From contig DLHF01000073.1 of assembly GCA_002483085.1 (NCBI GenBank), positions 10,703-74,702 on the forward strand: a stretch of DNA of 64,000 bases, given 5' to 3'. The stretch is from Ignavibacteria bacterium UBA7675 (lineage in GTDB: Bacteria > Bacteroidota > Ignavibacteria > Kapaibacteriales > UB7675). The notes under the pieces were generated by a model. It searched no databases, was not told the origin of the DNA, and was given only the letters and a program-made list of their open reading frames with translations. The translations under genes and the position numbers were made by a program. Shown here one piece after another: positions 1 through 64,000 of this stretch. Within the stretch, counting starts at the first letter, position 1. Every line of letters starts with the position of its first letter.

Positions 1-427
1 AACGGTACTTGTCGATGTTCGGAAGCATCAGCAAACCGCCTTCGCTCCGCTGCAACACAATCTGATTACCAGTCACCGACAACAGTTTTCCCGTCAAACG
101 CTCGTTGTTCTCGCCCGTCAGTGTAATCTCGCGGTCGATGTACTTTTGCAGAATCTTGTCCAAGCTCACCAGATCGTACTGGTAGTTCTGCTCCAGCACC
201 GAGCCATTCAGCTTGATATGCACGCTCGTCGGGTCGATGAGCTGCGCCACATCCACAATCTTAATCTCCGACGTTCCCGACGCTACATTCACCGTCCGTT
301 TGTCTTTGACCACACCCAGATTGTTGTTGTACACCGTTACCGCCACCGATTTCTTTTGGCTTTCTTGTGCGTGAACGCCTTGTGTGGCGATAGTAGCTGC
401 TGCCAGCAAGAGAGCAAGTGTTTTCAT
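1..427 (-). CDS. DUF4139-family secreted protein, paralog 2 (N-terminal 142 codons only; 3' end lies beyond the left window edge)
   Basis: Minus-strand ATG (cat at 425-427). It translates to MKTLALLLAAATIATQGVHAQ (signal peptide) followed by SQKKSVAVTVYNNNLGVVKDKRTVNVASGTSEIKIV..., which is nearly identical to the N-terminus of the upstream paralog at 508..1899. Nucleotides 1..~400 are about 93-95% identical to 1477..1880. Confidence 0.6.
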   Translation of the reverse strand, partial: MKTLALLLAAATIATQGVHAQESQKKSVAVTVYNNNLGVVKDKRTVNVASGTSEIKIVDVAQLIDPTSVHIKLNGSVLEQNYQYDLVSLDKILQKYIDREITLTGENNERLTGKLLSVTGNQIVLQRSEGGLLMLPNIDKYR

Positions 428-462
428 AGTATAAAAAAAAGAAAAAATGACGTATGAACAGC

Positions 463-492
463 GGTAGGGGCAGCGCTTGAGCTGCCCCTACC
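463..492 (-). terminator. Perfect 12-bp-stem hairpin (GGTAGGGGCAGC-gcttga-GCTGCCCCTACC) between the two DUF4139 paralogs; candidate terminator or attenuator
   Basis: The inverted repeat was read directly. On the minus strand a T-rich tract (TTTTTTCTTTTTTTT) follows, but only after a spacer of about 15 nt, so it is not a canonical intrinsic terminator. Confidence 0.35.
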
Positions 493-507
493 GCCCCATG
501 CCCACAA

Positions 508-1899
508 TTAATAGCTCGTCCGCACAGTAAACTCCAATGTCGTTTCCTTGCCCTTGGCCACAGGAATACGGAACAGCGCTGTCTGTGCGTTTTTCTTCTC
601 GTAGTTGTGTGTCTTGTTCAGGATTTCCCAGTTCAGACCTAAGTTGCGCTCCACTTCCACAACAACATCCTCGCTCTTGCGGTTCTTCAGCGTGATCTTG
701 TACGTCGCGTCGTTCACGCGTTCGCTGATGCGCTTGGAGTCCGTCATCTGGTCTTCCACGACAATGTCGAAGGCATCGCCTATGCGCAGCGACACTGTTT
801 CCTCGCGCGGCGTGTGGTCGATCATATCCTCGCCGATAAACTCGATGCTCTCGCCATCGGCTTTGTACAAGCGCACTTTACCTGCGGGCATTGGCTTGCC
901 GAGTTGGTTGCCGTCTTTGTTCTCGAACTCTACCACAACACTCACTTTTGGCTTACCGTCACCACCGCCATTGCGATACATAGGATAATATCCGCCGCCG
1001 CTTCTGTACATGTATTTTTTCGTCACAGCTACATTCGACGCCTCGAACAGCGATATTTGCTTGGTCTCGTTGTTGGCAATAGTCGTCGGGCGCTGAAGGT
1101 TGTATATGTGGTACTCGAAAAAGCTCTTTTCCTGAAACTGGTCGGGAGCCGAACTGGCAAATTCCATTTCCATGCCCTTGCGCCGGTAGTCCTGCATCGG
1201 AGCGGGTTGCTGGATAATATTCACATCACCTGCTACCAGCTTAAGCGTTGCGTTCTCATACGTTGCGCCCGAATTGTTCTCCACGCTCACCCACGAGTTC
1301 AAGTCCATCTTCGTGTCCGCAGAGTTCAGAACCGCTACGTACTCCGCGTGCCAGTTCATGCCCTGAGTTTGGTACGATACTTCCACGTCCTGATTCCCAC
1401 TCTTCGGCGCGTTCACCGTCCACACAAGCGTCGGGCGCGTCATTAAGCCTTGCGGCAGCGATTCCACGCTCAAACGATACTTGTCGATGTTCGGAAGCAT
1501 CAGCAAACCGCCTTCGCTCCGCTGTAGCACGATCTGATTGCCCGTTACAGACAACAGTTTTCCCGTCAAACGCTCGTTGTTCTCGCCCGTCAGTGTAATC
1601 TCGCGGTCGATGTACTTTTGCAGAATCTTATCCAGACTCACTAAATCGTACTGGTAGTTCTGCTCCAGCACCGAACCGTTCAGCTTAATATGCACGCTCG
1701 TCGGGTCGATGAGCTGCGCCACATCCACAATCTTAATCTCCGACGTACCCGACGCTACATTCACCGTCCGTTTGTCTTTGACCACACCCAGATTGTTGTT
1801 GTACACCGTTACCGCCACCGAGTTCTTTGCATCCTGCGCATGTGCTGTCACCGATGTTGCCACGGCTATCGCACTCAGTGCAACAATCACCTTCTTCAT
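508..1899 (-). CDS. DUF4139 (MuiA / mucoidy-inhibitor-like) domain-containing secreted protein, paralog 1
   Basis: 463-aa ORF with the signal peptide MKKVIVALSAIAVATSVTAHAQ. The overall composition (N-terminal DUF4140-like then DUF4139-like beta-rich region) is recalled from the family, not searched. Confidence 0.7.
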   Translation of the reverse strand: MKKVIVALSAIAVATSVTAHAQDAKNSVAVTVYNNNLGVVKDKRTVNVASGTSEIKIVDVAQLIDPTSVHIKLNGSVLEQNYQYDLVSLDKILQKYIDREITLTGENNERLTGKLLSVTGNQIVLQRSEGGLLMLPNIDKYRLSVESLPQGLMTRPTLVWTVNAPKSGNQDVEVSYQTQGMNWHAEYVAVLNSADTKMDLNSWVSVENNSGATYENATLKLVAGDVNIIQQPAPMQDYRRKGMEMEFASSAPDQFQEKSFFEYHIYNLQRPTTIANNETKQISLFEASNVAVTKKYMYRSGGGYYPMYRNGGGDGKPKVSVVVEFENKDGNQLGKPMPAGKVRLYKADGESIEFIGEDMIDHTPREETVSLRIGDAFDIVVEDQMTDSKRISERVNDATYKITLKNRKSEDVVVEVERNLGLNWEILNKTHNYEKKNAQTALFRIPVAKGKETTLEFTVRTSY

Positions 1900-2095
1900 A
1901 ACACCCTCAGATAATTAATAATTCGGGATAGAATTTCTATCTAACAAAGCAATAACGCGCAAAATACGACTATAGCTCCATATCTGTTTCGTGCGCACTC
2001 TTGCAGTAGGAGCACTATAGCAGCAAAATGTTACAATAGCACTACCTGACATTCCGCAGTTGCCACATCGAACAGTGCGCCACACAGACACTTTT

Positions 2096-2195
2096 TTGGC
2101 CTTCTGTCTTCGTCCTGCCGTTCTGTCTCTGCACCGCGCAGACGTCCGCGCATCATTCCGATGATAACTTCCATCTGCTTCGTGGCTGCCCGCCC
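2096..2195 (+). repeat. Intergenic repeat, motif-1 copy F (core TCTCTGCACCGCGCAG ... GCTTCGTGGCTGCC)
   Basis: It shares the conserved core with the copies at 8973, 22310, 34350, 50529, 57533 and 62590. Confidence 0.5.
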
Positions 2196-2461
2196 GTCGT
2201 CCGCGTATTGTTTCTACGACAACACAGCAGCCATCAAGGGCAGACACATAACAGAAAAACCAACAGGAACAATGTATAATTTTCTTGACATCAGCACACA
2301 GTTCGCTCAAATTTCGGAAAATATCTTAAATTGGCACAAGTTTGTACGGCAGGATCACACCGATTTCCTTGTCATTCTATTTCATTAACAAACAGCGCCA
2401 AGCGCTTTTCTGTACCCGGCGCGGTGTATCTGCATCGGGTGGGTACACAACAAGGTCACGC

Positions 2462-4456
2462 ATGAACCTCGGTTGCTTTTTCCAGTGGGCTCTACCTGTG
2501 CGGCGTCTTGCATCGGCAGCCTGTACAATAGCTTTGGTATCACTGTCGGTTCCGGCAGCAGCGCAAACAACGCCGCCAGCCCCCGGCCAGGAGCTTTTTG
2601 CTTTGCACGCACGCGGTGGCTTGCTGAAAAGCTGGTACACCGCCGATTTTCGGAGCTTTCAGGGCGCCATCGACTGCGGTGTTTTTACAGAAGGCGACGG
2701 GCAGGGACTCTCCTTCTCGCTTACTGGCGAGTACCCGCTGGCCAACCGGCTCTATCTCGGGCTTGGCGTGGGCTATGCACAGCGCGGCGGGAGCCTTGTC
2801 AACCCTGGCAGCTTTCCCGCACGCGACACTTCTACAGGCGAAGTGGTGACAGTTCGCACAGAGAATACTATCGAAACAACTCTGAACTATCTGGAACTCC
2901 AACCTGAAATACGCTATACACTCGTACCGGACTTCCTGCGAGGCCCGCTCCGCGCTGTAGCTGCCGTGCGGCTCGCATTCCCGATGACTTCCACCTTTGA
3001 GCAAACGGAATCCATCGTAGCGCCCGACAACGCAGCATTTACAGCAAGTGGCAGCCGCACACGCGAGCGCAAGATCGCCGCCGGAGAAATCTTCAGCAGG
3101 ACTTCGACGGGCATAGGCGCAACCGCAGGCATAGAGAACATGCTTACCATAGGTCAATCTCTCTACTTTACGCAGCAGGTGCTATTCGACTATAATTTCA
3201 GCGATCTCACAACTGATGCTTCATGGAAAACATACGGTATGAGATTCGAGGCTGGCATACGCTATGCCTTTATAAGCACGCCTCCGGCACCGCCCCAACC
3301 GCCGCCGGTACGCGATACCGTGATTATAGAGAAGCCGATTATTGAGCCCCCAGCACCGCCGCCGCCAGTAGCTGTAGTACGCATCGACAATGTGATGAAC
3401 GAAAGCACACAGTTAGAAATCGGCAACGAACTCGTGGCAACGCAGCCGCTTGTCAATGCCGTGTTTTTTGAGAAAACATCGGCGGCCATTCCCGACCGCT
3501 ATGTGCGTACCGTAGGCCGCAGCAAACCAGACGACGCAGTAGCAGCGCATCGCTATATTCTTACAGACATCGCCGAGCTCGTCCGCAAAAACCCCGAGGC
3601 ACGCATTACGCTCCAGGGAGCAACATCGGGCACAAGCGATGAACCGGCAGGGCGCGATCTGGCCGAAGCCCGTGCAGCAGCAGTACGAGAAGCTCTTATC
3701 GGGCTCGGTGTCCCAGAAAACGTGATTACCGTAAAAAGTTCGCTGTTGCCGTCCAATCCGTCTAACCAGGATTTTGAAGAAGGGCGCCAGGAAAACCGCC
3801 GTGTAGACATTGCCGTGCGCAATGCTCCGCTCCAAGAATACATAGCAAAACGCCGCTATGCTGAATTGCATTCGGTAGTGACAGGCAGCGTAACGCTCGC
3901 CAATCTGCCGTATGAAGGCGATGGATTCCTCAGGCTGAATATTGCAGATACGGTTGTGCGTGTTAGCGAATCGGGCGACTTCGCCATTCCGTTTACCCGC
4001 AGGTTAGACGCCTCACAATCGGGCGATCTGAAAGTCGTCGCTACGCTGAAACTTCCCGACCATGCGCTGCAAAGTACCGATGAAGTGCTGCTTTCGCTGG
4101 CTTCGGTACCTACTCGGGAAGTAGACCTCCAGCTCGATTCCTTCGAGCCCATCTTGCGCTTCGATTACGACAAAAGCTCGCTGAGCGATGCCAATAAGGA
4201 TCTCCTGCGGCAAATGGCAGCCGTTCTCCCAGCAGGTACGACGATTGCCATTCTGGGAAGCGCCGATGCTCTCGGAGCAGAAAAGCGCAACGCAGAGCTT
4301 TCACGGGATCGCGCGCTCAATGTCGAAAAATTTATACGCTCGATATCAGGCGATAGGTTTACGATTACATCAAGCGGAGCCGAAGCGAGGTTTCCGGATG
4401 CTACCCCGGAAGGCCGCTTCCTGAACCGCTCCATCCGCGTGCGCGCTGCGAAGTAA
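2462..4456 (+). CDS. OmpA-family outer-membrane protein with an N-terminal beta-barrel-like region, a Pro-rich linker and two C-terminal OmpA-like peptidoglycan-binding domains
   Basis: Internal Met with the signal peptide MNLGCFFQWALPVRRLASAACTIALVSLSVPAAAQ. The linker is PPAPPQPPPV...PPAPPPP. The first OmpA_C motif is ...GRQENRRVDIAVR. The second OmpA-like domain is ...AEKRNAELSRDRALNVEKFI...NRSIRVRA. Confidence 0.8.
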   Translation: MNLGCFFQWALPVRRLASAACTIALVSLSVPAAAQTTPPAPGQELFALHARGGLLKSWYTADFRSFQGAIDCGVFTEGDGQGLSFSLTGEYPLANRLYLGLGVGYAQRGGSLVNPGSFPARDTSTGEVVTVRTENTIETTLNYLELQPEIRYTLVPDFLRGPLRAVAAVRLAFPMTSTFEQTESIVAPDNAAFTASGSRTRERKIAAGEIFSRTSTGIGATAGIENMLTIGQSLYFTQQVLFDYNFSDLTTDASWKTYGMRFEAGIRYAFISTPPAPPQPPPVRDTVIIEKPIIEPPAPPPPVAVVRIDNVMNESTQLEIGNELVATQPLVNAVFFEKTSAAIPDRYVRTVGRSKPDDAVAAHRYILTDIAELVRKNPEARITLQGATSGTSDEPAGRDLAEARAAAVREALIGLGVPENVITVKSSLLPSNPSNQDFEEGRQENRRVDIAVRNAPLQEYIAKRRYAELHSVVTGSVTLANLPYEGDGFLRLNIADTVVRVSESGDFAIPFTRRLDASQSGDLKVVATLKLPDHALQSTDEVLLSLASVPTREVDLQLDSFEPILRFDYDKSSLSDANKDLLRQMAAVLPAGTTIAILGSADALGAEKRNAELSRDRALNVEKFIRSISGDRFTITSSGAEARFPDATPEGRFLNRSIRVRAAK

Positions 4457-4514
4457 CGTTTTATCGTTCTTCTGCGTTCGCTGCTCGCGGTCTTTTCTCT
4501 TTCCAGGGGGGTCT

Positions 4515-7500
4515 ATGAATAGCTCTATACGGTTCCTGCTGTCGCTGCTTATCATTGCGGCAGTAGGCACAATATGTGTGCAGGCGCAAATTTCTATTAA
4601 GGAAGTCAATCTCGACGGTTCCGATATTCCCGGTGCACCCGAGCTCGATAATGCCTCCAATAGGCTGAACTTCGATACGGTGTGTATGCCCGGGCAGCTT
4701 GTGAAGCGTATCAGTATTCGCAATACCGGTAGTTCGCCTACCAGTGCTACGCCTACGCTCGCCTCGCTGTTAGAGCTTGTGTCGAAAGCTCCTACATGGG
4801 CGCTCCTGCGCGATGATGGTACATCGTTTACAAATCCCCTGTTTCAGATTCCCCCGCTGCTTACAAATATTCCCGCCGGAGATCACCGCGATTTCCGCAT
4901 TCGCTTTGCCCCTACTGCTGCAAGCCCGAATACAAATGATCAAATAGCTATCGAGCTTTCGACCTCGCCGGTGCATACGCTTGGCGGTTTTGGTGCAGCA
5001 GTTGTACCTCAAATACTCGCAGTGTCGCCCACAACTCCGCTCTCGTTTCCCACAACAACAGTGGGGCAGCAATCAGCTTCGCAATCTGTCATGCTGCGCT
5101 CGCTCGGCCAGTGCGGTATTCTGATAAGCGATGTCGTCGTCCGCAATGCCGATGGTACGCCCAATCCCAACTATGTCGTTACAAGCAAACCTTCTGCGGG
5201 AACAATAGTATCCGCTGGAATATTCTCCGTGCAGGTTGCGTTTAAGCCAGTAGTGCCATGCGCTCCGGAAGGACGCCTTGTCGTGCTCAATGGAAACGGG
5301 CAACCCACAGGACCAGGTCTGGTGCTGCGCGGTTTGTCTACAGGCTCGAATGTGACGTTCAAGCCCTGGGATGAAATCAAATTGAGGGGCTACGTATTGT
5401 CCTATATCGTGTCGTGGTATATTCCCTTTCCCACTCCCGGTTCCTTTGAAATTATCAACAAGCCGGAGCCAGGCGGCGACCCGTCGTGTATTGCCCCAAC
5501 CACAATCAAAAGAATTGAAATCACTAAAAACACCACGGAGTTCAGCCTTGTGTCGAACCCCGCAACGCCATTTGTTATTCCGGCCAGCGGCTCGCAAATA
5601 ATCAATGTCAATTTTACCCCTGTCACCACTCTTACCCTGTCGGTGCGCACCGGAGAAGTAGCTGTCACCTACGACAAAAACGGCGTCGATGCCACAGTGT
5701 TTATCGACCTCACAGCCAATATCAACGAAGGTAAGATAGAGTTTCAGCAGAATTCGGTCTCTTTTCGGACTGTCGACTTTGGCAAAATCCGACTTGGCAC
5801 GGCATCCGCTGTGCAAACAGTAAAGATTGTTAATACAGGCACATTGAAAATCGACATCGGTAAATCTTCTGTCAATAGCGACTCGGTAGTGTACGCCCTG
5901 CCATTTATTATCCCGCCGGGCGGCCAAGTGCCAAAGGCAACACGATTAGACGAAATAACAGGGATAAATAACACGACATCGTTCAAGATGCAATTTGCTC
6001 CACAAGCCGCGCACTTCGGTCCGCAAAAAGGCTACTACCTCGTAGAAGGCTTGCAAGGAGGCCGATTCAAACGCACGCCTTACGATACGCTCTATGCCAT
6101 AGGCACAGGCGTAACACCCAACTTCCAGCGCAAATTAGACACCGTAGTAGTAGGCTCGACGGCTATTAACCTGACAGCGACAACAACAATCAAAGACTTC
6201 TGGAGCAACAAGCCGGGGCGCGGTATTCAGCTCGCCAATCTCGGCAATGTCGATATTGAGTCGATTACGATTACACCGATCCAACCAGCAACAGCCGCTG
6301 CGGAATTTACCCTAACTCGTACCCAGCCGTTTGCGCTTTCGGAAAACGGCACTTACGACGAAACATTTACTTTTACTCCCACGAGTGGCTCTCCATTAGT
6401 GCACCTTGCACTTGTACGAGTAGTGTACGACTCCGTGGGCAACGACAACAAAGAACTAACCTTTGTTATCAAAGGCAATGTCCTTGCGCCTGAGGTTTCT
6501 GCATTCGAACAAACCATCGACTTCGGCGAAGTCGTAGTTGGTTTTACAGGTACTCCCGTCACACCTGCCGCTCTGCTTACCAATACAGGAACAGCCGAGC
6601 TTGTTGTCTTTAGCCCTGTACTGTCGGACCCCAACACTCCCAAAGTATTTACTCTGAATGCGTCGGAATTTCCAGCAAAAGTACCTATCAACAGTCCGAT
6701 GCCTCCTTCTGGCCTGGTATTTGCCCCCGACGCAGAGAAAGAATACACAGCAACGCTCACGATAAAGACAAATACAGGCGGAAGTAATGCTACCCTTATC
6801 TTCACGCTCAAAGGCAAGGGCATTTTGCCGGGCATACAGTCCAAAGCCACCGAAATAGACTTCGGCAGTGTGCGTATAGGAAGAACAGCTATCGACTCCA
6901 TGTACCTGCGAAATACAGCCCCGAACACAACTCTGAGCGTTACAGGCTTTACGCTGTCGAATAGTACCGAGTTTACCGCAAGTGCCGACCGCACTCCTCC
7001 CTTCGATCTCACGAGCACGTTCCAAGCAGTGCCAGTGAGCTTTACCCCGCAAAAACCAGCAGGACCACGGCTTGCCTCAGTAGAAATCGCAAATACGTCG
7101 CAGCGCCAGCCTTCTCTTGTGCTCAAAGGCGAAGCAGCGCTCGGTCGTATGCAGGCATTTACAACCGGGGTAGCAACACCGGTCGATACAGTGCAGTTTG
7201 GCAATGTGTTTATTCAGCAGCAGCAGTCCACAGAGCTCAGCCTGCGCAATACCGGAACATTTGCTTATTATCTTACCCGGATGGAACTCATCGGCTCCGA
7301 TGCCGACCAGTTTTCCCTCTCGGTAAGTGCGCCCGGCGTGCTGCTCAATACATCCTTTCCCGCCGATTTTTCCGTAGACATAGCAGCCGAAGCAGCACAG
7401 GCTGTTTCATTTTTCCCTACAGTAGCTGGCGAGAAAAATGCTCTGCTGCGCGTTGTCGGGCTCGATCCTGTCTCCGGGCTGGCTGAGGACACAACATTTG

Positions 7501-8939
7501 TCGTCCTGCACGGCAATGCAACCGATCTTGAACTAGCGGGAGACAAAGGCGAAGGTGAGATTATTTTCGGTGATGTTCTTGTAGGAACTACGGCGATAAA
7601 AGGCGGTGTCGACGACAGATTTGTACGCATCACCAATCCCTCCCAAAACGCTGTAGAAATTTTGTCGACAACGATAGAAGGCTCTATACAATTCGCAATG
7701 TCGAACAGAGCAATCAGCATTGCACCTCATTCCTCCGATACCGTGCGGGTGTATTTCAGCCCGGCAAGTGCCACAGCACTACCGACAACAGCATCGGTCG
7801 TTGTAGTATATGCCAGTGGTCTGAGGCGTACAATGTCGGTGTCCGGGCGCGGTGTCGCTCCGGCTGCTCGATTGGACGGCGTTGTGTACACAAGCGATCC
7901 ACAAAAGAAAACGCTCGCGATGAGTACCGATGTAGGGTTTTCCACAACAGCAGCCGTCGTACTTACCAATGAGGGCAGCTATCCGCTTCTGATCTCGGAC
8001 CTCCGCTGGGAGCAAGATGTCTCCCCCTGGCTCTCGGTTGATGCTCTGCCATTTACAGCGTTTTCTCTTCAGCCCGGCAGCAGCCGCACAATGGTGTTTA
8101 CATTCTCGCCAGTAGCACAGGACATTCGCACAGCGCGCTTGCTGTTTACAACGAATCATGTGGCAATGGATGCAGCAGCCGACTCAAGCGCATTTGCTCT
8201 TGAAATCACCGCCGAAGGCATATACTCCGCACCGCCGGTGATTGTAGAAGCACTGCTGCCCGTAAAAAACGGTAAACCAGGCGACCGCGTCGATGTGCCT
8301 CTATCGGTACAATCCACAGCAATGGTAACTGCAGGCATTACACGCATGGAAGCCGTGCTGCGCTACGACCCAACGCTGCTCGTTCCGCGCTCTGTAGCAG
8401 CCGGTGATGCTGCTCCCAGCTTTGCAGCGTCGATAAGCGAGGCTCTTCCCGGCAGAGCAGTTGTTACGCTCGACGGCGGCAGCAGCACACTCGCAAACGG
8501 CACAGCTTTTATAGTGTCGTTCGATATCCTGCTCGGCAGCGCCGTCTCTTCCCCTCTGATTCTCGACACAGAGAATACCGTTGTGACTTCGGCTGTTCCT
8601 GTCGTGCTCACCTCTACAGGCGGTATGGTAGTGCTATCGGAGTTTTGCTCTGCGGATCAGCGTGTGATTGGCTTGGGTGATAGCCCAGTATTGGCATTAG
8701 TAGCGCGCCCCGAGAGCGGCACCATGAGCTTTGCAGTACGCATTCCCACCGACGACCCGGCAACATTAGAGATTTACGACAGCTATGGCCGCACAGTGGC
8801 AGCGCCATTTTCAGGAAGCCTGCCTGCTGGGCTCACAACCGTAGCAGTCGATTCGCGCTCGCTGTCCAATGGCCTGTATTTTGCAGTACTGCGTTCCAGC
8901 ACGATTGTCCGCACCCTGCGCTTTACCATTGTGCGGTAA
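4515..8939 (+). CDS. Giant (1474 aa) secreted cell-surface protein with about 10 choice-of-anchor-D / ASH-type beta-sandwich repeats and a T9SS C-terminal sorting domain
   Basis: Signal peptide MNSSIRFLLSLLIIAAVGTICVQAQ. Recurring 'FG(E/S/N/D)V.(V/I)G...(L/I).N.G...L.(V/I)' modules (for example FGEVVVGFTGTPVTPAALLTNTGTAELVV and FGSVRIGRTAIDSMYLRNTAP). The C-terminus ...LEIYDSYGRTVAAPFSGSLPAGLTTVAVDSRSLSNGLYFAVLRS...RFTIVR is typical of a Por secretion tail. Confidence 0.8.
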   Translation: MNSSIRFLLSLLIIAAVGTICVQAQISIKEVNLDGSDIPGAPELDNASNRLNFDTVCMPGQLVKRISIRNTGSSPTSATPTLASLLELVSKAPTWALLRDDGTSFTNPLFQIPPLLTNIPAGDHRDFRIRFAPTAASPNTNDQIAIELSTSPVHTLGGFGAAVVPQILAVSPTTPLSFPTTTVGQQSASQSVMLRSLGQCGILISDVVVRNADGTPNPNYVVTSKPSAGTIVSAGIFSVQVAFKPVVPCAPEGRLVVLNGNGQPTGPGLVLRGLSTGSNVTFKPWDEIKLRGYVLSYIVSWYIPFPTPGSFEIINKPEPGGDPSCIAPTTIKRIEITKNTTEFSLVSNPATPFVIPASGSQIINVNFTPVTTLTLSVRTGEVAVTYDKNGVDATVFIDLTANINEGKIEFQQNSVSFRTVDFGKIRLGTASAVQTVKIVNTGTLKIDIGKSSVNSDSVVYALPFIIPPGGQVPKATRLDEITGINNTTSFKMQFAPQAAHFGPQKGYYLVEGLQGGRFKRTPYDTLYAIGTGVTPNFQRKLDTVVVGSTAINLTATTTIKDFWSNKPGRGIQLANLGNVDIESITITPIQPATAAAEFTLTRTQPFALSENGTYDETFTFTPTSGSPLVHLALVRVVYDSVGNDNKELTFVIKGNVLAPEVSAFEQTIDFGEVVVGFTGTPVTPAALLTNTGTAELVVFSPVLSDPNTPKVFTLNASEFPAKVPINSPMPPSGLVFAPDAEKEYTATLTIKTNTGGSNATLIFTLKGKGILPGIQSKATEIDFGSVRIGRTAIDSMYLRNTAPNTTLSVTGFTLSNSTEFTASADRTPPFDLTSTFQAVPVSFTPQKPAGPRLASVEIANTSQRQPSLVLKGEAALGRMQAFTTGVATPVDTVQFGNVFIQQQQSTELSLRNTGTFAYYLTRMELIGSDADQFSLSVSAPGVLLNTSFPADFSVDIAAEAAQAVSFFPTVAGEKNALLRVVGLDPVSGLAEDTTFVVLHGNATDLELAGDKGEGEIIFGDVLVGTTAIKGGVDDRFVRITNPSQNAVEILSTTIEGSIQFAMSNRAISIAPHSSDTVRVYFSPASATALPTTASVVVVYASGLRRTMSVSGRGVAPAARLDGVVYTSDPQKKTLAMSTDVGFSTTAAVVLTNEGSYPLLISDLRWEQDVSPWLSVDALPFTAFSLQPGSSRTMVFTFSPVAQDIRTARLLFTTNHVAMDAAADSSAFALEITAEGIYSAPPVIVEALLPVKNGKPGDRVDVPLSVQSTAMVTAGITRMEAVLRYDPTLLVPRSVAAGDAAPSFAASISEALPGRAVVTLDGGSSTLANGTAFIVSFDILLGSAVSSPLILDTENTVVTSAVPVVLTSTGGMVVLSEFCSADQRVIGLGDSPVLALVARPESGTMSFAVRIPTDDPATLEIYDSYGRTVAAPFSGSLPAGLTTVAVDSRSLSNGLYFAVLRSSTIVRTLRFTIVR

Positions 8940-8972
8940 CTACTACTGCACAACTGTATATCGAAAGCAGTT

Positions 8973-9045
8973 GCGCTTCGGCCTCTGCCCTTGTGCATAT
9001 TCTCCGCACCGCGCAGCACATCCGCCGCGTAACTTTGCAGCCTTC
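8973..9045 (+). repeat. Intergenic repeat, motif-1 copy A (GCGCTTCGGCCTCTGCCC...TCTCCGCACCGCGCAGCACATCCGCCGCG...CAGCCTT)
   Basis: Shared core with the other copies; it lies 3' of the giant T9SS gene. Confidence 0.5.
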
Positions 9046-9145
9046 CATCGCTGGTTGATTGCTATGTACAGCCTCATTGTCGATGGCATTGTCGTTGCGT
9101 CGAAGCAAATGACGGTGATACGCTAACCAATCCGGCGAAACAGTC

Positions 9146-9190
9146 AAAAAAAAAAGCTTCCTGTTTACCACAGGAGGCTTTTTAGTTTTT
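9146..9190. terminator. Bidirectional intrinsic terminator (A10-AGCTTCCTG-tttacca-CAGGAGGCT-T5)
   Basis: A near-perfect 9-bp stem flanked by an A-run on one side and a T-run on the other. It sits between convergent genes ending at 8939 (+) and 9212 (-). Confidence 0.5.
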
Positions 9191-9211
9191 ACAAATATTC
9201 CTCTGTATTAC

Positions 9212-9901
9212 CTACCAGTCCTTCTTTGCGATACGAAGCGCTTCAGGCACTCGCCCCTCCAGCACTTTGTCGTTGCCTTTGCCGAGCGGGTCGATAATAT
9301 CCCGGCCAAACAGCACTAATTGCGGTACATTGAGAAACAGTACGACAGTAGTCGCCGATCCCTTAGGAACACCGAGAGGAGAATCGAGCTGCCGGATAAC
9401 AGAGGCCACAGTATCGGCTACGAAACGGAACGGGCTCCACTCGCCCTGCTTCAGCCTTGTACCTTCAAGAATAAACGAAGGCCGCTCAGCAACCGTAAAC
9501 TCCGCATAACGGGCATCAGAGGCGTATTGTATGGCTTCGGCATCGGTAAGCCGCGTGAGTTCCAGCGATACTCCATCGTAATTGCCCAAAGGAAACACCG
9601 ACGAATACTCTTCGCCACCGGGTAGAGTGAGCACTACTGGCGGTCCGATAAGCAATTCGTACCCATCATCGCCTGCTTGCTCGCGGTGCAACCGCACCCG
9701 ACGCACTAATATTTTTGCCGAACTCACCAACAGCGAATCCACACGTGTTGTATCGGTAGAAACGCCAATAGAGCCAACAATCCGCTGCACAAAGTCGGCC
9801 TGCAAGTGCACAACTGGGTCGTCGATGGGATAAGGAGTGTCTTTGCACGCTTGCAGCAGCGACAAAGCAGCAACAAGGCATAGAGCGAAAAAGAATTTCA
9901 T
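9212..9901 (-). CDS. Hypothetical lipoprotein
   Basis: Internal Met giving MKFFFALCLVAALSLLQAC (signal peptide plus lipobox Cys). No family recognised. Confidence 0.5.
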   Translation of the reverse strand: MKFFFALCLVAALSLLQACKDTPYPIDDPVVHLQADFVQRIVGSIGVSTDTTRVDSLLVSSAKILVRRVRLHREQAGDDGYELLIGPPVVLTLPGGEEYSSVFPLGNYDGVSLELTRLTDAEAIQYASDARYAEFTVAERPSFILEGTRLKQGEWSPFRFVADTVASVIRQLDSPLGVPKGSATTVVLFLNVPQLVLFGRDIIDPLGKGNDKVLEGRVPEALRIAKKDW

Positions 9902-9980
9902 ACAGCCTACTACAAAAGAAAAACAGCCCGGGATTACAACCCCGGGCACAATGTATATACAATATCAGATAGCCTGCCTG

Positions 9981-10502
9981 CTATTGCGGCGGCAGCGCAC
10001 TGCTTGTAGACGCTTCGGCAAGGCGCATCACCTGTCCGTCGAGGATGAGCATACCGCCGGGGCTATCTTTTACCATCCGCACTTTCTGAAGCACTTTATC
10101 GGCAGAAATTTCTTCTTCTATCTGCTCGTTCACGAACCAGTGGATAAATACTTCGGTCGAGTAGTCCTTTGTATCACGCGCCATGTGCATGATATTGTGG
10201 ATTGCTTCTGTCACCTGGCGCTCGTGGTTGTAGGAATCCTCTACAGCATCCGCAGGAGATTCCCAGCTTTGCTTCGGCGCTTCGATAGACGCGAGCTCTA
10301 CGCGTGCATTGCGGTCGATAACGTAATTATAAATTTTCATGGCGTGTACCATCTCCTCCTGAGCCTTCACGCGCGACCACGCTGCAAAGCCTTCGAGGTT
10401 TAGACTGTCGAAGTACGAAGACATAGACAGATAAAGGTAAGCCGAGTAAAATTCCTGATTTAGCTGCTTGTTGAGAAGTTCGAGTATCTGCGGTTTCAGC
10501 AT
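9981..10502 (-). CDS. ftnA: Non-heme bacterial ferritin
   Basis: MLKPQILELLNKQLNQEFYSAYLYLSMSSYF...EEMVHAMKIYNYVIDR...HERQVTEAIHNIM matches the four-helix-bundle ferroxidase pattern of the ferritin family. Confidence 0.75.
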   Translation of the reverse strand: MLKPQILELLNKQLNQEFYSAYLYLSMSSYFDSLNLEGFAAWSRVKAQEEMVHAMKIYNYVIDRNARVELASIEAPKQSWESPADAVEDSYNHERQVTEAIHNIMHMARDTKDYSTEVFIHWFVNEQIEEEISADKVLQKVRMVKDSPGGMLILDGQVMRLAEASTSSALPPQ

Positions 10503-10660
10503 ACGTCCTCCGGGCATAGTCCTGCGTTAAGAATTAGTTACAACATCCATAAGGCGAAATATAAGGCTTCAGGGGCTAAATCTAAAGGATTTCCTCCCAA
10601 ATACGCATTGACAACTCCGGTTCTCTCTGTATAGTTGCCTTGCAAGAACCTACAACAGCA

Positions 10661-10698
10661 CAGATTGTTTGCTGCTTTGCGCTGGCCGTGTATATTTG
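10661..10698 (+). promoter_or_regulatory. Candidate Bacteroidota-type sigma-A promoter (TTG ... TATATTTG, i.e. -33 TTG / -7 TAnnTTTG) upstream of the second giant gene
   Basis: TATATTTG at 10691-10698 matches the TAnnTTTG -7 consensus known for Bacteroidota, with TTG/TTTG about 20 nt upstream. It is about 70 nt 5' of the ATG at 10769. Confidence 0.25.
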
Positions 10699-10768
10699 CA
10701 GCGGGAAGTGTGCTCTCCAATATATATTCGGTGCACTTTATATTCTGTATCCCCTTGCAGATAAGATT

Positions 10769-13700
10769 ATGAAGACAATCTCTACGGTATTGTTTCTTGT
10801 TGTTCTCTCTTTTGCAACTGCCTACGCACAGCCAGTAGTGGTGAGCGAGTACTTTAGCACTGCCAGCACAACAGGTGTCGGCGAGTGGACAGAAATTGTG
10901 GTGCTCGACGATAACGTAGACCTTCGCAATTATACACTGATCGACAACAACTCGGCGCAGACACAAGCACAGGGAGGAGTGCGATTCCGCAATGTCTCCT
11001 TCTGGCAGCATATGCGTAAGGGAACAATTATCGTGGTGCGCCACCGCGACGAAGCGATGGGTGAAGATACGGACGCATGGGATGGCTACTTAGAGATAGA
11101 AACCTCCAACGCCATGTACTTCGAGCATGTGCAACTCGCCAACCTGAGCCTGCCGTGGGAAAGCGTTGCTCTCAACATCGCTTCGGGTGGAGATATTCTG
11201 GAACTGATCGACCCTTCCGGCAATCATGTCCACTCACTTAGCCATAAGCTCAGCACAGGAACCTACTACAATTCGATGAGCGTTCCCAAACCCAACTACG
11301 GAGGTTCGCTTACTGATAATAGCTCGGTGGCAATTGTTCCGGGCGCTGATATCAGTGCATACTCCGACAACAACGCAGCAACAGAACAAACATCTCCAAC
11401 AAAAGGTCTTCCCAATGCTTCGCAAAATTCTACACTGTGGCGCTCGCTGCGGGAGCCTGCCCAGCTTTCCAATACCTCCGTTACTGTTACGCCCAATGCC
11501 GCGTTTACCATAATCAATCTGAGCTGGACGGCTGTAGACGACAGCTATGCTTTTGATGATGTGACAGGGTATATTATTCTGCGAAGTCTGACTAATACAT
11601 TTACTACTCCGAACGACGGCGTAACATACAACCCGGGAGCTATATTTGGCTCGGCAATCGTCGTCGACAATGTACTTGGTTCTGGTAACACGACATTCAG
11701 CGACGATGTATCAGCGTTGGGCATTCCCTGCAACCAGAAGGTGTATTACCGCATTTACCCGTTCCGCTATGGCACGGATGTCAATGGCAGCGGCTACAAC
11801 CCAGCTCGCGGGCGGGCATACAACACCGCAAATTTTGCTTCTGGCAATGTAGAAAAAGTATTTATCGGCCAAGCGACTGTGACTGTCAATGGCCAAACGA
11901 CATTTTGCGAAGGCGAAAACACGCAGCTCAAAGCCACTCCTGCCGGTGCATCGTACCAGTGGTTTCGCAATGGCAATCCGGTAGGCGGAGCAACAGCAGA
12001 TACATACGAAGCAACTGCCGCTGGTGGCTATACCGTGCAGATTACCGCAGCTAATGGCTGCAACAGTACATCGATTACCGTGGCGACAATTACAGTCAAT
12101 CCCAAGCCGGTCACAGCCATTGCATCAGTAGCTGCCCAATGCCTGCGAAACAATTCATTTTCGTTCTCGCAAACAGGCGTGGCTGGCGCAACCTACCTTT
12201 GGGAATTTGGCAGCGATGCTTCGCCGACAACTTCTGTACAAAAAGACCCAATTGGCATTTCTTTTAGCACTCCCGGCACAAAAACCGTGAGGCTGACCGC
12301 AACCAAAGACGGCTGTACATATACGACAACACAAACAGTAAAGGTCAATCCGAGTCCTTCGCTTACTATTTCTCCCGTTGTCCCGATATGCGAAGGCGAC
12401 TCTACTCGCCTTGTGGCAACTGCCGCTGCGGGTGTCACTTACATGTGGTCGGGCAATGGATTGAGCGACTACACGATTGCCAATCCGTGGGCAAAGCCGA
12501 CACAGACAACGCTGTACACTCTTGTCATTACCGATCCGGTGTCGGGCTGCACAGCACAGCAGCAAATTACTGTTCTGGTGTTTCCACGACCTCACGTCCG
12601 CATTCAGGCCAATGGCCCTGTTACACTCTGTACAGGCGCTACCGTTACGCTGTCGGACGACGGCACAAGCGAGGGCGGACAATTTACCTGGCTCCCCGAC
12701 TACCAGACAGGGCCAGTGCTCACAGTAACTCACGACAAACCCGGTGTATATATCTACCGCGTGGTACTCGTAGGCGGCAATGGATGCAGCGATACATCGA
12801 ATGCTATAGCCATCAGCATACTACCCAAGCCCGATGCCTTTATCAATACACCCCAGGGCACAACAGTCTGCCGTGGCAAAACAGTAAGGCTATCGGCCAA
12901 CGACCTACCGGGTGCAACATATAAATGGGGTGGTGGGCAAGATACGCGCGAAATAGAAGTAGGCCCGGGCACATACCGGGTAAGTGTAAAGCTTGGCGAT
13001 GGATGCGAAGCCATATCAGCACCGGTGACAGTTACAGAGCTAGCTCCTTCCTTCTCGCTGTCCACACGCACCGTAACGTTCGGCGAACTCGGCAAATGCG
13101 AATCCAACACAGAAACAACGATTGTGCTCACGAATACCGGCAAGGAAGACCTTTCTTTTATGTCGACAGCGTCGCCGCATTTTGTGGCACCTGGCAGTTT
13201 CATCATTCCGCGCAATGGCTCGAAAACACTTACGCTCCGCTTCGCTCCCACCGATGGAGCTGGCACGTACCAAGGAAGAATTTACCTGACAGCGTCGCCG
13301 TGCGGAGTGATCGACAGCATCGATGTCGAAGGAACAAAGGTAGGAGCCAGCGATGCAAAGCTCGATATTTCGTCGGTTGCTTATCCTACACGCCTTTTCT
13401 GTTCTACAGAAACGCAGGACACATCCGTGACTTTTACGAATGTCGGCACCGAAGAGCTGCGTATTACATCCGTTTCAGTGGCAGCTCCCTTTGCCATAGT
13501 ATCGCACACGCCAGCAGATTTCCCGCTTCTTCTACAGCCGGGCACAACCCGGCAATTCACGTTCCGGTTTGCCCCGTCGGTAATTGGCGCAGCACAGCGC
13601 GATGCCGTTCTGCGCTATGAAACTGGTACGTGCAAAGACTCTCTCCTTGTGTCGCTTTCGGGTCTGTATGAGCAACCAGCACTTGCAAGTGCTCAGTCGC

Positions 13701-15346
13701 TGCTGCAATTCGCCCCACTTCCGGGATGCGAAGACCATCGCGACTCTACTGTCGTTATTACCAACACAGGCTCTGTGGCCATTACCGTCGATGCATCCTT
13801 CGACCCGCCCGGCGAGTTTTCTGTGCAAAAGCACTCTTCGCAGGTGCTCGCTCCCGGCGAAAGCGATACTATTCTCGTGCGGTTCCAGCCCTCTGGTTCC
13901 GGGCTTCGGCAAGCCAACATGCAAGTGCGGGAATTGCTGTGCAATACAGTACAAGAAATTGCAATGCAAGGTGTTAAGCAGGGTATCAGCTTTGCAGTAA
14001 CAAGCGATATTTCTTTTGCTCCTCTCGTTACGCCGTGCGCGGTAGGCTCTACAACAGCAGTGCTTACTATTAGCAATACAAGCGAAGAGCAAGCAAATGG
14101 TTCGGTAGTGTCGGCTGTGCTCAAAAATGCCTCTTCTGGATTCCAAGTGTCGATTCCGTCCGGAACAGCGCTTCCCAACGGCGAAACACAATCCTTTGCC
14201 GTGTCCTTTACTCCATCGTCTGATGGCGTTTTTGCTGATACGCTGTTGCTACACTTAGAGCCGTGCGATATTATCAAAATGATTCCTTTGTCGGGTGTGC
14301 GCGGCAGAGCGCAACTCAATAAAACAGGTACGGAAATCGCACTGGCTCCGCAGCCCGTTGGCAACGCGATTAATGCGTCGATGATTTTCCGCAATACGGG
14401 CACGGTGCCCGTGTCGGTAACGTCTATTGAGGGTATCACGGCTCCCTTCGCTCTTCTCGATGTCCGGCCAGTTCTCCCGGCACTTGTGCAGCCCGACAGC
14501 ACACTAACCATCGAAGTAAAATACACAGCGGACAACAGCATCGCCGATACGATTCACGTATATGCGGTGTATTCAACACCAGGTTGTATTCTGCTCTCCG
14601 ACAGTACAAGGGTAATCGGCAATGGTATTTCTTCGTCTGTTCCCCTTCCTGTGGATATTATCGCGTCGCTGCCCGTGCTGACCGGAAGCCCAGGCGATGA
14701 AATTATCTTCCCCCTTATCCTGAACTCTGCGGGGCTCGACACAGCACAGGTATCAGGCGTTCGCGCGTATTTGTCCTTTGATGGTACAATGCTACTGCCT
14801 CTGTCTGTTGCCGCAGGGCCAATTGCTCCCGGCTTTAGCACAACAATGGAGGAACCCCAGCCCGGCCACCTGCGCGTAAGCCTTCGCAGTACATCGACGG
14901 TGCTGGTCGGCCCCGGTACGGCAGCAGGATTGCACTTCCGCGTGCTGCTCGGCAGCGCACTTACGACGCCTATTACTATCGACAGTTTAGAATTTGACAC
15001 GCCGATGGAAATTCGCTACAGCAAAAGCAGCGGTACGTTTATTCTTACCGACTCTTGTACGATCCAGACACGCCTGCTCAATGTGGGAGGAGCCACAGCT
15101 CTCGCGGTAGTCTCCTCGGACGAGGGCAGCACAATCGCAGAATTTTCAACGGCTTACGATGGCCCGGTCGTGCTGGCACTGTACGATGCTCTCGGCAGGC
15201 AGACAACTATACCGCTGAGCGGCGAAGTGCGCGCAGGCGTGTACCGCATTGCCATACCGACTACGGCACTGCCCGAAGGCATGTATTTCCTTGTCCTCCA
15301 AGCTGCTGGCATCACCAAAACGACGGGAATGCCGGTGGTGCGATAG
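10769..15346 (+). CDS. Giant (about 1525 aa) secreted adhesin-like protein: lamin-tail-like N-terminal domain, several Ig-like 'PKP' repeats, choice-of-anchor-D repeats and a T9SS C-terminal sorting domain
   Basis: Signal peptide MKTISTVLFLVVLSFATAYAQ. PVVVSEYFSTASTTGVGEWTEIVVLDDNVDLRNYTL resembles the LTD motif. Repeats start TVNPKPV / VKVNPSPSL / VFPRPHV / ILPKPDAF. FGELGKCESNTETTIVLTNTGKEDL... is choice-of-anchor-D-like. The C-terminus ...VVLALYDALGRQTTIPLSGEVRAGVYRIAIP...MYFLVLQAAGITKTTGMPVVR is a Por tail. Confidence 0.8.
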   Translation: MKTISTVLFLVVLSFATAYAQPVVVSEYFSTASTTGVGEWTEIVVLDDNVDLRNYTLIDNNSAQTQAQGGVRFRNVSFWQHMRKGTIIVVRHRDEAMGEDTDAWDGYLEIETSNAMYFEHVQLANLSLPWESVALNIASGGDILELIDPSGNHVHSLSHKLSTGTYYNSMSVPKPNYGGSLTDNSSVAIVPGADISAYSDNNAATEQTSPTKGLPNASQNSTLWRSLREPAQLSNTSVTVTPNAAFTIINLSWTAVDDSYAFDDVTGYIILRSLTNTFTTPNDGVTYNPGAIFGSAIVVDNVLGSGNTTFSDDVSALGIPCNQKVYYRIYPFRYGTDVNGSGYNPARGRAYNTANFASGNVEKVFIGQATVTVNGQTTFCEGENTQLKATPAGASYQWFRNGNPVGGATADTYEATAAGGYTVQITAANGCNSTSITVATITVNPKPVTAIASVAAQCLRNNSFSFSQTGVAGATYLWEFGSDASPTTSVQKDPIGISFSTPGTKTVRLTATKDGCTYTTTQTVKVNPSPSLTISPVVPICEGDSTRLVATAAAGVTYMWSGNGLSDYTIANPWAKPTQTTLYTLVITDPVSGCTAQQQITVLVFPRPHVRIQANGPVTLCTGATVTLSDDGTSEGGQFTWLPDYQTGPVLTVTHDKPGVYIYRVVLVGGNGCSDTSNAIAISILPKPDAFINTPQGTTVCRGKTVRLSANDLPGATYKWGGGQDTREIEVGPGTYRVSVKLGDGCEAISAPVTVTELAPSFSLSTRTVTFGELGKCESNTETTIVLTNTGKEDLSFMSTASPHFVAPGSFIIPRNGSKTLTLRFAPTDGAGTYQGRIYLTASPCGVIDSIDVEGTKVGASDAKLDISSVAYPTRLFCSTETQDTSVTFTNVGTEELRITSVSVAAPFAIVSHTPADFPLLLQPGTTRQFTFRFAPSVIGAAQRDAVLRYETGTCKDSLLVSLSGLYEQPALASAQSLLQFAPLPGCEDHRDSTVVITNTGSVAITVDASFDPPGEFSVQKHSSQVLAPGESDTILVRFQPSGSGLRQANMQVRELLCNTVQEIAMQGVKQGISFAVTSDISFAPLVTPCAVGSTTAVLTISNTSEEQANGSVVSAVLKNASSGFQVSIPSGTALPNGETQSFAVSFTPSSDGVFADTLLLHLEPCDIIKMIPLSGVRGRAQLNKTGTEIALAPQPVGNAINASMIFRNTGTVPVSVTSIEGITAPFALLDVRPVLPALVQPDSTLTIEVKYTADNSIADTIHVYAVYSTPGCILLSDSTRVIGNGISSSVPLPVDIIASLPVLTGSPGDEIIFPLILNSAGLDTAQVSGVRAYLSFDGTMLLPLSVAAGPIAPGFSTTMEEPQPGHLRVSLRSTSTVLVGPGTAAGLHFRVLLGSALTTPITIDSLEFDTPMEIRYSKSSGTFILTDSCTIQTRLLNVGGATALAVVSSDEGSTIAEFSTAYDGPVVLALYDALGRQTTIPLSGEVRAGVYRIAIPTTALPEGMYFLVLQAAGITKTTGMPVVR

Positions 15347-15412
15347 GGCTGGCACGAATACAACGATCTGGGCTGGCAGGCGATAAGCTCCAGCCAACCA
15401 CGAAGCGGCATA

Positions 15413-15484
15413 TGCGACCGGTGACAGCGACGCCCGGTAGAGCCGTCCCGTTAGGGCGGCTCGACGCAACGACGCCCGTGCCAC
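15413..15484 (+). repeat. Intergenic repeat, motif-2 copy (GCGACCGGTGACAGCGAC-[42 nt containing the GCCGTCCC-gtta-GGGCGGC hairpin]-ACGACGCCCGTGCCAC)
   Basis: The same conserved ends are present at 31246, 34478 and 62727. Confidence 0.45.
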
Positions 15485-15522
15485 AGAGCTTCATAGGCTA
15501 AAAAGCAGCGTACCGCAGAAGC

Positions 15523-15553
15523 ACAAAAAAGCCCCGTACAAAGGTACGAGGCC
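15523..15553 (-). terminator. Intrinsic terminator of the CNNM gene (minus strand: CCTCGTAC-cttt-GTACGGGG followed by CTTTTTTG)
   Basis: Hairpin and U-run were read on the minus strand immediately 3' of the stop at 15584. Confidence 0.45.
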
Positions 15554-15583
15554 GAGGGAATTCTACGTGTAAATGACTGCTCA

Positions 15584-16681
15584 CTACTGCCTGCCATGCT
15601 GCTGAGGCGAAGGCGTTTCCGAGCTATTGGGGTTAGTATTTGTAACATTAGCAACGCGTTTGTCGCGGCGCTGCTTGGCGAGCTGGCGCAAATCGATCAC
15701 ATTATCGGCTTCATCCACGATTTCCACGCCGAGAATAGTTTCCACGACATCTTCCATCGTAATAAGCCCTTCCACCCCACCGTATTCATCAACCACTACA
15801 AATAGGTGCTGCCGCCGTTCCAGGAAATTCTCAAGAGCGCGGTCGAGCTGCACATTATCCGGAATAAAATACACTTCACGAACAATATCGCGCAGCTTTA
15901 CATCTGACCTTTCATCCACAAGCGCGCGCAGCAGATCGCGTGTAGTTACATAGCCCATCACTGAATCCAGCGAGTCATCCTCATACACCGGAAAGCGCGA
16001 ATACTGTGTGAGTTCCGGCTGCTTCACTGTTTCGCCAACAGTCATATCGGCGGGGCAGGCAAACACAACGATACGCGGAGTCATCACATCGGACACCTGC
16101 ACATCGCTATAGCGCATAATACTTTTCAGAATGCGATACTCATCAGTATCGAGCGAGCCTTCCTCGTGTGCTGTTTCAAGGATTTCGTCGATCTCCTCGC
16201 GCGACGACTCTTCATCTCGGCCTTCGTCGGGAATATACTTACCGTACAAGTACTGCACAAAAGCAGCCACGGGCCTCAGCACAAAGGTAAGTGCATTCAC
16301 AGAGAACGCAGTAAATCCCACCACCTGATTGGCATAGCGCATACCGACAATGCGCGGCATAATGCGGCCTGAGAACAGGAAGACGCTGAAGTAGACACAG
16401 GTAGCAGCAACCACATACCAGAGATTATCGAAGTACAGGAACAGCGAGACTCCCACGGCAATACTGCCTATCACCTGGGAAAATGTCTGAGCAATCACCA
16501 GCGATGTTGTAGAGAAGTCGAGTGTATGCCGCCAGTTGTGAATACGACGCGCCGAGCTGTCGCCCCGCTCCATCATCAGTGTAAGCTGGGCATGCGAAAC
16601 AGAATTCAGCGCTGCGGTAAGAAATGTAAAAAAGGCGCAGGCGAGAATAGTAGCAAAAGCAAGGAGAAGAATGATTTCCAT
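15584..16681 (-). CDS. CNNM / hemolysin-family membrane protein (DUF21 transmembrane domain plus a CBS pair), putative Mg2+/Co2+ efflux
   Basis: The N-terminus has 4 transmembrane segments (MEIILLLAFATILACAFF...). The CBS motif is ...YSDVQVSDVMTPRIVVF... ...GYVTTRDLL.... The CorC_HlyC C-terminal domain is not evident. Confidence 0.7.
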   Translation of the reverse strand: MEIILLLAFATILACAFFTFLTAALNSVSHAQLTLMMERGDSSARRIHNWRHTLDFSTTSLVIAQTFSQVIGSIAVGVSLFLYFDNLWYVVAATCVYFSVFLFSGRIMPRIVGMRYANQVVGFTAFSVNALTFVLRPVAAFVQYLYGKYIPDEGRDEESSREEIDEILETAHEEGSLDTDEYRILKSIMRYSDVQVSDVMTPRIVVFACPADMTVGETVKQPELTQYSRFPVYEDDSLDSVMGYVTTRDLLRALVDERSDVKLRDIVREVYFIPDNVQLDRALENFLERRQHLFVVVDEYGGVEGLITMEDVVETILGVEIVDEADNVIDLRQLAKQRRDKRVANVTNTNPNSSETPSPQQHGRQ

Positions 16682-16725
16682 GAAATAGAACCCGTCTTGT
16701 TCAACCGATACTGGCAGTGGATAGA

Positions 16726-17349
16726 TTATTTACTACCACGGAATTCGGTATCGACAATCTTGATCCGCCCCGGATACGTAAACTCACCATAATTGCGAAA
16801 GTTGACTTTCGGCTGAGCATCTAGCATTACTTTAGAAGTGCTGCCCTGTACCCCACCGAGCGCCATAGCGAGATTCACCAAGCCATCGTAGCCGCGCTCA
16901 CCAAAAAAGCGGTACAGGTCTACCTGCATACGCAGCGGAATCGTGGTCGACTGCCCGCTTGCAGGCACAGACACCGGCGAGGCAATATCGCCGCTTATCG
17001 TTTCTTTGGAATCCAAGTACAGCTTCCAGTCCATTCCCACAAGAGTAGCAGCAGCAGTAGGCTTGCCATTAGAGCCATCATTGGGATTGCGAGCATCGAC
17101 ATTCAGCGTGAACTCAGCGGGAATTTGCTTCGATGTAAAGGCTCTAGTAAGTGCAATACCTTCGGTAATGCTGAGGTCGGAAAGCGACCGTTTGGAGGCA
17201 ATATCGACCCCGGCGATGCGAAAACCGGTGACATTGGCGAGCTTAAACTCAAGCCGCTGGAAATTAGCGAGCGCGTTAGTAATATCGCGTACAGCAGAGC
17301 ACCCCGGCAACAACAGCAGGACAGCGAACACACCGCACAAGAGCTTCAT
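16726..17349 (-). CDS. Hypothetical lipoprotein (possible LEA_2 / NDR1-like fold)
   Basis: MKLLCGVFAVLLLLPGCS gives a lipobox. The family assignment is only a guess. Confidence 0.45.
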   Translation of the reverse strand: MKLLCGVFAVLLLLPGCSAVRDITNALANFQRLEFKLANVTGFRIAGVDIASKRSLSDLSITEGIALTRAFTSKQIPAEFTLNVDARNPNDGSNGKPTAAATLVGMDWKLYLDSKETISGDIASPVSVPASGQSTTIPLRMQVDLYRFFGERGYDGLVNLAMALGGVQGSTSKVMLDAQPKVNFRNYGEFTYPGRIKIVDTEFRGSK

Positions 17350-17446
17350 ACGAACAGATCCAATCATATAATTACCTTATGGAAGAAAGACACATCCCTG
17401 AAAGTACAGCAGCGAATCTACGAATGTTCCGTGGAAATGTATACAA

Positions 17447-17483
17447 ACGAAAAAACGCTTTGAGAACAAAATCCCAAAGCGCT
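17447..17483 (-). terminator. Intrinsic terminator of the response-regulator gene (minus strand: CGCTTTG-12-nt loop-CAAAGCG-TTTTTT)
   Basis: A 7-bp stem followed by a U6 tract, immediately 3' of the stop at 17501. Confidence 0.5.
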
Positions 17484-17500
17484 TTCTGAATTGTTCGGTT

Positions 17501-17977
17501 TTATGACTGTATTGACAGTTCGGACAGCAGACTATCTATATCGCTCGGTTCCCCGTTTTTCAGCCGCCTGCACGCTTCTGTAAGCGCAACAACACGCCTG
17601 CGCTCTATGCTGACAGACGTAAGCAGCTTTACTTTGGCAATAAGCAGTTTGTCTTCGATAGGCTTACTCAAGAAATCGTCTGCACCCGCTTCAATTGCTT
17701 TAACCTGATTAGCAACGTCATTCAGAGCAGTAACAATCACCACTGGGATCATAGAAAACCGTGAATCAGCCTTTAGCCGTTTTACGGTTTCATAACCATC
17801 TAAGCGAGGCATCATGACATCGAGCACAATCGCATCAGGTATTTGTTCTTCCACTTTTTCGAGGCACTCGATACCATCGTATGCTTCTTTGACAGTAAAC
17901 CCTGCAGCGGTGAGATAACGATTGAGAAGCTTGGTTGTAATTTTATTGTCATCGACAACGAGAACTAAGGGATTCAT
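17501..17977 (-). CDS. Stand-alone receiver-domain response regulator (CheY-like, no output domain)
   Basis: MNPLVLVVDDNKITTKLL...DAIVLDVMMPRLDGYE...VVIVTAL...KAIEAGADDFLSKP is a complete REC fold with the phospho-acceptor Asp in LDVMMP. Confidence 0.75.
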   Translation of the reverse strand: MNPLVLVVDDNKITTKLLNRYLTAAGFTVKEAYDGIECLEKVEEQIPDAIVLDVMMPRLDGYETVKRLKADSRFSMIPVVIVTALNDVANQVKAIEAGADDFLSKPIEDKLLIAKVKLLTSVSIERRRVVALTEACRRLKNGEPSDIDSLLSELSIQS

Positions 17978-18132
17978 ACTCAACTCAATGCAGTTGTACA
18001 AGAAGAAAATTATATTACAACACGACTCTGCCAGGCTTTCGCCGTTCGATTACCAGTACTCAGGCCGGTTCTTAATATACACATTTTTTCAAACGCCGTT
18101 GAAATAAATTTAGGAGGCTCTTTTCGCCGATA

Positions 18133-21893
<3,761 letters not shown>

Positions 21894-22020
21894 CTACTCA
21901 ATTTTCCCATCGGCAAAATTACACAAAATTCGTATGATGCAATCTATTACCCATCGAAAACATTAGATGGGTGGATAAATAGTAGGATATGGCGCTATCT
22001 GGCAGGTATAAAAACAACAA

Positions 22021-22049
22021 ACCCGAAGGCGTCCCCTCCTTCGGGTTTG
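22021..22049. terminator. Orphan terminator-like hairpin (AAACCCGAAGG-cgtcccct-CCTTCGGGTTT) in the 775-bp ligA / sigma-factor intergenic region
   Basis: A perfect 11-bp stem. On the minus strand it is followed by TTGTTGTTTTTAT. No annotated gene reads into it. Confidence 0.35.
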
Positions 22050-22309
22050 CAACGTACACACAGAGTAACCATTACTACGGAGTTATATTGCTGTATGCAC
22101 AATTTCTTCTTTTGTCGCAAAGCGTGTTAAGCGCTTCTGATGACAATAACACAGGTAATGTCAATCGGTCTCAGTAAAAGGTCATTTTTTTTGATTTTTT
22201 CTTCGGTCGCTGTCCACATATATTTGTTGTCTATTCATCTGAAATTTTCCATAATATATACGCTGAAATTGTTTATTATTCCGTCTGTGTTGCTGCCATG
22301 ATGATAACG

Positions 22310-22450
22310 CAGACGTCTCCGGCCTTGCGCTGGGTCGCTGCACCGCGCTGCACAGCCGCCGCGTAACCGTTCGCCCCCTTTCGCAACGGGGTATTGTAAG
22401 AACGCAATACGCAGACGGGACAGCCGGTGCCCGAGAGATGCCCGTACCAC
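22310..22450 (+). repeat. Composite intergenic repeat copy G (motif-1 GGTCGCTGCACCGCGCTGCACAGCCGCCGCG... plus a degenerate motif-2 GACAGCCGGTGCCC...GCCCGTACCAC)
   Basis: It has the same order and about 100-nt spacing as the composite copies at 34350 and 62590. It lies in the leader of the ECF sigma gene. Confidence 0.45.
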
Positions 22451-22635
22451 GCTGCCTGATCAGAAGCACATGCAGCAGCAAACTATTCGCTGTATATCTC
22501 TTTACACCTATCGGGAAAACATATGAGTCCGAATTACTTGGATATGTGTACTGAAATTTTTTGCACCCTTTTCCCACTTGCTGTGTTATTAAGGCTAGTC
22601 GGAAAAAAGGTGCCTTGTCCGCTTTGCCAACCTAC

Positions 22636-23199
22636 ATGAAACGTCCCTACTCTATATATTCCGACAGAGAGTTGTTTCTTTACCTGAAAGGTTCAAAGGA
22701 GGAATCCGAAGCAGCATTTACGGAATTGTACAACCGTTATGCTTCGCGTATACACGCTTATTGCTACAGGGTGGTGGGGAATACAGAACAGGCTGAGGAT
22801 ATTTTCCAAGAAACGTTTTTGCGATTCTACCGAAGTGCACAGAATGAACGGAACATGACAAATGTACCGGGCTATTTGCTTACGATAGCCAGAAATTTGT
22901 GCCTAAATCACAAACGCGACCGGCGCCAGACAGTATCGATAGACACACTGCAATTCAGTGCTGAAGAAGAGCATGCTCAGGACAAGACAGAATTACTCGA
23001 ACTGATTACCATGGCTCTGGAGTTGCTCGAATTCGAATACCGAGAAGCATTTGTACTCAGGGAATACAACGGTCTTTCTTATGCACAAATTGCCGAAGTG
23101 GTAAAAACGACAGTACCGACGATCAAAACCCGGGTGTTCCGGGCAAAGCAAAAGATCAAAGCTATTCTGACTCCCTACCTCAAGGATTTGTCAGAATAA
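22636..23199 (+). CDS. ECF-type RNA polymerase sigma-70 factor
   Basis: Region 2 is ...AEDIFQETFLRFYRS... and region 4 is ...YREAFVLREYNGLSYAQIAEVVKTTVPTIKTRVFRAKQKI. The start was chosen at MKRPYSIY. Confidence 0.8.
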   Translation: MKRPYSIYSDRELFLYLKGSKEESEAAFTELYNRYASRIHAYCYRVVGNTEQAEDIFQETFLRFYRSAQNERNMTNVPGYLLTIARNLCLNHKRDRRQTVSIDTLQFSAEEEHAQDKTELLELITMALELLEFEYREAFVLREYNGLSYAQIAEVVKTTVPTIKTRVFRAKQKIKAILTPYLKDLSE

Positions 23200-23235
23200 A
23201 ACGTCGAAAAATTTCTCTACTATACAGCTTACGCT

Positions 23236-24477
23236 ATGGATTACTCTACTCTGCTTCTCGAATTTATGGATGGTACGTTGGAGGGAACCAATGAGTTGGC
23301 TCTTTTTAATGCCCTGTCTTCAAACGAGGAACTGCGGGCCGAGTTCAAACATTTGCTCGCTATTTCCTCCTCCGTGCGGAACGATATTACACCGTTTCTT
23401 CCGCCAATCAGCTCGACACAGCATATTTTTACGCAGCTAGGCTTTACTCCCCCTCTGCCGGTGCTAGAGGCCGCAGTAGGAACTGCAGCCGGAGTAATGG
23501 CAGCTTCTGCTGGCAAGTCTGTGCTGTCGAATATATCTCGCTTCTTTCCGGCTATGGCTTCGGCAGTCCTCGCTTCGCTTACAACTGCCGCTATATTTAT
23601 ATCGCTCGGCGGGCAACAGCAGGAGCCCCTGCCTCCTGGCTCAATAGCACATGCGCCGCGCACACCTTCGCTCGACCGCATTGTGGCTCATAATCTCGGT
23701 GCCGGTAATGCACAGTTGCCGCAAGCTGCTGCCCAGCAAACACCCGTGCACGAAGTAGTCCGCTATGTGTACATTCCACAGCCTGTAGCACAGCAAAGCC
23801 AAAGCGAAGAAACTGCTGTACCGGTGGCAACAACCGAACCAGAACACACCGAGTACCAAACGCCTGAAGCAATCAGGCATGCGATGGCGCTGTCGGCTCA
23901 GCTTGGCTCATCAGAACTGCCTAAGCCAGATGCACGGCTTACGAGTACAAAGCCAGTGGCCATCCTGTCGGCAGGCAACTGGTGGGAATCCTCTCCCGCC
24001 GCCCTTACTGTAGAGCTGCGCGATAATGTATCTCTGTCGTTCCCAAGTGCTACTGTCGAGCCTACAACAACTTCGTGGTGGAACAACAAATCGCTAAGCC
24101 TCCTTTATGCGTTGAGCGACCGCCAGTCCGTTGGTGTTGAGCTCGGTCAAGAAGCATTTTTCCAGCGATTTGAAGCCCGCAACGCAGCGGGACGACGCTA
24201 TCAGTACGAGCAATCGCCAGTCCTGCAATGGGCAGGTGTTGCATACCGTTTCTCAATTTCCGAAATTGGTGCATTCAACCCGTTTGGCCAAGTGGTACTC
24301 GGCGGTACAAGAGTAGGCTATCTCGGCAAGACAATGGTCGGGGTCAATTACACGCCCACTCCGTCGCTGCGGCTAACCGCCGGTATTGAAGGCAGCCTGC
24401 TGTACTATCCAGTGCAAGGCTCCTTGTACCGTTCTGGAAAGCTCGGCTTCTCCTACGGGATTGGTTTTACCTTCTGA
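23236..24477 (+). CDS. Putative anti-sigma factor (FecR / RskA-like N-terminus, single transmembrane segment) with a C-terminal beta-rich (OMP-barrel-like) domain
   Basis: MDYSTLLLEFMDGTLEGTNELALFNALSSNEELRAEFKHLL resembles an anti-sigma N-terminal helix. A transmembrane segment is at about residues 105-125. The C-terminus ...GSLLYYPVQGSLYRSGKLGFSYGIGFTF alternates hydrophobic residues and ends in an aromatic residue. The gene sits immediately 3' of the ECF sigma gene. Confidence 0.5.
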   Translation: MDYSTLLLEFMDGTLEGTNELALFNALSSNEELRAEFKHLLAISSSVRNDITPFLPPISSTQHIFTQLGFTPPLPVLEAAVGTAAGVMAASAGKSVLSNISRFFPAMASAVLASLTTAAIFISLGGQQQEPLPPGSIAHAPRTPSLDRIVAHNLGAGNAQLPQAAAQQTPVHEVVRYVYIPQPVAQQSQSEETAVPVATTEPEHTEYQTPEAIRHAMALSAQLGSSELPKPDARLTSTKPVAILSAGNWWESSPAALTVELRDNVSLSFPSATVEPTTTSWWNNKSLSLLYALSDRQSVGVELGQEAFFQRFEARNAAGRRYQYEQSPVLQWAGVAYRFSISEIGAFNPFGQVVLGGTRVGYLGKTMVGVNYTPTPSLRLTAGIEGSLLYYPVQGSLYRSGKLGFSYGIGFTF

Positions 24478-24490
24478 GGCTGAGGCATGT

Positions 24491-25153
24491 ATGCCCGCGT
24501 TCTATCGATCTTTCTCTCTATTGCTGCTGTCGGCGATCCTCGCTCTGTGTTCCTGCGATTCGTCGCTTGATGTAGATGCAAAGAACCGCAAGGAAATTCC
24601 GCTCGACCCTGCGGATACATCGGCTCGTATTTTCCCTGACTCTATAGAGTTTGAGCTTTATCTCAAAAATGGTTGGGACGACAGCAGAATACGCCTTTAC
24701 CCCGATACGGGTTCAGTGCATATTTCTCTTGATACAATAGGCCCTATTCCCATACTCTGGGCTAATATAGAGTATTCACTTCATGATACAATTACCAGTA
24801 AGAATAGCACGACGCGGATTCTGCTTCGCAATGTGAGGCTGCGTGCGGATTCTGTTGCGGTCGACCGTATGTACCAAATGAGTGGCAGCCCGGATAATGG
24901 CAATGGAACAAGTGTGGGTATTGTGCGCTATGATGGCAGCTTCCCGTTGGATACTCTTACTATTGTTCCCCCATCTCAACCAGAGCAAGTACAGAGCTAC
25001 GCTACACTCTCTCTGGCTCCGACCGACTCGGGCGTATCTGGAGTTAAAAAAATCACAGGGGTGTACACGTTCTCTGCCATACTCTATGATGTAGCTTCCC
25101 AGCAAATTATTTCTCTCCCGCTGGAAGGTCTAATCAGTATTTACTGCCATTAA
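24491..25153 (+). CDS. Hypothetical secreted protein / lipoprotein
   Basis: MPAFYRSFSLLLLSAILALCSCDSS (signal peptide with Cys). Its 3' end overlaps the convergent photolyase gene by 20 nt. Confidence 0.45.
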   Translation: MPAFYRSFSLLLLSAILALCSCDSSLDVDAKNRKEIPLDPADTSARIFPDSIEFELYLKNGWDDSRIRLYPDTGSVHISLDTIGPIPILWANIEYSLHDTITSKNSTTRILLRNVRLRADSVAVDRMYQMSGSPDNGNGTSVGIVRYDGSFPLDTLTIVPPSQPEQVQSYATLSLAPTDSGVSGVKKITGVYTFSAILYDVASQQIISLPLEGLISIYCH

Positions 25154-26495
25154 TCCCCTTGTACTCTTGTGCTGCGTCAGCAAATGCCAGCAGGGTGCGT
25201 TTGCGGGCTTGTAAGTGGTCGACCACTGGTGTTGCATAGCGGCCTGTGTACAGTTCTGGAATCCATTTGCGACAGTATTCGTCGTGCGGATCGAATTTTT
25301 TACGCTGATTCTCCGGATTAAATATCCGAAAATAAGGAGCGGCATCGCACCCCGTACCAGCAGCCCACTGCCAGTTGCCATTGTTCGCAGCCAGATCATA
25401 GTCGAGAAGCTTTTCGGCAAAATACGCCTCGCCCCACCGCCAGTCTATCAGCAAATCTTTTACTAAGAAGCTCGCAACTGCCATGCGCACGCGGTTGTGC
25501 ATAAACCCCGTTGCATTGAGCTGGCGCATTCCCGCATCTACAAGTGGGAATCCTGTCTTTCCTTCGCACCACAGCCGGAACTCAGTATCGTTGTTGCGCC
25601 ATCGTATTCCGTTGAACTCCCGCCGATAGCACGAGTCTACAACATCAGGGCGGTGATACAGCACCATTATAAAAAATTCCCGCCAGATCAATTCGCTCAG
25701 CCAGACCTCGCTGTACTCACGCCCAAGACGTACCATATTCCGCACGCTTACAGTGCCAAAGCGCAAATGCACTCCTGTGTGCGTCGTGGCGTCAAGCGCA
25801 GGAACATCGCGGTTGGCAGCATAGGCTCGGAGCGTGTGCTCATCGGTACACGGCGGTGAGAATTCGGTAGCCGACGACGTCGTGAAGCCTACGTATTCTA
25901 TGGGCAGCAACGTTGTTTTTCCACGCGCTATATTTCCGAGATAATTCTCCGAAGGAAAGGACTCTACGTCTGCCGTGGCTTCGAGCCATTTCGCCTTGTA
26001 TGCAGTAAAGACCTGAAATGGCGTGCCCTGCCCCGTTAGTATTTCGTTTTTTGCATGTATTACCTGATCCTTGAATAGGCACAGTTGGCTGCCATGTTCC
26101 TGTAGCAGAGCGCCGACTTCGCCGTCGCGTTTGCGGGCATAGGGTTCGTAGTCTTCATTGGCAATGACAGCCTCAATTTTATAGCGATCAAGCATTCGTC
26201 GAAATACATCAATTGGACGCCCGCTGAGCACTAGCAAACCGCTGCCGCACATCTCTAATCGCTTGTGCAGATCATCCATCGCTTTGTGTATAAACTCTAT
26301 TCGCCTGTCGGCACGGCTGTGAAGTTGGCCGAGTATATCGGTGTCAAATATGAAAAGTGGGATAACTGGGCTTGTAGACCGTAGCGCGTGATACAATCCC
26401 GCATTATCGTGCAGACGCAAATCGCGCCGAAACCAAAAGATGCTGGCAGAGCCATGGACATCAAACTGGGCAAGATGGTTTTCGGGAAATAACAT
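25134..26495 (-). CDS. phr: Deoxyribodipyrimidine photolyase (cryptochrome/photolyase family)
   Basis: The N-terminus is FWFRRDLRLHDNAGL. The FAD-binding C-terminus is ...WQWAAGTGCDAAPYFRIFNP.... It is 453 aa. Confidence 0.85.
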   Translation of the reverse strand: MLFPENHLAQFDVHGSASIFWFRRDLRLHDNAGLYHALRSTSPVIPLFIFDTDILGQLHSRADRRIEFIHKAMDDLHKRLEMCGSGLLVLSGRPIDVFRRMLDRYKIEAVIANEDYEPYARKRDGEVGALLQEHGSQLCLFKDQVIHAKNEILTGQGTPFQVFTAYKAKWLEATADVESFPSENYLGNIARGKTTLLPIEYVGFTTSSATEFSPPCTDEHTLRAYAANRDVPALDATTHTGVHLRFGTVSVRNMVRLGREYSEVWLSELIWREFFIMVLYHRPDVVDSCYRREFNGIRWRNNDTEFRLWCEGKTGFPLVDAGMRQLNATGFMHNRVRMAVASFLVKDLLIDWRWGEAYFAEKLLDYDLAANNGNWQWAAGTGCDAAPYFRIFNPENQRKKFDPHDEYCRKWIPELYTGRYATPVVDHLQARKRTLLAFADAAQEYKGINGSKY

Positions 26496-26661
26496 AGCAT
26501 TTTCTATGTGTGGAACAATCTACAATCTCGCTGGGTAAAACCGCCAGATGCCAGCGTAAATAGACGGCTAAACACAAGAAAAAACAAAAGAGTTTCGCAA
26601 GGCATAAGTAAAATTTGTAATCATATAGTTTATTTAACCATCTCTGTTATTGGAGTTTTTT

Positions 26662-26811
26662 ATGCTCTGGACAATATTTATCATTCTGCTGATTCTGTGG
26701 CTGCTCGGTCTGGTTACCTCCTACACATTAGGCGGATTTATTCATATCCTTCTGGTAGTTGCACTTGTGGTCATTATCATCCAGATCATCCAGGGGCGCA
26801 GAGTTGTCTAA
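26662..26811 (+). CDS. lmo0937-family small membrane protein (49 aa); below the 60-aa ORF-track cutoff and therefore not in the supplied track
   Basis: MLWTIFIILLILWLLGLVTSYTLGGFIHILLVVALVVIIIQIIQGRRVV contains the MLWTI...LWLLG...GG(L/F)IHILLV signature of this family as I recall it. A GGAG sits 6 nt upstream of the ATG. Confidence 0.55.
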   Translation: MLWTIFIILLILWLLGLVTSYTLGGFIHILLVVALVVIIIQIIQGRRVV

Positions 26812-26916
26812 CCCGCCTGTAGATGATTGCCTCTCGGCAATCGCAACCGGCTCATGAACGCTCGCAGCTATACGTTTATCAACAACTACAATATTTCTGC
26901 CAAGGGAATAGGTACT

Positions 26917-27753
26917 ATGCAAGTAATAGCTCTTCACAAGCTCCTGATCGAAGAACTTCGAGATGTATATAGTGCGGAAAAACAGCTTGCGAAAGCTTTG
27001 CCCAAAGTAGCCAAAAAGACATCGTCGCCCCGGCTGCAAAAAGCATTCGCGAAATACATTGCAGAAATAGAAAAGCATGTTGAACGATTAGAACAAGTCT
27101 TTGAGCTTTTCGGCGAGAAGGTTCGTGCTAAAAAGTGCATGGCTGTCAAAGGGCTTCTTGACGGCGCGCGCAACTTGATGCAGGAAGATAGAGAACCCGA
27201 TGTGCGCGATGCCGGGTTATTATTGGCCGCTCAGAAAATTGGGCACTACAAAATGGCTATCTACGGAGCAGCGCGTACCTATTCTACTCTGCTCGGCAAC
27301 TCAAAGGCTACAAAACTGCTGCAAAAGACTCTCGGCGAGGAAGAAAAGGCGGACCAAGCTCTTACGCAACTTGCGGAAAGGGTGAACGTGGAAACTGCTA
27401 ATAACAACAGCGACCTCGGCGACCTCGGAGCTACAAACAGGCGCAGTGTATCTTCTGATGAAATAGCACCGAGAGCACAAAAAACGGCAGTAGGCGGGAA
27501 ACAACAAGGACGTGTTGCTTCCAATGCCAAAACGGCAGGTAAACACTCGATGGCCAAGAGCAAATCGCGCTATAAACCTGCCTCAACCCGAACAACAGAC
27601 AATGAGAACTATGAATCGATGATGGCTGAAGGCACAGCGACAGGGACGTCGCGCGATACCACTGGTCATGACGCTCAACATGCGCTACTCACTGATGCTT
27701 TTCCCCGTAATGGTGATGCAGGCGGTGACACGGATGTGGAGCGCCAAAGCTAA
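26917..27753 (+). CDS. DUF892 (YciE/YciF-like) ferritin-like protein with a long low-complexity C-terminal tail
   Basis: MQVIALHKLLIEELRDVYSAEKQLAKALPKVAKKTSSPRLQKAFAKYIAEIEKHVERLEQVFE matches the DUF892 N-terminal helices. The last roughly 120 aa are T/G/R/D/A-rich and predicted disordered. Confidence 0.65.
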   Translation: MQVIALHKLLIEELRDVYSAEKQLAKALPKVAKKTSSPRLQKAFAKYIAEIEKHVERLEQVFELFGEKVRAKKCMAVKGLLDGARNLMQEDREPDVRDAGLLLAAQKIGHYKMAIYGAARTYSTLLGNSKATKLLQKTLGEEEKADQALTQLAERVNVETANNNSDLGDLGATNRRSVSSDEIAPRAQKTAVGGKQQGRVASNAKTAGKHSMAKSKSRYKPASTRTTDNENYESMMAEGTATGTSRDTTGHDAQHALLTDAFPRNGDAGGDTDVERQS

Positions 27754-27865
27754 CAAATCTTGATCATCATCATCGTTGATGGCATTAGCTCGCGATCTGG
27801 TTCGACAGTGTAAAAAATACCATTGGACAATTCCTTAACGGGCAACCGTTTAGGTCATGGGGCAC

Positions 27866-27899
27866 GAAGGCGACGCATTGCGTCGCCTTCGATTTTTTT
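27866..27899 (+). terminator. Intrinsic terminator (GAAGGCGACGC-att-GCGTCGCCTTC followed by GATTTTTTTTC)
   Basis: A perfect 11-bp stem plus a T8 tract, 3' of the DUF892 gene. It may also serve the convergent M1 peptidase gene. Confidence 0.65.
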
Positions 27900-27938
27900 C
27901 ATCGTTTTCCCCTCTTCCCACAACACCCGATAGTATTT

Positions 27939-30224
27939 TTACTCCCAACTACTCTCTGTGACTTCGCAGAGTACGGAATTAAAAATATTAAACTTAATCT
28001 CTTTGGGTTTCATCGGCAGCGGTGGCAGAAGAATATCTTCTTCCGGTTTAGACACCATAATACGAAGCCGCACAAACTGATCTCCTCCGAAATCTATCGA
28101 CAATGGAATAGGCATCTGGAACCCATCGGGCACATTCTCCTGCTTTACACGCATAGTCACCTGATATTTGCCATCGGCTGTTTTTTCAGTCTTGTAGGCA
28201 TAGGTGTACTTTGGCACAGCAGTAGAGTACACCCACTGATTGAAAAACCAGTCCATATCCATCCCTATATGCTTTTCCACGATACCGTGAAAGTCATCGG
28301 TAGTAGCTCGTTGGCCCTGATACGTCGTGTAGAAGTCCTTCATCATCGCAAAAAAGCGGTCTTCCTTCAGCGAGCGAATATCAATAAAAATATTGCGAAG
28401 CATGTGCAGCACCCACGCCCCTTTTTCATAGATAATCAGGCTGTAGTCGCCACTAGTACTGCTCGTATTAGTGCGATATCCCAGAGAAACCGGCCCTGCT
28501 TGCACGCCCGTGCCAAAGATCGTCTTGCGGTTGTCCTGGATGCGGTCGCTCCACTTTTCGAGCTGTTTAAAGAACAGATCGTTGTCCTTGCGAATAAGCT
28601 GCATGTACATAAGGCCGGAGTAATGTGCAAATGCTTCGCTCAGCCACTGATCGTGGTAAGTGTTGATATCCACACCAATTCCCCACCATTGGTGAGCTAC
28701 TTCATGAGCGCGAAACATTTCGTCAACACCATACTGATCGGTCTCTTCAAATGTCGATGCCGATAAATGAATAAGCCCGGGAAACGCTTCGCCGTGCTCA
28801 AGGGGAATCGGGGTTGCGTAAAAACGGTCGATAGGTAGTTTGCCATACAGCTCTTGAAAAAAGGCTAAGCTGTTGACAATATCGTTTTTTACATCTTCTT
28901 TCATCGACTTTGTCGTGCCATCGCTCATCAGCAGCACCACGGGGGGAATCCTGTCGTCGCTGGCTTCCTTTTTGGTGAATTTACCAACATTGAACGAGCA
29001 GTTGCGAATGGGCAGCTTTGTCACCCAACGCGACGTTTTCACGCCGTCGTCTTCGTCCTCGGAAACATTGTTGCCAACGCCTGCCAGTTCGTAGCGTTCC
29101 GGGAAATGGTAGGTGACATCAAAAAGTGCTTTTTTTCGATAGCCATATCTTGGATACCAACCAGTAGAGCTCCACAGCACTAGCCAGTCGCCATAGCGGT
29201 TCATAACTCCGCCCTTGTAGTCCAGCTTGAGCGTGTACTTCTCCCCTTTTTTCATAGGCTGATCAAGGTGTATCCACAGAGTAGAATTATCCTTTCCTTT
29301 AAAATACTCTGCCATGGACGTGCTGCCCCACACTGCCGACTTGATATCCAGCTCGTGGTACAGGGAGAAAGGTATCCACTGCACCCCATCGGCCAGCCCT
29401 GTAAACTGCAACTCCGCCTTTGCAACCATATCCATCGCGGTAGACAGGGAAACATCAATTGTGTACTTATCCACTGCAATTACCGACTTATCCTCCGCCG
29501 GATCGATGCCGTGAAGATGCTCGGCTATCGTATGAAATTGGCAGATAACATCGTGTGCATAGGTGCCTATGCGTGTTTTCTTAGCGAGCCGCAACAGCGA
29601 CACTTCTTCTTCCTCATAAGGATTCACTGAAAAGAACAGCGGGCCATCTTTGCATTCGATATGCGCGTAGAACATACCATTTGTGGCATTTTCGAGAAAC
29701 GACTGGATAATCTGCGGCTGGACATAGTGCTGATCTGCGGAGTGAATATAGCCAACAGCAGCAGCGAGCACATTCTCCATCGGGCGCAAGGCATCGGCAG
29801 CTCCTCCTTTTGTGAGAAAAGGCCGAAGTTCCTCTATTGTGGAATCGGCGATAAACATTACTGTGGAAGAAATGTTTACAGAGAGTGCGCGAGTCTTGTA
29901 GAAGCGCTCAAGCTGCTCCTGTTCTACTGTGGTTGGCGGCGCGAAATCAAACCCGCCATTGCCGTAAAACACAACGGCGCGCACGGAACCCGCAATGGGT
30001 CGTGTCAACGCAATAGTACCGTTTTCAAACGTAAATTCGCCTGCTTCACGCTGAATCATAGCATTTGTAACAGTGTACACTTCTGCTGGATCGATGCTCA
30101 TTTGCGTGATAGCAGTGTACATATCCATATACGGCTGCGCAGCTCGGGCATGCAGCACCGGGGCAATCGCCAACAGAAGCACAACGAGAATAGAAAGAAC
30201 GGGACGGGGACGAGAACACATCAT
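27939..30224 (-). CDS. M1-family zinc metallopeptidase (aminopeptidase N-like), secreted
   Basis: The zinc-binding motifs are HEVAHQWWG (HExxH) plus WLSEAFAHY (third zinc ligand Glu). The signal peptide is MMCSRPRPVLSILVVLLLAIAPVLHARA. A canonical GAMEN exopeptidase motif was not seen. Confidence 0.65.
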   Translation of the reverse strand: MMCSRPRPVLSILVVLLLAIAPVLHARAAQPYMDMYTAITQMSIDPAEVYTVTNAMIQREAGEFTFENGTIALTRPIAGSVRAVVFYGNGGFDFAPPTTVEQEQLERFYKTRALSVNISSTVMFIADSTIEELRPFLTKGGAADALRPMENVLAAAVGYIHSADQHYVQPQIIQSFLENATNGMFYAHIECKDGPLFFSVNPYEEEEVSLLRLAKKTRIGTYAHDVICQFHTIAEHLHGIDPAEDKSVIAVDKYTIDVSLSTAMDMVAKAELQFTGLADGVQWIPFSLYHELDIKSAVWGSTSMAEYFKGKDNSTLWIHLDQPMKKGEKYTLKLDYKGGVMNRYGDWLVLWSSTGWYPRYGYRKKALFDVTYHFPERYELAGVGNNVSEDEDDGVKTSRWVTKLPIRNCSFNVGKFTKKEASDDRIPPVVLLMSDGTTKSMKEDVKNDIVNSLAFFQELYGKLPIDRFYATPIPLEHGEAFPGLIHLSASTFEETDQYGVDEMFRAHEVAHQWWGIGVDINTYHDQWLSEAFAHYSGLMYMQLIRKDNDLFFKQLEKWSDRIQDNRKTIFGTGVQAGPVSLGYRTNTSSTSGDYSLIIYEKGAWVLHMLRNIFIDIRSLKEDRFFAMMKDFYTTYQGQRATTDDFHGIVEKHIGMDMDWFFNQWVYSTAVPKYTYAYKTEKTADGKYQVTMRVKQENVPDGFQMPIPLSIDFGGDQFVRLRIMVSKPEEDILLPPLPMKPKEIKFNIFNSVLCEVTESSWE

Positions 30225-30273
30225 AAATACCTCAAACAGTGATGAGATGGAAGATAAACATAAGACGCCGGTG

Positions 30274-31209
30274 TTACTTCGAGAGTCGTTCCGGCTGCTT
30301 CAGCCATTTTTCAAAAAATTGTAATTTGTGTGCGCTGTACACCTGCCCACCATAAGCAGCAAGCGTGTTGTGTCCGGCACCGGGCACACTTACCCACTCT
30401 TTAAAGGGCGAGGCCAGCGCGCGAAATATCCTTCGACCATGCGAAATAGCAATGCGTTCGTCGGCTTCACCATGAGCGAGCAGTACAGGACAGCTAATGT
30501 GCGACGCAGACTTTGCAGGCTGCACCGAAGCGGCATCAAAGTGAGCCAGGATACAGGCCTGTGCCAGAGCTTCGCGGGCAACAAAATGAAACGGAATGGA
30601 CAGCATGTTCTTCTGGTACTCATAGACAACCTCATCGAGCGAGGCAAATGTACTTTCTACGACTCCGCACACAATACGCCGATCATACGCCATTGCCTGC
30701 AAAGCGATAGCACCACCAAGCGAGCTGCCGAGTATGCCAATTGGCCCTTGCACACCAACATGCTGCTCAATGGCATTAATGACACGCGCCACATCGACCT
30801 TTTCGTAAAAGCCATAGGTGCAATACCGCCCGGTGCTCCGGCCATGAGCACGGAGGTCGAACAGCACCGCATTATATCCGGCGTGTACGAGTTCGGCGGC
30901 TCCAGAGAGCATATGCTCTTTCACTCCACCAATGCCATGCAGCAAGAGAATTGTGCCCTTGGACTGTCCTTCCGCAGGCAAAAACCATGTATCGAGCACA
31001 ACTTGCTCGCCAGCATCGACGCCAAAGTGTATAGCGAACAGCCCTATCGATTCGGGGGTACACTGGTACAGCGGGTCGTCGGGTTGCGGTCGGGAGGGCA
31101 AAATAATAGCGTAAGGTGCGATATGGTACAAGCCATACCAGCAGGCTCCTGTGAACACGACTGTACACGCAAAAGCTGCTATGAGTAGTATGCGATATAA
31201 GCGTTTCAT
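30274..31209 (-). CDS. Alpha/beta-hydrolase-fold protein (membrane-anchored)
   Basis: MKRLYRILLIAAFACTVVFTGAC is the N-terminal anchor. The nucleophile elbow is GSSLGG. The oxyanion-hole context is ...LLLHGIGG.... Confidence 0.7.
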   Translation of the reverse strand: MKRLYRILLIAAFACTVVFTGACWYGLYHIAPYAIILPSRPQPDDPLYQCTPESIGLFAIHFGVDAGEQVVLDTWFLPAEGQSKGTILLLHGIGGVKEHMLSGAAELVHAGYNAVLFDLRAHGRSTGRYCTYGFYEKVDVARVINAIEQHVGVQGPIGILGSSLGGAIALQAMAYDRRIVCGVVESTFASLDEVVYEYQKNMLSIPFHFVAREALAQACILAHFDAASVQPAKSASHISCPVLLAHGEADERIAISHGRRIFRALASPFKEWVSVPGAGHNTLAAYGGQVYSAHKLQFFEKWLKQPERLSK

Positions 31210-31245
31210 AATTCGCGGAGATGGGTGGACACCACGTGGCATCTG

Positions 31246-31296
31246 ATGCGACCGGTGACAGCGACCAAACGTGCGCCGCAACGACGCCCGTGCCAC
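31246..31296 (+). repeat. Intergenic repeat, motif-2 copy (GCGACCGGTGACAGCGACC-aaacgtgcgccgca-ACGACGCCCGTGCCAC)
   Basis: Same conserved ends as the other motif-2 copies. It lies between the PP2C and hydrolase genes. Confidence 0.45.
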
Positions 31297-31315
31297 TGGC
31301 CTTCAGCCCTGAGCT

Positions 31316-33007
31316 CTATCCCTGTTCGTCCAAACACCTGACAACGAGCATGGTAATATCGTCGGACTGCTCGGCGCCGTAAGCATGTGTCTGCACATCG
31401 AGAAGAATATTAGAAAGTAGGATCGAGGCTGGCTGGTCGCGATGTGTAGCCAGAGCTTGCTCCAACCGTGCATCGGTAAATTCGTTTCGGTCTTTGTCGA
31501 GTGCTTCGGAAACACCATCAGTAAACATCAGCAGGACATCGCCGCATTCAATAGCTACGCTGGCTTCCTGGTACGGGATCATGCTTTCCATGATGCCGAG
31601 GATAATTCCCCCTTCGGTCAGCAGTTCAGGGGTACCATCGCGGCGCAATAAAATAGGCGGATTGTGTCCGGCATTGGTATAGATAAGCTGCTGTGTGGGT
31701 ACGTGCAGTCTGCCGCAGAAAAACGTTACGAACTTGTCTAACGACGTATTGGCGTACAGCAAGTCGTTGATGCGGGCTGTCATTTCCGGCAATGTAAGGC
31801 GAAGAGGCGCCAATGCGCGCAGTGCAGCTTGAGTATTGGCCATAAGCAGGGCTGCGGGAGCTCCCTTGCCTGATACATCGGCAATCACTAATAAGAGTTC
31901 GTCTTCCGACAAAGGGATAACATCGTAGTAGTCGCCTCCGATGTGCTTGGAGGGGATATTCATTGCGCCGATATCGAATGTGGGATATGCGGGCAGAGTT
32001 TTCGGCAAAAGATTTTGCTGAATAGTAAAAGCGAGATTCAGCTCTTCTTCCAGGCTTTTGCGCGCGAGCTCTTCTTTGAACAGGCGGGCGTTTTCGAGTG
32101 CAGCCAGGACAATACTGGCAAGTGCTTCGAGAAAATTTTCGTCCTCTTCGGTAAGCGGCTGGCGGTTGAGCTTGCCACCTACGAGCAAATACCCGCGAAT
32201 ATCGTTGTGCGAACGCATGGGCACGATAAGCTGCACCTCGGCTTCCACAGCAAAGGAGGCAATGGCTTCGGACATATCGCTGCGGGTGGTAATCTCTGTA
32301 AGCGTAGAAATTGCTTGGAGGTCGGCAGCCTGCGGCTCGATTTTCAGGCGATTGAGAGCAATAGTAAAGACACCATCCGAGGCTTTCGACAGCAGCGAAA
32401 AGCGGCTGATCGTAAGCTGCCCCATAAGGCGATAGGTAAGCAATTTGAGAATACGCTCTACATCTAAGAGCGTAGTAAATTCCTTACTGATCTCGAACAA
32501 TGTAGTAAGAAGCTGATTTTTGCGCTCTACATAGCGCTTGGATTCGACCAACGAGCGCACATTGTCGGCGTTTTCGAGGGCATTGGCGGCAATTGTCCCT
32601 ACAAGCGATGCGTACTGGGCTTCTTCTGGCGTATAGGCAGTGCCTGCGAGGTTTTTGCCGAGCAGCAGCACTCCAAGCGGTCGCCCGGAATACGTAAGCG
32701 GTAGGCACAGCTCGTAGTCGGTGCCTTCCAGTGCAGCAACACCGCCCTTTCCTTCTGCCAGACCATCGAACTCTTCTTTACTCAGGTGCACGCTGCTGGT
32801 AAGCCCATTGCGCCCTTTGCTAACAACGGGTTTCCACCTGTCGGCTCCATCCGGCACAAGTGCACATGCCTGATTGGTGCGCAGTTTGCCCATCAGGCTG
32901 AGAAGCGAAGCGTTGAGGATATAGCCCACGTCGTCCGAAGAATTGAGCGTAGCGCTGAGATCGAACAGGGACTGTAGGTTGATGAGCGTTGTCGTTGCCT
33001 GTGCCAT
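31316..33007 (-). CDS. GAF-domain-containing PP2C / SpoIIE-family serine phosphatase (RsbU-like)
   Basis: The N-terminal two thirds is GAF-like. The C-terminal PP2C has ...IGGDYYDVIPL...LLVIADVSGKGAPAALLMANT...FTDGVSEA.... Confidence 0.75.
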   Translation of the reverse strand: MAQATTTLINLQSLFDLSATLNSSDDVGYILNASLLSLMGKLRTNQACALVPDGADRWKPVVSKGRNGLTSSVHLSKEEFDGLAEGKGGVAALEGTDYELCLPLTYSGRPLGVLLLGKNLAGTAYTPEEAQYASLVGTIAANALENADNVRSLVESKRYVERKNQLLTTLFEISKEFTTLLDVERILKLLTYRLMGQLTISRFSLLSKASDGVFTIALNRLKIEPQAADLQAISTLTEITTRSDMSEAIASFAVEAEVQLIVPMRSHNDIRGYLLVGGKLNRQPLTEEDENFLEALASIVLAALENARLFKEELARKSLEEELNLAFTIQQNLLPKTLPAYPTFDIGAMNIPSKHIGGDYYDVIPLSEDELLLVIADVSGKGAPAALLMANTQAALRALAPLRLTLPEMTARINDLLYANTSLDKFVTFFCGRLHVPTQQLIYTNAGHNPPILLRRDGTPELLTEGGIILGIMESMIPYQEASVAIECGDVLLMFTDGVSEALDKDRNEFTDARLEQALATHRDQPASILLSNILLDVQTHAYGAEQSDDITMLVVRCLDEQG

Positions 33008-33227
33008 ACAGGTGAGCCATCATAAACAAACAACAGATGGAGGAAGCCGTACCTCATCTTTTCGCCAAACATACAATAATACAGTCGAAGTTTCAACAAA
33101 AAATGGGTCGGGTAAATACGCACATGGCGAATATAAGCCAACTATCACACATGCCCTCGCCTCCTCTTCTTGGTTCAGCCCCTCCAATTCCGGCACATTT
33201 ATTGTTCACCATACCGCGAGTAGTGTA

Positions 33228-33605
33228 ATGAAAAGCAAAAAAACAACAGCTACGCCTAAAGCTGTAGCCCTGATGTACGATGCCGGACGCGATAGCGCGC
33301 CGCGTGTTGCAGCAAAAGGCAGCGGTGAGTTGGCGAAAAAAATACTTGAGCTGGCACGCCAGCACAATATCCCCGTGCGGAGCGATCCCGATCTTATCGA
33401 GTTGCTCTCTAGGGTAGATGTGCTCGACGAAATACCAGCCGACCTTTATACGGCAGTGGCACAGATTCTTGCTTTTCTCTACGACGTCAACAAACGCAAG
33501 CTGTCTACTGAATCTCCTGAACGGAGCGACAATGCTGAAAGAAATCTATACGGCCTCGCTGGGGATGATCCCCCAGCAGATGAAATTAGAGGTGACAGCC
33601 AATAA
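33228..33605 (+). CDS. FlhB-C-terminal-domain-like protein (Bac_export_2; EscU/YscU/FlhB autocleavage-domain homolog, stand-alone)
   Basis: MKSKKTTATPKAVALMYDAGRDSAPRVAAKGSGELAKKILELARQHNIPVRSDPDLIELLSRVDVLDEIPADLYTAVAQILAFLYDV resembles FlhB C-terminal-like small proteins. The 3' end overlaps flgF by 74 nt in another frame, so the stop may be mis-assigned. Confidence 0.45.
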   Translation: MKSKKTTATPKAVALMYDAGRDSAPRVAAKGSGELAKKILELARQHNIPVRSDPDLIELLSRVDVLDEIPADLYTAVAQILAFLYDVNKRKLSTESPERSDNAERNLYGLAGDDPPADEIRGDSQ

Positions 33606-34305
33606 TATCGCCAATGCGAATACGCCCGGCTTTAAACGCGAAGGTGTGTTCGAGCGCTCGCTTATTGAAGCACGTGGTAATCTGCTGAATGTCCAAGGTA
33701 GTCCCGAAGAAGAGGACTTGCCGATGGGTCGGTACTACGACTTCTCGCAGGGCTCTTTTGAAAAGACTGATAATCCGTTCGATGCGGTGATTAACAGCGA
33801 AGGCTTTTTCCTCCTGCGCGACAACGAAGGCAAGGAATCGCTTACACGCGCCGGACACTTTACGCTGTCCTCCGATGGCTATCTGGTAACGCCCGATGGC
33901 AAACAGGTGATTGGCAGCGAAGGCCCTCTGCAACTGCGCGATGGCACGGAAAATACCGACGAACCGCATCAAAACCACTTCGAACTGCGAATTCGCGAAA
34001 CAGGCGAGGTGTTTGTGAACGAACGCGAAGTCGGCAAAATGATGGTAGTGACTGTCGATGAACCGCAAGCCCTCGAACGCTCATCGGCTACGCAGTTCCA
34101 GCTCAAAGACGATGATGTCTACACTCCCCTCGCCGATGAAAAACTCAACATCCGGCAAGGCTATGTAGAGAGTTCCAATGTGAATATTATTAGCGAAATG
34201 GTGAATATGATCCAGTTGCAGCGCTCCTTTGAGCTCGGGCAACGCGTGATTACCACCAATGATAATACGATTGATCGCAGTTTGGAAGTCGGGCGCTTTA
34301 CCTAA
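33532..34305 (+). CDS. flgF: Flagellar basal-body rod protein FlgF (proximal rod)
   Basis: The N-terminus is MLKEIYTASLGMIPQQMKLEVTANNIANANTPGFKR. The C-terminus is ...ESSNVNIISEMVNMIQLQRSFE (conserved rod-protein ends). Confidence 0.75.
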   Translation: MLKEIYTASLGMIPQQMKLEVTANNIANANTPGFKREGVFERSLIEARGNLLNVQGSPEEEDLPMGRYYDFSQGSFEKTDNPFDAVINSEGFFLLRDNEGKESLTRAGHFTLSSDGYLVTPDGKQVIGSEGPLQLRDGTENTDEPHQNHFELRIRETGEVFVNEREVGKMMVVTVDEPQALERSSATQFQLKDDDVYTPLADEKLNIRQGYVESSNVNIISEMVNMIQLQRSFELGQRVITTNDNTIDRSLEVGRFT

Positions 34306-34349
34306 AAGCAGGCGCACGCAACACAAAAAAGCTGATATGGGTGGCATTC

Positions 34350-34526
34350 GGTCTTCGATCTTGCTGTTGTCTCCGCACCGCGCGGCAACGCCGCTGCGTG
34401 GTTGTGCTCCCCATACCGCATGAATATGGCGACAGCATATAACCGGCGGCTGGCTTATGAACAACACGACACGGCTCGTGCGACCGGCGACAGCGACCGG
34501 GCTTGCGGACAACACGCCCGTGCCAC
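34350..34526 (+). repeat. Composite intergenic repeat copy E (motif-1 ...TGTCTCCGCACCGCGCGGCAACGCCGCTGCGTGG..., then ACGGCTCGTGCGACCGGCGACAGCGACC...ACACGCCCGTGCCAC) inside the flgF-flgG spacer
   Basis: It matches the order and spacing of the copies at 62590..62783 and 22310..22450. Confidence 0.5.
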
Positions 34527-34588
34527 GCAGTCTTCGCAATTAACAGAGCACTGCTTTGGCAAAACAGTACACGCGATAGGAATACTTT

Positions 34589-35380
34589 ATGGATAAAACA
34601 CTGATGACCGCTGCCACTGGCCTTTCGGCACAGCAGCGATATGTGGAGATTATCTCCAACAACCTTGCAAACGTGAACACGACGGGGTTTAAGAAAATCA
34701 GACCTGAGTTCCAGGATTTGATGTACGAAACTCTTCGCCCTGCAGGTAACACGCAGCGCAGCGGCGCCGAAGCGACCAACGAGGTACAGATCGGTGGCGG
34801 TACCGAGCTTGTGTCCACAACAAAACAATTCTCGCAGGGCGATATTCAGCCTACGAACAACCCGCTCGACATGGCAGTAAACGGCGAGGGATTTTTTATC
34901 ATCCGCCGCCCCGACAACACATTTGCCTATACACGCGATGGTTCGTTCCAAGTAGATAGCACGGGGCAAATCGTAACATCGCAGGGCTATGTGCTCGAAC
35001 CGGGCATTACCGTGCCCGACGACGCCGTGGAAGTAAAAATTTCGCGCGATGGCATTGTGGGCATTCGCACGGCGGCAGATGCAGAAGAACAGCAAATCGG
35101 CCAGATCGAGCTCGCGCGCTTTATCAACCCAGCAGGGCTGCGTGCGCTTGGCGACAACCTGCTTGAAGAAACAAGCGCCTCCGGGCAAGCTGCTTTCGAG
35201 CAGCCGGGCTCGAACAACACGGGCGATGTCATACAAGCCAGCCTCGAAAATTCTAATGTCGACCTCGTGGAAGAAATGGTGAATATGATTATAGCACAGC
35301 GCGCCTACGAGCTCAACTCGAAATCGGTGCGTACAGCGGAAGATATTCTTACAACGGCGACCAATCTCAAGCGCGGATAA
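34589..35380 (+). CDS. flgG: Flagellar basal-body rod protein FlgG (distal rod)
   Basis: MDKTLMTAATGLSAQQRYVEIISNNLANVNTTGFKK...NVDLVEEMVNMIIAQRAYELNSK matches the FlgG family. Confidence 0.85.
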   Translation: MDKTLMTAATGLSAQQRYVEIISNNLANVNTTGFKKIRPEFQDLMYETLRPAGNTQRSGAEATNEVQIGGGTELVSTTKQFSQGDIQPTNNPLDMAVNGEGFFIIRRPDNTFAYTRDGSFQVDSTGQIVTSQGYVLEPGITVPDDAVEVKISRDGIVGIRTAADAEEQQIGQIELARFINPAGLRALGDNLLEETSASGQAAFEQPGSNNTGDVIQASLENSNVDLVEEMVNMIIAQRAYELNSKSVRTAEDILTTATNLKRG

Positions 35381-36114
35381 TGAACAGGCTGAAGCTCTGC
35401 ATAACGGCACGTACTTTAAGTACATCCATGCAATTTATTGCAGTGTATGCTGTTGCGCTCTTCTTTTTATGTGCTACAGCCCTGGCGCAATCGACGTTTT
35501 CCTCCGAACGGCTCGTCGACGCTGCAAGCGCGCATATGCAGAAAAAAGCAGGCACAACCGAGGTCGAACTCAAGGGTTCCATCGCCGACCAGACCTTTAC
35601 CCAAACTGGCGTGCAAGCACGCATTAAGGAAAACTCTCTGTCGAACGGCGAAACCCAGAATGTTGTGGTAGAATTTACCTACAACGACAAAGTAATACGG
35701 CAGCTTTCCATTCCCTTTCGCGTTGCGCGCACTCTTACCGTGCCTGTAGCCGCGACTGCCCTGCCTGCTGGCACGATTATCGCGCAGGAGCACATCGCTC
35801 TCGAAGAACGCCCAATGGCGAGTATTCGGATGCGAAACTTCCTGCCAGCCGACAGTATTATTGGTAAAAAGCTGACTGAAAATATTTCTGCCTCCGAAGC
35901 ACTGACAACCGACAAACTGACACAGGCCGATGGTATTCGGCGCGGGCAGACAGTAACATTAGTAGCGCGCAGCGGGCCTATTGTCATAACTGCACAGGCA
36001 CGAGCGCTTGGCGATGCACTTCCGGGCGAAATAGTCACGGTAGTACGCAATGGATCGACGGCTTCGATACGCGCAACTGCACTTGGCGACGGCATAGTAG
36101 AAGTAACTCCCTGA
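35380..36114 (+). CDS. flgA: Flagellar P-ring assembly chaperone FlgA
   Basis: A signal-peptide-like N-terminus, and the SAF / ChapFlgA C-terminal domain ...RGQTVTLVARSGPIVITAQARALGDALPGEIVTVVR.... The start overlaps the flgG stop. Confidence 0.65.
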   Translation: MNRLKLCITARTLSTSMQFIAVYAVALFFLCATALAQSTFSSERLVDAASAHMQKKAGTTEVELKGSIADQTFTQTGVQARIKENSLSNGETQNVVVEFTYNDKVIRQLSIPFRVARTLTVPVAATALPAGTIIAQEHIALEERPMASIRMRNFLPADSIIGKKLTENISASEALTTDKLTQADGIRRGQTVTLVARSGPIVITAQARALGDALPGEIVTVVRNGSTASIRATALGDGIVEVTP

Positions 36115-36161
36115 CACATGTATGCCTGCCAATGCAGGCTTTGCAATCTTCGGCAAACACT

Positions 36162-36743
36162 ATGAAATCATATTTTTTTGCAGTGCCTCTTTGTGCAGCA
36201 TTGGCATTCAGCGCACAGACTGCACACGCCCAGTTTCAAGAGAATGTGCGCCGTTCCCTGTTTTCCGACCAAAAGGCTTTCGACGTCGGCGACGCGGTGA
36301 CCATCCTTATTGTAGAAAGCACCGAAGCCGATAACCAGGCAACGACGAGCGACTCCCGCTCCACGAGCCTCGGCGCCGGAGTAGACATCAACACCGGAGG
36401 GACGCCAGTGGACCCATCTGTGTCGATTAGCTCCAACAACGAGTTTCGCGGCAAAGGCCAGACAACACGCCAAGAACGCCTGCGAACAAAGCTCAGTGCG
36501 CGCGTCGTAGCGATGGAAAAAAACGGCAACATGCGCATTGAAGGACGGCGAACGACCCAGATCAATGGCGAATCGCAAACAATAACCATTACCGGCGTCG
36601 TGCGCCCTGCCGACATACAGTCCGACAACAGTGTACTCTCCTACCATATATCAGAGATGACATTAGTGTATGAGGGCGAAGGAACGATAACAACAGCACA
36701 AGAGCCGGGATTGATAACAAAATTTCTCCGCATGCTCTTCTAA
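36162..36743 (+). CDS. flgH: Flagellar L-ring lipoprotein FlgH
   Basis: MKSYFFAVPLCAALAFSAQTAHAQ, then SLFSDQKAFDVGDAVTILIVE...NGNMRIEGRRTTQINGESQTITITGVVRP matches the FlgH core. Confidence 0.75.
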   Translation: MKSYFFAVPLCAALAFSAQTAHAQFQENVRRSLFSDQKAFDVGDAVTILIVESTEADNQATTSDSRSTSLGAGVDINTGGTPVDPSVSISSNNEFRGKGQTTRQERLRTKLSARVVAMEKNGNMRIEGRRTTQINGESQTITITGVVRPADIQSDNSVLSYHISEMTLVYEGEGTITTAQEPGLITKFLRMLF

Positions 36744-36870
36744 TGGACGACAGCAATCAACCTGTGATGGCGTACATACTGGCAGGACAAAATACAATGG
36801 CACGAATATGGCTGGCAGACAATACTCGCAAACCGTGGTTGTAAACAACCGCCATAGTGTACAATAATCT

Positions 36871-37962
36871 ATGAAACGACTCTGTATTCTGACTGCATTT
36901 TTTGTTGCCGCCGTGCTTTTCCCGGCACAGGCCGCACGCATCAAGGACATTGCGACAATAGAGGGCGTAAGCGGCATGCAGGTAATTGGTTACGGGCTTG
37001 TAACGGGACTGAACCAGAACGGCGATTCTCCGCGCTCGACCTTTACAGTACAATCGGTAACTAGCATGCTGAAGCGCTTTGGCATTACCGTACCGCAATA
37101 CAACTTACGCACGCGCAATGTGGCGGCTGTGATGGTAACATCCACGATTCCCACATTTATGAAAAAAGGCACGAAATTCGATGTCCAGGTGTCCTCGCTC
37201 GGCGACGCTAAATCGCTTCAAGGCGGCATTTTGCTGATGACCCCTCTCTCTTCGGGCGAAGGCACAGTGTACGGCATAGCGCAGGGCGGTCTTACCGTGG
37301 GCGGGTACGACTTTGAAGCGAGCGGCTCCAGGGTTGGCAAGAATTTTGTAGCATCTGCACGCGTGCCTAATGGCGGTATTGTCGACAAAGATATTCCCGG
37401 CACGGTCGTACAGAACGGGCAGATACGCATCTTGCTACGCGACCCGGACTTTACAACAGCGACCCGCATAGCGGCGGCGATCAACCGCATTGGCGCGCTG
37501 AACAACGGCGCACAAGTCGTAGACGCAGCTACAGTGCAGGTACAGTTACCAGACCCGAACCAGGCTATGCAGATTATAGCACAAATAGAAGTTCTCCAGG
37601 TTACTTCCGACCCAACGGCGCGCGTAGTGATCAACGAACGGACGGGTACGATTGTCATTGGTGCAGCAGTAGAACTCCTACCCGCAGTGGTATCACACGG
37701 CGGCCTGGAAATACAGGTGCAAACAACGACAACTGCACCGCAACAAGCTCCCTTCACTATTGCCGCGCCGCGCCCGGTACAGAACTCTACTCTGTCGGCA
37801 CAAGAACGCGAGAACCCGGCAGTGGTGCTCAATGGCGCATCAACGGTGCAGGACATGGCAAGTGCACTCAACGCGCTCAACGTGACGCCGCGCGACCTCA
37901 TCGCAATTTTCCAAGCGCTGAAGGAAGCTGGTGCACTCCAAGCAGAGCTTATTATACAATAG
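36871..37962 (+). CDS. flgI: Flagellar P-ring protein FlgI
   Basis: MKRLCILTAFFVAAVLFPAQAARIKDIATIEGVSGMQVIGYGLVTGLNQNGDSP is the FlgI N-terminal signature. Confidence 0.85.
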   Translation: MKRLCILTAFFVAAVLFPAQAARIKDIATIEGVSGMQVIGYGLVTGLNQNGDSPRSTFTVQSVTSMLKRFGITVPQYNLRTRNVAAVMVTSTIPTFMKKGTKFDVQVSSLGDAKSLQGGILLMTPLSSGEGTVYGIAQGGLTVGGYDFEASGSRVGKNFVASARVPNGGIVDKDIPGTVVQNGQIRILLRDPDFTTATRIAAAINRIGALNNGAQVVDAATVQVQLPDPNQAMQIIAQIEVLQVTSDPTARVVINERTGTIVIGAAVELLPAVVSHGGLEIQVQTTTTAPQQAPFTIAAPRPVQNSTLSAQERENPAVVLNGASTVQDMASALNALNVTPRDLIAIFQALKEAGALQAELIIQ

Positions 37963-37988
37963 CGCCGCTGCACGGCGGCAAAGGCCGA

Positions 37989-38018
37989 AGAACACGCCCG
38001 GGATGTGCGACCGGTGAC
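37989..38018 (+). repeat. Fragment of the motif-2 repeat (ACACGCCCGGGATGTGCGACCGGTGACAAG)
   Basis: A partial match to the motif-2 ends in the flgI-flgJ spacer. Confidence 0.3.
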
Positions 38019-38077
38019 AAGAAGAACGCAATAACAAAGACGCCCGAACCCCAAATGCCCAACAACGCAACAGCAGT

Positions 38078-38968
38078 ATGAGCGACTTTTCATCTCCTGT
38101 CAATATCGACCAAGTGAGCAGCACAGAGCTCCACTTTCAGCGGTTGCAAAAGCTCCAGGAGCGCATTGCCGGTCCGTCGCCTGTGCTTAGCGACGAGCAG
38201 CGCACCGAGTTTGCAAAAGCAGCCAAGGGCTTTGAGTCGATGTTTGTCAACATGATGATGAAGCAAATGCGGGAGTCGATGTTAGAAAAAGACAAAGATG
38301 ACGAAGAGGGCGACCTGAGCTTTGGTGCCGACACGCTACAGGGCTACACCGATCTTCAATTTGCCGACCACGTTTCCTCTTCTGGCGGTATTGGCATTGC
38401 ACAACAGGTGTACCAATACCTTACTCATGGCGAGAAGCTCCCTGTTACGACACAGTACCCGGGCGGCATTCTCCCCTCCTCGGAAAGCGCGCAGAAACCC
38501 ATACCGCAGACGAGTGCAGCAGCGCCTGCCAACAATGCGCGGGGCAACTTTCTCGACCGTGTAGCTGACCGCTTGCAGCCATACGACGAAATCATCGCAC
38601 GTGCATCCGAGCGCTATAATGTGCCGGTGCCGCTTATCAAAGGCATTATTACGGCGGAATCGGCTGGCAATCCACGAGCGCACTCAGGTGCAGGAGCCAA
38701 GGGCCTGATGCAGCTTATGGACGCAACAGCAAAAGACCTCGGCGTGCGCGATTCCTACGACCCAGAGCAAAATATCATGGGCGGGACTAAATACATCAGT
38801 TCCATGCTCAACATGTTCGACAACGACCAGCGCACGGCTCTGGCTGCCTACAATGCAGGCCCGGGCAATGTGCAGAAGCACAATGGCATTCCCCCATTCC
38901 GCGAGACCCAAGCGTATGTGCGTAATGTATTGCGCTATACCGCCCAATACGAAGAAACAGCTACATAA
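38078..38968 (+). CDS. flgJ: FlgJ-like protein: N-terminal rod-binding domain fused to a C-terminal SLT (GH23 lytic transglycosylase) domain
   Basis: The rod-binding motif is ...FAKAAKGFESMFVNMMMKQMRESM.... The SLT motifs are ...IITAESAGNPRAHSGAGAKGLMQLM...AAYNAGPGNV.... The gene lies between flgI and flgN/flgK. Confidence 0.7.
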   Translation: MSDFSSPVNIDQVSSTELHFQRLQKLQERIAGPSPVLSDEQRTEFAKAAKGFESMFVNMMMKQMRESMLEKDKDDEEGDLSFGADTLQGYTDLQFADHVSSSGGIGIAQQVYQYLTHGEKLPVTTQYPGGILPSSESAQKPIPQTSAAAPANNARGNFLDRVADRLQPYDEIIARASERYNVPVPLIKGIITAESAGNPRAHSGAGAKGLMQLMDATAKDLGVRDSYDPEQNIMGGTKYISSMLNMFDNDQRTALAAYNAGPGNVQKHNGIPPFRETQAYVRNVLRYTAQYEETAT

Positions 38969-39085
38969 GCCACCCCAAAAAGGAAGCTTTGCAGCCGTGC
39001 GGCCTACACAGAAGAAACAATACGACAGATTTGATCATATTTTTTGCTTTATTTTTTCATGGTGCGTCCGATTATCAAAAGAGTT

Positions 39086-39541
39086 ATGGAAAACCGCATT
39101 AAACTTCAGGATGAATTTCTTTCTTCTCTCACGCGCGAAGTACTGATATTAAAAGAACTTGTACAGAGCGCCGACGAGCAAAAGAACGCGCTGACACACT
39201 TCGACACACAAAAGCTCGAAGTGGAAGTGCAGCGGCAAACGGGTCTTTCGGAACGGCTCCGCCAAATGGAGCGCCAGCGCATTTCTTCGCTCAGCGCCAC
39301 GCTCGGCATCTCCTTTGCCGAAGCAGCCTCGGTGACAATGACCGAGCTCATGAGCCTGGTAAACGAAGAACAGCGCGAAGTGCTCAAAGCCATGCAAACG
39401 GAGTTTCGCCGCTATACCGCAAGCCTTCAGCAGTTGAATAGCCTCAACCGCCTGCTGACAGATCGTTCGAAAAAGTTCATCCAGGAGACGGTGCACATTT
39501 TGACCAATGGCGGGATGCCATTGTATAATGTGAAAATCTAA
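39086..39541 (+). CDS. Putative FlgN-family flagellar export chaperone
   Basis: A helical, Q/L/E-rich protein of about 150 aa immediately 5' of flgK-flgL. The assignment rests on position and composition only, and the start codon is uncertain (alternative Met at 39044 or 39059). Confidence 0.4.
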   Translation: MENRIKLQDEFLSSLTREVLILKELVQSADEQKNALTHFDTQKLEVEVQRQTGLSERLRQMERQRISSLSATLGISFAEAASVTMTELMSLVNEEQREVLKAMQTEFRRYTASLQQLNSLNRLLTDRSKKFIQETVHILTNGGMPLYNVKI

Positions 39542-39575
39542 TCCGTTTTCTCTCATGTAACCAAGGACGGTTCGC

Positions 39576-41024
39576 ATGTCAGGGTTCAATGCTCTCGAAA
39601 TCGGAAAGCGGTCGCTTCTTGCCCATCGCTTCGGGCTGGACGTTACCTCAAACAACATTGCCAATGTCAATACGCCCGGCTATTCGCGCCGGTCGGCGGT
39701 TCTCAAGGAGACAACTCCGGGGCTGACCGACATCGGGCTGATGGGTACCGGCGTGTATGTGGATCGCGTAGACCGCATGCACGAAGCGTTTTTCGACAGG
39801 GAAATTCGCAACAACCTCTCGCGCCAGTCTGGCTACAACACCGATACACAAACCATTGATAGAATAGAAGCCTCGTTCAACGAATCCTCCGACTACGGGC
39901 TCGACCAGTCCATTCGCTCCTTTTTCCAGTCATTCGAAGATCTCGCTCTGCGCCCTGAAAGCGTCGACAAGCGCAATATTGTGCTCAACTCCGCGCAAAC
40001 GATGATAGAGCAATTCCGGGCCACGGCACAGAGCCTGGCCACGCAGCGCGACGACACTAAGGGCCGTATCACCACGGGAGTGACCACGGTAAACGCCCTG
40101 TTAGGCAATATCGCAGAAATCAACAAAAACATTATCATTGGCAAAGCTCAGTCCGCCGATGATATCGCAACGCTGCTCGACCAACGCGACGTAGCGATTG
40201 AAGAACTGTCGAAATTTGCGAATGTGCAGGTGACAATCGACGACGACGGGCTTGCGAATGTAGCCATCGGCGGCAATACTCTTGTCACGGGCACAATAGC
40301 CGGAAAGCTTGAGGCTCGCGAAACAATCGACCCTATCAGCAGCGAGCGCACGCTGAATCTCGTGCAGGTAAATGACAAGGGTGCTGCGGTTGTAACGCTC
40401 AATCCTACGTCTGGCGAAATGGCCAGTTTGCTGAAACACTACAACGTAACGCTGGACGGCAACGACTCAAGCGGTGGTTTCTCCGTTGTTGGCGAACTCA
40501 ATTCCCTTGCAGATGCCATTGTAGACCATGTAAATACTATCAGCAATACAGGGTATGGCCTGAACGACTCCGGCCCTGCCCCACCCGGACGCAACTTCTT
40601 TACCCCGGCCACTGCTGCCGTTCCCGTAACAGCTATGACTATCTCGCTGGACGCAGCCATAGTAGACAACCCCGCCGACATTCCTACTGCCGACACAGCA
40701 GGCGCACCGGGCAACAACGTCGTGGCGCGACAAATCGCCGCTATCATGAACGACAATACATTTCTCAACAACGCGACCCCGGCGGAATTTTACTCATCCA
40801 TCCTTACCCGTGTTGGCTCGATGGGCTCAGAAGCACGAAACGGCGCGACAACAACGGAGCTTATAGGCACACAGCTCGACGCCCAGCGCGAGTCGATCAA
40901 TGGCGTAAGCCTAGATGAAGAAGCAGTAAACCTGATCAAATATCAAAAGGGATTCGAGGCGGCGGCGCGTATCATCAATACCACCAACGACATGCTCGGA
41001 CTTATTATCAACATGGGGCGATAG
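39576..41024 (+). CDS. flgK: Flagellar hook-associated protein 1 FlgK
   Basis: The N-terminus is MSGFNALEIGKRSLLAHRFGLDVTSNNIANVNTPGYSRR. The C-terminus is ...VSLDEEAVNLIKYQKGFEAAARIINT. Confidence 0.8.
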   Translation: MSGFNALEIGKRSLLAHRFGLDVTSNNIANVNTPGYSRRSAVLKETTPGLTDIGLMGTGVYVDRVDRMHEAFFDREIRNNLSRQSGYNTDTQTIDRIEASFNESSDYGLDQSIRSFFQSFEDLALRPESVDKRNIVLNSAQTMIEQFRATAQSLATQRDDTKGRITTGVTTVNALLGNIAEINKNIIIGKAQSADDIATLLDQRDVAIEELSKFANVQVTIDDDGLANVAIGGNTLVTGTIAGKLEARETIDPISSERTLNLVQVNDKGAAVVTLNPTSGEMASLLKHYNVTLDGNDSSGGFSVVGELNSLADAIVDHVNTISNTGYGLNDSGPAPPGRNFFTPATAAVPVTAMTISLDAAIVDNPADIPTADTAGAPGNNVVARQIAAIMNDNTFLNNATPAEFYSSILTRVGSMGSEARNGATTTELIGTQLDAQRESINGVSLDEEAVNLIKYQKGFEAAARIINTTNDMLGLIINMGR

Positions 41025-41033
41025 GAGACTGAC

Positions 41034-42035
41034 ATGAGAATTACGCTAAATTCCTCGATGAACTCGTACCAGACAAATCTGAACTCGATCCGCTCGCGCT
41101 ATGCCAAAGAACAGCAGCGCCTGACGACGCAAAAAAATATTCAGACGCCTTCCGATAGCCCGCACGACTTTTCGGAAATCAAGCGCCTGTCCAACACGAT
41201 ATCTCAGAACGAACGATATCGCAAAAACATCGAAGACGGTAGAACTGATGTGGATATCTACGAGGGAACGCTTCAGAACTTTACCGATACGCTGGTGCGC
41301 GCAAAGGACATTGTCAACGACGCTGTCAATCCTGCAAATTTCGACAAGGCATCAGTGCTCGGCAATAATCTCCGCAATGTGCTCGACGACCTCGTGAAAA
41401 TTGCCAACTACGAATATGATGGGCGTTTTGCCTTCGCCGGTACACTGACTACGCGCAGTTCTATTACCCCCGTGGCACCTGCTACCAGTAATCTTCCCTT
41501 TGAGATTGTCAAGGACCCCGGACTTGCCTCAACTTCCAACCCCGAAGGGCTAAACGTCGTATTCAAGGGCAACAACGAGGACCGCCTTGTAGCAACCAGC
41601 AGCAATTCGACCGAGCGCATCAGCGTGCGCGCGAAGGATACATTTGGCACGGGCGGCACTTCTACGCTTCAGAATATTGTCGATATTTATAACTTGCTCG
41701 CGTACAAGCAAGATGGAACAGCGCGCACACCTTCGGACGGGCTTGCAACCGACGAAGCGCGTTCACTTCAGGACAAACTGAAGCAGCTCGCCGATTCCGT
41801 CGACGTCGTGAACTCCGAAGTAGGTCGATTAGGTGGTGTGGCAAATCGCATGGATGCACTCAACGACCAGATCACCTACGAGAATACGCGCCTGCGCGAA
41901 CTCCGGTCGGGTCGCGAAGATGCTGATATTCCGGAAACAATTCTTAAACTCCGACGCGAGGAGACCGCCCTACAGGCCACACTTCAGATCGGTCCTGATA
42001 TTATCCAGCGTTCTCTTCTGGACTTTCTTAAATAA
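41034..42035 (+). CDS. flgL: Flagellar hook-associated protein 3 FlgL (flagellin-fold)
   Basis: MRITLNSSMNSYQTNLNSIRSRYAKEQQRLTTQKNIQTPSD is a flagellin-like N-terminal helix. The C-terminus is ...LKLRREETALQATLQIGPDIIQRSLLDFLK. Confidence 0.75.
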   Translation: MRITLNSSMNSYQTNLNSIRSRYAKEQQRLTTQKNIQTPSDSPHDFSEIKRLSNTISQNERYRKNIEDGRTDVDIYEGTLQNFTDTLVRAKDIVNDAVNPANFDKASVLGNNLRNVLDDLVKIANYEYDGRFAFAGTLTTRSSITPVAPATSNLPFEIVKDPGLASTSNPEGLNVVFKGNNEDRLVATSSNSTERISVRAKDTFGTGGTSTLQNIVDIYNLLAYKQDGTARTPSDGLATDEARSLQDKLKQLADSVDVVNSEVGRLGGVANRMDALNDQITYENTRLRELRSGREDADIPETILKLRREETALQATLQIGPDIIQRSLLDFLK

Positions 42036-42102
42036 ACGCAAAGAACATCCGATATAGTCCGGACAGCTTGGATAAATGCAAACAGCTCCCTAACTTGCCT
42101 GT

Positions 42103-42927
42103 ATGAGAAACAGTACACTGATTGGCCTTGCGCTTGGATGTGTCGCGATCTTCGGGGCTTTTCTGCTCGAAGGCGGCAGTCTTTCATCGCTCTTTCTTCC
42201 TCCAGCTCTGCTCATCGTTATCGGTGGCACCTTTGCAGCGGCACTCATTGGTTCGTCGCTCACGCATATAGCTCGCCTTCCGCGATTTATAGCACTGGCT
42301 CTTTTTCCTCCGAACTACGACCCCGTGCAAACTATCGAGATGATTGTGGGCTTTTCGGTAACGGCTCGCCGCGAAGGTCTGCTGTCGCTGGAGCGACGCC
42401 TTGCCAACCTCGAACATCCCTATCTTCGCAAGCTGTTTCAATATGCTGTGGACGGCGTCGACCCCCAATCTCTGCGCCAAATTGCAGAAAACGAGCTTTA
42501 TTTTATTGGCGAGCGACATCAGTCCAACATCCAGTTATTTGTAAAAATGGGCGGATACTCTCCTACAATGGGCATTATCGGCACAGTGATGGGGCTTATA
42601 GCAACACTTGGTGCAGTTGGCGGCGACCCAAGCGACCTCATACGCCACATCGCTTCGGCATTTATCGCGACGCTGTGGGGTATTTTTATGGCAAATATTG
42701 TCTGGTTGCCGCTCGGCGATAAACTGCGCACGCTGCACGAACAAGAAATGCAAATACTGCACATGATGGTAGAAGGCGTCGTGGCAGTGCAGCTCGGTGA
42801 AATTCCTTCGGTCATTCGCGCTCATCTTATCAGCGTACTGCCAATCGAAGAGCAGCAGCGCTATCTCACCCCTTCCCAGTCCGCTGCTCCCGTTGCGTCC
42901 AAGAAAGACGCTGTTGTAACGGAGTAA
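42103..42927 (+). CDS. motA: Flagellar motor stator protein MotA (MotA/TolQ/ExbB proton-channel family)
   Basis: Four transmembrane segments with a cytoplasmic loop of about 100 aa between TM2 and TM3. ...YSPTMGIIGTVMGLIATL... ...AFIATLWGIFMANIVWLPLGDKL.... It lies directly 3' of flgL. Confidence 0.7.
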   Translation: MRNSTLIGLALGCVAIFGAFLLEGGSLSSLFLPPALLIVIGGTFAAALIGSSLTHIARLPRFIALALFPPNYDPVQTIEMIVGFSVTARREGLLSLERRLANLEHPYLRKLFQYAVDGVDPQSLRQIAENELYFIGERHQSNIQLFVKMGGYSPTMGIIGTVMGLIATLGAVGGDPSDLIRHIASAFIATLWGIFMANIVWLPLGDKLRTLHEQEMQILHMMVEGVVAVQLGEIPSVIRAHLISVLPIEEQQRYLTPSQSAAPVASKKDAVVTE

Positions 42928-43003
42928 ATGGGCGTCATTTTGTCGATTGTCCACTATAGTAGTACTTTTGTGCAATCGCCTTTTCCACTCTGTGAGGTGA
43001 TCC

Positions 43004-43417
43004 ATGTGGTGGTTTTATGCTCTCTTATCCGCTCTCTTTGCGTCCTTCACGGCCATTACAGCCAAGATTGGAGTGAAAGATATAGACACCAATCTGGCAA
43101 CAGCACTAAGAACAGCCGTTATTCTTGTTATCGCTTGGGGTATTGTGGCTGTGCAGGGGCACCTGAAAGACATCGGTTCTATTTCCACAAGAAATCTCGT
43201 TTTTCTCGGCATTTCCGGAGTCTGCACGGGACTATCATGGCTTTGTTACTTCAAAGCTCTGCAACTAGGCAAAGTATCGCAGGTTGCGCCGGTCGACAAA
43301 GCCAGCCTTGCCCTTACACTTCTGTTGTCGGTTGTTATCCTTGGGGAGCCAATGACGCTAAAAGAGATCATCGCAGGTGGCTTTATTCTAACAGGCACAT
43401 TGCTGTTTATTCTATAA
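43004..43417 (+). CDS. Small EamA-like (DMT superfamily) 4-TM membrane protein
   Basis: A 137-aa protein, MWWFYALLSALFASFTAITAKIG...VAPVDKASLALTLLLSVVILGEP...; single-EamA-domain proteins of this size are known. Confidence 0.55.
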   Translation: MWWFYALLSALFASFTAITAKIGVKDIDTNLATALRTAVILVIAWGIVAVQGHLKDIGSISTRNLVFLGISGVCTGLSWLCYFKALQLGKVSQVAPVDKASLALTLLLSVVILGEPMTLKEIIAGGFILTGTLLFIL

Positions 43418-43495
43418 GTGGTCGAACATTTGAGAATAGAAGGCATCATACACCTGCATCAGCGCGAGAATATGCGATGAGAGCCGAACAATCAA

Positions 43496-43580
43496 TCACG
43501 CAGCGGGCGTCCTGGCATCGTTCTTACGATAACGGTAACGCGGTGCGGAGACCAGAGCAAGGACAGAGGCCGAAGCGCGT
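43496..43580 (-). repeat. Intergenic repeat, motif-1 copy H in reverse orientation (minus strand: GCGCTTCGGCCTCTGTCC...GGTCTCCGCACCGCG...CCGCTGCGTG)
   Basis: It was read as the reverse complement of 43496..43580. It is the only reverse-orientation copy I detected. Confidence 0.45.
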
Positions 43581-43624
43581 ATCACCCCACTTCAAACGCC
43601 AATACAGCTACATCACGATAGCTA

Positions 43625-44929
43625 TCACATCAGGCACCGCACCATATACAACCGCTGATTGATACGCCCCAACATTTCGTAGGCGCGATTGCGGCGATTA
43701 TAGCGCACTGGCGACATTTCATCCACAATCATTCCCGACGAAACGTAGTCCGACGTATATTTCCGCACAGCGAGCGACGCCGAGCTTACGTATGCAAACG
43801 TAGTAGTAGCGGGGTCGATAGCAAAAGGGCGGCTGAGGTCATACGCTGTTTTCAGCGGATACTGTCGCCCGTCGATTGACATCGAACACTCAATTTCGCA
43901 GGTCATGTACACTAAGTAGTCGCCACTCCACGAGAACAGCGGTGGCGAACTGGTAAAGGTCGTTGCATACCGAGTGCCATTGTACACCACATACGGTTTT
44001 GCCTGATCGACAGCATTATAGGCGTACATCGCCAGCGTAGGATGCAGCGTTAGGTTCATAATTTTGTCGTAGGTCTCGCCAATGCGCGGCTCGTAGTAGT
44101 CATCAGAAATAAGCACCACCACCGAATTTGTCTGATAAGAACCGACAAACGCAGCAATAGTACCTGCCAGATTAATTTTCGCCTCGGAAAATCCGCTGAA
44201 GCCGCCTGTAATTTCCTCTTCGTTTTTGTACAGCCTCCACTGCCTTCCTAAGCGTGCTCCATAGAGAAAAGCGCCATCGTACCAGAAACCGACTGGAGCA
44301 ATTTCGTCGAACACAAGGCTTTCCCGACCTTCCACGCTTACGACTTCCCCGCCGCTGCGTTCGCCTACATAAGCGCGTCTGCGCCCATTATTGCTCATAA
44401 GATACTCTCCCTTTTTTTTCAGAAGCGGGAGAGGTGTTCCCACGGGTTTCAGATGTACTTTCCCAGTGCCTTCGTTCGTTTCGACTTCAAAGCTGACAAT
44501 CCAAGCTTCATCACCCCGGTAGCCCACAAACGAAAGGATGCGGGAATCGAGCGAAAAGCGGGGTTCTTCCGCCGTATTATACTGCAACGGTATTTCCTCA
44601 CCATCGACAAGGATATGCCACTGGCTATCGCGAATACCTAAGGCTGCCCACAACTCTCCATCGGGCGAGAACACCGGGGCAAGCAGCTTTTCATACACTC
44701 CACTTTGCCTTCCATTTACCACGAGCCGGAAACGCTCTGTAAACGGCTGGGTAATAGCCCACCAGTTCGAGGTCGTGTCCATCCCGTAGGTGACTAATGT
44801 TTCGCTGCCACCGAGCAGTTCAGTATCGGTAAATTTCTGTGCCTGAGCCCCGGTAGTGCACATCACAGCCAACAACAGCAATATCGAAAAGAAGTACATG
44901 CAGGTCCTCCTGGTAATTTCGCATTCCAT
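43625..44929 (-). CDS. Hypothetical secreted protein (beta-rich, possibly beta-propeller)
   Basis: Signal peptide MYFFSILLLLAVMCTTGAQAQ. No family recognised. Confidence 0.5.
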   Translation of the reverse strand: MECEITRRTCMYFFSILLLLAVMCTTGAQAQKFTDTELLGGSETLVTYGMDTTSNWWAITQPFTERFRLVVNGRQSGVYEKLLAPVFSPDGELWAALGIRDSQWHILVDGEEIPLQYNTAEEPRFSLDSRILSFVGYRGDEAWIVSFEVETNEGTGKVHLKPVGTPLPLLKKKGEYLMSNNGRRRAYVGERSGGEVVSVEGRESLVFDEIAPVGFWYDGAFLYGARLGRQWRLYKNEEEITGGFSGFSEAKINLAGTIAAFVGSYQTNSVVVLISDDYYEPRIGETYDKIMNLTLHPTLAMYAYNAVDQAKPYVVYNGTRYATTFTSSPPLFSWSGDYLVYMTCEIECSMSIDGRQYPLKTAYDLSRPFAIDPATTTFAYVSSASLAVRKYTSDYVSSGMIVDEMSPVRYNRRNRAYEMLGRINQRLYMVRCLM

Positions 44930-44939
44930 TCTGGTCTGG

Positions 44940-44990
44940 CCGAAAAACGAAAAAGCTCATATATCGGGTACAATATATGAGCTTATCTTT
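44940..44990 (-). terminator. Intrinsic terminator of sucC (minus strand: AGCTCATATAT-8-nt loop-ATATATGAGCT followed by TTTTTCGTTTTTC)
   Basis: A perfect 11-bp stem plus a U-rich tract, immediately 3' of the sucC stop. Confidence 0.55.
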
Positions 44991-45030
44991 TACAGCTAAG
45001 AGCAGCTATCCGGGCAACCGGATATACCGA

Positions 45031-46275
45031 TTAGTTCATCGAAGCGATGGTCTGGGTTACTTTCGAAGCGGCATCTTCCAGAGTAGAAGCCACAGCAAAT
45101 TGCAGACCCGACGCCTCAAGGATAGCGCGAGCTTCTACAGCATTTGTACCTTCGAGGCGAACAATCACTGGTACAGTAACGTGTACTTTTTCCATAGCCT
45201 GAAGAATACCATTCGCCACGCGGTCGCAGCGCACGATACCGCCAAAGATATTGATAAGCACAGCTTTTACATGCTCATCGCTCAGCATAATGCGGAAAGC
45301 ATTCGCGATGCGCTCCACATTAGCTCCTCCCCCTACGTCCAGAAAGTTGGCTGGCTGCCCACCGGCGAGCTTAATCATATCCATCGTAGCCATAGCCAGA
45401 CCAGCACCATTCACCATACAGCCCACATTACCATCGAGCTTAATATAATTGAGATCGTACTTAGAAGCCTCGATCTCTAACGGGTCTTCCTCATTGAGAT
45501 CGCGCAGTTCGGCGAACTCTCTATGGCGGTACAAAGCATTGCTGTCAAAGCCCATTTTACAGTCCAGAGCCAGAAAAGTGTTGCTGGTCGTAAGGACGAG
45601 CGGATTCACTTCAAGCATTGCACAATCCAGAGCGCGATAAGCTTTGTACAGCTTCTGGATAAACACAACGAAGCTCTTAAACGCATCACCGGAGAGGCCG
45701 AGCTTAAAAGCGAGGCTACGCGCTTGGAACGGCTGGAATCCAGTTGTAGGATTCACAATTTCCTTCAGGATTTTTTCCGGTGTGTGCTCGGCAACTTCTT
45801 CGATGTCCATACCACCTTCGGTAGACACCATAAGCAGATCGCACGAGGTTTGGCGGTCGAGCAGAATACTTACATAGTATTCTTTAGCAATACCCACACC
45901 CTCTTCTACGAGCATGCGGCTTACTACTTTACCCTCGGCACCGGTTTGTATAGTAACGAGTTTGTTGCCCATTGTACGCAGAGCAACTTGGTAGGCTTTA
46001 TCAGCGATATTGCCTTCGCGGATCACATTTACACCGCGCACCACCTTGCCTTCGAACTGCACGGGCTCGTGAGTGTCGATATCGACTACTTCGCCTTTGC
46101 CGCGTCCGCCTGCATGGATTTGTGATTTCAGTACGATAGTACCTACTCCCTGGCTGGCAAATTCTTCATACACTGTTTTCCCGGCTTCTTCGGGAGAGTG
46201 GACAACAAAGCCGCGGGGTACCGGCACATCAAAACGGCGCAGCAGTTCCTTCGCCTGATACTCGTGAATATTCAT
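45031..46275 (-). CDS. sucC: Succinate--CoA ligase (ADP-forming) beta subunit
   Basis: MNIHEYQAKELLRRFDVPVPRG... ATP-grasp N-terminus. ...GNVGCMVNGAGLAMATMD...NIFGGIVRCD... are conserved SucC motifs. Confidence 0.9.
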   Translation of the reverse strand: MNIHEYQAKELLRRFDVPVPRGFVVHSPEEAGKTVYEEFASQGVGTIVLKSQIHAGGRGKGEVVDIDTHEPVQFEGKVVRGVNVIREGNIADKAYQVALRTMGNKLVTIQTGAEGKVVSRMLVEEGVGIAKEYYVSILLDRQTSCDLLMVSTEGGMDIEEVAEHTPEKILKEIVNPTTGFQPFQARSLAFKLGLSGDAFKSFVVFIQKLYKAYRALDCAMLEVNPLVLTTSNTFLALDCKMGFDSNALYRHREFAELRDLNEEDPLEIEASKYDLNYIKLDGNVGCMVNGAGLAMATMDMIKLAGGQPANFLDVGGGANVERIANAFRIMLSDEHVKAVLINIFGGIVRCDRVANGILQAMEKVHVTVPVIVRLEGTNAVEARAILEASGLQFAVASTLEDAASKVTQTIASMN

Positions 46276-46494
46276 TCAGCACCTTCAGTAATGTATAGAG
46301 GAGACTCTTGCTCAGCGTTTATTCGGCATACGACACCGAACAGCATGCAAAAATATTAAAATTCACAGCAGCCACCAAATTCCGTCTGTTTATTATAGCA
46401 CAACAGTGCTATCAAAACACAGCGGGATGCTCCTTTCGGAACACCCCGCGATAAGAATTTTTCCACGAATTCGCGACAGAAGAGAAGCCCAGTA

Positions 46495-46890
46495 TTAGGG
46501 GCGCTGGGGTTTCTTAGCCGTTGTGTTCGTAGGGCTTTCGGTTTTCACCGGCTCGTTGGTCGTCGGTGCAGCCGTGCTTGTATTGTCTTCGCGCTGCGGC
46601 TTTTTCGTACCCGTATTTCCGTCAGGACTGGTATGCATTTCCTTATTTGTCGACTGGGTTTTGGTACCTTTGCGACCGCTTGCTGCTTTTCCAGAGTCCG
46701 GATCCATTACTTTGACTTCTGTACCTGTGCCTGCCGTATCAATCACAAGTGTGTCTACATTAGCCGGAGGCATGAGGGTATCAACAACTGCTGGCTCCTG
46801 TTCGGGCACTTCTTCTTTTTTTTCGCAACTTGTGAAAGAAATAGTACCGACTACAAGAAATGCTGTCAGTGGCATGATAAGGCGTTTCAT
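46495..46890 (-). CDS. Small low-complexity lipoprotein (hypothetical)
   Basis: MKRLIMPLTAFLVVGTISFTSC has a lipobox. The remainder is a T/K/P/E-rich, disordered-looking sequence. Confidence 0.4.
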   Translation of the reverse strand: MKRLIMPLTAFLVVGTISFTSCEKKEEVPEQEPAVVDTLMPPANVDTLVIDTAGTGTEVKVMDPDSGKAASGRKGTKTQSTNKEMHTSPDGNTGTKKPQREDNTSTAAPTTNEPVKTESPTNTTAKKPQRP

Positions 46891-47217
46891 ACTCGTATCC
46901 TTGCTGGATATGGAAAATGTTATTTAATGAGCTTATTACACGCAGATTTTCGGCAATTTACAACAGCATGTTCCTGAAAATCAAGCAGTTGCACACAGAT
47001 GACAAGTTTTTAACTAACAGTTCATTCAAAGGTTGCATCGCTTTTGCCTAGCTCCCTTCTGCTGCACCGCCGATAACACGCCGATGTAATGAAAATGTTA
47101 CGTCCGTATTATGCTGTGTTGATGCAGTCCCGCCGCCGAATTTCCTTTTCATATCAGCGGGAAAATTTGCAGATTGGCAGCTAATTACGGTCGTAGTGTT
47201 TCCCCGAACAACAGAGC

Positions 47218-48144
47218 ATGAAATACGCGAAATTCTATCTGCCCCTCCTCATTCTTCTTCTTGCCCGGTTCTCGTTGCAGCCCCTGTTTGTCGACAGAAG
47301 CCTCGGGTCGAAAGCCAATCCGATTCGCATCGCGCTCACGCCATCTGTTGATGCACAAAAGGTTACAACCAACGGCGATCTCCTTCGCAGATTCCTAGAA
47401 CAGCATACTGGCTACTCGTTTTCTATTGTTGTGCCTGCCAGCTATATCGCTGTAGTAGAAGCTTTAGGAAGTGGTTCGGCAGATATCGCCGCAATTAATA
47501 CATTTGGCTATCTTCTGGCAAATGGAAAATACGGGGCGGAAGCAGCCCTGCGCATTGTGCGGCGAGGTGGAGAAACCGAGTATCGGGGGCAGTTCATCAC
47601 TCATGTGGATAGCGGTATCGACTCGCTGTACCAGATTACCGGACGCCGCTTTGCCTATACCGATCCATCGTCGACCTCGGGCTTTATTCTGCCAAAGGCA
47701 ATGCTCAAGAAAATGAATATTACACCCGCCGAAGAAGTGTTCGCCATAAAGCATGATAATGTCGTTACGATGATCTATCAAAAACAAGTAGACGCAGGCG
47801 CAACCTATTATTCCCCTCCCGACAAAGAAACCGGGGAGTTTCTTGATGCACGTGCTCGCGTGGTAAAACAATTCCCAGATGTGTTCAAAAAAATTAAAAT
47901 TATAGGCTTTACCCAAAGCATTCCCAACGACCCGATTGTGATTCGCAAAGGCTTCCCTGCCGATATGAAACAGCATATTATCGACGCTTTGCTCGCTTTC
48001 CAGTCGACGCCCGAAGGAAAAAAGGCACTGTTTGAGATCTACAGTGTAGACGGTTTTACGGCAGCAAAGGACAGCGATTACGACGCTTTGCGCGCTATTA
48101 TCAGAGAACAGAATGTGGACATCGAGAACCTGATGAAAAAATAG
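47218..48144 (+). CDS. phnD: Phosphonate/phosphite ABC transporter substrate-binding protein (PhnD family)
   Basis: 308 aa with a signal peptide. ...YSFSIVVPASYIAVVEALGSGSADIAAINTFGYL... matches the PhnD/SsuA fold pattern. It is followed by phnC and phnE. Confidence 0.75.
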   Translation: MKYAKFYLPLLILLLARFSLQPLFVDRSLGSKANPIRIALTPSVDAQKVTTNGDLLRRFLEQHTGYSFSIVVPASYIAVVEALGSGSADIAAINTFGYLLANGKYGAEAALRIVRRGGETEYRGQFITHVDSGIDSLYQITGRRFAYTDPSSTSGFILPKAMLKKMNITPAEEVFAIKHDNVVTMIYQKQVDAGATYYSPPDKETGEFLDARARVVKQFPDVFKKIKIIGFTQSIPNDPIVIRKGFPADMKQHIIDALLAFQSTPEGKKALFEIYSVDGFTAAKDSDYDALRAIIREQNVDIENLMKK

Positions 48145-48165
48145 GCCAAGGCCGGAGACATTGAC

Positions 48166-48936
48166 ATGAGCCAGAACATCCTGCAACTGCGCGACCTCGA
48201 AAAAATTTATCCCAATGGCACACACGCCTTGAAAAAGCTCACGCTCGACATTCGCGAGGGCGAGTTTCTCGTTGTAATTGGCTTGAGCGGTTCCGGTAAA
48301 TCCACACTTCTGCGCTGCCTGAACAGGCTCATCGAGCCGTCGGGTGGCTCCATCCTCTTCGCCGGTCGCGATGTCACCTTCCTCAAAGGCAGCGAGCTGC
48401 GGGAATACCGCAGGCAAATCGGCATGATTTTCCAGCAGTTTAATCTCATTCGCCGCCGGTCGGTGTTGTACAATGTTCTTTCCGGTGCGCTCGGCACTAT
48501 GCCAGTGTGGCAGTCTATACTCGGGCGCTTTCCCGAAGAATTACAGCAAGAAGCCATGCGCAGTCTTGAGATTGTGGGATTAAAAGACAAGCCGCTCATT
48601 CGAGCCGATGCTCTGAGCGGAGGGCAGCAACAGCGCGTAGCCATTGCCCGGTCGCTGATGCAAAAGCCGCGCATACTGCTCGCCGACGAGCCAGTGGCAA
48701 GCCTGGATCCCGCCACCTCGCATTCGGTGATGCAGTATTTAGAACGAATCAACAAAGAATTCGGAACGACAATTATCTGCAACCTGCACTTCCTCAGCCT
48801 TGTGCGGCGCTACGCCACCCGCGTAGTAGCGCTCAAAGGCGGTGAATTGGTGTTTGAGGGCAATCCACACGACATCGACGAAGCATGGTTCAAGCGCATC
48901 TACGGCGAGGATGCAATAGAAGTGCAGATAGACTGA
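48166..48936 (+). CDS. phnC: Phosphonate ABC transporter ATP-binding protein PhnC
   Basis: Walker A is GLSGSGKST, the signature is LSGGQQQRVAIAR, and Walker B is ILLADEP. Confidence 0.85.
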   Translation: MSQNILQLRDLEKIYPNGTHALKKLTLDIREGEFLVVIGLSGSGKSTLLRCLNRLIEPSGGSILFAGRDVTFLKGSELREYRRQIGMIFQQFNLIRRRSVLYNVLSGALGTMPVWQSILGRFPEELQQEAMRSLEIVGLKDKPLIRADALSGGQQQRVAIARSLMQKPRILLADEPVASLDPATSHSVMQYLERINKEFGTTIICNLHFLSLVRRYATRVVALKGGELVFEGNPHDIDEAWFKRIYGEDAIEVQID

Positions 48937-49091
48937 TAAGGCGCCAATAGGAATCGACAAAAGGATATGTAGCGGCCCAAGACGAATTAGCTTTTTCAAT
49001 CCAAAGACTGAGACTGCGAGGCACACAGCGAGGAATTCGGGTACTCTCTGCTCTTCCGCCTCCAATCTCCCAAACAGAGACCATTTATTTT

Positions 49092-50111
49092 ATGGCTTCA
49101 ACTTCTCCTCGCTCTGTATTCCAGGCTTTTGTACTGGATGTATTCTTTGGGGTGTACCTCGCGATTACTCTGCACCGGATTATCTGGCATCGCGTGCTGC
49201 TCAACAGCGAACCGAACGAGCTTACAATGCCGCTCGCTATTGTGTACGGCTCTATAGGCGTAGTACTCGCGATACTACTCCACGCTATGAAAGCCTCGCC
49301 GGGAAGAAAAATTTTCGGCCTAACCATACCGGGCTGGCGGGACGCTCTTGCAGTCCACATGCTCTGGATAGCAGGCGTAGCAACAGTAGTTACGTCCTGG
49401 GTTGTTACCAAAGTCTCGCTCATCGACCTTTTTTCTGGGGACAGATTACAACGAGCCGGGCAGCTCTTTGGATCGCTGTTTACACCCGAGTTCTCCATTG
49501 CCGGGCAAGCAGCATCAGCAATGGTAGAGACAATCTACCTCTCGCTCATGGCTACACTTCTGGCACTGCCTATTACCTTTGTGCTGGGATTTCTGAGCGC
49601 GCGCAACCTGATGAAGCAAAACAACACGACGTTTGTTGTGTACAATCTTGTACGCATAGCCACAAACTTTACGCGCTCAATCGAACCACTTATTTGGGCG
49701 ATTATTTTTTCGGTGTGGGTAGGCATTGGTCCATTTGCGGGCATGCTTGCGCTCATGGTACACACGATTGCATCGCTGGCGAAACTGTATTCAGAACAGA
49801 TCGAGAACATCGATCCGGGGCCGATGGAAGCCATCGAAGCGACAGGAGCATCGCCATTGCAGGTAGTGTGGTTTGCCGTCGTGCCACAAATAGTCATCCC
49901 TTTTCTGAGCTTCACTATATACCGCTGGGACATCAATGTGCGCATGGCCACCATTATCGGCCTTGTAGGCGGCGGCGGTATCGGCGACCTACTTATGCAG
50001 TATCAGGGCTTGGGGCGCTGGAACGAAGTAGGGCTGATCGTACTACTCATCGCAGCCGTTGTGTGGCTCATGGATTACATATCGGCAAAAGTGAGAGAAG
50101 CGATACAGTAA
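49092..50111 (+). CDS. phnE: Phosphonate ABC transporter permease PhnE
   Basis: Polytopic permease. ...EATGASPLQVVWFAVVPQIVIPF... matches the PhnE EAA-loop region. Confidence 0.75.
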   Translation: MASTSPRSVFQAFVLDVFFGVYLAITLHRIIWHRVLLNSEPNELTMPLAIVYGSIGVVLAILLHAMKASPGRKIFGLTIPGWRDALAVHMLWIAGVATVVTSWVVTKVSLIDLFSGDRLQRAGQLFGSLFTPEFSIAGQAASAMVETIYLSLMATLLALPITFVLGFLSARNLMKQNNTTFVVYNLVRIATNFTRSIEPLIWAIIFSVWVGIGPFAGMLALMVHTIASLAKLYSEQIENIDPGPMEAIEATGASPLQVVWFAVVPQIVIPFLSFTIYRWDINVRMATIIGLVGGGGIGDLLMQYQGLGRWNEVGLIVLLIAAVVWLMDYISAKVREAIQ

Positions 50112-50218
50112 CCGTTTCCATCAGCTACTCTTTTGCACAAAAGCAATGAATCAAAACATCTTCTGCTTCGTCTAACGCGCATCGGACACTTGTACAACTC
50201 ATTACGGATATTCCCGGC

Positions 50219-50512
50219 ATGGCACGCATACAACGAACATTTACGACAAAATCAACAGCACAAGAAATGCAAGACTTTGTCAACAACAGCGTTCTCAACC
50301 GCACAGAGTTGCAATCTCTTCTGCCATCTGCTCGCTGGAAAGGCAGCATATTATATATAGACGCCCGCTTTGTTGTGGGCAGCATTGCACTGAGCGACAA
50401 CGAAGTGGTTGTGGACGTAGACATCAGCTTTCTGGCAGCCAACGCGACAAAGCGCATCGAATCGGCCATTGAAGACGGCATCAAGCAGCTTGAAGCTGGG
50501 AAAGCGGAGTAG
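50219..50512 (+). CDS. Small conserved protein, possible polyhydroxyalkanoate-system family (PHA_gran_rgn-like)
   Basis: 97 aa. ...WKGSILYIDARFVVGSIALSDNEVVVDVDISFLAANATKRIESAIEDGIKQL resembles the W.G..L.F...G.I.V.D..V.V...L pattern of that family. The evidence is weak and comes from memory. Confidence 0.35.
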   Translation: MARIQRTFTTKSTAQEMQDFVNNSVLNRTELQSLLPSARWKGSILYIDARFVVGSIALSDNEVVVDVDISFLAANATKRIESAIEDGIKQLEAGKAE

Positions 50513-50528
50513 ATCCCACCAGTTGTAG

Positions 50529-50607
50529 AGCGCTTCTGTCTCCGCTCTTGCTACGTGTCTCTGCACCGCGCAGCACCTCCGCTTCGTGGCTATTCAAGCC
50601 TAACCGC
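50529..50607 (+). repeat. Intergenic repeat, motif-1 copy D (GCGCTTCTGTCTCCGC...TCTCTGCACCGCGCAGCACCTCCGCTTCGTGGCTATTCAAGCCT)
   Basis: Shared core with the other copies. Confidence 0.5.
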
Positions 50608-50657
50608 TTATGCTCTACTGCCGCCCGATCGCTGCGATATGGTATAGTAAATTACAG

Positions 50658-50684
50658 CAGAAGCCCCGAAATTCCGGGGCTTCT
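50658..50684. terminator. Hairpin between convergent genes (CAGAAGCCCCG-aaatt-CGGGGCTTCTG) without a clear U-tract
   Basis: A perfect stem of 11 bp. The flanks are only weakly T-rich on the minus strand. Confidence 0.3.
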
Positions 50685-50710
50685 GTATATCTACCAGTGC
50701 GGAGCGCTTA

Positions 50711-52456
50711 TCAGCGGCGCACGACCATTGGCACTGTGCGAACACCCGCAGATGTTTTCATCGACACGATGTATGTTCCATCGCTCCATCCGGATGTAGC
50801 AATTTTCATCTCGTTCTCGATATTAGTATGCGTGAATGTTTGCTGATACATGACTCGGCCAAGCATATCGGTAATTGTCAGCGTAGCTTCCCCCTCTATA
50901 GAGGGCACTTCCAGCATAAAGGGAGCACCTTTCTCAACAGGATTCGGGAGTACGCGAAACTGCCCTTCCATTTCACCTGTAGACTGCTTCAGCAGAATCT
51001 GCCCCTGCTCTTCCTCTGCAACAAAGCCAGCAACACCAGCAGGCTCGGGAGCACCGCCAAGTTCAGGCGTGTATTGGCGGAGACCAGACATAACACAAGG
51101 ATTACCAAAACTAACTCCGGGGTCATTGCACAAACGTACCCACTGCCCATGAGTTGTCCGAGTAGATGTAATCGCAAAAGCTATATTCATTTGCGACACA
51201 CCCGGCGCTGTATTATCAATAGCAAGCGTGCGAGCATTAGTTGCTTCACTCAGCAAAACATCATTACAGAAGGAAGAACCAGAAGCACTTTCCATTTTAA
51301 CAACATAAACATCATCGCTGCCAAAGCCACCTGTCATACTACTTTGACCAGCGGTCGCGTAGCCACCATCGGAAGTGGGTATGATTTCCCACAAGAATTC
51401 ACCACCAGTAGTACCGCCATAGGCACGGCTCCATATCTTTGCTCCGACATTCGTCGTTTTCAGGACATAGCCATTAAGTCCTGTAAAGCCCAGTCCCTGG
51501 CAATAACCACTGAAGATTAATTCGCCTGTACATGTTTCTTTTACCGAAAGAAACTCATCCCAGTTTGAAGTAAACTCATAGGTGCGTCCCCACAGAAATG
51601 TTCCTGCATTGTTGAATTTCACCATGAGAGCATCAGGTGTTGTTGTATAGCTTGTCTCCGTGCCAGCTGTGATATAGCCGCCGTCGTTGGTCTGGCGTAC
51701 TGACCAAATACCCTCTGTACCTGTGCCGCCAAAATTGCGTGACCACGTTGTAACTCCAGTAGAATTAACTTTCACAAGCCATGACTGATAATTGCCAGTA
51801 ATACTAGATGTACTACCGGCTGTTATATAGCCACCATCAGTAGTCTGCTGCACTGATTTGAAGCCTTCTATTCCAGTCCAGCCATAGGATTTCCACCAAG
51901 TAACGGCACCCAAAGAAGTGGTTTTCAACAGAAAAGCATCGTAGTCACCTGCACCGAAGCTATTTGTACGGCCAGAGACAATAAAGCCACCATCGGATGT
52001 AGTTTGCACACAAGCCCCTTCTTCATCTCCACTACCACCATAGGTCATTGTCCAGAGCAGTGTGCCAACATTATTTGTTTTGAGAAGAAACACATCATCA
52101 CGTATACAGTTGTTGTTGTTTTGCGTTTTACCCGTAATGATAAATCCACCATCAGCGGCGATATCAAGAGAATACGCATAGTCATTTCCACCAATATTGT
52201 AGCTATATGACCACAAGACATTACCAACCCTATCTAAACGGACAAGATAAACATCAAAATCACTTGCTCCGGATGTATAACCGGCCACGACATAGCCACT
52301 GTCTGGAAGTTGTTTAATGGAACGCCCTACCTGTTGGGTGGATGTTCCTGCAAGGGTCTGAAAGCGCGGTATTTGCGCCTGCGCTTCATTGTGCATCATC
52401 AGTGCCAGTGACATTACTGTGGCACACATCAATAGGAATAAAGCTTTTTTCTTCAT
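50711..52456 (-). CDS. T9SS-sorted secreted protein with repeated 'DGG(F/Y)I(T/V)(A/S)G' beta-propeller-like blades
   Basis: Signal peptide MKKKALFLLMCATVMSLALMMHNEAQAQ. At least 5 repeats of the ...DGGFIITGKT / DGGYITAGST... type. The C-terminus ...LTITDMLGRVMYQQTF...GWSDGTYIVSMKTSAGVRTVPMVVRR is a Por secretion tail. Confidence 0.75.
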   Translation of the reverse strand: MKKKALFLLMCATVMSLALMMHNEAQAQIPRFQTLAGTSTQQVGRSIKQLPDSGYVVAGYTSGASDFDVYLVRLDRVGNVLWSYSYNIGGNDYAYSLDIAADGGFIITGKTQNNNNCIRDDVFLLKTNNVGTLLWTMTYGGSGDEEGACVQTTSDGGFIVSGRTNSFGAGDYDAFLLKTTSLGAVTWWKSYGWTGIEGFKSVQQTTDGGYITAGSTSSITGNYQSWLVKVNSTGVTTWSRNFGGTGTEGIWSVRQTNDGGYITAGTETSYTTTPDALMVKFNNAGTFLWGRTYEFTSNWDEFLSVKETCTGELIFSGYCQGLGFTGLNGYVLKTTNVGAKIWSRAYGGTTGGEFLWEIIPTSDGGYATAGQSSMTGGFGSDDVYVVKMESASGSSFCNDVLLSEATNARTLAIDNTAPGVSQMNIAFAITSTRTTHGQWVRLCNDPGVSFGNPCVMSGLRQYTPELGGAPEPAGVAGFVAEEEQGQILLKQSTGEMEGQFRVLPNPVEKGAPFMLEVPSIEGEATLTITDMLGRVMYQQTFTHTNIENEMKIATSGWSDGTYIVSMKTSAGVRTVPMVVRR

Positions 52457-52914
52457 AACGAGATCCTCATTATTAAAATTAAGTAAGTGAGTAAAATAAG
52501 GCTTACAAGGGTGTGTAATACCGGCTCATCAGACAAGACAGTGAGAACTATTCGGTAAAACCGCAGTAGAACGGTTCGGCATTCTTACTGCACTGAGGAC
52601 TATGCAGTACAACCGCGGTGAAAAAACTATGTCGCGACAGAATCGATTCGGCGCCAATATACATGTAGCACTCTTTTCACAGCAAGACAAATACATGCAA
52701 TAATCGAAAATCCGTGTTTGTCCTATGGCCGTATCAGTGTTTGTCTGTACTCCTATCCCTCTATTCTGTTCCATTTGTCTCTTTCACAAAACCCCATTTG
52801 TGGAGAACTTTACTTGGCGGTCTGCTGCCGAACGGGTATTTTTCGAGTAATCCGGATCTAATTCTCTGTGACAGACTCTGCCTGGCTCCGCGCTGGCTGA
52901 ATATATTGTGTGCT

Positions 52915-55900
52915 ATGCCCGAATTTGTTCATCTTCATAATCATACTCATTACTCGCTCTTAGATGGAGCGTGTACGCCCGAACAACTGATCAAAGCAGC
53001 AGTGGCCGATGGCCAGAAGTCTCTTGCCCTGACTGACCACGGTGTGATGTTCGGCGGTATGGAGTTCTATAAAAAAGCTAAAAAAGCCGGTGTGAAGCCC
53101 ATCCTCGGCTGCGAAATGTATGTGGCAAACGGTAGCCGCTTCGATAAGGATCTTGGAAAAGGCGATAAACGACGGAAAAATTATTTTCACCTCGTTCTGC
53201 TGGCTAAAAATGATGTCGGCTATCGCAATCTTATTAAGCTCTCTACCTACGGCCATACCGAAGGATTTTACTATAAACCTCGTATCGATACCGATGTGCT
53301 CTCGGAACATTCCGAAGGGCTCGTGGCGCTCTCAGCCTGCGCAGGCGGAGTGATTAATGCTCACCTTGTGTCCGGTGATTATGATACTGCCAGAAAAACA
53401 GCGATTTTCTACAAAGAATTGTTCGACGACGATTTTTATATCGAATTGCAAGATCATAAGCTCGCCGTTGATAAGCCCATTCTCGAACTTGCGCCGAAGC
53501 TCGCTCGTGAACTTGGTATTAAGATGGTGGCTACCAATGATTGTCACTATATCCGGCAAGAACATGCAGTGGCGCATAATGTACTGCTCCATATCAAGGA
53601 TGTGACCGCCAGCACCGCCGGTACTGTCGATATCAATAAGCTGCGCTATGGCGCGCCGGAAATGTATTTTAAAACCGCCGAGGAAATGGCTCAGCTCTTT
53701 GGCCAGTACGAAGGCGCACTGGATCACTCGCTCGAAATTGCAGATAAGTGTAATTTTGAATTTGGTAAGGAACTCTATATGCCGGACTTCCCCATTCCGG
53801 TGGAGTCCAAATCGGTAAATCTTGATGAGTACCTCGACGAGCTGACATGGAAAGGACTCGAACGGCGCTATCCGCAGTTCAATAAGGAAATTACTGATCG
53901 CACAGAGTTTGAGCTGGGCGTTATCAAAAAAATGGGGTTCTCGGGCTATTTTCTGATTGTGCAGGATTTTATCGCTGCTGCTCGCAATATGGGCGTTAGC
54001 GTAGGCCCAGGTCGCGGCTCGGCGGCAGGTAGCCTTGTGGCCTATGGCTTGGGAATTACAAACGTCGACCCCCTGCGCTACAATCTCCTGTTCGAGCGTT
54101 TTCTCAATCCTGATCGCGTGTCGATGCCCGATATTGACATCGATTTCAACGACGAAAAGCGCGAAAAAGTAATCCAGTACGTGCGCGATAAATACGGTGC
54201 TAATTCCGTAGCTCAAATCATTACGTTCGGTACGCTGTCCTCGCGCGCCGTGCTCAAAGATGTAGGCCGCGTACTCGGTGTTCCTCTCGCCACTATCGAG
54301 TCCATTACCAAAAATATTCCCGTGATCCTCGGCAAAGTAACGCCGATAAAAGAGGCTTTAGAGCTGCCCGAACTGCGCTGGGTAAAGGAAAGCAACGATC
54401 CTAAACTGCGCCAGCTTATCGAATATTCGATGGTGCTGGAAGGCTTCTGCCGCAATGCGTCGCTGCACGCCGCTGGTGTGGTGATTGCTCCGGGCGATAT
54501 TTCCGACTATGTACCGCTCTATAAATCGCCCAACTCCGAGCTCGCTACACAGTTCAATATGAAAGACCTCGAAGATGCGGGGCTTCTGAAAATGGACTTT
54601 CTCGGGCTGCGGACACTGTCGATTATCGATAATACTATCGCGATGGTGGAGTATAATCACCAAGTAAAAATCGACATCGACGCTATCGACTTCGACGACA
54701 CAGCCTCCTATGGCCTATTGGGTGAAGGCAAAACTCTTGCTGTGTTTCAGTTCGAATCCGAGCCAATGCAGAAGTATCTGAAACAGCTCAAACCTACCAA
54801 TCTCGAAGACCTGACGGCCATGAATGCTCTCTACAGGCCGGGCCCGATGGATAATATCCCGGAGTTTATCGATAGGAAACAAGGCCGCAAGCAAATTTCC
54901 TACCTGCATGCAGAGATGGAACCTGCGCTAAAAAACACGTATGGCATTATTGTCTACCAAGAACAGGTAATGCAGTTGGTGCGCGATATCGCAGGGTTTA
55001 CGCTTGCACAATCGGATATCATGCGGCGCGCAATGGGTAAAAAAGACGAGAAACTCATGCAGGAACAGCGCGAATTGTTTATCGACGGCGCTGTAAAAAA
55101 AGCCTACGATCATAAGCTCGCAGGCGAAATTTTTGACCTTATCCTGAAATTTGCGTCTTACGGTTTTAATAAGTCGCACTCGCTTGCCTATTCCTATCTC
55201 GCTTTCCAGACAGCATGGCTAAAAACACACTATACCGCAGAGTTTCTGGCTGCGAACATGACCGCAGAGCTCAACGATCTCGACAAAATTGTGAACTTGA
55301 CCGAGGAGGCGAAGACCTTTGGCATTGAAGTGCTGCCGCCAGATGTGAACGACTCGCAGGCTATGTTTACAGCCGTCGACAGTAAAACTATTCGGTTCGG
55401 GCTGGCAGCTATCAAAAACGTCGGTGTGAATGTCGTGGAGTGCATTATGAAAGCACGCCAGGAAAAGCCTTTTGTGTCGCTATTCGATTTTGCTGCACGT
55501 GTGGAGTCCAAAGCGCTGAACCGCCGTACCATTGAAGCACTTGTATGCGCCGGTGCTTTCGATTCGCTGCGATGCGGCCATCGAGCACAGCTTTTTAATG
55601 CTATTGAGTCGGCGCTGAAATACTCGCAGGCTTTTACACAGTCGAAAAATCCCGATATGGATAGCCTGTTCGGTGGCGATAGCGAAGCCGAGCTTATCAG
55701 CGAGCCAACGCTGGGCGATGCTCCGCAGTGGAGCTTTCTGGAACGCCTGAAAAAAGAGAAAGAATATCTGAATTTTTATATCAGCGGCCACCCATTAGAA
55801 CGCTACTACCCGCATGTGATTTCCTTCCGTACACTTTCGCTTAGCGATAAGGAGAGCCCGCTCATCGGCAAGCAAGCACGCGTGTGTGGTATTGTGTCGG

Positions 55901-56376
55901 GCATACGCACAAAACTAGACAAACGCGAGAAAACTATCGGCTTTGTTACGCTCGAAGACTTCGGAGGTCGCGCAGAGTGTATCTTCTGGAGTGACGCCTT
56001 TGCTCGCTTCCGCGACTTCCTTGTGGAAGATGCGATGATCATGGTCATAGGCCGCACCGAGATCAATGGCAGTTCGTCGCTCAAGGTGATTGCCGACGAA
56101 GTCATTCCATTGGAAGAAACACCGAAAAAATTCGCAAAAGGGCTTCTTCTGTCAGTAGATCGCACGAAAGTGGAACCACAACTTATAGAGCAGGCCGCAC
56201 GGCGCATTGGAACGGCTGGCAATGGCGATGGCAGGATTGAAATTAGCGTGTACGAAGGGGCTGCTATTCCCATGAAAAAGTACAGATCGCGCAGCAAAGT
56301 AGTGCCCTCCCACGATATCGCTATCGACCTGATGAATATCCTCGGTACGCGCAATGTAAAATTCTTTACAGATTAA
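52915..56376 (+). CDS. dnaE: DNA polymerase III alpha subunit
   Basis: The PHP N-terminus is MPEFVHLHNHTHYSLLDGA. The polymerase core is ...GSAAGSLVAYGLGITNVDP.... About 1150 aa, with a C-terminal OB fold. Confidence 0.9.
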   Translation: MPEFVHLHNHTHYSLLDGACTPEQLIKAAVADGQKSLALTDHGVMFGGMEFYKKAKKAGVKPILGCEMYVANGSRFDKDLGKGDKRRKNYFHLVLLAKNDVGYRNLIKLSTYGHTEGFYYKPRIDTDVLSEHSEGLVALSACAGGVINAHLVSGDYDTARKTAIFYKELFDDDFYIELQDHKLAVDKPILELAPKLARELGIKMVATNDCHYIRQEHAVAHNVLLHIKDVTASTAGTVDINKLRYGAPEMYFKTAEEMAQLFGQYEGALDHSLEIADKCNFEFGKELYMPDFPIPVESKSVNLDEYLDELTWKGLERRYPQFNKEITDRTEFELGVIKKMGFSGYFLIVQDFIAAARNMGVSVGPGRGSAAGSLVAYGLGITNVDPLRYNLLFERFLNPDRVSMPDIDIDFNDEKREKVIQYVRDKYGANSVAQIITFGTLSSRAVLKDVGRVLGVPLATIESITKNIPVILGKVTPIKEALELPELRWVKESNDPKLRQLIEYSMVLEGFCRNASLHAAGVVIAPGDISDYVPLYKSPNSELATQFNMKDLEDAGLLKMDFLGLRTLSIIDNTIAMVEYNHQVKIDIDAIDFDDTASYGLLGEGKTLAVFQFESEPMQKYLKQLKPTNLEDLTAMNALYRPGPMDNIPEFIDRKQGRKQISYLHAEMEPALKNTYGIIVYQEQVMQLVRDIAGFTLAQSDIMRRAMGKKDEKLMQEQRELFIDGAVKKAYDHKLAGEIFDLILKFASYGFNKSHSLAYSYLAFQTAWLKTHYTAEFLAANMTAELNDLDKIVNLTEEAKTFGIEVLPPDVNDSQAMFTAVDSKTIRFGLAAIKNVGVNVVECIMKARQEKPFVSLFDFAARVESKALNRRTIEALVCAGAFDSLRCGHRAQLFNAIESALKYSQAFTQSKNPDMDSLFGGDSEAELISEPTLGDAPQWSFLERLKKEKEYLNFYISGHPLERYYPHVISFRTLSLSDKESPLIGKQARVCGIVSGIRTKLDKREKTIGFVTLEDFGGRAECIFWSDAFARFRDFLVEDAMIMVIGRTEINGSSSLKVIADEVIPLEETPKKFAKGLLLSVDRTKVEPQLIEQAARRIGTAGNGDGRIEISVYEGAAIPMKKYRSRSKVVPSHDIAIDLMNILGTRNVKFFTD

Positions 56377-56466
56377 TAGGTAATTGCTATCTTCTATGCT
56401 GGTTGGCACACCGCAGATACAACGCTGCAATGCCCGGCCTCCTATTGCTCATATGCAGGGATATGT

Positions 56467-57411
56467 ATGACTACCGACGACAAGCAGCATGAGTTTGAAG
56501 CTGCACCCGAACTTCCCTACCCCGATGCAAAGTTGTTCCGGCGCGAGCCGAGAGTGCGAAACAAAAAGGAAAAGGAAAAAATTCGGAAGGGAACAAAAGA
56601 TAGAAAAAAAGCGATTCTCGTGGAGGAACCAGAAACAACCGGCGGCTTCGAGAATACAATTATCTGCGGCGATAGCGAGCAAGTTCTGCACACGATCCCT
56701 TCAAATTCTATCGACATCGTGCTCACTTCCCCACCCTATAATTTTGGATTGGACTACGATACCAACGACGTCGCCGATGCACAGCTCTGGGAAGCGTACT
56801 TTGCAAAGCTTAATACAATCTGGAAAGAGTGTATGCGCGTGCTCAAGCCTGGCGGTCGCCTGATTGTCAATGTCCAGCCGCTGTTTTCTGATTATATTCC
56901 CACACATCATATCATTTCTAAACAGCTTTTAGACCTCGGCCTGCTGTGGAAAGGCGAAATTCTGTGGGAGAAAAATAATTACAATTGCAAATACACAGCC
57001 TGGGGAAGCTGGAAAAGCCCCAGTATGCCGTACCTGAAGTACTCGTGGGAATTCATCGAAATATTTAGCAAGGAAACTCACAAGAAAACCGGTGCGAGCG
57101 AAAACATCGACATCACTGCCAATGAGTTCAAAAAGTGGGTGTACGCAAAGTGGTCGATTTCCCCGGAACGCAATATGAAGGAATATCACCACCCTGCCAT
57201 GTTTCCCGAAGAATTAGTGTCGCGCCTGCTCAAGCTGTTCAGCTATAGAAATGATCTGGTGCTCGATCCGTTCAATGGCGCAGGTACAACTACAACGGTA
57301 GCACAGCGCTTGGGCCGCCGGTTTATCGGCATCGATGTGTCCGAAGAATTCTGCCGCGTAGCCGAAGAACGCTTGCGGAAAACGCCGATGGGACTGTTTG
57401 GAGAACGATAA
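56467..57411 (+). CDS. Beta-class (N6-adenine / N4-cytosine) DNA methyltransferase, orphan, with a Lys/Glu-rich N-terminal extension of about 60 aa
   Basis: Motif IV (IVLTSPPYN) precedes motif I (LDPFNGAGTT), which is beta-class order. The N-terminus ...RREPRVRNKKEKEKIRKGTKDRKK... is unusual. No restriction-endonuclease candidate is adjacent. Confidence 0.8.
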   Translation: MTTDDKQHEFEAAPELPYPDAKLFRREPRVRNKKEKEKIRKGTKDRKKAILVEEPETTGGFENTIICGDSEQVLHTIPSNSIDIVLTSPPYNFGLDYDTNDVADAQLWEAYFAKLNTIWKECMRVLKPGGRLIVNVQPLFSDYIPTHHIISKQLLDLGLLWKGEILWEKNNYNCKYTAWGSWKSPSMPYLKYSWEFIEIFSKETHKKTGASENIDITANEFKKWVYAKWSISPERNMKEYHHPAMFPEELVSRLLKLFSYRNDLVLDPFNGAGTTTTVAQRLGRRFIGIDVSEEFCRVAEERLRKTPMGLFGER

Positions 57412-57532
57412 TAGGCGCCAAACAAGTATCTGTGCATGCTGTTTTCAACAAGCAAAAAAAAGCGGCTGGATCACTTCCAACCGCCTTCAGTTTATACTCG
57501 CTCTTTTAAGTGCATCTCATCGGCCAATCATT

Positions 57533-57634
57533 TCGCTTCGGCCTCTGCCCAGAGGTGGCTTTCAAGCCACCTCTACGGTATGTCTCTGCACCGCGCTGCA
57601 CGACCCGCCGCGTGGCTGTTCAGCCTTTCACCGC
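57533..57634 (+). repeat. Intergenic repeat, motif-1 copy B (TCGCTTCGGCCTCTGCCC-AGAGGTGGC-tttcaa-GCCACCTCT...TCTCTGCACCGCGCTGCACGACCCGCCGCGTGGCTGTTCAGCCTT)
   Basis: The shared core plus an internal perfect 9-bp hairpin. It lies between the MTase (+) and FtsX (-) genes. Confidence 0.5.
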
Positions 57635-57656
57635 ATATCATCCACCAAACTATCTA

Positions 57657-58823
57657 TTACGCCGAGCGCAGAGCATTTACAATTTGCAAGCGTGCAGCGC
57701 GGAAGGAAGGCAGAAAGCCTCCTACAAGCCCCATCACAACAGCAAAGAGAATGGTGAGTATAATGATGATTGGCGATAGCGAGAACGAGAATTGCAGCTC
57801 GGAAAACGAACCAAAATTCAGCGTTGAAAGCGAGACGAATTGCAGGAACGACGCAAGAAACAATCCCAACGCCCCTCCTACCAATGCTATCAACATCGAC
57901 TCTATCAGGAAAGCCATCATAATGCTGAACCTCTGAAAGCCGAGCGCGCGCAGTGTGCCGATCTCTACTGTGCGGTTGGCCACAGCAGCGTACATCGTAA
58001 TCATAGCGCCGATCATAGCGCCAACACTGAAGATAATCGTAATAAATATCCCGAGAATATTGATAAACATCGACAATGCTTCCGACTGCTTTTCGTAGTA
58101 CCGGCGTTCGCTTTCGGGCTCGAACTGGTTTAAGCGCGGGTCCGACGCAAATTGTGTTTTGAGCTGTGATAGAACCGCAGGATCATCCACGCGAAAGGTA
58201 ATTGTAGAAAAGTCGGAGCGATTAAACGCCTGAAGCAACTGGTCGATATCGCCCCAAATTTCGCTGTCAAAAGCGCTGTGTTCGCCGTCGATCACCCCAA
58301 CAATAGTCCACATATCACCAGCGAACTTTACTTTGTCGCCGATGTTAGCGCCTTTAAAGCGGTCGCGGATAGCACCACCAACCACGAGTTCGCGCGCACC
58401 CCATGTAAACATTCTACCTTCGGTGAGCTTTATTTGCTCGCGAATAGTAAACGCCTGCCGGGAAACGCCACGCACTGTTACATTGCTGATACCGCCGGTT
58501 TTTTTGCCGATGTTAATAATCACGACAGCATCAGTAGTAGCCAGCGGTTTGCCGTCGGCGCCGCGCGAAATTGCGGGCAGCGTAAGAATGTTGTTCGCCG
58601 TTTCGCGGTCGATAATACTCGATATCTCGCTGGTTGCCGACTTTCTGGAAATGATCACATTGTTTGCCGAGCCTGTGGACACGAGAGTCTTCTGCACGCC
58701 ATAAGACATCATCAGCACGGCGGCAAACACAAACACAACAAGCGCCACACCTGTCACCGTGATCGATGTCGTCAATCGCCGGGCAATGAAATTCCTGGCG
58801 ATATAGGAAAATGGTATTTTCAT
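57657..58823 (-). CDS. ABC transporter permease, FtsX / MacB-type (permease 2)
   Basis: MKIPFSYIARNFIARRLTTSITVTGVALVVF... is an N-terminal transmembrane segment. A periplasmic MacB_PCD-like domain and the C-terminal 3-TM FtsX domain follow. Confidence 0.75.
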   Translation of the reverse strand: MKIPFSYIARNFIARRLTTSITVTGVALVVFVFAAVLMMSYGVQKTLVSTGSANNVIISRKSATSEISSIIDRETANNILTLPAISRGADGKPLATTDAVVIINIGKKTGGISNVTVRGVSRQAFTIREQIKLTEGRMFTWGARELVVGGAIRDRFKGANIGDKVKFAGDMWTIVGVIDGEHSAFDSEIWGDIDQLLQAFNRSDFSTITFRVDDPAVLSQLKTQFASDPRLNQFEPESERRYYEKQSEALSMFINILGIFITIIFSVGAMIGAMITMYAAVANRTVEIGTLRALGFQRFSIMMAFLIESMLIALVGGALGLFLASFLQFVSLSTLNFGSFSELQFSFSLSPIIIILTILFAVVMGLVGGFLPSFRAARLQIVNALRSA

Positions 58824-58857
58824 AGATTTCAATCGAATGAGTAGATGGACAGGTAGA

Positions 58858-60018
58858 TTAGCCGATAAATCGCAAGCCGTCGACAATACGCGTCTTCAGT
58901 GCCCGGCGCAGCGGTATAATAGAAGCGAGCACTCCTACCAATATCGCCGAACTCGCGGCGAGAATCACTGTAGATGGTGCGAGATTGAACACCGGGAACC
59001 AACCCTTTGGCACCAGAATGCTAAACATCGCTACAACTGGGTACACAATTGCCAGCCCCAACCCGGCACCGAGGAACGAAATGATAAGCGATTCCCCTGC
59101 GACAAAGGCCGAAAGATGGCCGCCAGTAAAACCAAGCGTTTTCAGCACTGCGTATTCGCGTGTGCGCTCACGAGCCGACATAATCATTGTATTGCCAAGC
59201 ACCAGCATGATAATACCGATAATGACAAACGACATGACATTCAGCGATGTAATAATCGCACCCGACGATGCCACAAACCCTTGCTGGAATGCGCGCTCTG
59301 TCTCTGTCTTTGTTTCAGCACGAGAGTTCTGGAACAATGCGTCGATGCGCTCGGAAACAGCCGCAGACTGCCGTGCATCCTTAATCTGTACGGCAAACCA
59401 GCCAATATTGCCAGCGCGCTCGGGCGATACCTGCCGTATGCGCTCATCCAAATATTGCCAGTGAAAGTACATACCAGTAGCATCTACAGTTTTATCGCGC
59501 GGCTGGTAAATAGCGCGCACGACAAATTGCCACTGCCCCGGGTAAATGTCCCCTTCGAGCTCCATAATATCGCCCACTTTCAGCTTGTACATTTTTGCGA
59601 GATCGGCACCTATCACACACGAGTTGCGCTCTTTCAGGAACGCTTCGCGCTCTGCAGGTGTCACCACAAATTCGGGATACACATCAAACAGCGTCTCAGG
59701 ATCGCAAGCCATACGCGCAAAGAACTGATTTTTGTCGATGTACACACCGCCAAACCAGTTGAAAAACGTGACGTTTTTTACTTCGGGTAGCTTGGAAATC
59801 TGATCCTTATAGGCATAGGGCAGCGGAAAAATAAACGACACCGCCTGCCTCGTAATGAGCCTGTCGGCAGCGGCGGCCTCTACTCCTGCATTCCATGCCG
59901 TCACCACGGTTTGCAGCAGGCCAAATGCCATCACAGCAATAGCTATACCAACAATGGTAAGAAATGCCCGGAGCTTGTGGCGCAGAGCATTCTTAAAAAT
60001 AAGTTTCAGTATTTTCAT
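58858..60018 (-). CDS. ABC transporter permease, FtsX / MacB-type (permease 1)
   Basis: [29 protein letters not shown].... The C-terminal FtsX domain is ...SARERTREYAVLKTLGFTGGHL.... Confidence 0.8.
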   Translation of the reverse strand: MKILKLIFKNALRHKLRAFLTIVGIAIAVMAFGLLQTVVTAWNAGVEAAAADRLITRQAVSFIFPLPYAYKDQISKLPEVKNVTFFNWFGGVYIDKNQFFARMACDPETLFDVYPEFVVTPAEREAFLKERNSCVIGADLAKMYKLKVGDIMELEGDIYPGQWQFVVRAIYQPRDKTVDATGMYFHWQYLDERIRQVSPERAGNIGWFAVQIKDARQSAAVSERIDALFQNSRAETKTETERAFQQGFVASSGAIITSLNVMSFVIIGIIMLVLGNTMIMSARERTREYAVLKTLGFTGGHLSAFVAGESLIISFLGAGLGLAIVYPVVAMFSILVPKGWFPVFNLAPSTVILAASSAILVGVLASIIPLRRALKTRIVDGLRFIG

Positions 60019-60704
60019 CGCATTTTCTCCTCTGGAAGAAGATCGCCTTTCTCCAAGTGGCGTACTGTCCCTGCGCGTTCAGCAGCGGCGGGGTCGTGAG
60101 TCACCATCACAATGGTTTTGCCCAGCTCTTGATTTAGGCGCTCAAGCAGCGTCATAATATCATCAGCCGAACGCTTGTCGAGGTCGCCTGTTGGTTCATC
60201 GGCTACGAGAATATCCGGGTCGGAAGCAATAGCACGTGCAATAGCTACGCGCTGTTCCTGGCCGCCGGAAAGCTGTTTGGGATAGTGTTTCATACGGTCT
60301 GCGAGGCCCACCATCGCAAGCGCCCGCTCTACCTGATCCTTGCGCTGTGCTTTGTTCAGCGGCGTAAGCATCAGGGGAAGCTCTACGTTTTCATACGCCG
60401 TGAGCACGGGAATGAGATTGTAGAACTGAAAAATAAATCCCACGTGGCGCGAACGCCACTTGGCAAGCGTTGCTTCGCTCAGAGTGGCAATGTCGGTGCC
60501 CTGCACGAGCACACGCCCGCGCGTTGGCCTGTCGATACCAGCAATAATATTGAGCAGTGTTGTTTTACCGGAGCCCGAAGGCCCCATCAGAGCGATAAAT
60601 TCGCCCTCTTGGATTGTCAGTGACACATTGTTGAGGACGGGAACTTCCAGCTTGTCGCGCATGTACGATTTGTAGACATTTTCTACGCTGATCGCTGTGG
60701 GCAT
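60015..60704 (-). CDS. ABC transporter ATP-binding protein (MacB / LolD-like)
   Basis: Walker A is GPSGSGKTT, the signature is [14 protein letters not shown], and Walker B is [12 protein letters not shown]. The start was chosen at [14 protein letters not shown]. Confidence 0.85.
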
Positions 60705-60975
60705 AAATACTCCTTCAGGGTCATGGAAAAATGCAGATGAAATGTATCTGTGTGTTGTAATACCGCCTTCTCTACCGCCGTGATGTGTACAGACCTGCAA
60801 ACAACTACACGCCGGAAGAATATATGCCGCAGAGGTGCCACGACACACAGGGAATGACTGCGCGTGTGGCATACAAAGGCAAGCCGACCTCTTGTTCCCG
60901 CTTCCGGCTGCCCGTTATCCTGTGAATGATCTCACTCCCGTTCCCACAAAAGCACAGTGCTCTATGGAAGTCGAA

Positions 60976-62211
60976 CTACTCTTTCAGGTTTATCGCCGAG
61001 CCATCGCGCAGTGTTTCCGAGGGGTTGAGCACAACCTGATCGCCTGCGGCAAGCCCCTGTTTTACTTCGGCAAAGCCTTCGCTTTTTTCTCCAAGTGTTA
61101 CTTGTACACTTCGCACTTTTTCACCGTCGATGCGGAATACTGTCAGCGCGTTGTTGCGCATTGCTACAGCCGCCATAGGTACCATAAGCCGGGGCGGGGC
61201 ACTTGTCTGCGACTGGTCGGTATCTGGCTTCAGGAATAGAACTTTGGCGCTCATTTCAGGTAATACCCGTTCGTCGCGCTCGGCAAAGCGAATCTTGATT
61301 TGCACTGTAGCTTTAGCGCGGTCGGCTGTGGGAATAATTTTGTGAACATTTGCTCTGTAGCGTTTATCGGGATAAGCATCCAGCGATACTTCGCAGGGCT
61401 GGTCGGGCAAAATACGCTCAATATTCGACTCCGATACATCGGCTTCTACTTCCAACGAGCTCATATCGGCAATTGTCGCTACCGCCCCGCGCGATCCCGC
61501 CGCAGCCCCAAGCGATGTAATTACCTCGCCGACATTGGCGTTCTTCGTGAGCACTGTCCCGTCGAATGGAGCACGAATAATCGTGTTCTCAAGCTGTACC
61601 TGCGCCACGCGGATATTCGCTTCGGCAACACCAACGGCGGCCTTGCGCGAGGCGAGCTGTGCCTGTGCGCGGTTGAGCCGAAGCTGGGCTGCGTCTAATG
61701 CAGCCTGTGTAGCCGAACCCGTGCTCAACAACTTCAACTGCCGGTCGTAGCTGATTTTCGCATCGTTCAGCTCGGCTTGGACATCCTCCACATCCGCTTT
61801 TGCTACTGCAAGCGAAGCGCGAAGCTGAGCCAGCGACGCTTCAATGTCGTCGCTTTCAATGCGGCCTATAATCTGCCCAGCTTTTACATTGTCGCCCTCG
61901 ATAATATACAGGTTGGTCAGTCGACCTGTTGCTTTCGATGATACAGAAGCCTGGCGCTCGGCCACCACATAGCCGCTAGCTGTCAGTACAGCGCCAGCCT
62001 GTGCTGGCGATATAAGCGATACCACCGCCACATCCACTTCTTCGCTGCTTCTAAATAGTGTGTCGCCAAGCAGCACATACCCCACCACCCCTGCTATCAC
62101 CACGAGAACCAGCGTAATAATCAGTCCCCGCTTCGATCCGCCGGTCTCAGGCTGCGAATTTCGGTTGATGCGCAAGGATGATAAATCGGCATTACGTACT
62201 TCTGATGTCAT
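60976..62211 (-). CDS. Efflux periplasmic adaptor subunit (HlyD / MFP family)
   Basis: An N-terminal transmembrane anchor, a coiled-coil hairpin (...AQLRLNRAQAQLASRKAAVGVAEANIRVAQVQLENTIIRAPFDG...) and a beta-barrel / MP domain. Confidence 0.8.
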   Translation of the reverse strand: MTSEVRNADLSSLRINRNSQPETGGSKRGLIITLVLVVIAGVVGYVLLGDTLFRSSEEVDVAVVSLISPAQAGAVLTASGYVVAERQASVSSKATGRLTNLYIIEGDNVKAGQIIGRIESDDIEASLAQLRASLAVAKADVEDVQAELNDAKISYDRQLKLLSTGSATQAALDAAQLRLNRAQAQLASRKAAVGVAEANIRVAQVQLENTIIRAPFDGTVLTKNANVGEVITSLGAAAGSRGAVATIADMSSLEVEADVSESNIERILPDQPCEVSLDAYPDKRYRANVHKIIPTADRAKATVQIKIRFAERDERVLPEMSAKVLFLKPDTDQSQTSAPPRLMVPMAAVAMRNNALTVFRIDGEKVRSVQVTLGEKSEGFAEVKQGLAAGDQVVLNPSETLRDGSAINLKE

Positions 62212-62589
62212 AATTCACTCTTTCGGTATAGATAAAGACAGTGTTTAGAGCCATCGCCCATATAAGCACCGCTAGGTTTCCATGTATCGGTACAGTCACA
62301 AACACCGAAATTACACGCTCTTTTTCTTACAACCAACACTCTATTCATTTGGCGGCTCTCATTGTCCATTTTGGATAAGAACTGTCGCTATTATCAGCAA
62401 TACCTACCACCATTGCAACGAAATCGCCACGAATACCGCAAATATAAAACGGATTCGATACAATTACAATGACAATCTACTGATGTATATGTTTAGCGAA
62501 TTGGTCAAAAATACAGAGCTCATCGGCTGGCAAAGCATATACGCACTTTTTGCAAATAGATTCATTATACCCTATCTCGGTGGTGATCA

Positions 62590-62783
62590 GCGCGCTTCTG
62601 CCTCCGCCCATACGCTTGGCCTCCGCACCGCGCTGCACACCCGCCTCGTGGCTACCCGTTCCGTCCTTCGCCTCTTATTTTCCTGCAAATGCTCTGCAAA
62701 GCGCACGGCGTTTGGCCAACCGCAAAGCGGCTCGTGCGACCGGTGACAGCGACCAGACGGGCGCCACAGCGACGCCCGTGCCA
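62590..62783 (+). repeat. Composite intergenic repeat copy C (motif-1 GCGCTTCTGCCTCCGCCC...CCTCCGCACCGCGCTGCACACCCGCCTCGTGGCT..., then ...AGCGGCTCGTGCGACCGGTGACAGCGACC-agacgggcgccacagcg-ACGCCCGTGCCAC)
   Basis: A full-length reference copy of the composite element. Confidence 0.5.
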
Positions 62784-62846
62784 CTCGTTGCTCTGTGATG
62801 ATACTCGCCTTTCTATCAGCTTCCTATTTTTCCATCGTCGTAGTTA

Positions 62847-63971
62847 TCACTGCTCTACTCTTTTGCCCCCTACAATTCGCCGCGCTTTCTCTTGGCCAAA
62901 CCATGTGTATTTTCCAGAAGGAGTCACCTGGACACACAGGTAATCGGAACGATCCTCGCCATACAGAACGATGGCATCCCGGAGCCAGAGAGTGTAGTTG
63001 GAATACCAACTGCTTCTACCTGAAAACGCAACTGGCATCTCCCACCATCTGCTGCGGCCATCTACAAGCATAAACTCGCTAAATGTAATACCGTCCTCTG
63101 CATCCCCATCTCGATACAAAATACAGAAACTACTGTCTGTTACGTGATAAGAAGAGTAGTGTCCAGCGACAACGGTCGTTTCGTCCATCATGATGGAGCT
63201 TTGCCATTGGACTGCCCCATTGGCTGCAATCTTTACTATTACTATTGAACCAGTCTCTGTAACAGCGGTACTGGGTGCAGGTGGAGCAACTGGTACAGGC
63301 AGAGCCACCCGTGCAGATGGAACAGGTGAAGAAACAGGGGCGGTTGGAATAGTAACCATTCTAAAGGGGACGTGTGGAATTGGAGGAGATGGAATGTGTG
63401 GAAGCATGGGCATGTCGGAGACATTGTAATTAACAGTTTTCTCAAGCACCAGCAGTGTTTCTCCTGTAGGAAGAGTAAGGCAACGCGATACTCGAAAATT
63501 CTTCATATTTGCGTCTATCAGATACTCACGGGTCTCATCATCAAACAGGAGTGTATCGTTGAAGACAAAAGATTTACTCCGAAAATCAAGCTTGCTGACG
63601 GCCACAGACATCAGATTTTTCCCGTTACAATAAGGCCAGGCAACGAGCACCGTATCACCGGCAAGGGTCTGTATCGAAGGTATCTGTGGTTCGAGGGTGT
63701 ACACCTCCCACTCTTGTGGCGAATATAGCCCGGGAAACCAAGCTGTTAATGTATCGCTGCGGTTCTGTGACATATCAAGCCGGACAACCGACTGCTGTAC
63801 CACAGCATCCGATTGTGTCCGGGAAAATGTATAGAACACGTTGCCGCTATTACTCACTGCCAGTTCGGGCTTGTAATCGTCTGCATAGTCTTCGGACACA
63901 ACAATGCCGACCTTTGTTTTCTGTATTTGCTTCATATCAGCGCTTACAACAAACAGCTCTGCATTCCACAC
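62847..63971 (-). CDS. Hypothetical protein with a Pro-rich internal linker (the N-terminus may extend beyond the right window edge)
   Basis: 374-aa ORF with an internal PSPPIPHVPF...PVPVAPPAPS linker. The reading frame is still open at the window end. Confidence 0.45.
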   Translation of the reverse strand: MWNAELFVVSADMKQIQKTKVGIVVSEDYADDYKPELAVSNSGNVFYTFSRTQSDAVVQQSVVRLDMSQNRSDTLTAWFPGLYSPQEWEVYTLEPQIPSIQTLAGDTVLVAWPYCNGKNLMSVAVSKLDFRSKSFVFNDTLLFDDETREYLIDANMKNFRVSRCLTLPTGETLLVLEKTVNYNVSDMPMLPHIPSPPIPHVPFRMVTIPTAPVSSPVPSARVALPVPVAPPAPSTAVTETGSIVIVKIAANGAVQWQSSIMMDETTVVAGHYSSYHVTDSSFCILYRDGDAEDGITFSEFMLVDGRSRWWEMPVAFSGRSSWYSNYTLWLRDAIVLYGEDRSDYLCVQVTPSGKYTWFGQEKARRIVGGKRVEQ

Positions 63972-64000
63972 CTCCTCATCCTCACCAGCGTCCTTGTAGT

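Follow-up and report, generated by a model that had tools for sequence, protein, structure and literature searches.

The repeat and its copies in the window

The window, by which we mean the whole 64-kb stretch of DNA analysed, comes from an uncultured Kapabacteria-like bacterium and carries between its housekeeping genes about one copy per 5 kb of a repeat belonging to a family not yet described, which is hosted by this bacterium and its close relatives. Twelve intergenic copies were found where less than one is expected by chance, and every one of the 12 lies between genes in a window of which just 11.5% is intergenic DNA (P ~5e-12); the claim of an earlier sequence-only reading that this is a real, non-coding, lineage-specific and intergenic family is hereby borne out.

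A search for the motif-1 core as TCTCYGCACCGCGCWGCA, with up to 3 mismatches allowed, gave eight matches against 0.39 expected, a number reached in 0 of 100 shuffles; seven of the matches lie on the plus strand (2126, 9001, 22335, 34370, 50558, 57583, 62620) and one on the minus strand (43551-43534). With a degenerate copy near 47045 that is recognisable by eye, these match the at least nine copies read earlier, and the coordinates then given (2096, 8973, 50529, 57533, 62590 and others) mark a second conserved block, GCGCTTCGGCCTCYGCCC, which lies 25-30 nt upstream of the core and is part of the element. The 5' block of motif-2, GCGACCGGYGACAGCGAC, occurs at 15414, 31248, 34480 and 62736 (four matches versus 0.01 expected) and its 3' block, ACGCCCGTGCCAC, at 15472, 31284, 34514 and 62772 and in degenerate form at 22438, the middle that had been described as variable measuring 16-40 nt. 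Besides these four full sites the weak motif-2 copies listed before, a degenerate one at 22413 and a fragment at 38005, are likewise recognisable. Three loci are composite as had been read, the distance from the motif-1 core to the downstream motif-2 being 78, 110 and 116 nt; the linker said to be conserved is common to 34480 and 62736 and partly present in 15414.

Motif-1 and motif-2 are the two arms of one hairpin-forming non-coding repeat of 135-230 bases, flanked on one side by a small hairpin formed by the 3' part of motif-2 (P1) and on the other by a tail, GCGCTTCGGYCTCTGC; the full unit measures ~135 nt when compact and up to ~230 nt or more. The G-rich, foldable strand is the minus strand of the window in all copies described here save one. 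The best full composite, at 62590-62788 (55.4 and 83.8 bits), comprises a tail at 62592-62609, an arm at 62620-62639, a 74-nt apical region, the second arm at 62736-62753 and the P1 hairpin ACGGGCG/CGCCCGT, ending at 62784. A further full composite at 34341-34530 (72.1 bits) occupies the flgF-flgG spacer with its G-rich strand antisense to the operon, and consists of tail, arm (34370-34387), 55-nt apical insert, arm (34480-34497) and P1, ending at 34526. The composite at 22305-22454 (29.8 bits) has the plus-strand gene of an ECF sigma factor on one side and, on the other, ligA and a conserved sRNA-like region (minus); its motif-2 arm is degenerate, with the small hairpin TATTGTAAGAACGCAATA interrupting it or standing in its place. 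At 31199-31300 (34.5 bits), between two minus-strand genes (SpoIIE-like and hydrolase), a full motif-2 (31248-31296) pairs with a degenerate, shortened motif-1 partner (GGACACCACGTGGCA) to form a hairpin from which the inner helix is deleted.

The remaining copies have one arm. The motif-1 copy at 2096-2190 (R1 match 2096-2238, 9.7 bits), between divergent DUF4139 (minus) and OmpA-family (plus) genes, contains a tail block (2097-2114), the arm core (2126-2143), a 28-nt insert with a small hairpin and then ATCTGCTTCGTGGCT; the motif as first written reads plus here. Motif-1 copies between convergent genes are found at 8973-9040 (tail block 8973-8990, perfect core 9001-9018, CCGCCGCGTAAC), at 50528-50600 (24.7 bits, perfect core 50558-50575, small apical hairpin GGCTattcaAGCC), at 57531-57640 (perfect core 57583-57600), which lies downstream of a DNA methylase gene and whose tail and arm are separated by an inserted 26-nt hairpin (CAGAGGTGGCTTTCAAGCCACCTCT), and at 43489-43595 (14.5 bits, inserted small hairpin ATCGTTCTTACGAT), the sole opposite-oriented copy, whose G-rich strand is plus and whose first-written motif reads minus. 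A one-arm motif-2 copy at 15383-15488, likewise between convergent genes, has the arm GCGACCGGTGACAGCGAC at 15414-15431, a P1 region with a 40-nt middle and the ACGCCCGTGCCAC end at 15472-15484, and a decayed motif-2 fragment (GCGACCGGTGACAAG ... GACGCCCGAACCCC; 20.3 bits) lies at 37987-38060 between flgI and an SLT-domain gene. A possible, strongly decayed motif-1 copy between divergent genes at 47040-47085 (TCGCTTTTGCCTAGCTCCC ... TTCTGCTGCACCGCCG) is seen by eye only and is not detected by the covariance model. Several copies are found directly downstream of intrinsic terminators. The solo motif-1 cores at 9001, 50558 and 57583 have 0 mismatches, whereas the composite cores have 1 each.

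A long hairpin and its strand asymmetry

Both motifs of the sequence-only reading are real, but the relation between them was overlooked: the core of motif-1, GGTCTCTGCACCGCGCTGCA, recurs in imperfect inverted form as the 5' block of motif-2, TGCGACCGGTGACAGCGACC, and the arms pair to give a single long bulged hairpin with a variable apex. The strand as first written is furthermore not the better folding one. The minus strand of 62590-62788 folds into P1 and one long bulged hairpin at -91.8 kcal/mol, whereas the plus strand (-67.2 kcal/mol) does not, and RNAalifold on eight compact copies gives P1 and a 26-pair long hairpin at -41.5 kcal/mol for the G-rich strand versus -24.7 for the C-rich strand. 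On the G-rich strand P1 reads (T)GGCAC-GGGCG-loop-CGYCC, the 5' strand of the long hairpin (the complement of motif-2 as first written) reads GGTCGCTGTCACCGGTCGCA-NNN-ACCGYTGCGG, the 3' strand (the complement of motif-1) reads CCGCGGCGG-NNN-TGCAGCGCGGTGCAGAGACC, and the tail reads ...GCAGAGACCGAAGCGC. Arms and bulges are nearly unchanging among copies and species; outside the arms copies differ by 15-30%, and no near-identical pair that would indicate recent transposition was seen. The apex takes extra small hairpins and inserts of 50-300 nt, and one such apical hairpin, ATYGTAAGAACRAT, is found in either orientation relative to the arms, depending on the copy. Words resembling GCAGAGRCC recur in tail, arm and P1 loop, up to four per element.

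Pairing is kept in 93.8% of cells in 20 copies from four lineages, and falls to 29-50% if the partner is shifted by 1-3 columns. The covariation that was looked for is present in the spacer helix and the apical stem (CC/GG in L103, TAA/TTA in L105; stem variants GGTG/CACC, GGAGT/ACTCC and GGC/GCC), and is double-sided in 6 of 31 pairs, a low number explained by conservation of the arm sequence and not merely of the structure. On the G-rich strand the mismatch cells comprise 89 G·T against 12 A·C, departures from the majority pair 50 against 12, and rows outside the model training 55 against 11; this ~4-7-fold excess indicates that one single strand is under constraint. Folding energies are only weakly better than those of shuffles (mean z about -1.1; -1.3 for 62590-62788), and L103 folded as DNA has a z of -3.75.

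Turnover among relatives

The family is not confined to the window, since copies occur in relatives with 72-82% LigA identity and in the related metagenome Ga0196964. No copy was found in 34 kb from relatives with 59-62% LigA identity, and the repeats constitute one family of small, non-coding, interspersed elements restricted to uncultured Kapabacteria/Ignavibacteria-like bacteria of one narrow clade. In Ga0196964 all 17 motif-2 matches have a motif-1 in cis and in the same orientation, 55-155 nt upstream in 14 and within ~230-380 nt in the other three, which indicates that the solo copies of the window are one-arm remnants and upholds the earlier proposal that the complete element is a composite of ~200 nt, of which many other copies are truncated versions.

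Among the relatives with 72-82% LigA identity, copies of either orientation have been gained and lost at shared gene junctions. No copy separates ligA from bshC in the window and L108, where the two genes overlap; the junction is filled in one orientation in L107 and L115 and in the other in L109 and L114, a pattern that together with the LigA tree implies at least three gains. The sigma-ligA spacer is filled in the window and, with differing position and orientation, in L108 and L113, whereas that of L107 holds just a solo motif-1 and those of L109 and L116 hold no copy. In a relative with a 93% identical DnaE, a copy that the window lacks lies upstream of dnaE, and another, oppositely oriented one follows the methylase gene. 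The orthologous copies of L109 and L114 are set apart by an apical insert of ~100 nt and have the same apical orientation. In the window 11 of 12 copies are oriented alike (two-sided binomial p = 0.006), as had been noticed, but this bias is not general: in the syntenic region of the relatives the orientation is opposite in L108, L109 (two copies), L113 (two copies) and L114, and as in the window in L107 and L115. Contigs of relatives break off within elements, which a repeat of high copy number would lead one to expect.

Nature of the element

The family behaves like a small mobile DNA element and not like a gene, and we consider it reasonably probable that it is a clade-specific, non-autonomous REPIN/MITE-like element handled as a single-stranded DNA hairpin. 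Such an element would spread into intergenic DNA, often just beyond gene ends and terminators, and would be recognised as a folded single strand, most likely of DNA, by an enzyme with strand specificity, whose gene would lie elsewhere in the genome and which may bind and cut the hairpin in the manner of REPIN/RAYT or IS200/IS605-type HUH transposases. Recognition of a folded single strand would account for the conserved bulges, for the G·T excess on one strand, and for the lack of target-site duplications in about 20 copies and of terminal inverted repeats (the ends GGCAC... and ...AGCGC are not complementary), both of which were checked as features of MITEs. The solo copies, which are the majority in the window, would be leftovers of an unstable long palindrome that lost one arm by deletion or was split by insertion. 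No transposase is encoded in the window, hence the designation non-autonomous, and no mobilising enzyme was found there or in ~150 kb of relatives; nor was a clean empty-site/filled-site pair obtained that would fix the exact ends and any target motif. Of the three options originally offered, a REP/MITE-like element is the best, considering the gains and losses at the same junctions, even though formal membership fails for REPs and MITEs alike. Against this explanation it should be mentioned, besides the enzyme not found, the divergence of the copies outside the arms and the small margin of their folding energies over shuffles, that the solo cores are no more decayed than the composite cores, which simple neutral decay of singlets does not predict, that the orientation rule of lagging-strand targeting is followed in the window (11/12) and broken in relatives, and that G·T wobble suits RNA equally well.

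A multi-copy structured RNA, its G-rich strand transcribed from own promoters or within neighbouring mRNAs, is a rather unlikely alternative. The bulged long helix and P1 would then be functional, for instance as a substrate of RNase III or another protein, as a site of mRNA stabilisation or processing, or as the scaffold of an RNA-guided system, in agreement with the preservation of G-rich-strand pairs via G·U, the much better consensus fold of that strand, the variable-length inserts among conserved blocks and covarying small stems typical of RNAs, the conservation of arm sequence and bulges over genus-level divergence, and the notion that REPs act in part as RNA (PMC3733652). However, a hand tally links element orientation in no way to the transcription of neighbouring genes: the informative cases comprise ~8 in which the G-rich strand has the sense of the upstream gene and 4-6 in which it is antisense. 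Within the flagellar operon, at 34341 and 37987, it is antisense. Flank comparison furthermore revealed no consensus outside the element and hence no common promoter or terminator sequence, no Rfam family matches, several copies follow immediately upon terminators, double-sided covariation is limited, one-arm copies unable to form the helix are equally well conserved, and the fast gain and loss at orthologous sites speaks against a locus-specific function; the discrete sRNA family once suggested is accordingly not supported. That the blocks are host DNA signals, bound by a nucleoid, replication, segregation or repair protein and polarised by replichore as KOPS or Chi are, is quite improbable. 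The shared orientation of the window copies, which places the element's G-rich strand on that of the genome, the conserved block sequence, also in one-arm copies lacking a pairing partner, and the recurrent GCAGAGRCC-like words would fit such a role, but the syntenic region of relatives has copies of mixed or reversed orientation, close relatives differ in copy positions, known polar signals are words of 8-28 bp found inside genes too and not intergenic modules of 135-230 nt, and a double-stranded binding site does not explain a strand-specific G·T excess.

That asymmetry is likewise left without explanation by a MITE of the ordinary cut-and-paste type that descends from an insertion sequence with a DDE transposase and has the arms as transposase-binding inverted repeats. 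Small size, absence of an ORF, inverted repeats of ~20 nt around a variable centre and presence/absence polymorphism are compatible with this highly improbable explanation, and the related contig L092 does carry an insertion sequence; this is, however, an IS110-family element (DEDD, not DDE) within a neighbouring CACAGAG repeat and is not bounded by the arms, no copy has an ORF between the arms, and the inverted repeats are internal, 30-40 nt from both ends, with true ends that are not complementary and no target-site duplication. It is extremely improbable that the elements are invertons, in which a master site-specific invertase flips the apical segment between the arms. The many loci with conserved inverted-repeat sequence around variable DNA of 20-380 bp and the apical hairpin facing either way would agree with inversion; yet compact copies have ~16-20 nt beyond the paired region, too short for inversion, complementarity runs on through the 'spacer' up to the apex, a promoter switch would be senseless between convergent gene ends, where many copies lie, apical orientation is equal in the orthologous L109 and L114 copies, and no recombinase gene is found nearby.

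The favoured explanation, a hairpin element mobilised as a single strand, can be compared with several known systems. Correia/NEMIS, RUP, BOX, ERIC and bcr1-type repeats are intergenic, 100-250 nt long, often modular with optional internal segments, sometimes co-transcribed and fold into long hairpins, but where their mechanism is known they are bounded by terminal inverted repeats and by duplications of TA or of a short target, both of which our element lacks. Integron attC sites are imperfect palindromes with conserved extrahelical bases and a variable centre, used strand-selectively as folded single strands; the element shares the imperfect palindrome with its conserved bulges and variable central part and would likewise be recognised strand-selectively as a folded single strand, but has no RYYYAAC/GTTRRRY core sites, cassette arrays or integrase and is dispersed among housekeeping genes. 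IS200/IS605 elements and their ORF-less palindrome-associated derivatives, like our element, lack terminal inverted repeats and target duplication, have a subterminal imperfect hairpin with conserved irregularities and are active on one strand only, consistent with the one-strand G·T excess. They are described as working through hairpins of single-stranded DNA and as targeting the template of the lagging strand (PMC6006769), from which the orientation coherence of the window would be expected. Unlike them, our element has no similar hairpins at its two ends, no conserved 4-5-nt target by its left end (a weak T-R-T preference only), inconsistent orientation in relatives, and no TnpA/TnpB in the window or ~150 kb of relatives.

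REPIN/REP sequences with their RAYT tyrosine (HUH) transposases (Bertels & Rainey 2011, PMC3116915; Di Nocera et al. 2013, PMC3733652) resemble the element in being high-copy, intergenic and non-coding, in preferring convergent and co-directional gene ends, in lacking target-site duplication and in persisting vertically in a lineage while individual copies turn over. They likewise have abundant singlets, explained by decay, insertion or deletion and described as remnants of hairpin-forming doublets (PMC3116915), and G·T pairs in their stems (PMC3733652), and REPs are also reported as insertion-sequence targets (PMC3116915). The element differs in that its arms are not in themselves palindromes of 20-40 bp, it bears neither a GTAG nor a CGTC tag, the window and ~150 kb of relatives yielded no RAYT gene, and window singlets are not more decayed than doublets. 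It is furthermore asymmetric, with P1 confined to one end and a direct-repeat tail forming the opposite end, which gives it a defined polarity.

Copies in the window and layout of the element

The repeat family that the sequence-only reading had picked out of the window is genuine, since the motif-1 core is matched 8 times (at most 3 mismatches) against 0.39 expected, a number reached by no shuffle, and since the motif-2 5' block has 4 matches where 0.01 would be expected, with the motif-2 3' block lying 16-40 nt downstream of the 5' block at the same four loci and with a degenerate fifth copy in addition. Degenerate copies can likewise be made out at 22413, 38005 and ~47045, and the motif-1 loci had been placed correctly, except that the core itself lies 25-30 nt further downstream and that the positions originally read mark an extra conserved block, GCGCTTCGGCCTCYGCCC, which belongs to the element. 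In total the window holds 12 loci, namely 3 composites of motif-1 with motif-2, 1 shortened hairpin and, at the remaining 8, one-arm copies carrying a single motif, and all 12 are indeed intergenic in a window of which the intergenic share is 11.5% (P ~5e-12). Copies are spaced 3-7 kb apart among housekeeping genes, the genes of the window including ligA, bshC, dnaE, sucC, a flagellar operon, ABC transporters and large Ig-domain surface proteins. The closest named relatives by LigA and DnaE are 57-67% identical and carry labels such as Kapabacteria, Kapaibacterium and Ignavibacteria, and the source contig is present too in Logan run SRR845265. Two repeat copies are flanked by the genes of very large secreted-type proteins of 1474 and 1568 aa (4515-8939 and 10640-15346), which combine ASH/HYDIN/Cep192-like Ig domains with cohesin, PKD and CHU_C-type domains. 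A coding sequence is ruled out, in agreement with the earlier claim, by spacings between blocks that differ by non-multiples of 3 and by small hairpins inserted at varying positions between the blocks. Mechanical ORFs of 131-154 aa cross elements at 1915-2310, 22182-22577, 34081-34539 and 62282-62746, the last of which was tested and has no Pfam match, and such ORFs may be wrongly annotated as hypothetical proteins by automatic pipelines.

Searching with the gapped motif-2 pattern yielded 17 short contigs, all from the JGI metagenome Ga0196964, and in 14 of these motif-1 lies 55-155 nt upstream of motif-2 in the same orientation, the distance being about 230-380 nt in the remaining 3. Because motif-1 is found in cis with all 17 motif-2 copies, the composite can be taken as the full unit, as had been suspected; elements range from 135 to 230 nt, and a compact form of ~135 nt accounts for 8 of the 17. 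The sequence-only reading had overlooked that the motif-1 core (GGTCTCTGCACCGCGCTGCA) is an imperfect inverted repeat of the motif-2 5' block (TGCGACCGGTGACAGCGACC); the blocks next inward, CCGCCGCGG and CCGCAACGG, also pair, and so do a 3-nt spacer and an apical stem, with compensatory differences among copies (CC/GG in contig L103, TAA/TTA in contig L105, and GGTG/CACC versus GGAGT/ACTCC versus GGC/GCC). The motif-2 3' block forms, together with what had been described as a variable middle of 14-42 nt and is here measured at 16-40 nt, a separate small hairpin, P1 (GGCAC-GGGCG-loop-CGYCC, ~30 nt), with 90.7% of its cells paired and a length within the 20-40-bp range of imperfect palindromes; neither of the long arms is a palindrome by itself. 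The block upstream of the motif-1 core is an unpaired tail in which the word GCAGAGRCC is repeated. The limits of the element are conserved, with (T)GGCAC at the start and GAAGCGC(C/A) at the finish, and what precedes GGCAC varies (gt, at, tt, tg or cg in ~27 copies), the T next to it alone being common. P1 starts at a distance of 5-6 nt from one end, at the opposite end the long hairpin has its foot ~30 nt inside and is followed by the unstructured tail, and the inverted-repeat arms lie ~30-40 nt inside each end. An ungapped inverted-repeat finder picks up the arms in no copy but the cleanest, that of L103 (31-nt arms, 71% complementary), because bulges interrupt its extension in the others. 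A tiny hairpin module, AT(C/T)-GTAAGAAC-(G/A)AT, is found inside elements at varied positions and in both orientations relative to the arms (window 22390-22408 and 43512-43532; contigs L106:~90-110, L096:~180-200 and L113:~7640-7660), which suggests that insertions are nested or that apical segments flip.

Pairing register, strand and orientation

A covariance model made from compact copies on the G-rich strand (R1) recovers window copies as well as copies of relatives, and standard pairs occupy 93.8% of cells over its 31 modelled pairs in 20 full copies, a proportion that drops to 29-50% once the partner is shifted by 1-3 columns. A covariation test on the 20 full copies detects double-sided change in only 6 of the 31 pairs, and the arms, with their bulges, are therefore conserved as sequence and not merely as structure; they are near-invariant over genus-level divergence. 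Folding energies are modestly below those of shuffles (mean z -1.1, with z -1.3 for 62590-62788 and z -3.75 for L103 as DNA), since shuffled sequence of the same GC content folds well too, and support for structure rests on the conserved pairing register, not on energy. The consensus energy is -41.5 kcal/mol for the G-rich strand versus -24.7 kcal/mol for the C-rich strand, and the minus strand of 62590-62788 is predicted to form P1 and the long hairpin at -91.8 kcal/mol, its plus strand reaching -67.2 kcal/mol without the long hairpin. Non-Watson-Crick cells on the G-rich strand are G·T in 89 cases versus A·C in 12, and the excess recurs among departures from the majority pair (50 versus 12) and in rows outside the training of the model (55 versus 11). 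Energy difference and G·T excess thus place one specific single strand under pairing constraint, and this is the G-rich strand, the complement of the one that had originally been written out.

The common orientation claimed for the copies holds in the window, where 11 of the 12 loci agree (p = 0.006) in that their foldable strand coincides with the G-rich strand of the genome, which is presumably the lagging-strand template, but it breaks down in the syntenic regions of relatives, where in the same frame and with reference to local GC skew 6 copies are opposite and 2-3 share the orientation. Short contigs are uninformative or inconsistent as to orientation relative to GC skew, and the bias of the window is treated as local. 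It does fit the expectation for single-strand transposition of the IS200/IS605 type (PMC6006769). Orientation is furthermore independent of how neighbouring genes are transcribed: in ~8 cases only the G-rich strand is sense, in 4-6 only the C-rich strand, and the others are situated between convergent or divergent genes. Several copies come directly after real intrinsic terminators.

Gain and loss among relatives

The LigA sequences compared form the clades (W, L107, L108), (L109, L113, L114) and (L115, L116), W denoting the window and the L-numbers contigs of relatives, with inter-clade identity of 72-78% and with synteny kept around sigma-ligA-bshC. In the window (19803-19806) and in L108 the genes ligA and bshC share a 4-nt overlap, with no element between them; in L109 and L114 a spacer of 218-335 nt contains the element with its C-rich strand gene-sense, and in L107 and L115 the element is present with its G-rich strand gene-sense. 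Spacers of this junction (L109:10078-10291, L114:5078-5408 and L115:2380-2630, ~200-330 nt) are largely inserted element, and insertion thus split the translationally coupled ligA/bshC pair. On the LigA tree the junction needs at least three gains, in both orientations, and this repeated invasion, along with an apex that takes inserts (the orthologous copies of L109 and L114 differ by a ~100-nt insert there), offers handles on target choice. In the sigma-ligA spacer the window copy adjoins the sigma gene, L108 and L113 carry a copy in the opposite orientation beyond a conserved sRNA-like region, L107 has a solo motif-1 at that same position, and L109 and L116 are empty. Around dnaE, contig L120 (DnaE 93% identical) carries, upstream of dnaE, a copy absent from the window and, past the methylase gene, an oppositely oriented copy, and contig L119 of clade C has a solo motif-2 12 nt past the dnaE stop codon that is absent from both the window and L120. 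Breakpoints at the ligA-bshC, sigma-ligA and dnaE flanks are obscured by divergence between filled and empty relatives. The family accordingly extends beyond the source strain to relatives of three LigA clades, and no copy occurs in 34 kb from relatives with LigA 59-62% identical, a pattern of gain and loss that has the marks of a clade-restricted, high-copy element.

The conserved sRNA-like region just mentioned (22010-22174, minus strand, ~165 nt) is situated between the ECF sigma-factor gene and ligA, closes with a strong intrinsic terminator, AAACCCGAAGG-AGGGGACG-CCTTCGGGTTTGTTGTTTTT, and has a 3' half (GTGTACATGCAG..ATAACTCCGTAGTAATGGTTAC..) that is near-invariant in each of the three clades. 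It has no Rfam match at E <= 1 and is a candidate for an unannotated sRNA or a ligA leader. Contigs of relatives end inside hairpin elements in L107 and L120 (both ends) and L106 (start), the dnaE contigs of four relatives (among P0124-P0128) are only ~5 kb long, and short-read assemblies of the clade are evidently broken up by the repeat family.

Affinities and rival explanations

The element belongs to the broad known kind of bacterial palindromic interspersed repeats, from which it differs by its asymmetric, bipartite build with a long hairpin inside and by lacking the hallmarks of REPs and MITEs alike, so that its layout fits the definition of neither. The REP/MITE-like affinity proposed earlier is borne out by the doublet hairpin, the size and the polymorphism, but not by tag, terminal repeats or target duplication. 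Inverted units that fold into one hairpin and leave singlet remnants are shared with REP/REPIN systems, as seen from the arm pairing of 93.8%, the 17 of 17 Ga0196964 composites and the 8 one-arm window copies, and this doublet-hairpin logic parallels that of REPINs (PMC3116915). However, a REP unit is a 20-40-bp imperfect palindrome, which P1 fits and the long arms do not, and REPs have a GTAG (GTRG)/CGTC tag at the palindrome end that is absent from ~27 copies, CGTC being found within the P1 stem or loop of some and never as a terminal tag; a REP as defined in PMC3733652 is therefore rejected for want of the tag and because the arms are not self-palindromic. Genomes with REPs also carry a RAYT (Y1 HUH transposase) gene in single copy with repeats on its flanks; no RAYT occurs among the window genes or the gene calls of ~150 kb of relatives, and the window gene set contains no transposase gene. 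Derivatives of IS200/IS605 without an ORF resemble the element in lacking terminal inverted repeats and target duplications; they have subterminal hairpins at both ends, where the element has P1 at one and the foot of the long hairpin at the other, and their active strand lies on the lagging-strand template, which compares with an orientation coherent in the window but mixed in relatives.

Several further identities were discarded. The R''/R' sites of integron attC (RYYYAAC ... GTTRRRY) are absent from the consensus and the copies are dispersed with no cassette array, a dif-like site is excluded by sequence and context, a sigma-54 promoter (TGGCAC-N5-TTGCW) is contradicted by TTGC/CTGC lying 8 nt away in all copies even though TGGCAC is kept at the 5' end of the G-rich strand, and an intrinsic terminator by the lack of a T-run after either hairpin. 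A phage-borne element is rejected because the gapped motif-2 pattern has 0 matches in viral contigs. In a genome collection the bare 18-mer GCGACCGGYGACAGCGAC gave, among the matches listed, chance ones only, in high-GC genomes, none of those listed having the motif-2 3' block or motif-1. As to a possible Rfam match, Rfam 15 gives 0 matches in the window at gathering score, and at E <= 5 the 12 element-bearing contigs give none attributable to the family, only weak, scattered matches, one each to seven unrelated families, of which a single one, to PrrB_RsmZ, overlaps an element (L103:813-983, 22 bits where the gathering score is 44, E = 0.18). No description of the repeat family was found in Rfam or in the literature searched.

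With its bulged hairpin, its G·T excess on one strand, its turnover, its restriction to intergenic sequence and its absence of coding capacity, the element is in our judgement probably a mobile, hairpin-forming repeat family. It would be non-autonomous, and a strand-specific enzyme encoded elsewhere would recognise the folded single strand, probably as DNA; the one-strand G·T signature hints at such a single-strand-specific partner, and a specific single-stranded-DNA/HUH mechanism is offered tentatively. Long palindromes are unstable, and one-arm copies may arise via deletion or apex insertion, which would explain why solo motif-1 cores in the window are still perfect though their partner arm is gone. 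A functional multi-copy RNA would likewise suit a constraint on one strand, but seems rather unlikely, since orientation independent of transcription and copies past terminators tell against both an sRNA gene and an mRNA element acting in cis, and the sRNA family suggested earlier is disfavoured for these reasons.

A somewhat more doubtful proposal is that a strand-specific folded nucleic acid (G-rich, RNA or ssDNA), present in ~600 copies per genome, is the recognition module of an unrecognised enzyme system of the FCB group. The invariant bulged helix would then be what is recognised, nested insertion targeting the apex would be part of the life cycle, and the element would be more than selfish DNA, its partner being a new HUH-type or other single-strand transposase or a domesticated nuclease with its own repeats, or alternatively it might be an RNA scaffold for the host or a guide-dependent system. 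A polar host DNA signal would agree with the coherent orientation in the window but not with its reversal in relatives, and is improbable. MITEs are short, ORF-less and polymorphic in presence, as the element is at the ligA-bshC, sigma-ligA and dnaE flanks, but they have terminal inverted repeats and its ends, GGCAC and GAAGCGC(C/A), are not complementary; nor is there a flanking direct repeat in ~20 complete copies aligned without an exact empty-site/filled-site pair. A classical MITE is rejected on both counts, and a DDE-type MITE appears very improbable. An inverton family, with which flipping of apical segments would be compatible, is hardly credible.

If it is indeed a mobile hairpin repeat, the element represents an undescribed interspersed-repeat family of a poorly known uncultured Bacteroidota/Chlorobi/Ignavibacteria branch, a group of which, to our knowledge, very little repeat biology is known and in which such elements are essentially unstudied. 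Its density of ~1 copy per 5 kb implies several hundred copies per genome, and it could be of use as a lineage marker.

Spacers of the Ga0196964 genome look like mosaics made up of several repeat families. Contig L092 contains an IS110/IS1111-type insertion sequence at 526-2078 (DEDD_Tnp_IS110 and Transposase_20, 366 aa), which sits inside a CCACAGAG|GCACAGAG repeat located ~15 nt beyond the P1 end of a hairpin element. The hairpin element is not the bridge-RNA region of this IS110, the single one found, which lies in the neighbouring CACAGAG repeat with the hairpin outside; besides, the hairpin folds better on the strand antisense to the transposase gene. A second repeat module of this organism, CCACAGAGGCACAGAG followed by a purine-rich stretch, recurs directly after the hairpin element and once within its apex (L091:1041-1075, L093:~660-700, L100:~200-245, L101:1407-1440 and L094:~255-330), and a third repeat, GTCTCCTGTCTCCCGTCTCCC, is common to L091, L092, L093 and L100. 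Tandem repeats containing CGATAG are moreover found inside or beside elements at L108:~4780-4900 (TATCGCTTTAC, three times) and at L120:100-170 (GATAGCAAYAGATC, about five times).

Follow-up and report, generated by a model that had tools for sequence, protein, structure and literature searches.

A lineage-specific REPIN-like palindromic repeat in the flgF-flgG spacer of an Ignavibacteria bacterium, probably a passenger of the flagellar operon

The window analysed here is a stretch of 64,000 nucleotides from Ignavibacteria bacterium UBA7675 (contig DLHF01000073.1). It contains a flagellar cluster for which the Pfam matches give the order short flhB-like ORF, flgF, flgG, flgA, flgH and flgI, where flgF and flgG encode rod proteins of the FlgE/F/G family, see Table 1. 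The most likely start of flgF is at 33532 (MLKEIYTASLG...); the public gene call has 33580. Its stop codon ends at 34305 and the ATG of flgG is found at 34589, leaving a gap of 283 bp (34306-34588) between the two genes. The named FlgF homologues nearest to the window are ~50% identical and belong to MAGs of Ignavibacteria, Chlorobi and Bacteroidota. A T9SS sorting domain is also encoded in the window, in keeping with this group.

Upstream of the cluster there is a sigma-54-like motif, which is kept in the relatives, as CGGCACATTTATTGC in L003 and as TGGCACAyTCCTTGT in both L066 and L007. Judged from this match, the motif is likely the promoter of the operon. Since the conserved motif lies upstream of the whole operon, flgF, flgG and the DNA between them are most likely co-transcribed as one mRNA.

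The greater part of the gap, 183 of the 283 bp, is a complete copy of an interspersed repeat in the orientation of the operon, referred to as copy E (34344-34526). It is flanked by unique sequence on both sides. The 3' unique part contains a small hairpin (34548-34570), which is unpaired in the minimum-energy fold of the spacer, and, 7 nt ahead of the flgG ATG, a Shine-Dalgarno-like AGGA (34578-34581). Similarity of the spacer to at least nine other sites in the window was detected by repeat finding and blastn. An HMM made from four copies only, all from an unrelated metagenome, matches the spacer twice, at 34353-34435 (E 3e-7) and 34440-34526 (E 1.2e-7), and a covariance model matches 34363-34526 with 38.4 bits (E 1e-8). 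The terminal 12-mer GTGGCACGGGCG occurs seven times at one mismatch or less, where 0.39 occurrences are expected. These three results bear out the initial annotation, according to which the spacer of 283 bp carries a full, operon-oriented copy of a repeat. The match between the two arms of copy E is among the weaker ones of the family, with a score of 7 compared with 13-14 for the metagenome copies L059 and L061.

Table 1. The flgF-flgG locus and the copies of the repeat in the window (position 1 is the first nucleotide of the window).
Feature	Position	Strand	Remarks
Sigma-54-like motif CGGCACATTTATTGT	33191..33205	+	consensus match only; ~23 nt upstream of the flhB-like ORF; outside the repeat
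flgF, proximal rod protein	33532..34305	+	Pfam Flg_bb_rod, LlgE_F_G_D1, Flg_bbr_C; translation; homologues
Unique 5' part of the spacer, 38 nt	34306..34343	+	without counterpart in the rest of the window
Copy E, 5' tail GCATTCGGTCTTCGATCTTG	34344..34363	+	family consensus GCGCTTCGGCCTCYGCCCTTG; left-end alignment; HMM match
Copy E, arm A, core TCTCCGCACCGCGCGGCAACGCCGCTGCGTGG	34364..34402	+	base-paired to arm B when the minus strand is folded
Copy E, expanded apex, ~59 nt, AACCGGCGG-type motif	34403..34461	+	missing from the compact copies L054, L059-L061 and 22307-22450
Copy E, arm B (..CACGGCTCGTGCGACCGGCGACAGCGAC)	34462..34497	+	imperfect reverse complement of arm A
Copy E, small hairpin CGGGC..GCCCG followed by the conserved end TGCCAC	34498..34526	+	on the minus strand GTGG-CA-hairpin
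Unique 3' part of the spacer	34527..34588	+	sequence
flgG, distal rod protein	34589..35380	+	Pfam; translation
Remnant, tail and start of arm A	2101..2143	+	weak HMM match, E 0.026
Tail, arm A and degenerate arm B	8973..9121	+	between stop codon and terminator
Arm B and enlarged terminal hairpin	15378..15484	+	convergent spacer
Full compact, diverged copy	22307..22450	+	divergent spacer, upstream of a gene for an ECF sigma factor; HMM positions 4-134, E 5.7e-11
Arm B and terminal hairpin only	31222..31296	+	between SpoIIE-like and abhydrolase genes (both minus); orthologous copy in L002 and L003
Decayed arm B and end	~37985..38060	+	flgI-SLT spacer; weak HMM match 38001-38020
Tail and arm A	43483..43578	-	only minus-strand copy of the window
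Tail and arm A	50530..50667	+	between stop codon and terminator
Tail and arm A, extra perfect hairpin nested in the tail	57535..57640	+	
Full copy, expanded apex	62592..62784	+	between two minus-strand genes, thus antisense

The compact unit of the family is ~135 nt long and consists of a 5' tail, two arms separated by a variable apex, and a terminal hairpin that leads to the end ...GCCCGTGCCAC. The tail is ~27 nt and begins GCGCTTCGGCCTCYGCCCTTG.., while the arms are ~35 nt each and imperfect reverse complements of each other, with arm A being GGTCTCTGCACCGCGCWGCACAGCCGCCGCGTGG and arm B CCGCAGCGG....TGCGACCGGTGACAGCGACC. Behind arm B follows the small hairpin CGGrCG..CGCCCG and then the sharply conserved TGCCAC; on the minus strand this reads GTGG-CA-hairpin. 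Sixteen copies show a sharp right boundary. In the expanded copies (34344-34526, 62592-62784, L055 and L062) the apex of the long hairpin holds 60-110 nt of extra DNA, which is often rich in AACCGGC-like motifs.

The initial annotation described the repeat as composite. That it is a repeat stands; it is, however, a single unit with a variable middle, as can be seen from the compact copies. When metagenomes were scanned for an arm-B pattern, a single JGI sample gave all the matches, on nine short contigs, and in four of these nine, as well as in the window copy at 22307-22450, the two parts named earlier as modules are directly contiguous. The latter copy is recognised by the covariance model with 99.5 bits, although it is itself part of the seed of the model. 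Two independent modules A and B are thus ruled out, both by the contiguous compact copies and by the spacer between flgI and SLT, where A-only and B-only copies are leftovers at one orthologous site. Here, arm A is found in L004, an intact arm B in L064, and a decayed arm B in the window. Since different halves survive in different lineages, the single-arm copies are best read as decay products, and the pattern in this spacer fits differential decay of one old full insertion. The window's copy in this spacer (~37985..38060) is a second, older insertion into the flagellar cluster. An attC site, a CRISPR and a coding remnant were dropped on anatomy alone, as the repeat is without arrays, GTTRRRY ends or a consistent reading frame.

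In the 64-kb window there are 10-11 copies, about one per 6 kb. The ten clear copies all lie inside intergenic DNA, which makes up 11.5% of the window, and they occupy five of the seven convergent spacers, two of the seven divergent ones and three of the 31 tandem ones. Their neighbours in the window are housekeeping genes (DNA ligase, BshC, ferritin, ABC transporters, a DNA methylase and flagellar genes), and the same is true of the genes beside the metagenome copies, for example Ddl, RuvA and an AlgH-like protein. With respect to these unrelated genes, copies are found in sense and in antisense orientation as well as in 3' regions. Nine of the ten window copies are on the plus strand, and GC skew, which is a proxy only for the direction of replication, is negative across the whole window. 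When independent sites of the relatives are included, the ratio of orientations falls to ~12:4. The bias may be taken as a lead, and as a lead only, for a mechanism that involves a single strand.

Relatives with an FlgF identity of down to ~67% (L002-L008, L064 and L066) also have the family, and it is absent from the 20 kb of L065, whose FlgF is 55% identical. A scan of viral contigs gave no family match, and the scan of a genome collection with a 20-base arm-A pattern gave chance matches only, in G+C-rich genomes. The assemblies of several relatives break in or beside the repeat (L003, L063, L068 and probably L007/L008). The family appears to be undescribed and would be a new one of the general REPIN/ERIC kind.

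The relatives also reveal the history of the flgF-flgG site. L063, from the same strain (FlgF 100% identical), matches the window identically up to the point inside arm B where its contig ends. In L002 (87%) the spacer is 195 bp, with the tail and arm A kept and the apex and most of arm B lost, while L003 and L064 (84%) have arm-like sequence in a spacer of more than 200 nt where the assembly is broken. No repeat is found in L004 (79%, spacer 79 bp), L066 (71%, 97 bp), L005 and L006 (68%, 81 bp) or L065 (55%, 19 bp), and none of these short spacers has a model match to it. Subtracting the 183-bp element from the spacer of the window leaves 100 bp, i.e. close to the 79-97 bp of repeat-free relatives. 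Long spacers exist only in the closest relatives, together with the repeat, and the same long spacer without it was seen in none of those compared.

This comparison of spacer sequences confirms copy E as an insertion into an ordinary spacer of ~100 bp, as the initial annotation had proposed. Its premise that flgF and flgG are normally adjacent holds for the 19 bp of L065, but not for the nearer repeat-free relatives with 79-97 bp, nor for E. coli K-12 with 171 bp. The most economical history would be a single insertion in the ancestor shared with those relatives whose FlgF is at least 84% identical, followed by decay. Other spacers of the flagellar cluster are colonised in other relatives, and the occupancy of a given spacer varies between them. 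As the clade already had an flgF-flgG spacer of ~80-100 nt, the insertion did not break translational coupling.

Orthologous copies are well conserved. For example, the arm-B copy at 31219..31296 is 88% identical to its orthologue in L003, compared with 63-75% for the flanking coding DNA, and the identity drops to 26% just past ...GTGCCAC. This suggests that orthologous copies are kept better than free decay would give, either by constraint or by gene conversion.

Whether the arms pair is a separate matter. Both the long arm-arm hairpin and the small one are predicted by RNAalifold for either strand, with -35.0 kcal/mol for the complementary strand vs -21.7 kcal/mol for the strand as written. 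In an alignment fitted to the model, which leans towards structure, 85% of the cells are paired vs 78% in shuffles, and double changes are found at 23 pairs vs 11.7 expected. However, in a test that is independent of the alignment, the mean complementarity of an arm A to its own arm B is 9.2 and to the arm B of other copies 8.2 (permutation p = 0.11). As this difference is not significant, covariation or selected pairing is not claimed. In 13 of 16 copies, folding of the complementary strand gives the more stable terminal hairpin (in sum -238.7 vs -193.4 kcal/mol), because A-C mismatches of the plus strand there become G-T/G-U wobbles. Its variable side carries G-to-A changes. Such a strand bias would fit folding of one strand, or a side of the stem that is free to vary.

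The conservation can be read in favour of a family that is beneficial to the host, i.e. domesticated and kept by selection as DNA that a nucleoid, gyrase-like or regulatory protein binds, or as structural DNA at gene ends. The sequence of orthologous copies is better kept than that of the non-coding DNA beside them and no less well than that of coding DNA, the family persists in the clade to ~67% FlgF identity, the conserved blocks have sharp boundaries and convergent spacers are strongly preferred. However, many copies are half elements or heavily decayed, the occupied spacers differ between relatives, the complementarity of the arms is not maintained copy by copy, and gene conversion among copies would explain the conservation equally well. 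We regard a domesticated family as improbable.

About as doubtful is a role in cis in the flagellar mRNA, where copy E, by analogy, would be a processing site, a barrier to 3' exonucleases or a partial attenuator that uncouples flgF and flgG. REP and ERIC elements act as such stem-loops in some enterobacterial operons. Copy E is very probably transcribed, given its sense orientation and the sigma-54-like promoter upstream, its arms can pair, and its tail and arm A have been kept in L002 and L003/L064 at about the level of coding DNA. REPs are also described in a published survey as plausibly functioning at the RNA level (PMC3733652). The folding results, however, do not favour such a role. No stable RNA or DNA structure was found in copy E or the spacer on either strand, with z-scores ranging from -0.26 to +1.5: for copy E itself, the RNA parameters give -0.24 and +0.59 and the DNA parameters -0.26 and +0.20, i.e. 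it folds no better than shuffles, and the whole spacer folds worse than shuffled sequence (+1.3 and +1.5). The strand that pairs better is antisense to the operon, the partner arm has been lost in L002, and the spacers of 79-97 nt in repeat-free relatives, together with the separate ribosome-binding site of flgG, leave no coupling to break.

For comparison, the z-scores are -0.08 to -1.8 for the copies at 22307 and 62592 and +0.3 to -2.8 for the young compact copies of the metagenome. In this comparison, which had been suggested as a check, the fold of copy E shows nothing special. The attenuation site that had been considered fares no better, as the plus strand of the spacer (34306-34588) has neither a terminator-like site nor a U-tract terminator.

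Far less probable still is that the repeat provides an internal promoter for flgG-flgA-flgH-flgI or an sRNA expressed with the flagellar regulon, both of which the initial annotation had offered: the element does lie upstream of flgG, and its right end holds TGGCAC, the -24 half of a sigma-54 site, but on the opposite strand; the plus strand of the spacer has no sigma-70-like promoter and no sigma-54-like motif at up to two mismatches (in a scan by sigma-70 and sigma-54 consensus); the element is G+C-rich, no copy has a shared promoter before it or a terminator after it, and copies are found in every orientation to genes. A sigma-54 promoter in the TGGCAC end was rejected, as neither copy E nor the family consensus has the -12 GC in its proper place on the minus strand, the strand is opposite to flgG, and there is no enrichment across the window (76 sigma-54-like matches vs 79 expected). 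Rfam gave no match in the window at gathering thresholds and none on the compact copies, and its sole match in the spacer is at chance level (15.6 bits vs 100). The regulatory readings of copy E are thus unsupported; a mild effect on the mRNA is possible.

We suggest that copy E is probably a decaying, co-transcribed passenger, one copy of a lineage-specific REP/REPIN-like palindromic repeat in a sigma-54-type flagellar operon. A spacer of ~100 bp would have received a non-coding, imperfectly palindromic interspersed repeat of 183 bp, which would then be carried as a passenger in the flgF-flgG mRNA made from the sigma-54-like promoter upstream. There, it would at most form a weak stem-loop between the two cistrons. 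The most uncertain step is how the family spreads. It can be speculated that it moves as folded single-stranded DNA with the help of a trans-acting Y1/HUH REP-associated transposase encoded elsewhere. Mobilisation of single-stranded DNA by a Y1 transposase is the mechanism that we would place first, but tentatively and short of even confidence. As a lead towards a REP-like mechanism we count the GTGG of the complementary strand, which starts 2 nt before the foot of the hairpin. No transposase of any kind is found among the genes of the 64-kb window or the ORFs flanking the nine metagenome copies.

A bolder reading of the same features would be that the conserved blocks, the hairpin tolerant of G-T/G-U pairs and the GTGG foot are under selection. 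The family would then be a new single-stranded DNA mobile system of the FCB group with a non-canonical enzyme, or else a domesticated module, and copy E would tune the ratio of the rod proteins. We consider this unlikely.

Among the known kinds of mobile repeats, a classical MITE derived from a DDE transposon was rejected. The ends, GCGCTTCGG and CCGTGCCAC, are not inverted repeats, and the flanks of at least 12 copies are without a duplication. The fixed flanking tetranucleotide of IS200/IS605-type elements was not found either. Five left flanks share a loose TGATAAC/TCATAAC-like motif, and there is a weak preference for T at the other end. Compared with the PATEs of IS200/IS605, a clear subterminal hairpin is present at one end of the repeat only.

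ERIC/IRU and Correia/NEMIS elements are imperfect palindromes of ~100-150 bp that are found in transcribed intergenic regions and operons. They occur as size variants that differ by internal insertions and deletions, and their co-transcription can alter mRNA processing. Correia elements have terminal inverted repeats of 26 bp and TA duplications. The repeat described here has no sequence relation to ERIC or Correia, and lacks both the terminal inverted repeats and the TA duplications of the latter.

REP elements are scattered through the intergenic DNA of E. coli. The same intergenic distribution is described for REPs in published surveys (PMC3733652). In architecture our repeat is like REP doublets (REPINs or BIMEs) and ERIC-like elements, and it resembles the former in several ways. 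Its two inverted arms of ~35 nt form a long imperfect hairpin around a variable spacer, and single-arm copies are frequent. The copies are many and strictly intergenic, favouring the 3' ends of genes and convergent spacers, terminal inverted repeats and target duplications are lacking, and the family apparently persists by vertical descent in one clade.

A REP is recognised by GTAG or GTGG 0-2 nt 5' of the foot of a hairpin whose stem has 7 bp or more and whose loop has 2-5 nt (PMC6006769). Set against this rule, the minus strand of the repeat reads GTGG-CA-CGGGCG(TC)..., with a stem of 5-8 bp that includes G-T wobbles and a loop of 6-10 nt. There are also differences, in that GTAG is absent and the GTGG foot is on the extra terminal hairpin, at one end of the repeat and not on each arm. 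Besides the longer loops of 6-10 nt, an unpaired tail of 27 nt is found at the other end. The host is moreover an uncultured FCB-group bacterium and not a proteobacterium. Subclasses of REP-associated transposases are reported to be abundant in Bacteroidetes (PMC6006769).

The REPs tagged by CGTC (Di Nocera et al. 2013) come from a related host group, as they are reported also in Chlorobi and Bacteroidetes (PMC3733652). Their layout, as given there, is an unpaired CGTC head, a stem of 8-9 bp that starts from two A-T pairs, a loop of 4-5 nt and a CCA tail. The repeat has CGTC in its terminal hairpin and CCA in its tail. However, it differs in layout, as its stems are of G+C only, its loops measure 6-10 nt and the CGTC forms part of the stem. 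By analogy, the repeat would thus work like an element of the REPIN or ERIC type; identity with RAYT-dependent REPINs is not claimed.

The value of these results is mainly one of annotation, as one repeat family accounts for the length of the flgF-flgG gap and for that of several further oversized spacers in the window. The family also comes from an uncultured lineage of the FCB group, where REP-like systems have been little studied. The closest parallel to copy E by position is found in the flgF-flgG spacer of E. coli K-12, which holds a GTAG-type REP, GTAGGCCGGATAAGGCGTTTACGCCGCATCCGGCA. Each of 5426 E. coli genomes contains this sequence at no fewer than 40 sites. The REP and copy E are both dispersed palindromic repeats in the same intercistronic position. 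However, the 35-nt sequence is unrelated, as are the bacteria, and the two insertions are independent. For flagellar biology copy E would be of little consequence, and the operon can accommodate such insertions, in E. coli as well as here.

The flagellar cluster carries a second, older insertion of the repeat family, located in the flgI-SLT spacer. The remnants there differ between the loci, being a decayed arm B in the window, an arm A in the relative L004 and an intact arm B in the relative L064.

Features of the repeat family and other elements in the window and related loci
Feature	Position	Strand	Remark
Second, older repeat-family insertion	window 37985-38060; L004 4852-4925; L064 3438-3555		flgI-SLT spacer
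Orthologous arm-B copy	window 31219-31296; L002 ~400-518; L003 1066-1140		
Contig ends in or directly beside repeat-family copies	L003 end (4220-4265); L007/L008 ends; L063 end; L068 start		
Sigma-54-like motif (C/T)GGCAC-N5-TTG(T/C)	window 33191-33205	+	conserved
Near-perfect hairpin CAGAGGTGGCTTTCAAGCCACCTCT	window 57551-57582		nested in 5' tail of repeat copy 57535-57640
300-nt direct repeat	window 1-300 and 1473-1772		94% identity

At the orthologous arm-B copy, the window and the relative L003 share 88% identity, compared with 63-75% for the flanking coding DNA, and the DNA immediately beyond the copy is unalignable between the two. Either constraint or gene conversion may account for this. 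In L002, this copy has an additional hairpin of ~50 nt within the terminal loop.

Short-read assemblies of the window's clade are fragmented by the repeat family. The break points in related assemblies lie 12-46 nt past flgF or within arm B, and the terminus of L003 is also a tandem duplication, with ATTGTTCTGTGGAAG present twice.

The sigma-54-like motif is found ~23 nt 5' of the start of the flhB-like ORF that precedes flgF, and likewise 5' of this ORF in the relatives L003, L066 and L007. Its conservation at this position suggests, from sequence, that the operon flhB'-flgF-flgG... is sigma-54 dependent in the FCB-group lineage of the window.

The hairpin CAGAGGTGGCTTTCAAGCCACCTCT may be part of another small element. 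Arm-B copies in the metagenome Ga0196964 (L055-L058) are adjoined, in both orientations, by members of a different repeat family, GTCGCGACAYGGCGCTACG...GCAGCACCGCGTCGCGAC, of which none was found in the 64,000 nt of the window. The direct repeat at the start of the window overlaps a DUF4139 gene (508-1899), and therefore probably represents tandem paralogues. Two non-coding spacers are unusually long: 62212-62846 (635 bp), whose length is only partly accounted for by a repeat copy (62592-62784), and 46276-47217 (942 bp), which is free of repeat-family copies.

In E. coli K-12, the flgF-flgG spacer is 171 bp long (L067, 3559-3729) and contains a canonical GTAG REP, the sequence of which occurs in at least 40 places per genome in all complete E. 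coli genomes.
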